This document shows positions 1 to 32,000 of a stretch of DNA of 32,000 bases, piece after piece. The stretch spans positions 1,078 through 33,077 of the forward strand of contig NZ_JBMGJC010000002.1 of NCBI RefSeq assembly GCF_048984525.1, given 5' to 3'. The DNA is from Pelotomaculum propionicicum (GTDB lineage: Bacteria > Bacillota > Desulfotomaculia > Desulfotomaculales > Pelotomaculaceae). Made by a program: the position numbers and the translations under genes. The notes below the pieces were generated by a model, which had not been told where the DNA came from, made no database searches, and saw nothing but the letters and a program-made list of their open reading frames with translations. Numbering within the stretch: position 1 is the stretch's first letter; each line of letters opens with the position of its first letter.

Positions 1-35
1 CCCTCAGAATTCTTTTTAATTGCTTCAATTTTCAT
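1..35 (-). CDS. 5' end of an unidentified gene running off the left edge (about 11 codons visible)
   Basis: Minus-strand ATG at 35-33 is preceded by AGGAGGG (complement of 41-47) at good spacing. It reads MKIEAIKKNSE.. to the window edge, too short to name. Confidence 0.3.
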   Translation of the reverse strand, partial: MKIEAIKKNSE

Positions 36-165
36 TATTATCCCTCCTGTTTTAGTATGCCCAAGAGGTTTTTCAATCCATTCCGCGAATTTGATTAAAA
101 CATTTTTATTTATCAGTACTATAGGTTATCTTATTAACAGGATACTTTTTGTGGTGGCGGATGAT

Positions 166-1245
166 ATGGACAAAACATCAAGGGGACTTTTGATTGCTGT
201 TATCCTGGCAGTGTTATTATACCTGGTATACCAGTTTTCCACGGGCTATCCCCTGGCAGAACGTTTAAAGCCGCCCGGGAAGAAACCAGCGCCTATTGCT
301 CCGGATAACGGCCAAAACGCTCCTGATACGGCTGACAGCCCCGAACGGGGCGCGGTAAGGGTGGCCGCTACAGTGTTCTGGTGCGAACCGGGACAGGCCA
401 GGGATTATGACAGGTCACTATTGAAAGAAAATAATGACCCCGCCGGCTGGGCCGGCGGAATGGATGGCGATATGCGTTTGTGGCTGGTGGGGAAAGCTGA
501 GACCATGGCCCTTTACGGTGAGCCGGTAGTAGTCCTGGAGCGCCGGGGCGACTGGGTAAAGGTTGCTGCCGAATCACAGAAAACATCGTTAAATGTCCTG
601 GGTTACCCGGGCTGGGTACCCGCTTCTCATATAGCAATCGACCATTTGTACAATAAAGAGCTAAAAAACCTGCCAAACGTCGTGGTGGCTGATAAATCAG
701 CCCTGATATTTAAAAATCCCGCACTGACAGAGCTGCGGGCGGAGGCCGGTTATATGACCAGGCTGCCCCTGCTGGAAGAGGGGGAACAGACAGTGACCGT
801 GCGGCTGCCGGGCGGGGATTGCGGTTACCTGTCCCGCGGATGTATAAAAAAAGCCAGTGATTTGTATTTTTCACAGGCCGGTATTGTTGAAGAGGCAAAA
901 AAATTTTTGAATTTGCGTTATATCTGGGCGGGCACGACGCCGTATGGATTTGACTGTTCCGGTTTTACCATGCGGTTGTACCAGTCGCAGGGTATATCCA
1001 TACCCCGGGATGCCGACGAGCAGGCCAGGGAGGGCACGGCTGTCGCCAGAGAGGACCTGCTGCCGGGAGACCTGGTTTTTTTCGCGGCCAAGGGAGGCCT
1101 CGGACAGATCCACCACGTCGGTATGTATATCGGAAACGGGATGATGATCCACTCCCCCAACAGCAGCTGCGCTGTAACTATACAAGCGGTGGAAAGCGGT
1201 GCCTACGGTGAGGAATACTGGGGTGCGAGGCGCTATGCCAATTGA
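166..1245 (+). CDS. NlpC/P60 (C40) peptidoglycan endopeptidase with N-terminal membrane anchor and SH3-like middle region
   Basis: C-terminal YIWAGTTPYGFDCSGF...HHVGMYIGNGMMIHSP is the NlpC/P60 Cys-His core. The ORF track starts at TTG 91, but ATG 166 (MDKTSRGLLIAVILAVLLYLVY) gives a classic signal anchor; the start is uncertain. Confidence 0.85.
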   Translation: MDKTSRGLLIAVILAVLLYLVYQFSTGYPLAERLKPPGKKPAPIAPDNGQNAPDTADSPERGAVRVAATVFWCEPGQARDYDRSLLKENNDPAGWAGGMDGDMRLWLVGKAETMALYGEPVVVLERRGDWVKVAAESQKTSLNVLGYPGWVPASHIAIDHLYNKELKNLPNVVVADKSALIFKNPALTELRAEAGYMTRLPLLEEGEQTVTVRLPGGDCGYLSRGCIKKASDLYFSQAGIVEEAKKFLNLRYIWAGTTPYGFDCSGFTMRLYQSQGISIPRDADEQAREGTAVAREDLLPGDLVFFAAKGGLGQIHHVGMYIGNGMMIHSPNSSCAVTIQAVESGAYGEEYWGARRYAN

Positions 1246-2369
1246 GTTATTAAATTATTTTTTTGCATCTTTTTAGCAGCTTCTATTTCTTCCTGGTCCA
1301 TGACCTTTAAAACGGTCTTTTCTTTTTGCAGTGAAAGATCAACGTCAATCGGCTCCGCTAACTTACCGCCAGCGTCGTCGTACAGTATTTTAACTTTGGG
1401 GTAAAGAGGAAAACCTTTTGGTGTTTCAACCACTATGGCGATTTCATTCGAGCTCAACCTGACCAGGGAACCGGCCGGATAAGCGGCGATGTTGCTGAGA
1501 AAAGCGAGTACCAGTTTATAGTCAAAGAAATAGTTGCCGGAACCGGCCAGCATTTCGTACGCCTCAAAGGGCGGGTGCGCCTTCCGGTAAACCCGGTCGG
1601 CGGTCATGGCGTCAAAAACGTCCGCTATCCCCACGATCTGAGAAAATTCGTGAATGCTGTTGCCGTTAAGCCCTTTCGGGTAACCTTCACCGTTATACCG
1701 CTCGTGATGCTGCAGCGCGATTATGGCGGACAGCACTTTTATGTTTGATTCGCCGTCGTTGAGAATAGTATATCCATATTCGGAATGCTGCTTAATAACA
1801 TTAAACTCTTCATCATTCAGTGGGCCCGGCTTATTGAGGATATAGGCGGGGATGAGGATTTTGCCCATGTCATGCATCAAAGAGCCCATGCCGAGTGTCA
1901 TCAGCTTTTTACGGTCGTATCCCAAAGAGATGCCGGTGATCAGAGAAAGCACACAAACATTTACCGAATGGCCGAAAAGGTAGTCATCAATACTGCGTAT
2001 GTCTATGAGGTTCACCATAAGGCTTGGGTTTTCAATTAACTGGTCAATTATGCCGCTGATAGTGGACCTGGACTCATTAATGAGGGCGTTATCCAGGCGG
2101 GATTTGGAAGATTTGTTCCCGCCGAGAATATTTCTGACCAGTTTTATAGCCGCTACTCTGCTCTTTTCATCAATAACATCACTGACATAAAAGTCAGGCA
2201 GACTGTCATCGATTATATAAAGAGCCGGGATGCCCAACCTTTTCAAACTGTCAATATAACCGTCATTAAGGACGACACCCCTGCTTATTAAAGTCTCACC
2301 CCTGCTGTTAAAAATATTGTGGCCTACTTTCATGCCCGGCTTAAGTAAATTAGTCGACACTCTTCTCAT
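1233..2369 (-). CDS. HD-GYP domain protein (putative c-di-GMP phosphodiesterase/signalling protein)
   Basis: HDMGK and HHERYNGEGYP motifs are present. GAGGTG RBS lies 5 nt upstream of ATG 2369. Confidence 0.85.
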   Translation of the reverse strand: MRRVSTNLLKPGMKVGHNIFNSRGETLISRGVVLNDGYIDSLKRLGIPALYIIDDSLPDFYVSDVIDEKSRVAAIKLVRNILGGNKSSKSRLDNALINESRSTISGIIDQLIENPSLMVNLIDIRSIDDYLFGHSVNVCVLSLITGISLGYDRKKLMTLGMGSLMHDMGKILIPAYILNKPGPLNDEEFNVIKQHSEYGYTILNDGESNIKVLSAIIALQHHERYNGEGYPKGLNGNSIHEFSQIVGIADVFDAMTADRVYRKAHPPFEAYEMLAGSGNYFFDYKLVLAFLSNIAAYPAGSLVRLSSNEIAIVVETPKGFPLYPKVKILYDDAGGKLAEPIDVDLSLQKEKTVLKVMDQEEIEAAKKMQKNNLITQLA

Positions 2370-2457
2370 AGCAACACCTCAAATTTTTACACAAATATGA
2401 CGTTAAAACTTCTCCTGTTAAGTTTTCGTCATAAAACGATAAATCTTTATAATCTAA

Positions 2458-2772
2458 TTACTCGTTATCATCATACATTTCACTAATCAGACAGGGTATA
2501 GAACCTGATACCAGTTCTCCTGTCTCCAATACCACGTAAATTAACCTGCCGACCGGGTTGTCTATAACCAGCTTGGGGTCAATCCAAACCTTTCTGCATT
2601 TTTCCTGCTCACAGGTGCCGTAATCGGAGCAGTGTCCGCAGCATATGCTCCCGCAGTCCTGGTTGTCCAAAAAATGGTCGGAGCATCTTGGAAGCCCGCT
2701 GTCTCCTTCTTTAGTGTATATATATTGGCAGCAGTCGGCTCTTTCTTTAACACTCAAATTTGTAAAGTCCAT
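2458..2772 (-). CDS. Cysteine-rich small protein, function unknown
   Basis: The ORF has 13 Cys in its N-terminal 65 aa (CC, CGSICCGHC, C..C patterns). GAGGAGAG RBS is 6 nt upstream of ATG 2772; the track's upstream start at 2787 lacks an RBS. Confidence 0.5.
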   Translation of the reverse strand: MDFTNLSVKERADCCQYIYTKEGDSGLPRCSDHFLDNQDCGSICCGHCSDYGTCEQEKCRKVWIDPKLVIDNPVGRLIYVVLETGELVSGSIPCLISEMYDDNE

Positions 2773-3156
2773 ATTTACTCTCCTCATTAATAAATTTAAT
2801 AATGTCAGAAGGGATCGCAGTATAATTTTATTTTATTCTTAACTAAGATCGGAAATCCTTTATTAAATTCACTCACCACTTATTTAGTATAAAAATAATT
2901 TTTAAGAGGCTGGAATGCTTGTGAACACATGCAGGGCAGATAATAAAAAAATTTAAGTGTTCTAGATGAAATAATAAATAAAATGAGGAAATAAACAATA
3001 ATTTATAGGTATAGGAGACTAAAAAAACATTGTTGAAAAAATATTTTTTGTGGTAAAAGCTCATTATTTGTTTTATATTGCTATAATAATTTAAAAAAAG
3101 CCTAGGCTAAACACTTTTTGAAAATTTACTCCGTAAAATAAAATTTCTAAGTATGT

Positions 3157-3185
3157 TTGACAAATGCTTAATTTTTTTTTATAAT
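3157..3185 (+). promoter_or_regulatory. Consensus sigma-A-type promoter (TTGACA - 17 nt - TATAAT)
   Basis: Exact TTGACA at 3157-3162 and TATAAT at 3180-3185 with a 17-nt spacer, about 35 nt upstream of the 3220 start. Confidence 0.6.
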
Positions 3186-3219
3186 CTATTAATAATACTA
3201 AAAAATGGGAGTGTTGAGA

Positions 3220-3546
3220 ATGCCTTTTGAAGTTTATAAACCTCGCGGTGAAAGAGTGCCTAAATTGCCATTGGTGACTATATCAAAGAATTCTATAGTA
3301 TTAAACAAACATGCCCGTGAAAAGTTGAATACAGAAAAAGTTGAGTTAGCTTATGACAAAGAAAAGAATGTTATCAGGATAAAAGCTACAGAAGACGGTC
3401 AAAATATCAAAAAGACGAAAGTATTTAGCAGAGGATTTTTTAATCATTTTTACATAGGCGCTAAAGGTAAATATCAGGCAAAATATGACGAAAAAGAAAA
3501 TGCACTTTATGTAAACCTTGATCAAAACATGGAAAGCCCGCAGTAA
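3220..3546 (+). CDS. Small Lys-rich protein of unknown function inside an AT-rich islet
   Basis: GGGAG RBS is 8 nt upstream of ATG 3220. The ORF is followed by a hairpin terminator. No motif I can name; a weak AbrB/SpoVT-like feel only. Confidence 0.5.
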   Translation: MPFEVYKPRGERVPKLPLVTISKNSIVLNKHAREKLNTEKVELAYDKEKNVIRIKATEDGQNIKKTKVFSRGFFNHFYIGAKGKYQAKYDEKENALYVNLDQNMESPQ

Positions 3547-3556
3547 TGCGGGCTTT
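3533..3556 (+). terminator. Hairpin terminator of the 3220-3546 gene
   Basis: AAAGCCCGC-agtaat-GCGGGCTTT perfect 9-bp stem. The stop codon lies in the loop and the U-tract is short. Confidence 0.55.
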
Positions 3557-3565
3557 ACTGATTTC

Positions 3566-3667
3566 TTAACCAAAACGGCCGGTGATGTAATCTTCTGTTC
3601 GTTGATCTAAAGGTTTTGTGAATAAGGAGCAGGTATCAGGTATCCCCGCACTCAACCAGTTCGCCAT
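3566..3667 (-). pseudogene. pstB: 3'-terminal ghost of a pstB-type phosphate ABC transporter ATPase gene
   Basis: The minus strand reads ..SLFTKPLDQRTEDYITGRFG*. TEDYITGR(F/Y)G is the characteristic extreme C-terminus of PstB. Nothing PstB-like lies upstream of it. Confidence 0.5.
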
Positions 3668-3792
3668 TAAAAATCCCTTTCAATATCAATGTTCAGTAAT
3701 GGCCTTTTATCGAACCAGCCCCAATCATTTTTTGCATGGTTATCAGGGGGTTTTAATGTATAATTGTGATATGAGTAAAACGAGGTGTAATT

Positions 3793-4311
3793 ATGAACCA
3801 GCGGTTTTTTTACTGCCCGAAATGCGGCGGCAGCCTGGAATATAGAAGTTACGGGGAAAGAGAAAGGCTGACCTGCACGGTCTGTAAATATATCTTTTAT
3901 GAAAACCCTGTCGTGGGGGTAGCGGTAATAGTACTTAATAAAGACGGGCAGATCCTCCTGGGCAGGAGAAACGGAAGCTACAGCGGCTTGTGGTGTATAC
4001 CCTGCGGCTATGTTGAGTATGACGAGGACGTATTTGACGCGGCTGCCCGCGAATTTAAGGAAGAGACCAACCTGGACGTTAAGATTAACGGGGTTTATAC
4101 GGTACAGTCAAATTTTCATAACCCGGAAACGCATACTGTGGGGATCTGGTTTATGGCCGAGGTCACAGGCGGTGAATTAACAGCGCAGGCTGACCTGGAC
4201 GCGGTGGGATACTTCGACCTGGCCGCGCCCCCCGAACTGGCTTTCCCGACTGACAGCCTGGTGATCGAAAGCCTGCGGAGCAAGGTGGATTTTTGCCCCT
4301 CTCCAAAATAA
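3793..4311 (+). CDS. NUDIX hydrolase with N-terminal zinc ribbon
   Basis: Nudix box GYVEYDEDVFDAAAREFKEETNL. N-terminal CPKCG...CTVC. GAGGTG RBS. Confidence 0.85.
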   Translation: MNQRFFYCPKCGGSLEYRSYGERERLTCTVCKYIFYENPVVGVAVIVLNKDGQILLGRRNGSYSGLWCIPCGYVEYDEDVFDAAAREFKEETNLDVKINGVYTVQSNFHNPETHTVGIWFMAEVTGGELTAQADLDAVGYFDLAAPPELAFPTDSLVIESLRSKVDFCPSPK

Positions 4312-4491
4312 TTTACCTTAATGGACATGATTTTGTTTACCGTAGAACAAATCCTTTGCCACTATTCAAGATATATTCATGTATAGAACTTGAGCCATAA
4401 TCTGTTTGTCAACTGGAAAGGGAGATCATAAAGTTATGTCGAATACCATTTGAGTTAATAATGGGGAATTTTATATTCACTTGGAAACGGG

Positions 4492-4773
4492 ATGTACAAT
4501 ATGCAGCATTATATAATACCGGCCGCCGGCCTGACTGTTTTCTCTTTCATATGCAACCTGCCGCTGGGACGGTGGCGCTCCACGGTTAAAAAGTTTTCTG
4601 TTAACTGGTTTTTAGCCGTACACCTGTCTATACCTCTGATTATCTTCCTCCGGTTAAAACTGGGCCTCAGCGCCTGGGATATTCCGCTGAACCTGGCGGC
4701 CGCGGTGGCCGGTCAGTTTGTGGGAGGCTCTGCATGGTACAGGGAAGGGAGAAGCCGGAGCACAAACGTATAA
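4492..4773 (+). CDS. Small integral membrane protein, unknown function
   Basis: Three hydrophobic segments. It ends just before the shared bidirectional terminator. The RBS is weak. Confidence 0.5.
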   Translation: MYNMQHYIIPAAGLTVFSFICNLPLGRWRSTVKKFSVNWFLAVHLSIPLIIFLRLKLGLSAWDIPLNLAAAVAGQFVGGSAWYREGRSRSTNV

Positions 4774-4811
4774 AAACTTAATAATTTAGGTACCAGGTAC
4801 CAAAGATAAAT

Positions 4812-4842
4812 AAAAAGAGGCAGCTGTCAGCTGCCTCTTTTT
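4812..4842. terminator. Bidirectional rho-independent terminator between convergent genes
   Basis: AAAAAGAGGCAGCTG-t-CAGCTGCCTCTTTTT is a palindromic GC stem flanked by an A-run and a T-run. Confidence 0.8.
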
Positions 4843-4850
4843 CATCAGTT

Positions 4851-5147
4851 TTAGTAGGTCTGCACCTGGCGGAAACAGTCGCTGCAGTATACAGGCCTGT
4901 CTCCACTCGGCTGGAAAGGAACCTCGGTGTCTTTCCCGCAGCTGGCGCATACCACAGGGTACATTTGGCGCCTCTGGCGGAAACCGCCGCCGGTATTCCG
5001 TCTCTCGTTTTTCCGGGCTGCGCGGCAGCTCGGGCAACGACCAGGATCATTGGTGAATCCTTTTTCAGCATAGAATTCCTGCTCCGATGCGGAGAAAGTG
5101 AATTCATTGCCACAGTCGCGGCATGTCAGATAACGGTCTTGATACAT
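4851..5147 (-). CDS. Zinc-ribbon protein (two CxxC...CxxC units)
   Basis: CRDCG..CPSC and CASCG..CSDC pairs separated by a basic Gly/Arg linker. This resembles the widespread small zinc-ribbon family of Firmicutes and Deltaproteobacteria. Confidence 0.7.
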   Translation of the reverse strand: MYQDRYLTCRDCGNEFTFSASEQEFYAEKGFTNDPGRCPSCRAARKNERRNTGGGFRQRRQMYPVVCASCGKDTEVPFQPSGDRPVYCSDCFRQVQTY

Positions 5148-5265
5148 TAAAAAACCCCCTCGAATAATTTTAGCCCCATTGGATTAGGATGTTCAAATTG
5201 AGTTCCCTAACCAACGTAACAGGCTGAGAGAGGGAATTGACAGACCTAACCGTGAGAACCGTTTA

Positions 5266-5294
5266 ATTCTAACACAACATTTCCCAAAAGTCAA
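5266..5294 (-). promoter_or_regulatory. Candidate sigma-A promoter for the zinc-ribbon gene (TTGACT - 17 nt - TAGAAT on minus strand)
   Basis: Complement of 5289-5294 is TTGACT and complement of 5266-5271 is TAGAAT, with a 17-nt spacer. It implies a leader of about 110 nt. Confidence 0.4.
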
Positions 5295-5323
5295 ATATTT
5301 CAAGATGTAAAACTGTATAAAAA

Positions 5324-6826
5324 TTATATGTCAAGCAGAATATTTTTTACAACCTCAGCCATATTATCCCTGGCTGTGCTTGTCTTATGCAGGACCGGTT
5401 TCCGGTCCAGGTCCTTAAGCCCCGGCGGAATATCCGAACCGCTGGCTTTTGATAAGACCTGTAAAAGTTCGAACTCGTCTTTCCCCCTGGTTGCTTCATC
5501 ACCCAGGATGGCTTTGACGACGCTTTCGTTAAACTTGAACGGGCTGGCAGTAGAGGCAACAACTGTTTTTGCGGTGTCTCCCGTGGCGCCGGTGTATTTT
5601 TCGTAGACTTTCATGCCAACCGCGGTGTGAGTATCCATAATGTACCCGTTAATCTGGTAAACTGACCTGATCGTCTCGATCGTTTCCCTGTCATCAGCAT
5701 AATCCGACCACAGTATTTCCTGTAATTTGTCCCTGGTAGGCGCGTCAACCTGGTAGGACCCCGTCCCGTTTAAGTCGGCCATCCACTGGCGCACCCTGGC
5801 GGGGTCGCGCCCGGCGAGATGATAGAGCAGGCGTTCCAGGTTGCTTGAAATTAAAATGTCCATGGAAGGGGAGATAGTCTTAACAAAGTTTCTGCTCCGG
5901 TTGTATATGCCGGTGCGGATAAAATCAGTCAGCACGTTGTTTGAGTTGGCCGCGCAGATAAGCCTGTTGACCGGCAGGCCCATTTCCTTGGCGTAATATG
6001 CAGCAAGGATGTTGCCGAAGTTGCCTGTCGGGACCACGAAGTTAATTTTATCACCAATGGAGATAACATTTTTCGCGGCCAGGTCAAGGTAGGCTGAAAA
6101 ATAGTACACTATCTGGGGCGCCAGCCTGCCCCAGTTGATAGAATTGGCTGAAGAAAGCCTGTAATTGGATTTTTGCAGATCCAGGTTATAGCCCTCGTCC
6201 GCAAAAATTTTTTTAACCCCGGACTGCGCGTCGTCAAAGTTGCCCCGGACCGCGACGACTGCCACATTGCCGCCTTCCTGGGTAATCATCTGCAGTTTCT
6301 GGACCTCGCTGACGCCCTGCTCCGGGTAGAAAACGATAATCCTGGTGCCGGGCACATCTTTGAAACCTTCCAGGGCGGCTTTGCCGGTATCTCCGGAGGT
6401 GGCCACCAGAATTACAATAGTAGATTTCTCTCCGGTTTTAACGGCCGCCTTGGTCAGGAGATGGGGCAGGATCTGCAGGGCCATATCTTTAAAGGCGCAG
6501 GTGGGGCCGTGCCAGAGTTCAAGTATGTACAGCGAGTCGTTCAGCCTGTGGACCGGGGCAAAATATGGCGAGTCAAAACTCTCAGTATTGTAGGCCAGCT
6601 TCACGCACTCCCTGATTTCTTCTTCAGAATAATCGTCCAGGTATTCCTTTAATATTAAATATGCCCGTTCCCGGTAATCAAGGTTAACCATATCGAGCAG
6701 CATTTTCCTGTCAAAAACCACGTTTTCACTGGGGACGAACAGCCCTCCGTCAGGTGATATGCCAAGCTTGACAGCCTCTGCCGCCGATACCCGCCTGTAA
6801 TTGCCCCTGGTGCTTTCGTAGAGCAT
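5324..6826 (-). CDS. thrC: Threonine synthase (long form)
   Basis: N-terminal MLYESTRG...GGLFVP and the PLP-lysine context CAFKDMALQ, within a 500-aa length typical of the long ThrC class. Confidence 0.9.
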   Translation of the reverse strand: MLYESTRGNYRRVSAAEAVKLGISPDGGLFVPSENVVFDRKMLLDMVNLDYRERAYLILKEYLDDYSEEEIRECVKLAYNTESFDSPYFAPVHRLNDSLYILELWHGPTCAFKDMALQILPHLLTKAAVKTGEKSTIVILVATSGDTGKAALEGFKDVPGTRIIVFYPEQGVSEVQKLQMITQEGGNVAVVAVRGNFDDAQSGVKKIFADEGYNLDLQKSNYRLSSANSINWGRLAPQIVYYFSAYLDLAAKNVISIGDKINFVVPTGNFGNILAAYYAKEMGLPVNRLICAANSNNVLTDFIRTGIYNRSRNFVKTISPSMDILISSNLERLLYHLAGRDPARVRQWMADLNGTGSYQVDAPTRDKLQEILWSDYADDRETIETIRSVYQINGYIMDTHTAVGMKVYEKYTGATGDTAKTVVASTASPFKFNESVVKAILGDEATRGKDEFELLQVLSKASGSDIPPGLKDLDRKPVLHKTSTARDNMAEVVKNILLDI

Positions 6827-6920
6827 CTTTTTATTTGCCTCCTGAAAAATGATAGCGACATTAACATTAAACTATATAAACACCTGATAGTAAAGGATTA
6901 AATGAAAAAGCCCCTCCCAG

Positions 6921-7262
6921 CTATTTTAGCTTATATCTGGAAGCTATATTTTCAATTTTTTCCCAAAGCACCTTTATCTCTTCCGGAGATCTTCCTTCTT
7001 TTTCCCATTCATTAATAACCTTAATGTAATGAACAATAATATCCATGTACTTTGAAGGAGTTAAAATGTTGGTTCTCCCGAGTAAATAGTCAGTACTGAC
7101 ATTGAAGTAGTCCGCTATTCTTTGAAGTGTTGCATAATCAGGTTCCCGTTGTCCTATTTCATACATCGATAATGCGCCTCTAGATATTTTAAGTATTTTT
7201 GCAAGTTTAATTTGGGTTAATTTCTTTGATTTTCTTAAGGAAATGAGCCTTTTTTTAAACAT
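6921..7262 (-). CDS. XRE-family helix-turn-helix repressor-like protein, divergent from the tail cluster
   Basis: LTQIKLAKILKISRGALSMYEIGQREPDYATLQRIADYFNVSTDYLLGRT is a canonical HTH_XRE. GAGGG RBS is 6 nt before ATG 7262. Its position matches xre of PBSX. Confidence 0.8.
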   Translation of the reverse strand: MFKKRLISLRKSKKLTQIKLAKILKISRGALSMYEIGQREPDYATLQRIADYFNVSTDYLLGRTNILTPSKYMDIIVHYIKVINEWEKEGRSPEEIKVLWEKIENIASRYKLK

Positions 7263-7305
7263 TATCAACCCTCACTAATTCGCTAAAATACGACAATATA
7301 TTTCA

Positions 7306-7334
7306 TTGACTGCCACGAAACGTTGCATTATTAT
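7306..7334 (+). promoter_or_regulatory. Candidate sigma-A promoter pointing into the tail cluster (TTGACT - 17 nt - TATTAT)
   Basis: Hexamers at 7306-7311 and 7329-7334 with a 17-nt spacer, in the divergent region next to the Xre-like gene. Confidence 0.35.
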
Positions 7335-7469
7335 AAAACAAAATATTTCAATTTTCTACACCTTTAGAATGATAATCTTAATTTTTTTTATTCAGTATTT
7401 TACATATTAAAGTAGATATGTATAAAAATTCTGATAATATTATAAATCTACCAATTCTATATAATTATA

Positions 7470-7570
7470 ATCTTTTGGAGTTAAATCAACTAGAAATACA
7501 TAACCGGTAGTTGGACAGGATTGTGGAGTACAGCTTGAAGCTGGCGGTTAAAACAGTCTGCATGATAAGG
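7470..7570 (+). pseudogene. Ghost 1: decayed copy of the last ~100 nt of the activator gene
   Basis: tagaaatacataaccggtagttggacaggattgtggagtacagc.. aligns with 8583-8630 (tagaaatacatttacccggtggtgggacagaattgtagagtacacgg..). The reading frame is broken. Confidence 0.5.
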
Positions 7571-7591
7571 TTGAAAAATTTTTAGTTTTTA

Positions 7592-7670
7592 TCTGCACGG
7601 TGCCGCAAGAGTTAAAAGCCGATCCATAATGCTATTAAGGGAGCTGCCGCCAAGGCGGCTTTATTGTATA
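7592..7670 (+). promoter_or_regulatory. Conserved box/promoter-like element, copy 1
   Basis: TCTGCACGGTGCCGCA (7592-7607), 17 nt, CATAAT (7625-7630). Then hairpin GCCGCC/GGCGGC (7646-7659) followed by CTTTATTGT. Confidence 0.55.
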
Positions 7671-7981
7671 CCAAATTTTTTATATTTTCATCAGTATAAA
7701 GCTTTAATAACGGAAAAGAACGTGAAAATATAAAAACCTATTGATAGGATATTACCATTTTGGTAATATATTATATGTATAAAGAACATATGTTCGATCT
7801 CAAGTGTAGGACTTTTACTTATCCCGGGATAATTCCTGTTCCTTGTATTACATTCAAAAAGTAGTACAAGGGCTATAAATAGGTAACTAAAAACATTAAT
7901 AAGAAGTATTTGATAATAGAGCATGTTTCTGTTTACGGGGCTTAGCTAATAGAACTAATAAAACTAAGAGCGCGAAATTAG

Positions 7982-8004
7982 GCGCGGACATGGTATCCGC
8001 GCCC
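7982..8004 (+). other. Isolated GC-rich hairpin in the AT-rich spacer upstream of the activator gene
   Basis: GGCGCGGA-catggta-TCCGCGCC is a perfect 8-bp stem. The following U-tract is weak, so its function is uncertain. Confidence 0.3.
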
Positions 8005-8172
8005 AATCTTTACTGAAACGGATAGATAATTCAAGACACTCAGCTTCGCTCAAATAAGTTATTTATTCGCTAAAACAGATTGGCTAGGCGTCTTCAACAA
8101 AGGGTAATACTTTGGCCAGCACGGCTAAAAAGACAGGCCTTAACAAACGAAGCTTTAAAAGGAGGCAGATAA

Positions 8173-8664
8173 ATGGAGGTAGCTCTTTTTGAAAGTGAAA
8201 TACGGGAAGATAATAAAATCGTGTCAGCCTGGCTTCTGTACTATCCTGAGCGAAGAAAGGAATACTGGCGCCGGAGAGAAGAGATAATCCACAACTCTGC
8301 CCCCCTTTATAATAGCGTGCCCGGCGGGAAAAATAAAATAGGAGATCCTACCGGGAGAAAGGGCCAGAAGTTGGCGGATCTCCAAGAAACCGAACGATGG
8401 CTGGAACTGGTGGAAGAAGTAGAGCGGCGACTGTCTTGGAAAATGCAAGTCTTTTTGAACCTCCGCAGGGAGTATCGGCATGCCAGGGGACGACAGGGGT
8501 GGACGGCGGCAGTACAGTGGAGGTTTTCACATGAAGTTGCCGAGCGGTTGGGGAAGAGACCGGAGGATACATGGGTTGAGAGTAGAAATACATTTACCCG
8601 GTGGTGGGACAGAATTGTAGAGTACACGGTAAGATTGGCTGCAAAAAACGGTTTACTATGTTAG
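8173..8664 (+). CDS. RinA/ArpU/Xpf-type sigma-like late-gene transcriptional activator
   Basis: 163 aa. It shows the N-terminal Y..ERRKEY pattern, a central G(D)PTG..G patch and a C-terminal HTH-like SRNTFTRWWDRIVEYTVRLAAKNG. AAGGAGG RBS. It sits where xpf sits in PBSX. Confidence 0.7.
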   Translation: MEVALFESEIREDNKIVSAWLLYYPERRKEYWRRREEIIHNSAPLYNSVPGGKNKIGDPTGRKGQKLADLQETERWLELVEEVERRLSWKMQVFLNLRREYRHARGRQGWTAAVQWRFSHEVAERLGKRPEDTWVESRNTFTRWWDRIVEYTVRLAAKNGLLC

Positions 8665-8691
8665 GTTTTAGAATTTGTTCTGTTAATTTAT

Positions 8692-8775
8692 TTCTGCACT
8701 GTGCCACAATAGGTAAAAACCGATCAATAATTGTTATTAAGTAAGCCGCTGCCTAGGCGGCTTTGGTATTTTTAT
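8692..8775 (+). promoter_or_regulatory. Conserved box/promoter-like element, copy 2
   Basis: TTCTGCACTGTGCCACA (8692-8708), 17 nt, AATAAT (8726-8731). Then hairpin AAGCCGC-tgcctag-GCGGCTT (8743-8763) followed by TGGTATTTTTAT. Confidence 0.55.
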
Positions 8776-8796
8776 GTTTATTGCAGGTGGTTAGAA

Positions 8797-8960
8797 TAAC
8801 AGTGAGCAGGGGAAGTGTTCCCTGGAGATAGCTGCTTGGCTGGGACAATAGCCGGAGGATGAATTGGTGGAGAGTAGTACATATTAAAACAATGGCAAGA
8901 CAGTATTTTGGAGTACGGGGTGGAACTGGGAACAACGAGGCAGTCTCGTTTTAGTGTAGA
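8797..8960 (+). pseudogene. Ghost 2: decayed copy of the last ~160 nt of the activator gene
   Basis: ..gctgcttggctgggacaatagccggaggatgaattggtggagagtagtacatatt..ttttggagtacgggg.. aligns with 8536-8630 of the intact gene. It contains in-frame TAG and TAA. Confidence 0.55.
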
Positions 8961-8980
8961 TAAATTATAAAAAATTTTAT

Positions 8981-9062
8981 TCTGCACAGTGCCACAAAGG
9001 AGAAAAGTGGATTTAATATGATAGCAGGGAGCCATCCGATAGGAGGATGGTTATTTTTATTA
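8981..9062 (+). promoter_or_regulatory. Conserved box/promoter-like element, copy 3
   Basis: TCTGCACAGTGCCACA (8981-8996), 17 nt, TAATAT (9014-9019). Then hairpin CCATCC-gatagga-GGATGG (9032-9050) followed by TTATTTTTATT. Confidence 0.55.
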
Positions 9063-9070
9063 GAGTAATG

Positions 9071-9099
9071 ACAGAGCTGGGTTAAATGGCTCTGTTTTT
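9071..9099 (+). terminator. Terminator-like hairpin just downstream of element copy 3
   Basis: ACAGAGC-tgggttaaatg-GCTCTGT followed by TTTTTA. Confidence 0.45.
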
Positions 9100-9294
9100 A
9101 CTTGTTGAGGTGGTGCTGGCAAAATGATATAAGAAAGCAGCAATCTATATGGATCCTGGTGCGAATCAAATCTTCGTTAATATCCTGGATTAATAATGCC
9201 ACAGGCCTGTCGGTTACTTCTAACAGTGGAGATATTAAGATACAACGGCAGGCTACCGACTCAAAAATTTTAACTCTAGAAGGAGGGAAGACAA

Positions 9295-9669
9295 ATGCCG
9301 TTTACAACTGCAACAGCGAATAAGATTCTAGACAAGATCCTGCGCGGTGTTGATTTTACTCCAGCAACAAACCTCTATATAAGTCTCCATACTGCTGACA
9401 GTGGGGATAATGGGGCAAACGAAGTAACTGGTGGGAGCTATGCTCGTCAAGCTATTACCTTTAACGCTGCTAATAGCAAACATGCCGATAATCCGTCTCA
9501 AATTGAGTTTGCCGGAATGCCGGCCTGCACTATAACTCATGTCGGTCTTTGGAGTGCATCAACCCTAGGAGATTTCTGGTGGGGCGGAGACCTTACCGCA
9601 AGCAAGACTCTGAATGCAGGAGATACCTTACGGTTTCCAGCTGCGGATGTTGACGTTAATCTTGTATAG
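9295..9669 (+). CDS. Small phage structural-module protein, function unknown
   Basis: GAAGGAGGG RBS. At 124 aa, its pattern (..ILDKILRG...LYISLHTAD..G.NEV.GGSYARQ.I.F....) is one I have seen in phage virion/tail-fibre neighbourhoods but cannot name. Confidence 0.55.
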   Translation: MPFTTATANKILDKILRGVDFTPATNLYISLHTADSGDNGANEVTGGSYARQAITFNAANSKHADNPSQIEFAGMPACTITHVGLWSASTLGDFWWGGDLTASKTLNAGDTLRFPAADVDVNLV

Positions 9670-9704
9670 GACGATAAGACGTCCCCAATATAGGGGTGAG
9701 TTAA

Positions 9705-11051
9705 ATGCCAAGTCAATCGAAAAGTGCGGGCAGCGCAGTGAGCGATACAGGTGTCTCGCCTTATACAGACCAAGCATGGGTAAATCCTAGTTATATTACT
9801 GCCGATGACTCCAACTACGCATCTATAACATCAAACCAATTCGATATAGGTAAATATTCCCAAAGGATGTTTGCTTACAACTTTGGTTTTAGTATTCCAT
9901 TAAATGCCACTATAGAAGGTATACTAGTTGAGATCAAAAGATATTGTGGTTCTGGTAGTGTTGCAGATGATTATATCTACCTGAATTCAACCGGGGTGGT
10001 AGGAAATAACAAGAGCGCGGGTGCTTCTTGGCCAGGGATAGAACAGTATAATTCTTTCGGAGGAAGCACCGATCTCTGGGGCTGGTCAAACTCTTCTCCA
10101 AGTGCTGTAAATGCTAATAACTTCGGTGTTCATCTAGCCTGCCACGCTACATCTAACAACAGTGATATTTATGTAAACCATGTAAGAATTATAATTAATT
10201 ATACAGAAGAACCAATGGTTGTTACTGGTGCCGCAAGTCTTACAGGTCAAGGCAATGTTTCAGCACAGGGGTATGCACCAGTCATAGGCTCTTCTATAGA
10301 AATTGCAGGGCAGGGAGACTTATCATCTGGTAGTATTAAAGTCCGGCAAGGATCTGTAACAGTAGATGGTACAGGAGCTCTCAATGGAACAAGTAATCTA
10401 GTTAAAAACGGATTTGCGAATCTCGAAGGGCAAAGTTATCTTTCTGGAGACGGAATAGATATCGCGGAAGGTGAAATCCAGTTTTCCGGCCAGGGCGATA
10501 TTACCGGGACTGGAATTCACATCATTAATGTAATAGCTTATCTTGAGGGAATCAGTACCCTAGAGGGTTTTGGAAATCAGATATTAGTAGGTTATGCTCA
10601 AATAGACGGTTCAGGTAACTTACAGGCAACAAGTGAAATGGGGAATTTGGATATGACATCACTTTGGGAGATCCAGAATGCGATTTATACAATCTTAACA
10701 AACGACTTAATTCTAATGGGAAAAATCACAGGTGTTTTTGACAATGTTCCTAGCGGCCAGTCCTATCCATATGTAGTAATTGGTGAAGCTAAAGAAACGT
10801 CGGTAGATAACTTTGGCAAGCAGGGCCGGGAAGCGACAACCACATTACACATATGGAGCCAGGCTACCAGTTTTGAAGAACCACTCAGTATACTTGATGA
10901 TTTAAACCGGTTGCTCGATAGAGCAAACCTTAACCTCACCCGTTTTGTTACGATACGCTGTGGGTATGATTCAGCTGAAACCATTCGCGATCCTGACGGG
11001 ATAAGGCGACATATCCCGGCAAAATACAAAATATTAGTTGAGGAGGTATAA
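9705..11051 (+). CDS. Fusion protein: unknown beta-rich N-domain + Gly-rich repeats + C-terminal DUF3168-like tail-completion domain
   Basis: C-terminal ~130 aa (..GVFDNVPSGQSYPYVVIGE...TLHIWS...RDPDG..H..AKYKILVE) matches the DUF3168 tail-completion pattern. Residues ~171-315 are ~18-aa G-x-G repeats (LTGQGNVS, IAGQGDLS, FSGQGDIT, IDGSGNLQ). Confidence 0.65.
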   Translation: MPSQSKSAGSAVSDTGVSPYTDQAWVNPSYITADDSNYASITSNQFDIGKYSQRMFAYNFGFSIPLNATIEGILVEIKRYCGSGSVADDYIYLNSTGVVGNNKSAGASWPGIEQYNSFGGSTDLWGWSNSSPSAVNANNFGVHLACHATSNNSDIYVNHVRIIINYTEEPMVVTGAASLTGQGNVSAQGYAPVIGSSIEIAGQGDLSSGSIKVRQGSVTVDGTGALNGTSNLVKNGFANLEGQSYLSGDGIDIAEGEIQFSGQGDITGTGIHIINVIAYLEGISTLEGFGNQILVGYAQIDGSGNLQATSEMGNLDMTSLWEIQNAIYTILTNDLILMGKITGVFDNVPSGQSYPYVVIGEAKETSVDNFGKQGREATTTLHIWSQATSFEEPLSILDDLNRLLDRANLNLTRFVTIRCGYDSAETIRDPDGIRRHIPAKYKILVEEV

Positions 11052-11289
11052 CAAAATGTCAGCATTAGCCGATATAATGGGAAGGTTATGGTTGGCACAT
11101 ATACAGTGGCGGAAATTTCTATGAAGTATATGAGTTTATCTACAGTCTGAGCACCTTTAGGGGTGCTTACATATTAGAGATAAGCTAAGCTACAGGGGGT
11201 GGCTGGTTTAACGGTGTATCGGTAACATGCCTTCAGGCGGTTTGTGCTATATTTTCCCCGACAGCAAATGAAAATAATTACCTGAGGAG

Positions 11290-11400
11290 GGTGGCCAAGC
11301 AGGTTAGCGCTTTATAGCTTCTACCACGGTCAAGCCTAACTGGGGCAACCAGAAACTGTTATAAAAATATAACAACTTGGGCCGGAATAGGTAGGTTATT
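11290..11400 (+). pseudogene. Fragment of an xkdN-like tail chaperone gene in an ORF-free spacer
   Basis: 11324-11357 is 33/34 identical to 15019-15052 inside the intact xkdN-like gene. Weaker similarity covers 11300-11395 vs 15000-15090. Translation (ASTTVKPNWGNQKLL*) hits stops. Confidence 0.6.
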
Positions 11401-11679
11401 TGTTTGCGTCCTGCTTGCTGAAAACAGTCAACTCTATTGATGTGTTGTTCGACTGTCTGATTTAAAATCAGCCTCAAGACGACTGTTCGTCAAGGAAAAT
11501 TCTCAAACACGAATTGGACGTATAAATGCTATTTAGTGACTTTAGCAGCCATGGGCGGATATGAGATGTTCTCAGATCCGAGAGCACAAAAGCAAAAGTT
11601 GTGGTAGTTACATCTCCTCTATTAAGGGATGTATCATATGCTCGTTAAAAAGCTTAAGAATTTGTACTTAAAAAATTTT

Positions 11680-11752
11680 TCTGCACGGTGCCACATGAGG
11701 GAAAAAGCGACCCATAATGCTATTAAGGGAGACTCCACCAAGGCCTTGGTGT
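11680..11752 (+). promoter_or_regulatory. Conserved box/promoter-like element, copy 4 (immediately upstream of the main structural operon)
   Basis: TCTGCACGGTGCCACA (11680-11695), 17 nt, CATAAT (11713-11718). Then hairpin CACCAAGG/CCTTGGTG (11736-11751) with no U-tract after it. The 11834 start is about 80 nt downstream. Confidence 0.6.
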
Positions 11753-11833
11753 CTATAACTGTAAGGAAGGGTGGTGAGAAAAGGTATGGGGGGGAAACGT
11801 TGGAAGGAACCTTGAAAGGAAGGTTGAGATAAC

Positions 11834-12664
11834 ATGACTATAATGATTGCTAAAGAAATAGCACAATATTTACAAGCTATGGGGGAGGGAACGCTAAACA
11901 CAAATATTTTTGTGGATATACAACCAGACGCGCCAGACAACATCCCCTTCCTTACCGTTTACGACAAAGGTGGAGTCTCTCCTCAGGACCCGCCTGAAAA
12001 TTGGCGCGAGTTGTATATCCAGGGACGGAACATTGATCACCAGGATGGCTACGACCGTATCTGGCGCATATTAAACCTAATTTTACGTCCCACAGCTGGT
12101 TTTATAGAAGTTGGAACAAATAAATACACAGCCCAACTCCAAGAATTACCATCTATGTCAGGCCGGGATCTTCAAAACAGGTATTTGTTCGGATTTCGGG
12201 TAATCATTCGTAGTGTTAGCGATATTTCGACGGGTGATGAATGGCTTGACACACTTGCAAGTTGGACCGGGACAATATTAACGGGCTGGACGGTATATAA
12301 AGTTTGGCAGGGCAATAACAGGCCGTCCGTTACCTGGCGTTTGTCCACTGTGCAGGTGACGGAAAAGGCTAAAGCTGTGTTCGAGGTAAGAAAGAAGTAT
12401 ACCGGTGAGGTACTGGGCAATACAACATACGAATTGGTTTTCGGCACAACAAAGTTAGTTCAGGAATTGGGAAGTACTATTAAACTGACGCTGGACGCAT
12501 TAAACAAGCGGTACCTGACGGTCAGCACCCCGACAGCGGATTTGCGGGAAGATTCTTTGACTGCCGGGCAGGTATCCGTGGTTTTGAGCAGGCTGACGAG
12601 CAGACCGTCGGAAGAAGCACCGATTATGGCGGGAGTGCATCATAAAGGGATAATTATAAATTAG
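11834..12664 (+). CDS. Neck/tail-terminator-type protein (databases often label this family 'minor capsid protein') with an extra C-terminal half
   Basis: The N-terminal ~130 aa (IAKEIAQYLQAMGEGTLNTNIFVDIQPDAPDN..VYDKGG..) fits the family found just upstream of tail genes. Residues ~135-276 are additional. Confidence 0.5.
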   Translation: MTIMIAKEIAQYLQAMGEGTLNTNIFVDIQPDAPDNIPFLTVYDKGGVSPQDPPENWRELYIQGRNIDHQDGYDRIWRILNLILRPTAGFIEVGTNKYTAQLQELPSMSGRDLQNRYLFGFRVIIRSVSDISTGDEWLDTLASWTGTILTGWTVYKVWQGNNRPSVTWRLSTVQVTEKAKAVFEVRKKYTGEVLGNTTYELVFGTTKLVQELGSTIKLTLDALNKRYLTVSTPTADLREDSLTAGQVSVVLSRLTSRPSEEAPIMAGVHHKGIIIN

Positions 12665-12677
12665 CGAGGTGGTTAAA

Positions 12678-12881
12678 ATGGCTGGCAGAGGTAAAAAAAA
12701 TAATGTTGCAACCATAATTCCCGTATACCCCCGGGAAGAGCTTCTGGCCAAGTCAGAAGCTCTTTTTGGTGTAAAGCCGGAGGTTCTTCACGGGGCTCTG
12801 CACGGTGATGTCCGCGCGGAGTTTCCGTTGGAGGAAGTAAAAAGTATGATTAAATCATTTTTAAAAAGGAGGATTAGCTAA
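12678..12881 (+). CDS. Small conserved phage protein, function unknown
   Basis: GAGGTGG RBS 5 nt before ATG 12678 and a TAATG overlap with the sheath start. The ..ALFGVKPEVLHGAL....EFPLEEVKSMIKSFLKR pattern recurs in Firmicute phage morphogenesis modules. Confidence 0.5.
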   Translation: MAGRGKKNNVATIIPVYPREELLAKSEALFGVKPEVLHGALHGDVRAEFPLEEVKSMIKSFLKRRIS

Positions 12882-14347
12882 TGGCAGGAGGAAAATGGTC
12901 TCCCACTGAGCTGCCGGTATTACCAGGCTTCTATCTCAACTTTCAGGCGGCGGCCCTGGCCGCAATCAAGGCGGGTTCGCGGGGCACGGTGATTGCACCG
13001 GTGAAGGCGCACTGGGGCCCGGTGCGGCAGTTCGTTGAGGTGACAAGCGAAGCGGGCGCGACTGACGCCTATACCGCTGACGTGACAAACGGGGCTACCG
13101 CCTACAACACGCTAAGATTCGCCCTGCTGGGCGGGGCCAGCAAGATACTGGCCTACCGGCTGGCGGACAGCAATGCGGCGGCAGCCACGGTGACGCTGCA
13201 GGACACCAACGGGACGCCGGCGAACGTGCTGCGGCTGGACGCGAAATATCCCGGCGCGAGGGGCAATAGCTTTAAGGCGACGGTACAGGTGAACGCGTTG
13301 GACGGCAACAAGAAGGATATCTTGCTGTTCGAGGGGAGCGCACTTTTACGGACGTTCACATTCGACAGCGGAACCGTCCAGGCGGCGGTGGATACGGTGA
13401 ACGGAGATATAGGTAACAAGTGGGTAACGGCCACCAAGCTGGCGGATGGAACGGGTGTCCTCGCCAATGTGACCAATTCTCCCTTTACGGGGGGCAACTC
13501 GGGAATTGCAACGGTTATGTCTGACTACATCGACGCCCTGGCTGCGTTTGAAACGCAGGAGTTCAACCTGCTGACACTGGACGGAGTATATGATCCGGCC
13601 ATCCAAACCAGCGTGGTTTCCTGGGTGAGCCGGGTGCGTGACGAGGGTAAGGGCGTAATAGCTGTCCTAGGCGGTTCGGCAGCGGATGATACGGCCGCGG
13701 ACGCGGTGAACAAGGCGACTACGCGCAGCGTGGGCTTCAACCATGAGGGCGTGGTCAACGTGGGCACCGGCGTGGTGCTGAACGGCGTGAGTTACTCCAG
13801 CGCCCAGACGGCAGCCTACGTAGCCGGGCTGATTGCGGGGCAGAAGCTCAGCGAGTCGACGACCTACGCCGCTACTCCCTTTGACGACGTGACCAGGCGC
13901 TGGACCAAGAGCGAGATGGAGGAGGCGGTACTGAACGGGGTGTTTCTGCCTTTCCACGATGGACGCATGGTTAAGGTGCTGCGAGGGATGAACTCGCTGG
14001 TGACCCTTCGCCAGGGACAGAACAACAGTTGGAAGAAGATCCGCACAATCAGGGTGATGGACGCCGTCAATAGCGATTTGGTGAAAACGGCGGAGGATAA
14101 CTATATCGGCAAGGTGAACAACACCGAAGAAGGCCGCCTGGCGCTGATCGGGGCCTGCAAGCAGTACATGCTGACACTGGCCCAGGGGGGCGTGATCGAG
14201 GCGATTGACTACGACGTCTACGAGGACCCGGATTATTACGGTACTGGACATCCACTCACACCGGAGCCGGACCAGGTCTACTTGAAGTGGGAAGCCCGTC
14301 TGACCGATGTGATGGAACTGATCTTCAGCACATTTATAGTGAAATAG
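12881..14347 (+). CDS. xkdK: Contractile tail sheath protein (XkdK-like)
   Basis: 488 aa, GC-rich, directly upstream of the tube gene. The N-terminal ..PGFY.NF....A...GSRG.V..P and overall pattern are typical of PBSX/SPbeta-type sheaths. Confidence 0.85.
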   Translation: MAGGKWSPTELPVLPGFYLNFQAAALAAIKAGSRGTVIAPVKAHWGPVRQFVEVTSEAGATDAYTADVTNGATAYNTLRFALLGGASKILAYRLADSNAAAATVTLQDTNGTPANVLRLDAKYPGARGNSFKATVQVNALDGNKKDILLFEGSALLRTFTFDSGTVQAAVDTVNGDIGNKWVTATKLADGTGVLANVTNSPFTGGNSGIATVMSDYIDALAAFETQEFNLLTLDGVYDPAIQTSVVSWVSRVRDEGKGVIAVLGGSAADDTAADAVNKATTRSVGFNHEGVVNVGTGVVLNGVSYSSAQTAAYVAGLIAGQKLSESTTYAATPFDDVTRRWTKSEMEEAVLNGVFLPFHDGRMVKVLRGMNSLVTLRQGQNNSWKKIRTIRVMDAVNSDLVKTAEDNYIGKVNNTEEGRLALIGACKQYMLTLAQGGVIEAIDYDVYEDPDYYGTGHPLTPEPDQVYLKWEARLTDVMELIFSTFIVK

Positions 14348-14361
14348 GGAGGTGTGATTAA

Positions 14362-14772
14362 ATGGCTTTGGACGCAAGCAGGGCAATACTGGGTACCTAC
14401 GGGTACCTTTACATTGACGGTCAATGGCAGACCAACATAAACCATCTCGAAGCGACAGTGGAGATGGAGAAAAGGGAACTGCTGCTTTCGGGTGACGCCT
14501 GGAAGCGGCACAAAAAAGGCCCTATGAAAGGGACGGGCACCATGAGCGGTTTCAAGGTGACCAGCGAGATGTTACAGAGGGGCTTCGGCAAGTTCGAGAT
14601 CATCTCCAAGCTGGACGACCCGGAGTCCTACGGGCACGAACGGATCAGGCTGAAAAATGTGATGGTTGACGGACTGCCTCTGGCTAATTGGAAGGCCGGC
14701 GAAGAAGTGGTGGAGGAGATCAAATTCACCTTTGAGGAATACGAGCTGCTCGACCCGATTGTAGCCGGTTAG
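14362..14772 (+). CDS. xkdM: Tail tube protein (XkdM-like)
   Basis: 136 aa. GTYGYLYIDGQ....HLEATVE..K.E.....D.W..HK..G.KGTG.MSGFKVTSE is XkdM/DUF2001-like. Its position is immediately after the sheath. Confidence 0.85.
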   Translation: MALDASRAILGTYGYLYIDGQWQTNINHLEATVEMEKRELLLSGDAWKRHKKGPMKGTGTMSGFKVTSEMLQRGFGKFEIISKLDDPESYGHERIRLKNVMVDGLPLANWKAGEEVVEEIKFTFEEYELLDPIVAG

Positions 14773-14783
14773 GAGTGGAGACA

Positions 14784-15188
14784 GTGAGCTTTGAAAAAAT
14801 GACTGAAGATCAAATACTCCAGCGTCTTCTTGAAACTGATACTGTGCCGGAGCGGACGGTTGTAGTCCCAAGGCTGAATATTCCTGTGACTCTAAGAGGT
14901 CTTACCGGAAAACAGGTCTTCAGTATCAGAGAGCGCTGCTCCGAGAGGAATGAAAGACGGGGGCGTGTTACTGAGCGCCTGGATGAAGAACAGTTTAATG
15001 TTGCGCTGATAGCGACTGCCACGGTCAAGCCTGACTGGGGCAACCAGAAACTTATCAATAAATTCAACGCTTCGGGACCGGAGGAGGTTATCAAGCGCAT
15101 ACTTCTCGCGGGAGAACTTTCGGCGCTCAGCAACATAGTACTCGACCTGTCCGGCTTTAATATCAGTCTGGAAGACGTAAAAAACTGA
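14784..15188 (+). CDS. xkdN: Tail assembly chaperone (XkdN-like), zero-frame product
   Basis: Position between tube and TMP-slot gene. XkdN-like pattern (..VVVPRLNIPVTLRGLTGKQVFSIRERC..). AGGAG RBS 8 nt before GTG 14784; the track start at 14775 overlaps the RBS. Confidence 0.75.
   Translation: MSFEKMTEDQILQRLLETDTVPERTVVVPRLNIPVTLRGLTGKQVFSIRERCSERNERRGRVTERLDEEQFNVALIATATVKPDWGNQKLINKFNASGPEEVIKRILLAGELSALSNIVLDLSGFNISLEDVKN
15179..15185 (+). promoter_or_regulatory. -1 programmed ribosomal frameshift slippery heptamer A AAA AAC
   Basis: The zero frame reads GTA AAA AAC TGA, so the heptamer is in X XXY YYZ register one codon before the stop. The -1 frame stays open for a further 60 codons. 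Confidence 0.7.
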
Positions 15189-15367
15189 TTAGCTCCGGGG
15201 GACTGGCAGGGGCGCTGCACGCCATTTGGGTGCGGCACCACCTGCGCCCCGGAGAGTTCTGGCGGCTGTCCAGGGGAGAGCAGCTTTTTTTGCTTGCGAG
15301 TATTTCCCTGGAACTTGAGGCTGAGGTAAAGGCCAGGAAGGGGGTGCCACGACGTGGCCGGAGATAA
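15185..15367 (+). CDS. -1 frame extension of the XkdN-like chaperone (long isoform C-terminus)
   Basis: The -1 frame reads LISSGGLAGALHAIWVRHHLRPGEFWRLSRGEQLFLLASISLELEAEVKARKGVPRRGRR*. It ends at TAA 15365-15367, overlapping the next gene's start, as in G/GT-type chaperone pairs. Confidence 0.6.
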   Translation: MISSGGLAGALHAIWVRHHLRPGEFWRLSRGEQLFLLASISLELEAEVKARKGVPRRGRR

Positions 15368-16385
15368 AAAAGATGCCATAGATCTATATATTAATCAAGA
15401 ACAGCGGCTTAAGGAGGCTTCAAACTATCCGGGTTATGACATTCCCTTTTGGGATTTGTCTGAAAATGAAATTTTTAAAGACGTAATATCAAGCTTTATA
15501 TCTGATATTTATATTGATCAAATGAAGGAATTTATCTATGCGGGAAAATCGCCAAGTAAGTTAATTTCACTTTTAGGACCGCTGGGTTTTGCTACTGAAG
15601 TGTGTGAAACAAGTAATGATATCGCTAAGATGGTAGAATATAGTGATGTTAAATATTATGGTGATTATGAAAAAGGAAAAGAATTTGCTGGACTTTTTAT
15701 GAAGACAGCAATGTTTAAGCCTTTAGGTATGTATCTTACAAAGAGGATCCGCATTCCATTTTTAAGTACTGTTTTGCAACATGGTATAGAGCAAGTTGGA
15801 TATAAGTTTGGAAAATATGTGTACGATCACCCGGCTTTTCCTCCAGAAGCTGCTATTGGTTCGGAATCTCTTCCCAATGGGTTGGAATGGGAAGATTTAT
15901 TGAAGCTTCCCGCTCCTGTATATTCGCTTTCTTGGAATAAGGAAGATTTATTAAATCAAGAAACTTTTCGTTCTCTTTCCCCTAATATGGAAGAATTATT
16001 AAACGAAGAGTATTTAAAATCGCTTTCCCCTAATACGGAGGAATTATTACAGCCTTATGTTCTACCTCCCGAGGAGGCGATGGGCGATGAACAGGCTTTT
16101 CGTTCTCTTTCCCCTAATATAGAAGAATTATTAAACCAAGAAACTTTTCGTTCTCTCACCTTTGATAACGAAACCCTTGGCGACGAAGAGATTTTCCGTT
16201 CTACTCTCCAGCCGGAATCGGACCATGGCGATCAATACACCGAGCAGGAAGTTAATAACCAGAATGTTACTGTTAACATCGCTGTGGAAGGGCAAGGGGA
16301 CGAAAACGGGATCGTCAATAAGTTAGTGGCCAGATTGGGCGAGGTATTTGAAAACATGAACACATCTGGTTTTGGTGTTGTATAA
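15354..16385 (+). CDS. Protein in the tape-measure slot: unusually short (343 aa), AT-rich, with tandem repeats
   Basis: It lies between the frameshifting chaperone and the LysM XkdP-like gene. GGAAGGGGG RBS before GTG 15354. It has hydrophobic segments and an FRSLSPN-EELLN repeat block. I see no clear TMP homology by eye. Confidence 0.5.
   Translation: MAGDKKDAIDLYINQEQRLKEASNYPGYDIPFWDLSENEIFKDVISSFISDIYIDQMKEFIYAGKSPSKLISLLGPLGFATEVCETSNDIAKMVEYSDVKYYGDYEKGKEFAGLFMKTAMFKPLGMYLTKRIRIPFLSTVLQHGIEQVGYKFGKYVYDHPAFPPEAAIGSESLPNGLEWEDLLKLPAPVYSLSWNKEDLLNQETFRSLSPNMEELLNEEYLKSLSPNTEELLQPYVLPPEEAMGDEQAFRSLSPNIEELLNQETFRSLTFDNETLGDEEIFRSTLQPESDHGDQYTEQEVNNQNVTVNIAVEGQGDENGIVNKLVARLGEVFENMNTSGFGVV
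15942..16210 (+). repeat. In-frame tandem/interspersed repeats inside the TMP-slot gene
   Basis: ttttcgttctctttcccctaatat(g/a)gaagaattattaaac occurs at 15965-16004 and 16097-16136, plus degenerate copies. At protein level: ETFRSLSPNMEELLN / YLKSLSPNTEELLQ / QAFRSLSPNIEELLN / ETFRSLTFDNETLG / EIFRSTLQPE. Confidence 0.85.
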
Positions 16386-16420
16386 AATTTTTATCAAAAA
16401 ATTGAGGAGGAGTGCCTCCT

Positions 16421-17059
16421 ATGGATTTTTATTTAATAGACCCAGCCGGACCGGAGTTCCATTTTCCGGTCAACCCGGCGAAGGTGACCATCCGGCGGGA
16501 GAAGCTTACGGACGTTGTAAATATAATTAACCTGGGTCAAGTGGAGTTTCCGCATGGGGAGAAGGTGAAAGAGATCACCTTTTCTTCATTTTTTCCCAAA
16601 GAATACGACTCCAGCTACTGCCGCTACCCGGATATCCACGACCCGCAGGAGGCGATGAATAAGCTCACCGCCTGGATGATGAGCAAGAAGCCTGTGCGAC
16701 TGATGATCACGGAGACGATTGTCAACGTCCTGGTACTGGTAAGTGCCCACACGACTACCTTCAGGGGTGGAGAACCGGGGGACGTCTACTTTGACCTGAC
16801 CTGTCACGCCTGGCAGGAACTGAAAGTGAGGACGGCGGCGGAAATTTCGGTCGCCCTGCAGGGTGCCGAGCCGAGGCCGGACACCAGGCCGGTGCCGGCG
16901 GTATACGAGGTGAGGACAGGCGATTCGCTCTGGGCTATAGCGAAGATGCAGTACGGCGACGGCAACAGGTGGCGGGAGATTTACCAGACCAACGAGGGGA
17001 TTATCGGGCCGGACGCCGACCTGATCCTGCCGGGCCAGAAGCTGGTGATGCCGCAATGA
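16421..17059 (+). CDS. xkdP: XkdP-like tail protein with C-terminal LysM domain
   Basis: C-terminal YEVRTGDSLWAIAKMQYGDGNRWREIYQTN...LILPGQKLVMP is a LysM domain. GAGGAGG RBS 10 nt before ATG 16421. Confidence 0.85.
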   Translation: MDFYLIDPAGPEFHFPVNPAKVTIRREKLTDVVNIINLGQVEFPHGEKVKEITFSSFFPKEYDSSYCRYPDIHDPQEAMNKLTAWMMSKKPVRLMITETIVNVLVLVSAHTTTFRGGEPGDVYFDLTCHAWQELKVRTAAEISVALQGAEPRPDTRPVPAVYEVRTGDSLWAIAKMQYGDGNRWREIYQTNEGIIGPDADLILPGQKLVMPQ

Positions 17060-18054
17060 GTGACTTTACGCTGAACAGGTACGAGGTGGTGCTGGCTAAT
17101 CAATACTTCCTGCGGGAACTAGTGGAAAGGATCACCCTGGAGGACTCGCTGGATGAGATCGCCTACCGGGCCTCGGTCAGGCTGGTGGTGACGGACGACT
17201 TCCAGCAGATTGGGATCGCTCCGGGTCAGGAGATAAGAGTGTCCGGGGTGCCCTTCGGGGGTAGTGGTATGGTGTACCTGCTGCACCCGGGAATGGTATG
17301 GCAGTGCGATAGTGAAACGCGGGGGCAGAAGCATATTAATGTAACTGTTTACGACAGGACGATATACCTGGCCAAGAGCGAGGACGAGTACCTGTTTCCG
17401 GCCGGGCAGACGTCCACTCAAAGGTTGGAGCGATATGCCTCGGACTGGGGACTGGAATTGGGCCAGGTGGCCGACACGGGGGTCGCCCTGGCCAAGGCGG
17501 TGTACCGCGCCCGGCCCATTTACTCTATGATTATGGCGGACTTAAAAGAAACAGCCGTCAAGGGAGGGGACATGTATCGTCCCCGGATGACGCCGGATGG
17601 TCTGGGGTTGGTTAAGCTAGGAAGTAACGAAACGGTCTGGGCCTTGGAGGCGGAGCGCAACGTGGAGGAAATCAGGCAGCGGCGCAGCCTGGAAGGAGCG
17701 GTTACTCAGGTAAAGGTGCTTGGGAACGCACCGGTGGAGGAACGTTCTCCGGTGCTGGCACTGGTAACCGGCGAGACGGATCGGTACGGGACACTGCAGA
17801 AGGTGCACAGCGACCCCAAACTGACCGATGCCGGGGCGGCACGTTCGGCTGGTGAGAAGAAGCTTTGCGGGATGCAGGAAACTATAACTGTGGCGGGTCT
17901 GGATATTAATACGATTCGTGCCGGCGACAAGGTCAAGCTGAATAACATTGACCTGCTGGTGAACTCGGTGCGGCATGAACTGGGCGCACCGGGCAGGATG
18001 ACCCTGGAACTGGCGGGAGAAGAGTATGTGAGGAGGCGTTACTATAGTGACTAA
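17056..18054 (+). CDS. xkdQ: XkdQ-like tail/baseplate hub protein (gpD-type)
   Basis: ATGA overlap with the xkdP-like stop. It is ~330 aa and sits between XkdP-like and XkdR-like genes, with a typical XkdQ/YqbQ pattern. Confidence 0.75.
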   Translation: MSDFTLNRYEVVLANQYFLRELVERITLEDSLDEIAYRASVRLVVTDDFQQIGIAPGQEIRVSGVPFGGSGMVYLLHPGMVWQCDSETRGQKHINVTVYDRTIYLAKSEDEYLFPAGQTSTQRLERYASDWGLELGQVADTGVALAKAVYRARPIYSMIMADLKETAVKGGDMYRPRMTPDGLGLVKLGSNETVWALEAERNVEEIRQRRSLEGAVTQVKVLGNAPVEERSPVLALVTGETDRYGTLQKVHSDPKLTDAGAARSAGEKKLCGMQETITVAGLDINTIRAGDKVKLNNIDLLVNSVRHELGAPGRMTLELAGEEYVRRRYYSD

Positions 18055-18478
18055 TCCTTACAAGGAACTTGCCTCAGTAATAGAGAAGCGCATGGCAGGC
18101 CACGCCGCACGGGCTGTCTCCGGGACTCCGTGCGAACTGGGGACGGTTACAGCGGGCGGTTTGAAGCTGGACTCGTTTAAATACGAAATAAAGGACTACC
18201 TGGTGGCGGACTGGCTGATAAGACAGGAAATCCCGCAGCCGAGAAGGGTGATCAAAACTGCTGCCCCTGTAAACGCAGACGGCAGCGATATACCAAATTC
18301 AACTGTGTATTCCCATTTCACCCGCATTGACTACCAGGGAGGCGGTGGAGCAGACAAGATCGAGGATGTCCGCCATAACCTGTCAGTCAGCCTGAAGCCG
18401 GGGGATCGGGTTTTGGTTATCCCGGTGAACGGCGGTCAGGACTTCGTAGTAATTTGCAAGGTGGTGCCAAATGCCTAA
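18047..18478 (+). CDS. xkdR: XkdR-like (DUF2577) baseplate/spike-associated protein
   Basis: The C-terminal ..LKPGDRVLVIPVNGGQDFVVICKV ending is characteristic of DUF2577. It overlaps both neighbours. Confidence 0.7.
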   Translation: MTNPYKELASVIEKRMAGHAARAVSGTPCELGTVTAGGLKLDSFKYEIKDYLVADWLIRQEIPQPRRVIKTAAPVNADGSDIPNSTVYSHFTRIDYQGGGGADKIEDVRHNLSVSLKPGDRVLVIPVNGGQDFVVICKVVPNA

Positions 18479-18926
18479 CTTATTTCCTATAGAAATAGTG
18501 AACCCGCTCCCTGAAATAACGGGAACAGGCGCCGGCCAGGTTCGTTTCGGCAGGAGCTGGCGCTTTGACTTCGACAGCGGGGACTTCGTACTGACGCCGG
18601 CAGGCCAGGTGGCCGAGTGCGGTAACGAGGAGGCCTGGTTGGAGTGGTGCCGAAAGGCGCTGATGACCGCCAGGTACCGCTACCTCGTTTACTCGCGGAA
18701 CTATGGGCAGGAGTTTGAAGACCTTATAAGCCGGCATCTGAACCGGGCGGGGAACGAAAGTGAAATCAAGCGAATAACAACCGAGTGCTTGAAGGTAGAC
18801 CCGAGGACATCCGGCGTGGACAACTTTACCTTCACCTGGGAGGAAGACACATGCCAGTTTACATGTGAGGTAACCAGTGTGCTCGGCGGCAGCGGGACTA
18901 TGAATGGAATGGTGGTGATCGGATAA
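18471..18926 (+). CDS. xkdS: XkdS-like (DUF2634, gp25/gpW-like) baseplate wedge protein
   Basis: ..EAWLEWCRKALMTARYRYLVYSRNYGQEFEDLI......E.KR.ITECL..DPR pattern. Confidence 0.8.
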   Translation: MPNLFPIEIVNPLPEITGTGAGQVRFGRSWRFDFDSGDFVLTPAGQVAECGNEEAWLEWCRKALMTARYRYLVYSRNYGQEFEDLISRHLNRAGNESEIKRITTECLKVDPRTSGVDNFTFTWEEDTCQFTCEVTSVLGGSGTMNGMVVIG

Positions 18927-18927
18927 G

Positions 18928-20520
18928 ATGGCTGTATTGCCGGAATACTTGACTGAGCAAACAGAGGAAGCAATAAAACAGAGAATCCTTGACGCCCTGC
19001 CGGACGATCTTGACAAGACGGAGGGGAGCTACATCTGGGACGCGGTCTCCCCGGTGGCGATTGAATTGGCGCTGGCGGCCATATGGGCAAAGGAGGTCCT
19101 GCGCAGGGGTTTCGCTTCGACGACTTTTGGCGATTACCTGGACCTGCGCTGCGAGGAGCACGGCCTGACCAGGATAGCGGCGGTGAAGGCTACAGGGACG
19201 ACTGCAAAGGGTAACTCGTTGACGATTACGGGAACGCCGGGAAAAGTAAACGCAGGGCTGAGGGTTGCTACCCAGGCTAACCCTGTTACGAATACTCCTT
19301 CTATTGAGTTTTTAACTACCACGGAGTGTAATATCGAAAGTGGCGGAACTGGAACTGCCGATATTGAGGCCGTGGTGGCGGGGACAGGCGGCAACGTACC
19401 AGCCGGGGCTATCAGCGTGGTGGTGGACCCCTACGTGGGGGTCACGGGAGTGACGAACTCCGCCCCGATTACCGGGGGGCTGAACACGGAAACCGATGCT
19501 GCGCTCCTGGCCAGGTACCTTCAAAAAGTGAGGTCCCCCTCGGCGGGAGGGAATAAGGCCGACTACTTGAACTGGGCGCTGGAAGTGGCTGGAGTCGGGG
19601 GAGTCGCGGTAACCCCGGTGAGGGACGGCCCGGGGACGGTGAGCGTGGCGATCATCGGGACGGACAAGGCCCCGGCGAGCCAGACCCTGGTGGATGCTGT
19701 ACAGAACTATATCGCCCCGTCCTGGATAAACGAAAAAGAGGCCGAAAACATGACGATCGGCGGCTTTGGAGTTTTTCCCGACAATCAGCCGGACGACACA
19801 GGGAGTTCAGTCAAGATAGTGTACGACACTTCCGGGATTGGAACGGTAACTCATACAAATGTAAACAGCATCCTACAACAGCCCGGCATCTGGCAGGCCC
19901 GGAACCATCTCAAGGTTGACAATATCTCAGGAGTCAACGACCTGCTGGAAGTAGGGATGTATAATGTTTCTGGCGCTGTTTGGTGTAAGACCAGGCCGGA
20001 AGGATCGACTGACGCCAAGATCACGCTTAAGGCAAGTGACCTTGGTACAACCTTTACAGATAAGATCGTGGAGTTTTATTGGAACGGGTCGGATCAAATC
20101 GAACTACGGATAAAACGCCTTGCACCCGATACCACGGCCGTGGAGGTATGTTTTGACCGGACGGTGTACCGTTCCACATTCAGTAAGGACACCGGGGAAG
20201 GTAAGGCGCCGGTGGGCGCCAGGGTAACGGTGGAAAAGGCGACCGCGGTTTTGATTAATGTCTCAGCTACGCTAACCATTATGCCGGGTTACAACTCCAC
20301 CAGCGTGAAGGCGGCAGTGGAGCAAAACATAGAGGACTACATCAGGGGCCTGGCGTTTACTGAGGACAACGACGTGCGCTACGTGCGGATCGGAAACGCC
20401 ATCCTGGATACGCCGGGCGTGCAGGACTACACCGGGTTTACGGTGAACGGGGGTACGGCCAACATTACTGTGGGTGCCCAGGAGGTGGCGGTGAAAGGGA
20501 CGGTGAGCCTGCTGCCATGA
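18928..20520 (+). CDS. xkdT: Baseplate J-like protein (XkdT-like) carrying a ~160-aa internal insertion
   Basis: N-terminal ..YLTEQTEEAIKQRILDALPDDLDKTEGSYIWD.. and C-terminal ..VRIGNAILDTPGVQDY.. are Baseplate_J-like. Residues ~265-425 (nt ~19720-20203) interrupt the conserved YIAP...APVGARVTV junction. Confidence 0.8.
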   Translation: MAVLPEYLTEQTEEAIKQRILDALPDDLDKTEGSYIWDAVSPVAIELALAAIWAKEVLRRGFASTTFGDYLDLRCEEHGLTRIAAVKATGTTAKGNSLTITGTPGKVNAGLRVATQANPVTNTPSIEFLTTTECNIESGGTGTADIEAVVAGTGGNVPAGAISVVVDPYVGVTGVTNSAPITGGLNTETDAALLARYLQKVRSPSAGGNKADYLNWALEVAGVGGVAVTPVRDGPGTVSVAIIGTDKAPASQTLVDAVQNYIAPSWINEKEAENMTIGGFGVFPDNQPDDTGSSVKIVYDTSGIGTVTHTNVNSILQQPGIWQARNHLKVDNISGVNDLLEVGMYNVSGAVWCKTRPEGSTDAKITLKASDLGTTFTDKIVEFYWNGSDQIELRIKRLAPDTTAVEVCFDRTVYRSTFSKDTGEGKAPVGARVTVEKATAVLINVSATLTIMPGYNSTSVKAAVEQNIEDYIRGLAFTEDNDVRYVRIGNAILDTPGVQDYTGFTVNGGTANITVGAQEVAVKGTVSLLP

Positions 20521-21092
20521 GTGAGTATCCGGTAACATCAGCAAGGGGGCAGAAGATGACCGGTTACCTGCCGTGCTACTATCAGTCTTCGAGGGTGATG
20601 AGGTCGATCGTCCAGGGCCAGGGGAGCGAGTTGGACAAGCTGAGACAGGCGCTGGACGAGACCCTCGACCAGTTTTTCGTGAACACGGCGACATGTCGCC
20701 TAGGGGACTGGGAGGCCGAACTCGGCCTGCCGGTGGCCCCGGCGCAGCCTGAGACTGAACGGCGCGACAAGATCATGTCGAAGCTGCGGGGAATGGGCAC
20801 CTGCACGATCAAGCTGGTGAAGCAAGTGGCGGAGAGCTACGACGCAGGTGCCGTGAACGTGGCAGAAGACTTCACGGGTTACCTGGTAATAGTGAAGTTT
20901 GTGGACACGCGTGGATTGCCGCCGAACATAGAAGACTTGATGGCGGCAGTCCGGGACATAGTGCCGGCGCACCTGGAAATCCTGTACGAGTACAGTTATT
21001 TCCTGTGGGACGATCTTGACGAAAAGGTTTGGACCTGGGATCAGCTCGATACGCTTGGGTTGATGTGGGATCAACTGGAGGTATACGTTTAA
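20517..21092 (+). CDS. xkdU: XkdU-like (DUF2313, gpI-type) tail-fibre adaptor, copy 1
   Basis: ATGA overlap with xkdT-like. ..YLP.YYQSSRVM..I...G.E.DKLRQALDETLDQFFVNTAT..L.DWE.ELGL pattern. Confidence 0.75.
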   Translation: MSEYPVTSARGQKMTGYLPCYYQSSRVMRSIVQGQGSELDKLRQALDETLDQFFVNTATCRLGDWEAELGLPVAPAQPETERRDKIMSKLRGMGTCTIKLVKQVAESYDAGAVNVAEDFTGYLVIVKFVDTRGLPPNIEDLMAAVRDIVPAHLEILYEYSYFLWDDLDEKVWTWDQLDTLGLMWDQLEVYV

Positions 21093-21186
21093 ATCCGGAA
21101 AATACTCGAAGCCAGTAATTTAAGCCGCTTAAATAGCGTCATGCTTTATTTTAAAGTTCTGTAACAGTAGGTGGTGAGCAAATAAC

Positions 21187-21762
21187 ATGAGTGATTATCC
21201 AATGACCAGCGCAAGCGGGCTGAGGATGCTGGGCTGTCTTCCCGAGTATTACAAATCCAGCCGGGTAATTAAAACCATCAGTCAAGTGAGAGGGGAGGAG
21301 GTAGATAAACTTCGCCAGGCGCTTGACGAGACGCTGGAGCAGTTTTATATCAACACGTCGACCTGGAGCCTGGATGACTGGGAGGAGGAACTGGGACTGC
21401 CTCTCGCGCCGGAGCAGCCGGAGTCTCAGCGGCGGCCAAAGATTAAGTCCAGGATCCGGGGAAAGGGCACCTGTACCATTAAAATAGCCAAAGAGGTCGC
21501 GGAGAGCTACGAAAACGGCACGGTGGAGGTAGTGGAAAACCACCCTCAGTATCTGGTGCTAATTATTTTCGTAGATGTCTTCGGGATACCCCCGAACATG
21601 AACGATCTGATGGCAGCCTTAAGGGCGGTGGTACCGGCGCACCTTAGTATTCAGTATCAATACCGCTGGACTCTTTACGGCGATATCAAGACCTGGGGGC
21701 TTACCTACGGAGACCTTAAGACGTTAACCTACGGCGGGATTAAAACTTATAAACCTTCATAG
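21187..21762 (+). CDS. xkdU: XkdU-like (DUF2313, gpI-type) tail-fibre adaptor, copy 2 (paralogue)
   Basis: Same length (191 aa) and collinear with copy 1. By eye about half the residues are identical (MS.YP.TSA.G..M.G.LP.YY.SSRV...I....G.E.DKLRQALDETL.QF..NT.T..L.DWE.ELGLP.AP.QPE..RR.KI...). Confidence 0.75.
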   Translation: MSDYPMTSASGLRMLGCLPEYYKSSRVIKTISQVRGEEVDKLRQALDETLEQFYINTSTWSLDDWEEELGLPLAPEQPESQRRPKIKSRIRGKGTCTIKIAKEVAESYENGTVEVVENHPQYLVLIIFVDVFGIPPNMNDLMAALRAVVPAHLSIQYQYRWTLYGDIKTWGLTYGDLKTLTYGGIKTYKPS

Positions 21763-21765
21763 GAG

Positions 21766-22998
21766 GTGGAACAATTGCAACAAACTGCCAATTACGGCTT
21801 TTTAAAGCCTGAAGACAATGAAGCTTTTGACGAGCAGGCCCACGCTAATACAAATATGGATGCCATAGATACCCAAATAAAGACCAGGGCAGATGATCAT
21901 GCTGCGCATTTGGCCGATAATGTGCCACATATACCTTACGCAATAGCATCGGGTGCAACTAACGTATATATTGTTACTCTCAACCCGGTGCCTGCTTCTT
22001 ATACCGAAGGTATGGCTATAGCTATTAAGATTAGTATTGAAAACACTGGGGCTTCAACAGTTAATGTCAATGGGCTCGGCGTAAAAAGCATTAAGAAGCC
22101 AAATGGAAACGATGTGTCGGCTGGCAACTTAAAGGCTGGAAGTATATACACCCTTCGTTATAACGGAACAAATTTTATCTTACAGGGTGAAGGAGGTGGT
22201 GGAACTGCAACTACAGGTGACGTCCTGGCAGGTAAAACCTTTACTAATGACAGCGGTGAACAGGCAGGCGCTATGCCTAATAGGGGCGCTGTAGTACTGA
22301 CCCCTGGAACAACTAACCAGGCCATAACTGCAGGGTATCATAACGGCTCCGGTTATGTACTAGGGGACGCGGACTTAATATCTGCAAATATTAAAGCCGG
22401 AGTTAACATTTTCGGGGTGGCCGGTAACTCTAATGTGATTAATACATCACCAGGTACCGCTGTAGCCGGGGATATTTTAGCGGGTAAAATAGCTTTTGTT
22501 GATGGCGCACAGTTAACAGGTACGATGATAAATAGGGGCGCTTTAGCAATAACCCCTGGAACGGCCCAACAAGCTATAGTTACGGGATACCATGACGGTA
22601 ATGGTTACGTACAGGGTGACTCTGACTTAACTGCAGCGAACATAAAAAAGGACGTGCTTATTTTTGGAATAACAGGGACATTTCAGGGCCGAATTGCTAC
22701 TGGATCTCTTACAATTACTGACAGCAATTATACGCAGCAGCGTACCATTTCGGGCTTAGGTTTTCAGCCCACATGGGTACACCTAGAACAAACAGGATTT
22801 AGTACTTCACGCTTTATTGCCACAAAAGGCAGTATATTAGGGGTTTCGTTAATAACTATGAACTGGATGAGGAACGACGGGGGCAGCACCGAAGTAAGTG
22901 CTCAAATTGCCTTTACGTCGGACGGGTTTACATTCTATCCCCGTGACCCTTATGATAGTACAGAAACAATATACTGGTGGGCTGGTAAGTTTGACTAA
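21766..22998 (+). CDS. Tail fibre protein, set 1
   Basis: N-terminal TANYGFLKPEDNEAFD....N.NMDAID is a typical Firmicute phage fibre anchor motif. It has an internal duplicated ~70-aa unit, a Gly run (GEGGGGT) and a GTG start after GGAGGTGG. Confidence 0.75.
   Translation: MEQLQQTANYGFLKPEDNEAFDEQAHANTNMDAIDTQIKTRADDHAAHLADNVPHIPYAIASGATNVYIVTLNPVPASYTEGMAIAIKISIENTGASTVNVNGLGVKSIKKPNGNDVSAGNLKAGSIYTLRYNGTNFILQGEGGGGTATTGDVLAGKTFTNDSGEQAGAMPNRGAVVLTPGTTNQAITAGYHNGSGYVLGDADLISANIKAGVNIFGVAGNSNVINTSPGTAVAGDILAGKIAFVDGAQLTGTMINRGALAITPGTAQQAIVTGYHDGNGYVQGDSDLTAANIKKDVLIFGITGTFQGRIATGSLTITDSNYTQQRTISGLGFQPTWVHLEQTGFSTSRFIATKGSILGVSLITMNWMRNDGGSTEVSAQIAFTSDGFTFYPRDPYDSTETIYWWAGKFD
22216..22680 (+). 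repeat. Duplicated ~70-aa module inside the fibre gene
   Basis: GDVLAGKTFTNDSGEQAGAMPNRGAVVLTPGTTNQAITAGYHNGSGYVLGDADLISANIKAGVNIFGVAG versus GDILAGKIAFVDGAQLTGTMINRGALAITPGTAQQAIVTGYHDGNGYVQGDSDLTAANIKKDVLIFGITG. Confidence 0.85.
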
Positions 22999-23012
22999 GG
23001 AGCTAAAGATGG

Positions 23013-23050
23013 AAGCAGGGAGGAGGTTCTCTTGCTTCCTGTTTTTCTGT
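23013..23050 (+). terminator. Rho-independent terminator inside the tail cluster, after fibre set 1
   Basis: GGAAGCAgGGAG-gaggtt-CTCtTGCTTCC followed by TGTTTTTCTG. Confidence 0.65.
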
Positions 23051-23225
23051 AAGACGAGATAAAGCTGAAACATTGATAGTGGATGATTCTGCTTCATTAT
23101 AAAAGGTTATAAGGTACATACATTAAACCTGCAAAAGCCTTTGTGATGACTGATGCGAAGAACCGGACAAAAAATTTATTCGATGCTCTAATATTAATGT
23201 GGGATTTATTGGAGGTGAATGAATA

Positions 23226-23606
23226 ATGCCAGAAATAACACCAAACCTCGGCCTTAAAAAACCTCTCAGTAATGAGACGGTCAGTCGGGCCGCCTATAAT
23301 GAGAACTTGGACATTCTCGAATCAAATGCCATGGCAAAAGGATTAGATGCCCAGGACATCAACAAAACTAAGGTCTTGAATATTGAAATCGACGGACGGA
23401 ATGTAACCCTGGCATACGATGGAAGCGGTCGACTTCAAACAATCACCGAGAAGGATGGGGTGACAATGGTTGACACGGTAACCCTGGCCTATGACGGAAG
23501 TGGAAATCTGCAGACACTTACGGAAATAGCTGGAGGTTCCACAATAACAACGACACTCGGATATACAACTGGGAAATTAACTTCTATCACGCCAGTGGTG
23601 ACATAG
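23226..23606 (+). CDS. Tail-fibre-like protein, set 2, with YD-type repeats
   Basis: N-terminal PNLGLKKPLSNETVSRAAYNENLDILE is the same anchor motif as 21766. Two VTLAYDGSG(R/N)LQT(I/L)TE repeats. GGAGGTGA RBS. Confidence 0.65.
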   Translation: MPEITPNLGLKKPLSNETVSRAAYNENLDILESNAMAKGLDAQDINKTKVLNIEIDGRNVTLAYDGSGRLQTITEKDGVTMVDTVTLAYDGSGNLQTLTEIAGGSTITTTLGYTTGKLTSITPVVT

Positions 23607-23621
23607 GAAGGGGTGATCTAA

Positions 23622-24320
23622 ATGGATAAAGCGGCAATAGCGGCACTCGCAAACGCAATCCAGATTTTGAACCTGATCGGTAAGAGCGGGGATCCGGCCG
23701 GGATAACCTCTTTATTTGCCTGGATGGCGAGGTTAGAACAATATGTCGATCAGGTAGAGGGTTATACCGATACCGTAGAGGGCCTCATTGGTACCGCAAA
23801 CCCGGCAACCGGCGACTTAACGACAGTTTTTAAAGGATTAAAGCTGATCACGGATTATGTTGATACCCTGGAAACAAAACTAGGGTTGAACACCGACCCA
23901 GCTGGAACAAATACCGTTTTTGCCCGTTTAGCACAAATGGCAGGTTACACAGATACCCTGGAAACAAACCTGGCTGCCGGATTTATCAGAAGTATTCAAC
24001 GTGGTACATCTGCCGGGGCCGGTAACGTAACCATTACGGCGGTTAATACGGCAAAAACAATGGTACTAAGCGCATCCAAAGGGAGCGCCGGTTATGTGGC
24101 AGCAAGGGGTAGTGTTTCACTTACCCCATCAGGAGGAAATATTCTTGGGTATGCAGAAGATGGTAGCGGTCAATCCTCGGGAGGTTTCCCTACTTATAGT
24201 GGCTCAATTACAGGTGGCTCTACTGACCTAACAGTCAAGGTTTATAGCGCAAAACTTCTTAATAGCACAACAATTTACTGTGATGGAGCATGTGAATGGC
24301 AGGTGATTGAGTATGTATAA
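23622..24320 (+). CDS. Tail-fibre distal/receptor-binding-like protein
   Basis: Three G/DY(T/V)DT(V/L)E repeats (GYTDTVEGLIG, DYVDTLETKLG, GYTDTLETNLA), then a Gly/Ser-rich beta-like C-terminal domain. AGGGGTGA RBS. Confidence 0.55.
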   Translation: MDKAAIAALANAIQILNLIGKSGDPAGITSLFAWMARLEQYVDQVEGYTDTVEGLIGTANPATGDLTTVFKGLKLITDYVDTLETKLGLNTDPAGTNTVFARLAQMAGYTDTLETNLAAGFIRSIQRGTSAGAGNVTITAVNTAKTMVLSASKGSAGYVAARGSVSLTPSGGNILGYAEDGSGQSSGGFPTYSGSITGGSTDLTVKVYSAKLLNSTTIYCDGACEWQVIEYV

Positions 24321-24519
24321 TTGGGCTTTAATTGATAAAGTAACTGGTCAAATTATAAACGCTGTCTCAACTATAAACGAAGGGGTTAAACCTTTACCTG
24401 AAAGCGAAAACCAGGAAGTACTTTCAGTGTCTCAGGCTGGTTTTTACGGGATTATAAATGGACAACTAAAATATTACAACTATAATACCGATCAACTGGA
24501 GCCCGACGCAACCAAGTAA
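24313..24519 (+). CDS. Small protein after the fibre genes (fibre-chaperone position), function unknown
   Basis: AGGTGA RBS 7 nt before ATG 24313; the track's TTG at 24307 is too close to the RBS. 68 aa. Confidence 0.45.
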   Translation: MYNWALIDKVTGQIINAVSTINEGVKPLPESENQEVLSVSQAGFYGIINGQLKYYNYNTDQLEPDATK

Positions 24520-24592
24520 GCTCATATATGGGCTAAAATGCGCAGTGAGGCTCCGGCTTTTAAAGGACTGATTATTCCTAGAGGTGATAATT

Positions 24593-25150
24593 GTGGAGTT
24601 AGATCGCCTGTTCCAGGTTAATTTCAAGCCCGTGTGGGCTTTTTTATTTGCTGTTTTTAATTATTTGATCTGTCCGAACGCGGCGTACCTTCCGGCCATT
24701 GCGGCGGTCTGGGTGGCTGTGATCCTTGACATTTTTACCCGGCTTTTTGCAAATTCACGCCGTTGCGGGGGGTTTTTGAAAGCAATCCGGGAACGGGTTA
24801 TCTCCAGTGACACGCTTTGGAACAGGACTGTTGTCAAGGTAGTGGCATACCTGTGCCTGCAGATTCTGGCCGGGCTCTCCTTACGAGTCCTGCCGCTGGA
24901 ACAAGTCAGTATAGCCGTGGCAACGGTTATCTACTCCTTCCTGTTTGTCAGGGAGGCCACCAGTGTGGTTGAGAACCTGGTTGAAGCCGGGGCAGATGAT
25001 CTGAAACCCCTGCTTTGCTGGTTGAAAAGGAAAGAAACGGATTTAACAGAAGACCGGTTGGATGTAAAAAAACAGAACAGCCAATACGGAGGAAAAATAA
25101 CCGGGACTATCCCTGAACAAGCTGACCAGGAGGTAAAAAAGGATGTTTAA
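24593..25150 (+). CDS. Phage holin (holin_4/LL-H-like family)
   Basis: Multiple TM helices, with ..ILDIFTRLFA..., ..KVVAYLCLQILAG... and ..YSFLFVREATSVVENLVEAG.. typical of this holin family. The start (GTG 24584 or 24593) is uncertain. Confidence 0.7.
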   Translation: MELDRLFQVNFKPVWAFLFAVFNYLICPNAAYLPAIAAVWVAVILDIFTRLFANSRRCGGFLKAIRERVISSDTLWNRTVVKVVAYLCLQILAGLSLRVLPLEQVSIAVATVIYSFLFVREATSVVENLVEAGADDLKPLLCWLKRKETDLTEDRLDVKKQNSQYGGKITGTIPEQADQEVKKDV

Positions 25151-25883
25151 GGTTGTAATTGATCCGGGACACGGCGGTGAAGATCCCGGCGCAGTTGGTC
25201 CCGGCGGGGTACAAGAGAAAAGCGTTAACCTCGCGGTTGCTAAACGAATTGCTAGCTTGCTATCCCCGGTGGCAGAGGTACGGTTGACAAGGACAGAGGA
25301 GGAAGCCCTGGGGACAGATGACCGGAGTGATCTATATGGCCGGGCGGCCCTGGCCAACGAATGGGTAGCTGATTGTTTCGTGAGCATACACTGCAACGGT
25401 GCAGCCGATCCGTCAGCACATGGCACGGAAACATACCATTATCCCGACAGCGGGCAGGGGAGAGAACTGGCACAGGCAATACACTCAAGATTGATCCCTG
25501 ACCTTGGATTGACCGACCGGGGCGTAAAGCAAGCAAACTTTAAAGTCTTGAGGCAGACTGATTGTCCAGCCTGTTTGGTTGAACTGGCCTTTATCTCAAA
25601 TCCGGAAGAGGAGAGGCTGCTGGAAAACCGGGACTTCCAGGAGACAGCGGCGCAGGCGGTGGCTGCCGGTATCGCCGATTTTCTTGGGGCGTGTCTACAA
25701 CCGGCACCTGCGCCGGAGACCGTTGCTCCCACTAATCCGGAACTGGATGATTGGAAGTTGAAGATCGTGCGGGAAGCACGGGAAGCAGGGCTGATAAGCC
25801 AGGACCATGATCCGGATGAATCAGGTGCGGTATGGTTTGTCCTGGCCATAGCGTTAAATTTGTTAAAGGTGGTGAAAGGATGA
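25143..25883 (+). CDS. N-acetylmuramoyl-L-alanine amidase (Amidase_3) endolysin with short C-terminal binding motif
   Basis: VVIDPGHGGEDPGAVG...SIHCNG...HGTETY...DRGVKQANFKVLRQTDCPACLVELAFISNPEE is Amidase_3. The C-terminal DDWKLKIVREAREAGLISQDH..WFVLAIALNLLK resembles the Amidase02_C motif. Confidence 0.85.
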   Translation: MFKVVIDPGHGGEDPGAVGPGGVQEKSVNLAVAKRIASLLSPVAEVRLTRTEEEALGTDDRSDLYGRAALANEWVADCFVSIHCNGAADPSAHGTETYHYPDSGQGRELAQAIHSRLIPDLGLTDRGVKQANFKVLRQTDCPACLVELAFISNPEEERLLENRDFQETAAQAVAAGIADFLGACLQPAPAPETVAPTNPELDDWKLKIVREAREAGLISQDHDPDESGAVWFVLAIALNLLKVVKG

Positions 25884-26101
25884 GACCGTTTCTGGAGAGG
25901 TTGAAATCAAGGAAATTAATCATGGCCCTGGTTGCAGCAGGGGTCTCTTGTGTAAAAGCCTGCTACCCGGACTTTCCAGACAAGGCGTTGTACACTATTG
26001 TGGGGGCGCTCATGGGTTATGTGGCTGTTGAAGGTTTAGTGGATTCTGCCGCGCAGTTGGCCAAATGGGCTAAAGCAAAGTGCGATGCTACCGTTAAATA
26101 A
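25880..26101 (+). CDS. Small membrane protein (second holin-like/lysis accessory)
   Basis: ATGA overlap with the amidase stop. 73 aa with two hydrophobic segments (LIMALVAAGVSCV; LYTIVGALMGYVAVEGLV) and a charged tail. Confidence 0.5.
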   Translation: MRPFLERLKSRKLIMALVAAGVSCVKACYPDFPDKALYTIVGALMGYVAVEGLVDSAAQLAKWAKAKCDATVK

Positions 26102-26178
26102 ATACACCTTAAGATAAAGCAGTTTAATATCATTCACAAAATGGCAAAATGTACTGAAATAGGAAAAGATATTTGGAA

Positions 26179-26212
26179 CAAAACCACCTCCTTTTATTGG
26201 GGGTGGTTTTTT
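26179..26212 (+). terminator. Strong rho-independent terminator closing the tail/lysis cluster
   Basis: AAAACCACCTCC-ttttatt-GGGGGTGGTTTTTT. Confidence 0.85.
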
Positions 26213-26300
26213 GCATTTATAATAGCTATACAGTCTTCTCGCCTTTCCCGGCTTTTTAATTAGATATATTTTAAATCCACCAATTAGCTCTTAAAAGAAT

Positions 26301-26879
26301 CTAAATCTCTGCAATATATTCCTTAACATCTTCCAGCATCTTTCTTCGTGCTTCGTCATCCACATACGGCACGGCAAAAAAATTCTTATGGCGGGCGTCG
26401 GTTATTCCTACAAAGCCCAGGATCCCCTTGATCATGGTGGTTTCTATAGCGTCAAGCAGGCCGTCCTGGCCGGCTTTTTTTTCGTCGGCGCCTGATGTCG
26501 TTATGACAACCGCGCGTTTGTTTGCAAGCAAACCTGACGGGCCGTTTTCAGTCATATGATAGGCATAGCCAAAGCTGAACACTCTGTCGATCCACCCTTT
26601 TAATACGGCCGGATGCGAGAACCACCAGATGGGGTAGATAAAAACCAGGGTATCAGCCCAGGTTACATCAGCCTGCTCTTGCGCGGTGTCCTGGAGTGTT
26701 TTACCGGCTTGCATCTGCTCGAAGTCTGAACCCGAGAGGATGGGGTTCCATTTCATGGCATAGAGGTCTTTAACTTTTACGTGTGCATTCTTTTTGGCCA
26801 GTTCCCCCCTGACAGTTTCGAGTATGGCGTGGTTGAAGCTCATAGGGTTTGGATGGGTGTAAACGATAAGCACTTTCAT
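26301..26879 (-). CDS. Flavodoxin-like-fold NAD(P)H (quinone) oxidoreductase
   Basis: MKVLIVYTHPNP.SFNHAI......EL......V.V.DLY..KWNP.LS..DF and ..L.F.YPIWWFS.PA.LKGWIDRVF fit the Flavodoxin_2/NQO-type pattern. AGGAGG RBS. Confidence 0.8.
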   Translation of the reverse strand: MKVLIVYTHPNPMSFNHAILETVRGELAKKNAHVKVKDLYAMKWNPILSGSDFEQMQAGKTLQDTAQEQADVTWADTLVFIYPIWWFSHPAVLKGWIDRVFSFGYAYHMTENGPSGLLANKRAVVITTSGADEKKAGQDGLLDAIETTMIKGILGFVGITDARHKNFFAVPYVDDEARRKMLEDVKEYIAEI

Positions 26880-27050
26880 ACATGGTACCTCCTGTTTAGT
26901 GTCTGTTTTTATATTTGTATTTCTTCAGTTTTATATGCAAAAATTTAGTGCTTATCGTAAGTTCTCATAAACATCCAGCCTGACATAGTAAAATTTTCCT
27001 GTAAAATGGGCAAAATGGTTATATAGCTGTAAGGTTGCGGAGGGTTATTT

Positions 27051-28103
27051 ATGAACAGATTTAGAGGTAACAAACTATTATCAATAAGAGGCCGGAATTT
27101 CCGGCCGAGTTTCGCGCGCTGGCGGGAGAGGCGGGATAAAGGCGCTGTCCTGCGTTATTTTTTCCAGAAGCCGAAAGAAGACGCCAGGACCTTGATCGGT
27201 AAAAGCGTTGATTATATCGGCGGGCTTTTGCTGGTCTGGCTGGCCGGTTTTCTATTGCTGTTGAACCTGACCGGCAAGCCCGCCGCTTCTTTGGCCATCT
27301 CGCTGCTGCTGCTGGCCGCGGATGCTGCGGTGTTGAAAAAAGTTTTAAGAAAAAGGGATAAGAGGCGGAAAATCCAGCAGGGTTTCTGGCTGGCCGGGCA
27401 GAGGTTTATGGACGATATACTCAGGCTGCCTATAAGAGAATTTAAGCCTTATATCAGGGATATGCTGAACAGCCTGCCCGGTTTTCAGGAGGTGACTCTA
27501 AGGGCTGACGGGAAGAAGCAGTACAAATGGGACGGGCTGATCGATATGAAGGGTATTTATAAAGGTGTCCCGCTGGGTGTGAAATGCTCGCGGCCGGATG
27601 GAGACAGAAAAATAAGTTCTGAAGAAGTCCGGTCTTTTGCCGGCGCCCTGCAGGGTGAAGGGCTAAAGAACGGGATCTATATAACCTCCGGAGACTTTGA
27701 TGCCGGTGTCATCCAGGTCACCAGGGAGTCATTCCGGGGAGGCGCCAAAATAATGCTGGTAAACCGGTACGGGCTGGTTGATCTGGCCAGGCAGGCCGGC
27801 TGGGGAGTTTTCAGGGAGGACGTGGACTTGTCCGGAGTATCTCCCGCGTTGAAGAAAAGAAAACAAAATAGCCTTGATGTCTTTCTTGAATCAGCCTTTG
27901 GAAACAGAAAAAAAGCAAAAAGTTACTTTGTTTACGGGCTCCTGCTATACGGAGGTTATCTCATATTAAAAGATACGACCACGTTCAGCCTGGTCTACCT
28001 TTTATTCACTGTTATAAATCTTCTGTTGGGAGCGGGCAGCCTGCTGTTCGGAAAAACGCTTGACCAAACAGATCCCCTGGCCGGACTGGGACCCGAGAAG
28101 TAG
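27051..28103 (+). CDS. Membrane protein with central Mrr-type restriction-endonuclease-like (Mrr_cat) domain
   Basis: DGLIDMKG...PLGVKCSR......ISSEEVRSFAGAL....LKNGIYITSGDFDAGV....RE......I.LVNRYGLVDLA is the Mrr_cat D-(D/E)xK pattern. TM helices lie on both sides (residues ~55-95 and ~295-335). Confidence 0.6.
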   Translation: MNRFRGNKLLSIRGRNFRPSFARWRERRDKGAVLRYFFQKPKEDARTLIGKSVDYIGGLLLVWLAGFLLLLNLTGKPAASLAISLLLLAADAAVLKKVLRKRDKRRKIQQGFWLAGQRFMDDILRLPIREFKPYIRDMLNSLPGFQEVTLRADGKKQYKWDGLIDMKGIYKGVPLGVKCSRPDGDRKISSEEVRSFAGALQGEGLKNGIYITSGDFDAGVIQVTRESFRGGAKIMLVNRYGLVDLARQAGWGVFREDVDLSGVSPALKKRKQNSLDVFLESAFGNRKKAKSYFVYGLLLYGGYLILKDTTTFSLVYLLFTVINLLLGAGSLLFGKTLDQTDPLAGLGPEK

Positions 28104-28128
28104 CAATTAGCGGAGCGGGATGTTTGGC

Positions 28129-28932
28129 TTACCAGGCGGGAGGAGTGTGTTCATCAACGCCGGCGAAAGTATAGCCCCTGGACTTAAGAAAATCAATTAT
28201 TTCCGGCAGCGCGGCCACATCGCTTTCGCGGCTTCTGATATAGTTTTCAACCGCCTCCCCCGGGTTTTCCAGGCCAAGGTAAATCTCAGTTCCGTCGTGC
28301 ATCAGAATAATAGGCGCTTTCTCCATTTTTTCCATGTTGATGACGCCGTTTTTAACATTTGAAACGAGTTGTTCCTTGCCGATACCTTTTGGGTCCGAGT
28401 CCGCGCTGGAGACATTCCAGTCCAGCGTTTTATAACCGCTGCTGCAAATAAATTCATAAAAATCTTGATTAAGCCTGGAGGAGCCGCCGGGAGCCCTGTA
28501 TATTTTAACCGCTTTGCCTCCAAACGCAGTTATTATTTTATCACACCTGTCCAGGTCAGACAGGAATGCTTCGGGACTTTCGTAAAGCTTTTTATAATCA
28601 TGGCAGAAGGTATGGTTGACGACACTGTGACCCTCGTCCAATATCCGCTTGAAAACTTCAGGGTTCTTTTCAATATTGCTCCCGATTACTACAAATGTTG
28701 CTTTTACGCCGCTTTGTTTCAGGATGTCAAGGATCAGTTTTGTAAAGTATGAATTGGGTCCATCGTCAAAAGTCAGGTAAACCTTCTTGGCCGGATCAGG
28801 AACAATATCCTGGGCGCCCGCCACAACAACGGCCTCATGTCCGGCTGGCGCCAGAGGCTCGGTTGATGCTTTGGCGCAGCCGCTGATAAGAACAGCAGCC
28901 GCAATAATCAGAAGCGCGAATCTGTAAATCAT
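28129..28932 (-). CDS. Polysaccharide deacetylase (NodB homology) lipoprotein
   Basis: Lipobox LISGC. VYLTFDDGPN...ATFVVIGSN......ILDEGHSVVNHTFCHDY are NodB motifs. AGGGGAG RBS. Confidence 0.85.
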   Translation of the reverse strand: MIYRFALLIIAAAVLISGCAKASTEPLAPAGHEAVVVAGAQDIVPDPAKKVYLTFDDGPNSYFTKLILDILKQSGVKATFVVIGSNIEKNPEVFKRILDEGHSVVNHTFCHDYKKLYESPEAFLSDLDRCDKIITAFGGKAVKIYRAPGGSSRLNQDFYEFICSSGYKTLDWNVSSADSDPKGIGKEQLVSNVKNGVINMEKMEKAPIILMHDGTEIYLGLENPGEAVENYIRSRESDVAALPEIIDFLKSRGYTFAGVDEHTPPAW

Positions 28933-29109
28933 GTCAAGCTCCCCTTAAGCGATGTTTGTATACCTTACGCATAACAAAGACATCTTTTTTAAAACAATAG
29001 ATATGTTTCCTTGTTTTTTTGTGAAGTCCTGCCGGAATACGTCGGTTTTTCTGCCAAAGTACTGTAAATGTTTTTTTTGCATAAAATATTTGGGCGGGAG
29101 GTTTTTTAA

Positions 29110-29334
29110 ATGTCTGTAAAAAACAGGATCAGGCACTGGAGACAGGAACTGGGTTATGAGGACTGTCTTCAATTTGCCGAATTAATAGGTTTTTCCGCCT
29201 GGATGGTGGAAAGGTGGGAAGAACAGAGAATTCAGCCAACGCTTGAGGCCCTCTGCCGGGTCAGAGAAAGACTGCTTCCTCACTGTCCCGGATTGAAACT
29301 GGAGGACCTGGTAGACTATATTCCCGAGGATTAA
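29110..29334 (+). CDS. Small HTH (XRE-like) protein
   Basis: IRHWRQELGYEDCLQFAELIGFSAWMVERWEEQRIQPTLEALCRV follows the HTH_XRE spacing. It is followed by a strong terminator. Confidence 0.55.
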   Translation: MSVKNRIRHWRQELGYEDCLQFAELIGFSAWMVERWEEQRIQPTLEALCRVRERLLPHCPGLKLEDLVDYIPED

Positions 29335-29358
29335 AAGGCCGGTTGTATCCGGCCTTTT
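29333..29358 (+). terminator. Rho-independent terminator
   Basis: AAAAGGCCGG-ttgtat-CCGGCCTTTT. Confidence 0.85.
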
Positions 29359-29472
29359 GATATTGGAGACATACCTCGACATGCTTATGACAAAGGAGTG
29401 TTCCCCTGTGTAACACTTACTACCACAAGTATCGTCATAGAGCAAAGCCATATAATCGGGGACATAAATTGA

Positions 29473-29500
29473 GTCGTGGGTCGTGGGTCGTGAGTCGTGG
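29473..29500 (+). repeat. Tandem heptanucleotide array (GTCGTGG x3, GTCGTGA x1)
   Basis: gtcgtgg gtcgtgg gtcgtga gtcgtgg read directly from the sequence. Confidence 0.9.
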
Positions 29501-29551
29501 GATTCATGTATTCCATTCGAGTCTTTAACCCTAAAGGTCTGTCATGCACTC

Positions 29552-29646
29552 TCACGTCTAATATCTCATATCTCACGTCTCATTTAGTGTGTCCCCGTTC
29601 CGCTGTCATAGTATGTTTTGTTACGATACAAGTCTGCTGAAATACG
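29552..29646 (+). repeat. Composite repeat unit A: 35-nt heptad-periodic array + 59-nt conserved box
   Basis: tcacgtc taatatc tcatatc tcacgtc tcattta, then box tgtgtccccgttccgctgtcatagtatgttttgttacgatacaagtctgctgaaatacg (29588-29646). Confidence 0.85.
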
Positions 29647-29673
29647 TGCTAAGAAACCGAACGCTTTGTTTTT

Positions 29674-29767
29674 TCCGACGTCCGACATCCGACGACTGAC
29701 GACTGAATTGTGTCCCCATTCCGCTGTCATAGTATGTTTTGTTACGATACGAGTCTGCTGACATACG
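29674..29767 (+). repeat. Composite repeat unit B: 35-nt heptad-periodic array + 59-nt conserved box
   Basis: tccgacg tccgaca tccgacg actgacg actgaat, then the box at 29709-29767, 56/59 identical to 29588-29646. A third partial box (tgtgtctccattccgatgt) lies at 29771-29789. Confidence 0.85.
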
Positions 29768-29882
29768 AGGTGTGTCTCCATTCCGATGTTGGGGACTTGT
29801 CTTTGCAGCCGGCTGCAATTATTATTATAAGCAGGTGGAGGCGCCGGTTATCGCTTTTTATTTGTATACAAGGAGTATGTGA

Positions 29883-30629
29883 ATGCATTACAGCGAAAAG
29901 ATTAACTGCCTGGCTGGCTTTATAAAAAAATCAGCACACACCTTAGCCCTGACCGGGGCGGGCATAAGCACCGAAAGCGGCATCCCGGATTTCCGCAGCC
30001 CCGGCACCGGTCTCTGGACAAAGTTCGACCCAATCAAGGTAGCAACCGTGTCCGCACTGAAGCGCGACCCTGCCGCTTTTTACGAAATTAACCTTGACCG
30101 CTGGACCCGTTATACCGGGGTTGAACCCAACGCCGCCCACTATGCCCTGGCCAGGCTGGAGAGTGAAGGCCTCCTGCAAGGCGTGATCACACAAAACATT
30201 GACGGCCTGCACCGCAAAGCGGGGTCAAAGCAGCTCTGGGAAGTGCACGGCCACCTGAGGACCTGCCACTGTATGGGTTGCAAGGAAAGCTACCCGTTGG
30301 ATTTCCTTGTCAACCAGTTTAACGACGGGACGAACCCGCCCCGCTGCAAGAGATGCGGTGGTGTGCTGAGGCTTGACGTGGTGTTGTTCGAGGATCCGCT
30401 GGGGGAGGATTTTACGGGGGCTGTATACGCTATGAACAAATGCCGCCTGTTGATAGTGGTAGGCAGCAGCCTGCAGGTATACCCGGTGGCATCGCTCCCG
30501 GAAAGGGCAAGGCAGCTTGTTATTATTAACAAAGAACCCACCCCCTGGGATGACCGTGCGGATTTAGTGATCAATGATATGGCGGGGAGCGTCCTGACCG
30601 ACGTCCTGGCCGCCCTGGAAAAGCTGTAA
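29883..30629 (+). CDS. cobB: Sir2-family NAD-dependent protein deacylase
   Basis: GAGISTESGIPDFRSPGTGLW, QNIDGLH and zinc-ribbon CxxC...CxxC (CMGC...CKRCG) motifs. AAGGAG RBS. Confidence 0.85.
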   Translation: MHYSEKINCLAGFIKKSAHTLALTGAGISTESGIPDFRSPGTGLWTKFDPIKVATVSALKRDPAAFYEINLDRWTRYTGVEPNAAHYALARLESEGLLQGVITQNIDGLHRKAGSKQLWEVHGHLRTCHCMGCKESYPLDFLVNQFNDGTNPPRCKRCGGVLRLDVVLFEDPLGEDFTGAVYAMNKCRLLIVVGSSLQVYPVASLPERARQLVIINKEPTPWDDRADLVINDMAGSVLTDVLAALEKL

Positions 30630-30769
30630 AATTGGCAATATTGACCTTCATTAAGCTGTTTTAAAAACGGGAAAGATAAAAAAGGTTTGACCGGACAGGG
30701 GAATTGGCAGATTATGAAGAATATAATTGATTAGATTCGCCGTGTTAAGGATACAGGAGGGGACACCGC

Positions 30770-31438
30770 GTGATACCTTTAAGAGACGATATTCCTTCCA
30801 GCACCTTCCCAGTTGTAAATTACCTTTTAATCGCAGCCAACCTGGCTGTCTTTGGCTTTGAGCTGTCATTGGGCAGGTCCCTGGACCAGTACATATATAC
30901 GCACGCGGTTATCCCGGCCCAGGTGGTCAGTGTCGGTTTGACAGCGGACCAGTTCATAAGGATGACGGTAACCATGTTTTTCCACGGGGGCTGGCTGCAT
31001 GTACTGAGCAATATGCTGTACCTCTGGATCTTCGGCGATAATGTGGAAGACCGCATGGGCCATTTTAAATACCTGGTATTTTACCTTATAGCCGGTTATG
31101 TCGCCACGTTTGCCCATATATTCTTCTACCCAACGTCAAATACTCCCCTGGTGGGCGCCAGCGGCGCTATTGCGGGAGTCCTGGGCGCATACCTGATTTT
31201 GTTCCCCCGGGCCAGGATACTGACACTGATTTTCATTTTTATAATCATCCAGGTTATACCCATACCCGCCATAGTGTTCCTGGGCATCTGGTTTGTACTC
31301 CAGCTGTTAAGCGGCACTGCCAGCTTGTCCGGCCAGGCGGCACAGAGCGTGGCTTTTTGGGCCCATGTGGGGGGGTTTGTGGCCGGTATGCTGCTGGTGA
31401 AATTATTTGTCACGAGGAAGGTAAATATTAGATACTGA
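30770..31438 (+). CDS. Rhomboid-family intramembrane serine protease
   Basis: HGGWLHVLSNMLYLWIFG, GASGAIAGVLGAY (catalytic Ser) and AHVGGFVAG (catalytic His). AGGAGGGG RBS before GTG 30770. Confidence 0.85.
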   Translation: MIPLRDDIPSSTFPVVNYLLIAANLAVFGFELSLGRSLDQYIYTHAVIPAQVVSVGLTADQFIRMTVTMFFHGGWLHVLSNMLYLWIFGDNVEDRMGHFKYLVFYLIAGYVATFAHIFFYPTSNTPLVGASGAIAGVLGAYLILFPRARILTLIFIFIIIQVIPIPAIVFLGIWFVLQLLSGTASLSGQAAQSVAFWAHVGGFVAGMLLVKLFVTRKVNIRY

Positions 31439-31500
31439 GCTTAAAAAGGATCACCTTTTGCCTTGTCGAATCTTTTAATAAATAAGGCTGAGGTGATAAT

Positions 31501-31668
31501 ATGATCAAATTTATCTGCGACTGTGGCAACCAGGACCCGGTAGGATTTGACGTATACGTGTCTCAGAGCGACCTCTGCGATATCCTGACAGTTGTATGTA
31601 AATGCTGCGGGGATATCAGGGAAGAATTTGTAGCCTGCGACAGGGGCACAATTTCATTAATGAAGTAA
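31501..31668 (+). CDS. Unlisted 55-aa cysteine-rich protein (below the ORF-track size cut-off)
   Basis: GAGGTGA RBS 6 nt before ATG 31501. It reads MIKFICDCGNQDPVGFDVYVSQSDLCDILTVVCKCCGDIREEFVACDRGTISLMK* and is followed by a terminator. Confidence 0.5.
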   Translation: MIKFICDCGNQDPVGFDVYVSQSDLCDILTVVCKCCGDIREEFVACDRGTISLMK

Positions 31669-31672
31669 GTTT

Positions 31673-31705
31673 AAAACTCCGCTTTATTCAAGCGGGGTTT
31701 TTTCT
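31673..31705 (+). terminator. Rho-independent terminator
   Basis: AAAACTCCGC-tttattcaa-GCGGGGTTTTTT. Confidence 0.8.
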
Positions 31706-31759
31706 TTGGCAAATGCCCTGCCCCGGCATAAAATGTATAAATTTATTATTACCGGGGGT

Positions 31760-32000
31760 ATGAGACTTGGGGTAATTTTATTTGTACATGGCATGGGGCA
31801 CAGCGACGACAGGCATTACTGGAAGGAATGGGCGGCGCCGCTCAGGGGGGCCCTGGCCGGTGCCGGCCTGGACCTGCGGGAAGAACAGTTCGGCGGTGTG
31901 TATTATTACGACCTGGTTCCCGGCCCCAGGGAGGAAGGGGCCATATCTGAAGAACTGCTTTCTAAAAAAACTGCCTTAAGGGAGATGGCAATAAATGAAA
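31760..32000 (+). CDS. 5' part of a gene running off the right edge (possible alpha/beta-hydrolase-like protein)
   Basis: ATG 31760 opens a frame to the window end: MRLGVILFVHGMGHSDDRHYWKEWAAPLRGALAGAGLDL.. The ILFVHGMG start is hydrolase-like. It is a different frame from the listed 31782 ORF. Confidence 0.45.
   Translation, partial: MRLGVILFVHGMGHSDDRHYWKEWAAPLRGALAGAGLDLREEQFGGVYYYDLVPGPREEGAISEELLSKKTALREMAINE

Follow-up and report, generated by a model that had tools for sequence, protein, structure and literature searches.

A head-less, PBSX-type contractile tail locus in Pelotomaculum propionicicum is probably an R-type tailocin

Does the 20-kb island of phage tail genes in the syntrophic anaerobe Pelotomaculum propionicicum encode a weapon, or is it what is left of a phage? 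Within the 32,000 nucleotides analysed here (the window), positions 6921-26210 hold one minus-strand Xre repressor and about 25 plus-strand genes. Profile searches (Pfam, PHROGs and NCBIfam) agree with the gene content and order given in the original prediction, and its account of the tail and lysis ORFs as intact is borne out, since no break was found in the roughly 25 consecutive ORFs. The set of tail and lysis genes is complete and the gene junctions are tight or overlapping. Judging from the sequence, we consider it likely that a PBSX-type contractile tail cluster without a head has been domesticated here as an R-type tailocin, a bacteriocin resembling a phage tail.

The extent of the island follows from a close relative, L020, in which the site is empty: the blastn match stops at 6909 and restarts at 26986, and in L020 thrC lies directly beside Mrr-SIR2-rhomboid. 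At 20 kb, the element so defined leaves no space for head genes.

6910-26985, no strand: indel relative to L020, 20,076 bp from thrC to mrr, where L020 has 28 bp
26180-26210, no strand: bidirectional intrinsic terminator closing the operon, 12-bp stem between A- and T-runs
26301-26879, minus strand: flavodoxin-like NAD(P)H oxidoreductase (PF02525, 1.5e-48)

The hairpin, with its stem and following T-run, corresponds to the operon-end terminator first described; no tRNA or Rfam match was found in the window. The flavodoxin-like gene is a host gene within the indel but outside the tail element: its dS to L058 is 1.8, about that of the host flanks, against 0.5-0.8 for the lysis genes.

The predicted absence of terminase, portal, protease, capsid, integrase and replication genes holds in two kinds of search: no ORF carries such a domain (Pfam, PHROGs, NCBIfam), and head proteins of related intact prophages, used as tblastn queries, gave no match. 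Neither the 20,076-bp indel nor the host flanks contain head, packaging, integration or replication genes. In the related intact prophages, terminase, portal and capsid genes lie directly 5' of the same terminator gene, and the head-less loci begin precisely at the point where the head module stops. Such a gene set, in which neither an integrase nor a clean att site was found and which a close relative lacks altogether, could also be an inert PBSX-like prophage remnant, its head, packaging and integration genes deleted and its tail genes awaiting decay; the long run of unbroken ORFs argues against this. The tail operon itself reads as follows.

11834-12664, plus strand: tail terminator, 276 aa, first gene of the conserved tail operon (PF12691, 1e-12; phrog_2146)
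12669-12881, plus strand: small YqzN/YkzM-like protein (phrog_1939, 5e-14; orthologue YqzN_YkzM, PF26160)
12881-14347, plus strand: tail sheath (phrog_279, 3e-109; four Pfam sheath domains)
14362-14772, plus strand: tail tube (PF09393, 1e-47)
14775-15367, plus strand: XkdN-type tail assembly chaperone with programmed -1 frameshift (PF08890, 8e-33)
15354-16385, plus strand: tape-measure (TMP)-slot gene, 343 aa, internal repeats, 38% GC, assigned by position only
16412-17059, plus strand: XkdP-like LysM protein (phrog_380, 2e-65; LysM, 2e-8)
17056-18054, plus strand: XkdQ/YqbQ-like baseplate hub protein (PF24032, 3e-29; phrog_400, 2e-58)
18047-18478, plus strand: XkdR-like (DUF2577) protein (phrog_2403, 2e-26; PF10844, 1e-4)
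18471-18926, plus strand: XkdS/sheath initiator, gp25-like (PF10934, 2e-38)
18928-20520, plus strand: XkdT/Baseplate J (PF04865, 8e-58)
20517-21092 and 21187-21762, plus strand: two tandem XkdU/Mu Gp48-like genes (PF10076, 3e-28 and 5e-25), 56% identical to each other

The tail terminator is the leading tail gene in all head-less relatives. Sheath and tube have PDB matches to diffocin CD1363 (8e-25) and CD1364 (1.5e-20), respectively, the tube also to PBSX XkdM (2e-14), with dN/dS of 0.09 for the sheath and 0.03 for the tube. The proposed XkdN frameshift is confirmed: a slippery heptamer, A_AAA_AAC, occupies 15179-15185, just before the frame-0 stop at 15188, the -1 product is 197 aa and ends at 15367, and both the heptamer and the 60-aa -1 extension are kept in five other related loci. 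The TMP-slot protein is unusually short and fast-evolving (57% identical to its L023 counterpart, dN/dS 0.71); it has no family match in Pfam, PHROGs or NCBIfam, and its C-terminal 40 aa are similar to the L001 TMP.

Fibre and lysis genes complete the operon.

21766-24519, plus strand: fibre/receptor-binding region with fib410, a 126-aa RHS-repeat protein, p232 and p70 (phrog_28171, 2e-60; fibre PHROGs; RHS_repeat)
24584-25150, plus strand: holin (PF05105, 27.5 bits, cut-off 22.2; phrog_199; hydrophobic segments)
25143-25883, plus strand: Amidase_3 endolysin (PF01520, 2e-54; phrog_435, 2e-53)
25880-26101, plus strand: small hydrophobic holin-like protein, 73 aa, its start ATG overlapping the amidase stop codon

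The fibre region shows no conservation with L022. Over its N-terminal 40 aa, the RHS-repeat protein matches the N-termini of large fibre proteins encoded by Cohnella loci, and this truncated-looking fibre N-terminus, together with the duplicated XkdU, suggests some rearrangement. The small holin-like gene has a 74-aa counterpart in L058 (dN/dS 0.12). A chromosomal head-less cluster of contractile sheath, tube and baseplate genes, with an RHS repeat in one fibre-region protein, might also be, rather than a pore-forming bacteriocin, an eCIS of the Afp/PVC/MAC type (extracellular contractile injection system) with an effector to deliver. We regard this as highly improbable: (i), the families are of PBSX/phage type (XkdN chaperone with frameshift, XkdP LysM, YQBQ, Mu Gp48); (ii), the locus has a phage holin and amidase cassette; (iii), neither an AAA+ ATPase nor recognisable toxin cargo was found in any ORF; and (iv), phage sheaths, diffocin and PBSX are the nearest relatives with a solved structure.

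The left end of the island carries conserved regulatory sequence.

6921-7268, minus strand: Xre-type HTH repressor, 115 aa (PF01381 HTH_3, 4e-16; phrog_8, 3e-28)
7269-7420, no strand: divergent promoter/operator region beside xre (promoter scan; strong conservation in the alignment with L022)
7584-7660, plus strand: promoter-like element copy A, TCTGCACNGTGCC followed by CCATAATGCTATTAAGGGAG, then hairpin and U-tract
7741-7795, plus strand: SigmaA-type promoter and Cheo/LexA box, 5' of act163 (promoter scan)
8173-8664, plus strand: act163, all-helical, 163 aa, putative late-gene activator (36 homologues; uncharacterised family)
8685-8763, plus strand: promoter-like element copy B with a terminator-like hairpin
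8973-9096, plus strand: promoter-like element copy C with two terminator-like hairpins (9030-9052 and 9070-9096)
11672-11760, plus strand: promoter-like element copy D, directly 5' of the tail operon

The Xre repressor is 76% identical to its L022 orthologue (dN/dS 0.19), and the divergent region contains TTGACT-17-TATTAT at 7306-7334 on the plus strand. Upstream of act163, a SigmaA-type promoter (TTGATA-17-(TG)GTAATAT, 7741-7769) is followed on its 3' side by a Cheo/LexA box whose core, GAACATATGTTC (7784-7795), is perfect; every base of promoter and box is kept in L022. The act163 product had been called a sigma-like activator, which the searches do not support: it has no match in Pfam, PHROG or NCBIfam, a Foldseek structure search (AF2 model, pLDDT 88) returned nothing significant, and an hhalign comparison with the activators of sister loci, which are true Sigma70_r4 proteins, scored a probability of 0.2%. 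The gene is well conserved (dN/dS 0.08 to L023), and in intact phages its homologues follow Phage_rep_O or RusA and close the replication module; in L029, the genes for terminase and portal come about 6.5 kb further downstream. By sequence and position, act163 is a member of an uncharacterised phage late-regulator family, its role in late-gene activation being putative. The repeated late-promoter-like element (GCAC-N-GTGC dyad overlying the -35 position, CATAAT as the -10, then hairpin and U-tract) occurs four times against 0.04 copies expected by chance and only in act163-bearing loci; copies stand 5' of act163, of the Gp80/p448 module and of the tail operon, and L022 has an orthologue of copy D upstream of term6.

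Between act163 and the tail operon, at 8.7-11.8 kb, the original prediction placed pseudogene scars of former head genes. What lies there is a pair of intact ORFs, two non-coding stretches containing promoter-like repeats and a fragment of 44-96 nt derived from xkdN; no remnant of a head gene is detectable.

9295-9669, plus strand: Gp80-like small fibre/virion protein, 124 aa (PF23140, 2e-36; phrog_240, 3e-36), named 'phage tail fiber protein' by NCBI
9705-11051, plus strand: p448, with a C-terminal PF11367 tail completion gp17 domain (1e-14)
11314-11418, plus strand: xkdN-like chaperone gene relic in non-coding DNA (tblastn and blastn)

The relic matches at 62% over 24 aa in tblastn and, in blastn, at 91% over 44 nt to window positions 15009-15052 and 77% over 96 nt to the L001 xkdN. 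Positions 9039-11827, the Gp80-like gene included, are absent from the sister locus L022, and the segment is a later insertion, bracketed by promoter-like element copies, rather than scars. In p448, a widespread N-terminal module plus Gly-rich repeats (residues ~1-315) are fused to a gp17-like domain (residues 317-447); an exhaustive search found no full-length homologue and no protein covering both halves, which match separate proteins of ~340 and ~135 aa. Neither the gp17-like tail-to-head joining domain nor the Gp80-like protein is obviously needed by a pure tailocin. The locus might instead supply tails to heads encoded elsewhere (by another prophage, a satellite that forms capsids or a head module of the PBSX/GTA kind), the particle then being a defective phage or transducing agent. 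PBSX itself makes heads, and the joining domain is intact over the whole model, in a window-specific module that brings a Gp80-like virion protein and has a late-promoter element copy to itself. However, the sister locus lacks the Gp80/p448 module and begins at the tail terminator, the head-tail adaptor and head-closure genes of intact relatives are absent, there is no head gene in 32 kb and p448 is a unique fusion, so that we hold a tail supplier to be quite improbable.

Comparison with related genomes, beyond the empty site in L020, showed that a second lineage has this head-less locus too, at the same junctions. The left junction (thrC, Xre, act163, terminator) is identical in L022-L026 and the right junction (amidase, small protein, flavodoxin, Mrr) in L058, these being more distant Desulfotomaculaceae whose flanking DNA is ~74-75% identical. 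For tail, regulator and lysis genes, dN/dS is 0.02-0.19 in two independent comparisons, one of them with saturated dS (LysM 0.19, XkdQ 0.13 and amidase 0.14; 0.02-0.13 against L001). dS is 0.2-0.8 in the element and 1.4-2.0 in the flanks on both sides. Because tail-gene dN/dS in that lineage is low (0.03-0.19) and dS far below that of flanking genes, the locus is under selection and laterally exchanged, not decaying. An inert remnant could still account for the xkdN relic and non-coding stretches, the duplicated XkdU, the short fibre fragment and the MAG L022, in which two genes (TMP and a second Baseplate_J) are each broken into two ORFs. We nevertheless consider it unlikely, given the purifying selection, the divergent lineages that are all head-less with identical junctions, the conserved frameshift signal, LexA box and late-promoter element, and the head-less relatives that several Cohnella species keep in a syntenic position.

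How would such a tailocin work? In the resting state, LexA would sit on the perfect Cheo box and block act163 transcription, and the divergent switch region would be held by Xre, the neighbouring repressor. DNA damage would remove LexA and allow act163 to be produced, which may bind and switch on the promoter-like element, or permit read-through there. The operon would then yield a short contractile particle, roughly 50 nm given the 343-aa TMP-slot protein, and the producer would be lysed by the holin, the amidase and the small holin-like protein. Freed particles could bind related cells through their variable fibres, contract and kill them.

What stands of the candidate R-type tailocin originally proposed is a tail-only, lysis-competent and repressor-controlled locus, found head-less and under purifying selection in a second lineage; the sigma-like activator, the scars and the novelty are not supported. 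The architecture had been thought new for an anaerobe, yet the ~20-kb diffocin cluster of the anaerobe Clostridioides difficile (PMC4453579) already has it, with homologous sheath (CD1363) and tube (CD1364), the tube being homologous also to PBSX XkdM, and R-type tailocins are reported to be widespread in clostridia (PMC10538166). Kept intact by selection, the locus of Pelotomaculum most probably encodes a phage-tail bacteriocin of the diffocin and R-pyocin kind, a further example of a weapon type already known rather than a new one.

Read from its genes, the locus is a candidate R-type tailocin: the tail, lysis and head-less features that can be sought in sequence are all there, with putative SOS-linked control. 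Gene content was checked by ORF listing and with three profile libraries (Pfam, PHROGs and NCBIfam), which returned the gene families and the order that the original prediction had given, and in the ORF listing the tail and lysis ORFs are all intact.

Genes of the island, in order
6921-7268, minus strand: Xre repressor (HTH_3, 4e-16)
8173-8664, plus strand: act163, a 163-aa protein that matches no library
9295-9669, plus strand: Gp80-like protein (PF23140, 2e-36)
9705-11051, plus strand: p448, 448 aa, matching PF11367 (tail-completion gp17, 1e-14) over its last 120 residues only
11834-12664, plus strand: tail terminator (PF12691)
Between terminator and sheath: small YqzN/YkzM-type protein
Sheath (phrog_279, 3e-109)
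Tube (PF09393, 1e-47)
XkdN chaperone (PF08890, 8e-33)
15354-16385: TMP-slot gene, 343 aa, no family match
LysM/XkdP, YQBQ/XkdQ, XkdR, sheath initiator (XkdS) and Baseplate_J (XkdT), in that order
20517-21762: two Mu-Gp48/XkdU paralogues, both intact, 56% identical
Fibre region: four genes
Lysis cassette: holin (PF05105), Amidase_3 endolysin (2e-54) and a small hydrophobic protein
26301-26879, minus strand: flavodoxin-like oxidoreductase, an extra gene within the 20-kb island

The contractile-tail set is complete by Pfam and PHROG (terminator, sheath, tube, chaperone, hub/spike, wedge and fibres), the tape-measure protein (TMP) being assigned by position only. The XkdK-M-N-(O)-P-Q-R-S-T-U families stand in PBSX order, and in the PDB the tube finds XkdM of PBSX (2e-14). 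The locus has its own lysis genes (holin, Amidase_3 and small hydrophobic protein), and this cassette is kept in the metagenomic contig L058. Two finer details that had been predicted also hold: the operon ends in a terminator (26180-26210, a 12-bp hairpin with A- and T-runs on either side), and the -1 frameshift in the chaperone gene is real, with an A_AAA_AAC heptamer at 15179-15185, one codon ahead of the stop. The -1 frame adds 60 aa, ending at 15367 and overlapping the start of the next gene, and both heptamer and extension sequence are kept in five other loci, head-less and head-bearing alike.

The protein in the TMP slot is short, 343 aa vs 357 and 437 aa in sister loci, and its gene, with tandem 'FRSLSPN-EELL' internal repeats, is the least constrained sequence of the operon (dN/dS 0.71). 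By the established rule of thumb of phage biology, a tape measure specifies ~1.5 Å of tail per residue, so that 343 aa predict an unusually short tail of ~50 nm. GC content is uneven within the locus (sheath 60%, TMP-slot gene 38%); recent mosaic acquisition was considered as the reason and rejected, given that sister loci show the same pattern. At the distal end, the fibre region is unlike that of the sister locus, which has other genes after XkdU, and this divergence is the pattern expected of specificity determinants. One fibre-region protein of 126 aa matches, through its N-terminal 40 residues, the anchor end of 900-aa Cohnella fibres. Distal baseplate genes occur in tandem duplicate: the window has two XkdU genes, a second and partly broken Baseplate_J/XkdU set follows XkdU in the sister locus L022 (18.9-20.4 kb), and a second set is present in L015 (19.6-21.5 kb), from Peptococcaceae BICA1-7. 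These duplicates may be alternative or decaying fibre-attachment modules.

In profile searches, no ORF of the 32-kb window matched a terminase, portal, protease, capsid, integrase or replication family, in agreement with the original prediction, and head proteins from related intact prophages, used as tblastn queries, had no match in the window or in the head-less loci. A tRNA scan and Rfam at gathering threshold returned nothing in the window, so that neither a tRNA att site nor a known riboswitch or leader is present. A head module cannot be hidden in the island because an empty-site relative fixes its limits at 6910-26985. In L020 and L021 (thrC protein at least 90% identical, ~88% nucleotide identity), thrC adjoins an Mrr-like gene, SIR2 and rhomboid; blastn against L020 places the break points at window 6909/6910 and 26985/26986, with 20,076 bp in the window replaced by 28 bp in L020. 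The island begins 11 nt past the Xre stop codon and ends just short of mrr. A short imperfect direct repeat, ATAAACAyC...CTGA(C)ATAGTAAA, lies on both sides and was considered as an att signature; both copies sit 45 nt apart in the empty site too, and the repeat therefore does not speak for site-specific integration. Related intact prophages that share the tail module (L010 from Paenibacillus thiaminolyticus and the MAGs L002 and L019) carry a terminase, an SPP1-type portal, a capsid and three small connector genes directly upstream of the same terminator gene. Since their head proteins find no tblastn match in the head-less loci, these loci start exactly at the first tail gene.

The host DNA beside the island has features of its own. 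A second indel vs L020 lies at window 28333-29767, where L020 is without most of a polysaccharide deacetylase gene (28129-28932) and ~850 bp of small-ORF DNA. Window 2000-4000 is AT-rich (35-38% GC) among host genes and is kept in L020; its ORFs include a Cys-rich 109-aa protein (2458-2787, minus strand) and a 113-aa protein with a weak adhesive-domain match.

Four lines of evidence point to a maintained device and not a decaying prophage: a shared head-less state, purifying selection, an element younger than its flanks, and the exact truncation point. The same head-less arrangement stands beside thrC in a more distant lineage (L022-L026; the thrC cluster includes a Desulfotomaculaceae MAG), in the order thrC, Xre, 163-aa protein, terminator, YqzN, sheath, tube, chaperone, TMP-slot, LysM, YQBQ and onward. 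At its right end, the island is matched by L058, a contig of similar divergence (74% nucleotide identity) reached through its amidase homologue: there a holin and an 88%-identical amidase are followed by a 74-aa protein, a minus-strand flavodoxin gene and Mrr. Against the sister locus L023, dN/dS is 0.09 for the sheath, 0.03 for the tube, 0.08 for the 163-aa regulator, 0.19 for LysM, 0.13 for XkdQ and 0.16 for the chaperone; against L058 it is 0.14 for the amidase and 0.12 for the small lysis protein, and against the next relative, L001, it is 0.02-0.13, dS being saturated there. By these ratios, the locus is under purifying selection. Pairwise dS is 0.2-0.8 in the element vs 1.5 in thrC, 2.0 in NUDIX, 1.8 in the flavodoxin gene and 1.4 in mrr. 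The low values do not reflect intrinsic constraint, because the tail genes reach saturated dS against L001, and the common ancestor of the element copies is therefore more recent than that of the genomes. This indicates that the element has been exchanged at one and the same site, for which homologous recombination across the flanks is the simplest route. The flavodoxin gene (26301-26879), with a dS of 1.8 vs 0.5-0.8 in the adjacent lysis genes, diverges as host DNA and behaves as a host gene by this measure; the L020 lineage probably lost element and flavodoxin in a single deletion.

The control region departs from the original prediction, which had proposed a sigma-like activator. act163 has no sigma domain and no Pfam or NCBIfam match at E<=0.01, and a sigma-70/Xpf-like identity, tried by hhalign of a 29-sequence family alignment against Sigma70_r4 activators, was rejected at a probability of 0.2%. 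Its AlphaFold model is all-helical and confident (pLDDT 88), with no significant neighbour in the PDB, the best sigma-r4 Foldseek match having an E of 1.7 and a probability of 0.33. All 36 homologues are without annotation; in intact phage genomes they close the replication module, coming after a Phage_rep_O, RusA or methylase gene, and in L029 terminase, portal and Mu_F are found ~6.5 kb downstream. The homologues sit broadly where late-gene regulators usually lie, and for this position act163 is named a putative late activator. Ahead of its gene, a sigmaA-type promoter (TTGATA-17-TGGTAATAT, 7741-7769) is followed by GAACATATGTTC at 7784-7795, the sole perfect GAAC-N4-GTTC (LexA/Cheo) site in the window, and promoter and box are identical base for base in L022. 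The stretch 7741-7795 is arranged like a promoter under LexA repression; this points to the regulator gene being under direct SOS control via the predicted LexA box. Sequence features that would fit SOS-linked control are an Xre gene, the conserved box behind the sigmaA-like promoter, and a putative late-regulator gene.

A promoter-like element of 34-69 nt is repeated around the regulator and ahead of the genes downstream, with four copies in the window vs 0.04 expected.

Copies of the promoter-like element
7584-7660: copy A, upstream of the regulator gene
8685-8763: copy B, directly after the regulator gene
8973-9052: copy C, ahead of the Gp80-like gene
11672-11760: copy D, ahead of the tail operon

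Each consists of TCTGCACNGTGCC, then CCATAATGCTATTAAGGGAG, then a hairpin and U-tract; it carries TCTGCAC-N-GTGCC (with the dyad GCAC-N-GTGC inside) and a CATAAT motif 17 nt downstream of a weak -35, and the hairpin stem sequence varies from copy to copy. In L022, copies stand ahead of the regulator gene and ahead of the tail operon, and the element was not found in compared loci without the 163-aa regulator. We infer that it is the target of this regulator. The element may serve as a late promoter that needs an activator, or as a cassette of promoter and terminator for antitermination, and act163 may be a class-II-type activator or a Q-like antiterminator.

The region at 8.7-11.8 kb had been taken to hold pseudogene scars at the place of the head genes, a reading that did not survive the comparison with L022. 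There, the terminator gene follows the regulator gene after 369 nt and 9039-11827 has no counterpart; no head-gene remnant was found by a PHROG scan of forward-frame translations (8760-9300 and 11040-11680) or by tblastn with the head modules of five related prophages. Given that copies of the promoter-like element bracket the extra segment, its acquisition by recombination between these elements is suggested. It holds the intact Gp80-like gene, the 448-aa ORF, ~780 bp of non-coding DNA and an xkdN-derived fragment. This xkdN-like relic of 44-96 nt, at 11314-11418 in the non-coding DNA upstream of the tail operon, is evidence of past recombination with another tail cluster. An exhaustive HMMER search shows that p448 joins two usually separate units: residues 1-170 are a very common module (8,797 matches) with Gly-rich repeats after it, residues 2-315 match stand-alone proteins of ~340 aa, and residues 317-447 are 42-46% identical to gp17-like proteins of ~135 aa that stand alone. 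No full-length homologue was among the matches listed in the search of 1.8 billion representatives; one 691-aa protein has the p448-type C-terminal domain behind a different long N-terminus. In viral contigs, no relatives of p448 were found and the neighbours of the Gp80-like protein have no Pfam match. The Gp80/p448 module may decorate the proximal end of the particle, or may be mere baggage.

Head-less relatives extend to other taxa, with Desulfocucumis palustris (L004), Peptococcaceae BICA1-7, a sediment Bacillota MAG (L001) where the locus adjoins atpDC and spoIID, and several Cohnella species whose flanking genes are syntenic in L003, L006 and L009 and partly in L007. Two Paenibacillus loci (L005, L008) are head-less, but with large fibre-like genes ahead of the terminator. 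In Cohnella (L003, L006, L007, L009, L012, L014, L018), L004 and L015, control is by ImmA (Peptidase_M78; not found in L004), Xre and a Sigma70_r4 activator, which is by gene content the PBSX Xre/Xpf pattern. These loci suggest a conserved, undescribed tailocin family in Paenibacillaceae and Peptococcaceae. Cohnella sp. WGS1546 (L013, 1300-21400) has a tandem pair of tail clusters, in which the terminator gene of the second directly follows the fibre end of the first, an arrangement that recalls tandem pyocin loci.

R-type pyocins of Pseudomonas aeruginosa are chromosomal head-less contractile tails with a lysis cassette and an SOS-tied repressor/activator pair, and their loci sit between conserved housekeeping genes and are exchanged between lineages. 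The concept would be the same here; the pyocins differ in their P2-like tail origin, Gram-negative host and PrtR/PrtN regulators, and apart from the general folds of sheath and tube they show no orthology to this locus. PBSX of Bacillus subtilis is closer, with the xkdK to xkdU families and their order, the XkdN chaperone, holin and amidase, and an Xre repressor divergent from a positive regulator, and the head-less loci of Cohnella, Desulfocucumis and Peptococcaceae even have its Xpf-like Sigma70_r4 activator. However, PBSX keeps terminase, portal and capsid and packages DNA, whereas the window has none of these head and packaging genes (xtmA/B, portal, capsid), and in place of an Xpf sigma-like activator the locus has a regulator unrelated to sigma-r4 proteins and a direct predicted LexA box. 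Extracellular contractile injection systems (eCIS) of the Afp/PVC type were rejected: no ORF showed an AAA+ ATPase, an Afp-type terminator/cap or effector cargo, and the phage-type chaperone frameshift and the lysis genes also stand against them. The best solved relatives of sheath and tube are phage sheaths, and among sequenced isolate phages the closest sheath, that of Bacillus phage BalMu-1, is only 37% identical.

The diffocin cluster of Clostridioides difficile is head-less, with the PBSX-type order sheath, tube, TMP, LysM, XkdQ-U and receptor-binding protein. Its sheath (CD1363, 8e-25) and tube (CD1364, 1.5e-20) are homologous to those of our locus, but the similarity is distant and in the sheath covers core 215-441 only. 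It is described as a ~20-kb SOS-inducible cluster in an anaerobic clostridial host (PMC4453579; PMC6088184). The 'anaerobe-like' host of the original prediction was rightly guessed, Pelotomaculum propionicicum being a syntrophic member of Desulfotomaculaceae, class Clostridia, and ten window proteins being identical to proteins on a single contig of this species (MFX4261023-059); novelty for such a genome does not hold, as the diffocin is a ~20-kb cluster with homologous sheath and tube in an anaerobic host (PMC4453579). Compared with the diffocin, the locus has other regulators, its own holin, amidase and holin-like cassette, a syntrophic Desulfotomaculaceae host and a very short TMP-slot gene. 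R-type tailocins have also been reported across solventogenic clostridia (PMC10538166) and in Brevibacillus laterosporus (PTLB; PMC9406221); these are likewise PBSX/XkdK-type contractile particles of Gram-positive spore-formers (PMC10538166, PMC9406221), compared with which this locus is 20 kb and truly head-less. The literature searched reports no tailocin for Pelotomaculum, Desulfotomaculum, Peptococcaceae, Cohnella, syntrophic propionate oxidisers or other Desulfotomaculaceae.

The concept of a tailocin is unchanged by this locus, and three of its putative properties are mildly novel: an unrelated late regulator wired to a predicted LexA box, the signs of lateral exchange of a head-less, integrase-less cassette at a fixed site, and a captured neck/fibre-like module. 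A bolder reading, which we consider a long shot, would have lateral exchange, capture of a head-proximal module and an act163 antitermination system all together. The Desulfotomaculaceae cassette would have moved to the same thrC-mrr site by homologous recombination without an integrase; the module, captured by the P. propionicicum copy and driven by a late promoter of its own, would comprise a Gp80-like fibre and a gp17-like tail-to-head joining domain with a fibre-like N-terminus fused to it; and act163 with the promoter/hairpin cassettes would form a new Q-like late antitermination system of Bacillota phages. If true, the product would be either a tailocin whose proximal end is decorated or capped, or tails that dock onto the capsids of another element, for example a capsid-forming satellite.

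Across Bacillota, PBSX-type tail loci without heads turn up repeatedly (Pelotomaculum-like lineages, Desulfocucumis, Peptococcaceae BICA1-7, several Cohnella and Paenibacillus) and use at least two unrelated control circuits, forming a natural set for the study of phage-tail domestication. Within it, the present locus would provide a Gram-positive tailocin chassis of ~19 kb that is compact and apparently self-contained and whose tape-measure gene is very short. Syntrophic propionate oxidisers are slow-growing bottleneck organisms of anaerobic digesters, and a strain-specific killing device could shape the persistence of Pelotomaculum strains there.

Follow-up and report, generated by a model that had tools for sequence, protein, structure and literature searches.

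Organization of the locus

The window analysed here, a 32,000-nt stretch of the Pelotomaculum propionicicum genome, carries a tail-only late operon (Table 1). Its first part encodes tail terminator, sheath, tube, XkdN chaperone, LysM and YqbQ proteins, and the remainder encodes a sheath initiator, baseplate J, two Gp48 proteins, fibre, holin and amidase; XkdN, XkdP, XkdQ, XkdS and XkdT homologues make up a PBSX-like tail module. No convincing internal terminator was found in this operon, as the one at 24626 falls in coding sequence. Upstream lie the gene for a 163-aa protein, a divergent repressor gene and four copies of a short element composed of a conserved box, a −10-like hexamer and a hairpin. 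The data are consistent with a non-coding element. A 67-aa open reading frame (11629-11832) spans copy 4, but neither the other copies nor the related locus L007 show an equivalent.

The 163-aa protein gene is preceded by a sigma-A-type promoter followed by GAACATATGTTC, a LexA/Cheo-box core. This promoter, overlooked in an earlier sequence-only reading of the locus, is conserved in L007, and its GAAC-N4-GTTC is the only one in the window and in L007. The regulator itself appears to be LexA-controlled. Copy 1 had been proposed to drive the regulator gene; the LexA-box promoter, rather than copy 1 alone, probably starts synthesis.

Table 1. Features of the regulatory region and late operon (positions in the window)
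Feature	Position	Strand	Basis or remark
Xre/RstR-like HTH repressor gene	6921..7268	-	divergent from regulatory region
Decayed regulator 3′-end remnant 5′ of copy 1 (R*LDRIVEYSLKLAVKT)	7491..7572	+	blastn, tblastn
Copy 1 box TCTGCACGGTGCCGCA	7592..7607	+	exact match; 13-bp dyad core CTGCAC-G-GTGCCG
Copy 1 −10 hexamer CATAAT	7625..7630	+	17 nt 3′ of box
Copy 1 hairpin and U-rich tail	7640..7669	+	9 bp, −14.7 kcal/mol; terminator-like
Sigma-A-type promoter TTGATA-17-TGG-TAATAT, then GAACATATGTTC	7741..7795	+	promoter scan
163-aa regulator gene, WP_421070128.1	8173..8664	+	annotated hypothetical
Copy 2 box	8693..8708	+	exact match; 28 nt past regulator stop codon
Copy 2 −10 hexamer AATAAT	8726..8731	+	
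Copy 2 hairpin AAGCCGC/GCGGCUU and U tract	8743..8775	+	−12.8 kcal/mol; terminator-like
Second-regulator pseudogene remnant 5′ of copy 3	8807..8916	+	tblastn, blastn
Copy 3 box	8981..8996	+	exact match
Copy 3 −10 hexamer TAATAT	9014..9019	+	
Copy 3 hairpin and AUUUUUAUU	9030..9062	+	−12.2 kcal/mol, z −3.3; terminator-like
Second, independent terminator-like hairpin immediately past copy 3	9070..9106	+	
Copy 4 box	11680..11695	+	exact match
Copy 4 −10 hexamer CATAAT	11713..11718	+	
Copy 4 palindrome CACCAAGGCCTTGGTG	11736..11751	+	weak hairpin; degenerate terminator
Tail-only late operon	11834..25883	+	presumed driven from copy 4

Four copies of a promoter-like module

The window contains four exact matches to TCTGCACNGTGCCRCA, all on the plus strand. 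They lie where the sequence-only reading had placed them, except that copy 2 starts at 8693 and not at 8692. With up to three mismatches allowed, the sole further match was an unrelated minus-strand site; shuffled sequence gave a mean of 0.83 matches even at this tolerance, and no exact copies. After every box come 17 nt with an AAAAG/AAAAC core, then a TAnnnT hexamer, then a hairpin; the spacers and hexamers reported earlier were borne out in all four copies. A covariance model using sequence only and trained on the family, a check proposed earlier, recovered exactly these four copies in the window. Between copies the box is the best-conserved segment, with 88-94% identity vs 43-68% in the flanks. 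These results support reading each copy as a promoter whose −35 element is replaced by a conserved box at a fixed 17 nt from a −10 hexamer. The predicted start of copy 1 lies near 7637 (between TATT and A). For copy 4 it lies near 11725, which is 109 nt upstream of the first gene of the tail operon (11834). Copy 1 has an orthologous box in L007 at 1396, and copy 2 sits where the module natively stands in the family.

Decayed regulator 3′-end sequence, missed in the earlier reading, accompanies copies 1 and 3, so the copies stem from duplication. The remnant at copy 1 shares 73% identity with 8583-8764 (blastn) and has an in-frame stop within its tblastn match; that at copy 3 covers regulator residues about 115-145, with stops. 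Copies 1-3 might accordingly be viewed as functionless duplication or recombination scars, with a single copy that matters (copy 4, or copy 3 in L007). Phage relatives carry one module each, and transcripts from copy 2 would run into a terminator and then a pseudogene. Such a view is nonetheless quite improbable: the box is 88-94% conserved vs 45-67% in the adjacent decayed pseudogene sequence, and L007 keeps copies 1-3 with hairpin-preserving changes.

The module in diverged relatives

The same module lies just 3′ of the regulator gene in ∼15 diverged relatives, and at least 13 distinct lineages have it past the stop codon of that gene. In order, it comprises an A/T-rich stretch, gCTG-N7-CCRCAAG, 17 nt, TAnnnT, NN, TATYR and a GC hairpin with a U tract. 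Hexamer positions A2 and T6 are invariant, and TGn is found in 6/13 lineages. The covariance model finds the module of L004, which was outside the training set, at E 1e-4; those of L148 and L150 are visible by eye, and inspection by eye was the sole means of recognising modules in the most diverged members. Regulator homologues sit between RusA/replication genes and terminase genes, and the slot RusA–regulator–terminase is the late-regulator slot of related phages. In L008 the module lies 3.8 kb from the regulator gene, directly 5′ of a terS-like gene, with its hairpin intact. The hairpin of copy 3 in L007 stops 25 nt short of the first tail gene, which places the promoter on the upstream side of the hairpin. 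The 163-aa protein, proposed earlier to recognise the box, is supported as the best candidate for this role: the same architecture recurs beside the homologous gene in ∼15 diverged loci.

Dyad symmetry in the box peaks exactly 26 bp upstream of the hexamer, at the centre of its 13-bp core: 4.09/6 complementary pairs were counted there, vs 1.57 ± 0.49 at 114 other centres. Half-sites differ by lineage and vary together with the predicted recognition helix of the regulator. For example, the helix NTFTRWWD is identical in three lineages, as is their GCAC-N-GTGC core. Xre/cI repressors typically have dyad operators that overlap promoters, and copy 1 is 320 nt from the repressor gene. The box could then be an operator through which the divergent Xre-like protein, or LexA, shuts several promoters, the 163-aa protein being unrelated. 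We regard this as highly improbable, given that the half-sites track the helix of the 163-aa family and that phage relatives have the module tied either to the 163-aa homologue or to the late operon, with any immunity region many kb away. Moreover, the LexA-type box of the locus differs from the dyad box in sequence and place.

The regulator family

The 163-aa regulator is all-alpha, and an HTH is predicted at its C terminus; its N-terminal part is predicted to form two long helices and a disordered linker. It has no family match in Pfam, PHROG, NCBIfam or PDB sequences, and its 66 relatives likewise have none in Pfam, PHROG or NCBIfam. Fold comparison gave weak similarity to sigma region 4, ECF sigma and DUF1492 viral proteins; the top PDB structure matches, ECF sigma-4 domains, are weak, and no match to any solved structure is significant. 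An hhalign comparison with the RinA alignment was weak (E 0.029, probability 1.7%) but colinear. The protein had been placed in the RinA/ArpU/Xpf group, which every profile test failed to support. By fold and by the hhalign match it may be called remotely sigma-region-4/RinA-like, and the label 'HTH activator' is a tentative one that draws on these weak matches and on gene position.

Taken further, the earlier reading would make the protein itself a RinA/ArpU/Xpf-type alternative sigma factor, with the 3′ half of the box (GTGCCACA) as its −35 and the hexamer as its −10. Promoters of the sigma-70 family typically have a 17-nt spacing, a conserved and asymmetric flank (CCRCAAG) sits at the −35 position, and the best named fold matches and the colinear RinA alignment point the same way. 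This remains unlikely in our judgement. All 67 family members lack a Sigma70_r2, r4 or RinA/ArpU profile match, the N-terminal part has no recognisable sigma-2 domain, and the −10 fits the housekeeping consensus, TGn included. A monomeric sigma-4 domain does not require a dyad. With its dyad core and sigma-A-like −10, the element is better explained by a dimeric activator bound near −38 than by a −35-reading sigma.

Hairpins and terminators

The four hairpins described earlier are present, but their pairing, character and strength needed revision. The GCCGCC/GGCGGC stem proposed for copy 1 would leave a 2-nt loop; the thermodynamic fold is instead GGAGCUGCC/GGCGGCUUU, with a 5-nt loop. In copies 1-3, U runs follow the hairpins, which score as intrinsic terminators, a more specific description than a covarying hairpin. 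In copy 4 the palindrome (−7.0 kcal/mol, z = +0.7) is no better than shuffles and lacks a U tract. Most modules of the family have stable hairpins (z down to −4.8) and then U runs. Three modules (L004, L019 and L150) have no hairpin, which, with the degenerate copy 4, indicates that it is not obligatory. A terminator directly after the promoter in three of four copies needs explaining, since transcripts that meet a terminator at about +30 are paradoxical for a plain activator.

One possible, if doubtful, answer is Q-like antitermination loaded at the promoter. The modules would fire with host sigma-A and yield a 30-45 nt RNA that ends at the built-in terminator, until box-docked regulator modifies the escaping polymerase to read through this and later terminators. 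This overlaps our preferred explanation and differs in the step controlled by the protein. In most lineages the promoter is followed by the terminator, also when the module is away from the regulator gene, and more strong co-directional terminators stand between module and late genes, in the window (9070-9096), L006 (10838, 11209, before terS) and L001 (10850). As in the lambda Q and PR′-tR′ arrangement, the regulator gene directly precedes its target, and a TGn-extended −10 could permit firing without activator. However, the −35 is absent, hence constitutive firing is doubtful in 7/13 lineages. The conserved TAT spans −4 to −2, whereas sigma-dependent pause elements belong to the transcribed region; the structures lacking fold similarity include Q proteins; and copy 4 and the hairpin-less modules have no terminator, nor does the tail operon show a convincing internal one.

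A proposed activator-dependent late promoter

The neighbouring regulator most likely has the four repeats as its target promoters and would turn on a phage-tail weapon, a tailocin, in Pelotomaculum. On balance, each copy is probably a late-promoter module recognised by the 163-aa protein, which would itself be a member of an unannotated phage/tailocin late-regulator family with a sigma-region-4-like C-terminal HTH. The box would serve as operator in place of the −35 of a sigma-A-type promoter, its dyad centred about −38 and its TAnnnT −10 often TGn-extended. The regulator, probably a dimer, would recruit or stabilise RNA polymerase there, and transcription is predicted to start 7 nt past the hexamer, at the conserved TATYR, between Y and R. 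The first 10-45 nt of RNA would then form the GC hairpin and U run of a built-in intrinsic terminator, or attenuator, that may guard against read-through and basal firing, keeping the lethal late genes off, and that regulator-dependent transcription would have to get past.

At this locus, the regulator would first be made from the LexA-box promoter, and copy 1 would provide positive feedback. Copy 2, downstream of the regulator gene, would be the native module, and copy 3, the module of the decayed second regulator copy, would head the 9295-11051 gene pair. Copy 4, its terminator features lost, would head the 14-kb tail and lysis operon.

Relationship to known late-gene regulators

Elements of this kind are already known, and the one here adds a member to the late activators. 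The Ltr superfamily of late-gene activators in Gram-positive phages comprises RinA, ArpU, LtrA/Sigma70_r4, LtrB/DUF1492 and LtrC; recognition sequences lie immediately distal to the activator's own gene, and a terminator separates ltr from terS (PMC3753634, PMC3152322). In RinA phages there is no read-through of the rinA–terS terminator without RinA, and the binding site is >155 bp upstream of the RACE-mapped start, which falls downstream of the terminator and outside the activator-binding block (PMC3753634, PMC3152322). These RinA data favour the Q-like reading, and they warn that the TAnnnT hexamer might not define the start. Like Ltr activators, the protein described here is small, has its gene where the early/replication module ends, immediately 5′ of terS, has its putative cognate site immediately past its own stop codon with specificity per lineage, and is separated from the late genes by a terminator. 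The 80alpha rinA-terS spacer holds repeats, TATTAT-GA-TAGTG and then a strong terminator, in the same order as the modules here. Unlike Ltr proteins, ours meets no profile of these families and aligns weakly with RinA; its site is a 13-bp dyad in fixed register to the −10 rather than 7-nt direct repeats, and a tail-only element with 3-4 module copies would be regulated.

In other systems, phage Mu Mor/C and T4 MotA, an activator box replaces the −35 of a sigma-70 promoter. Both share with the modules a good −10, no −35 and an activator site overlapping the −35 region at fixed spacing, and the Mor/C site also has dyad symmetry. They differ in showing no sequence or fold relationship; the centre lies about −38 here and at −43.5 for Mor/C, and an AsiA-like co-factor is not evident. 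With lambda Q and PR′-qut-tR′, the regulator gene is directly upstream of a promoter with a close intrinsic terminator; likenesses are the DNA site within the promoter and the long late operon as target. In contrast to Q, the site here is at or upstream of −35 and not between −35 and −10, the terminator is at about +30 and not +60 to +194, and Q-fold similarity and a transcribed −10-like pause element are absent. Finally, the defective Bacillus prophage PBSX (Xre/Xpf) and R-pyocins (PrtR/PrtN with P-box) use SOS-linked cascades. PBSX retains head genes, whereas the element here has none, and Xpf is recognisably sigma-like, whereas the 163-aa protein matches no sigma profile; the SOS-linked order of repressor, small positive factor and late operon appears common to all.

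A recurrent, probable promoter module

The box TCTGCACNGTGCCRCA has four exact matches in the window, all on the + strand. A search allowing up to three mismatches added a single site, on the minus strand and unrelated, and dinucleotide shuffles gave a mean of 0.83 sites at three mismatches. In all four copies a spacer of exactly 17 nt, containing an A-run, separates the box from a hexamer resembling a -10 element, and a palindrome comes next. The spacing and hexamers reported by the sequence-only reading are thus confirmed, as are its coordinates apart from a 1-nt slip at copy 2.

The palindromes of copies 1, 2 and 3 fold into GC-rich stem-loops, each followed by a U run, and all three were called as intrinsic terminators by a simple scan, which also placed a second terminator after copy 3. 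Copy 4 lacks these terminator features. Rfam covariance models had no match anywhere in the window at gathering thresholds. The stems cannot be aligned on sequence, so that RNAalifold run on a MAFFT alignment of the modules yielded just 3 pairs, and the hairpins were judged by per-sequence folds in place of a formal covariation score. An open reading frame of 67 aa spans copy 4 and stops where the first tail gene begins. Neither the other copies nor the closest relative, locus L007, have an equivalent, and the frame is probably spurious.

Features of the window, with related loci at the end (positions of the window unless a locus is named)
Feature	Position	Details
Putative tailocin	6900-26200	
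Divergent sigma-A-type promoters	7306-7358	Overlapping; TTGACT-17-TATTAT (+), TAGAAA-17-TATAAT (-)
Regulator 3'-end remnant	7491-7572	Before copy 1; 73% identical, in-frame stop
Copy 1	7592 (box)	CATAAT; hairpin -14.7 kcal/mol
Sigma-A-type promoter	7741-7769	TTGATA-17-TGG-TAATAT; between copy 1 and regulator gene
Candidate LexA box	7784-7795	GAACATATGTTC
Leader hairpin	7981-8003	GGCGCGGA CATGGTA TCCGCGCC
Regulator gene	8173-8664 (+)	163 aa, WP_421070128.1
Copy 2	8693 (box)	AATAAT; hairpin -12.8 kcal/mol
Regulator 3'-end remnant	8807-8916	Before copy 3; longer, decayed, with stop codons
Copy 3	8981 (box)	TAATAT; hairpin -12.2 kcal/mol
Second terminator	9070-9096	After copy 3
Segment missing from L007	9063-11680	L007 2620-2647
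Apparently non-coding DNA	11052-11680	~630 nt
67-aa ORF	11629-11832	Spans copy 4
Copy 4	11680 (box)	CATAAT; palindrome -7.0 kcal/mol, z +0.7, no U tract
Gp48-like (XkdU-like) paralogues	20517-21092, 21187-21762	In tandem
Small RHS-repeat protein	23226-23606	Close to fibre genes
Terminator-like site	24626-24641	Inside holin coding sequence; not counted
tRNA-Met and tRNA-Leu genes	L026 1697-1858	Directly downstream of module and hairpin
Intrinsic terminators	L006 10838-10851, 11209-11224; L001 10850-10867	Strong, co-directional, after small ORFs
rinA-terS spacer of phage 80alpha	L035 2222-2407	TGGCAGT repeats, TATTAT-GA-TAGTG, strong terminator, terS

The same architecture lies directly after the stop codon of a homologue of the 163-aa protein, within 100 nt, in at least 13 sequence-distinct lineages. 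It runs from A/T-rich sequence through gCTG-N7-CCRCAAG, a spacer of 17 nt (16 in two lineages), TAnnnT and two nucleotides to TATYR. Within the hexamer A2 and T6 are invariant, and a TGn precedes it in 6 of 13 lineages. In most lineages a GC hairpin and its U run start 0-17 nt beyond TATYR. In the window, a sequence-only covariance model trained on 20 modules detected the four copies and no more; it detected three in L007 and one module per 20-kb phage locus. It also recovered, at E 1e-4, the module of L004, a locus not used for training. It failed to reach the most diverged members; in L148 and L150 the same geometry was recognised by eye. An exact-box scan of IMG/VR returned 112 stretches, about a third of which come from a single conserved but unrelated family of sequences in phage contigs; as none carries the module or hairpin, the scan does not bear on whether the box is a dispersed repeat.

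The geometry of L007 bears on where transcription would start. There, only 25 nt separate the end of the copy 3 hairpin from the ATG that opens the first tail gene, which rules out a promoter downstream of this hairpin and so points to the hexamer as the -10. A conserved Y-R step 7 nt after the hexamer is consistent with a start site, and transcripts beginning there would carry the hairpin at their 5' end. A second hexamer (TGn-TATTAA) was rejected as the true -10, since its T6 is not conserved and a TATY/R start-site context fits better. The element is real and functional-looking, and comparative evidence supports well the earlier proposal that it is a promoter with the box in place of a -35. 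Mor/C- and MotA-type activators likewise replace the -35, and the box appears mechanistically alike.

The hairpin travels with the module. In the L008 phage locus the regulator gene has its own separate terminator, and the module lies 3.8 kb away, directly before a terS-like gene, with a 14-bp hairpin (-25.3 kcal/mol) followed by UUUUGUUAU. This position, with the hairpin kept, associates the module with the late operon and the hairpin with the module; a hairpin serving merely as the regulator gene's terminator is ruled out.

An unannotated family of probable late regulators

The sequence-only reading placed the 163-aa protein, annotated as hypothetical, in the RinA/ArpU/Xpf group. Profile searches do not bear this out. 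Pfam, PHROG and NCBIfam gave no match at E<=1, and 66 relatives scanned one by one against Pfam matched nothing, RinA, ArpU and Sigma70_r4 included. The family thus lacks the profiles that mark Ltr membership by sequence (PF05263/PF07374 RinA-DUF1492, ArpU, Sigma70_r4), of which RinA itself matches PF05263, and the absence of any Sigma70_r2 or r4 profile match likewise sets it apart from proteins with sigma-2 and sigma-4 domains. Family profiles had no match among PDB sequences, and tblastn of annotated phage genomes found no homologue. An hhalign comparison with a lone RinA sequence was uninformative; with a RinA alignment it was colinear over 116 columns and weak (E 0.029, probability 1.7%).

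Structure and position say somewhat more. The AlphaFold model, a confident one (pLDDT 87.8), is all-alpha. Foldseek found nothing significant in the PDB, the best weak matches being ECF sigma-4 domains at E>1. Its BFVD matches were viral proteins that carry the labels transcriptional activator, sigma-70 region 4, ECF sigma or DUF1492 (TM 0.3-0.6, E 3e-3 to 0.5), with TM 0.3-0.58 for those labelled sigma-4 or ECF. In phage contigs the homologue follows RusA or replication genes and precedes terminase, portal and capsid genes; for example, the order is RusA, regulator, TerL, portal, capsid in L006 and RusA, regulator, terminase in L149, with L010 and L008 similar. This position supports a reading of the protein as a remote sigma-4-like late regulator, which we consider plausible.

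Among known systems the Ltr late activators (RinA, ArpU, LtrA-C) come nearest; the family disagrees with them in sequence and agrees in position: its genes stand at the end of the early or replication genes, just upstream of the packaging or late operon, and a candidate recognition sequence with lineage-specific half-sites lies just distal to the regulator coding sequence. Ltr activators have recognition sequences directly distal to their own genes (PMC3753634, PMC3152322). We assign the regulators to a family that is new and unannotated, though the kind of system, the late-gene activators, is known. The family is moderately large: clustering gave 36 clusters at 90% identity, and at 50% there are 268 representatives, all named hypothetical. 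For these 268 clusters the analysis supplies a probable function and a DNA site, together with a positional rule in which the dyad lies 26 bp upstream of a TAnnnT hexamer, directly after the gene. Late promoters of Clostridia-class phages and tailocins can be annotated by this rule.

The box as a probable dyad operator

The box behaves as a dyad. Complementarity of six base pairs was scored at every possible centre across 11 distinct box types, and a single peak emerged exactly 26 bp upstream of the hexamer, where 4.09 of 6 pairs were complementary; the 114 other centres gave 1.57 +/- 0.49. Half-sites vary by lineage (CTGCAC, TTGTTC, CTGTCG, CTGGTA, CTGCTG and others), with the flanking CTG and CCRCAAG common to lineages. 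The predicted last helix of the protein is variable at S-R-x-T-F-x-x-W-W-x. Three lineages that are 59-65% identical overall share both an NTFTRWWD helix and a GCAC-N-GTGC core, and this match of identical helix with identical core argues that the last helix reads the box. Paired variation of helix and half-site would amount to a specificity code that is open to testing.

These features bear on the claim that a sigma-related protein recognises the box. The idea of a regulator reading the box is favoured; the notion of a sigma factor proper fares less well. The 17-nt spacing fits a sigma factor, whereas the -10 is housekeeping-like (TAnnnT, with TGn in 6/13 lineages), the upstream part is a dyad and the protein matches no sigma profile, all of which leave this reading weaker than that of an activator at its operator. 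Comparative sequence evidence, namely the dyad and the pairing of helix with half-site, favours a predicted dimer bound at about -38 over a monomeric sigma-4 on a -35.

The predicted promoter-proximal terminator

An activator of this kind leaves one awkward point, in that its own transcripts would meet a terminator at about +30. The terminator may be leaky and serve mainly to stop read-through from upstream, or the hairpin may act as a 5' stabiliser. Alternatively, the regulator may render polymerase terminator-resistant, as lambda Q does. Phage lambda pairs its promoter PR' with the terminator tR', and the module here is alike. It would then be a promoter with a built-in terminator that stops every polymerase except one that has taken up the regulator at the dyad box: a Q-like, promoter-coupled antitermination switch run by a sigma-4-like or Ltr-like protein in Firmicute phages and tailocins.

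We regard such a switch as rather unlikely. Copies 1-3 and most family modules do have the sequence arrangement of a Q-type system, a promoter containing the regulator site and then an intrinsic terminator, but the modules lack a -35, and copy 4, L004, L019 and L150 have no terminator at all. In favour of the switch, further terminators lie downstream: the second one after copy 3, and those that separate the module from the terminase genes in two phage loci (two strong ones before terS in L006, one in L001). The hairpin that L008 has kept far from its regulator gene points the same way. Against this, the transcribed region has no pause element, the second TAT falling at -4..-2 of the predicted start and not downstream, and the regulator lacks a Q-like fold, with no homology to Q-lambda, Q21 or Q82 in PDB sequences, Foldseek searches of the PDB, or Pfam. 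We found no literature report of antitermination by Ltr-type regulators.

Phage 80alpha offers a parallel. Its rinA-terS spacer has the same part order as the module (site, -10-like element, terminator, terS), with the terminator GGATTGGCT..AGCCAATCC TTTTTT about 45 nt before terS, whereas the published start lies after the terminator. A terminator has been inferred between the ltr gene and terS, and the RinA-dependent start was mapped downstream of it, with the binding site >155 bp upstream of the start (PMC3753634, PMC3152322). Given the shared order and the unexplained gap between site and start, an antitermination mechanism might extend to the whole Ltr superfamily, now described as plain activators. 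The conserved promoter-proximal terminator raises the question of whether Gram-positive phage late activators also enable polymerase to read through terminators.

Origin of the copies

The copies carry traces of their history. Remnants of the regulator 3' end precede copies 1 and 3, and the similarity of copy 4 to copy 2 starts exactly at the stop-codon position, which together show that the copies arose by duplication or recombination of a unit made of the regulator 3' end plus the module. The box remains 88-94% identical between copies against 45-67% for the pseudogene parts, and this conservation amid decay argues for selection on the box since duplication. L007 has copies 1-3 and lacks the 2.7-kb segment that copies 3 and 4 bracket in the window. 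The segment carries a gp80-like gene, a tail-completion-like gene and a stretch of apparently non-coding DNA, and it resembles a cassette that entered by recombination at the module.

A probable tailocin and its upstream control

Protein family searches outlined a tail-only element at ~6.9-25.9 kb of the window, flanked by thrC on one side and Mrr/SIR2/rhomboid genes on the other. A divergent Xre/RstR-like repressor gene comes first. After the 163-aa gene, the gp80-like and tail-completion-like (448 aa) genes lie between copies 3 and 4; the tail genes then run in the order tail terminator, sheath, tube, XkdN chaperone, LysM, YqbQ, sheath initiator, baseplate J, two Gp48 paralogues, fibre, holin and amidase. 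Among the genes of the element, none for capsid, portal, terminase, integrase or replication was found by these searches. A contractile tail with lysis genes, no head or packaging genes and a chromosomal context is the gene content of an R-type tailocin, and L007 has the same tail-only layout. The element is probably an R-type tailocin of Pelotomaculum propionicicum with a PBSX-like contractile tail.

Control of the regulator itself probably belongs to the SOS response. Just after the sigma-A-type promoter upstream of its gene lies GAACATATGTTC, which we take to be the core of the Gram-positive LexA/Cheo box. GAAC-N4-GTTC occurs once in the window and once in L007, at the orthologous place, and the promoter (7741-7795 with the box) is conserved there. 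An SOS response would remove LexA and permit synthesis of the regulator, which would in turn activate the box promoters, copy 1 providing positive feedback. A LexA box, a regulator and four modules would thus make up the tailocin circuit of a syntrophic propionate oxidiser.

Two further features lie in this region. The ~400-nt leader between the LexA-box promoter and the regulator start codon contains a strong hairpin, without an Rfam match, that is conserved with L007, as are other blocks of the leader. Finally, the overlapping divergent promoters between the Xre-like repressor gene and copy 1 look like an immunity-switch region, albeit with no obvious cro-like gene, and the + promoter of the pair is conserved in L007.
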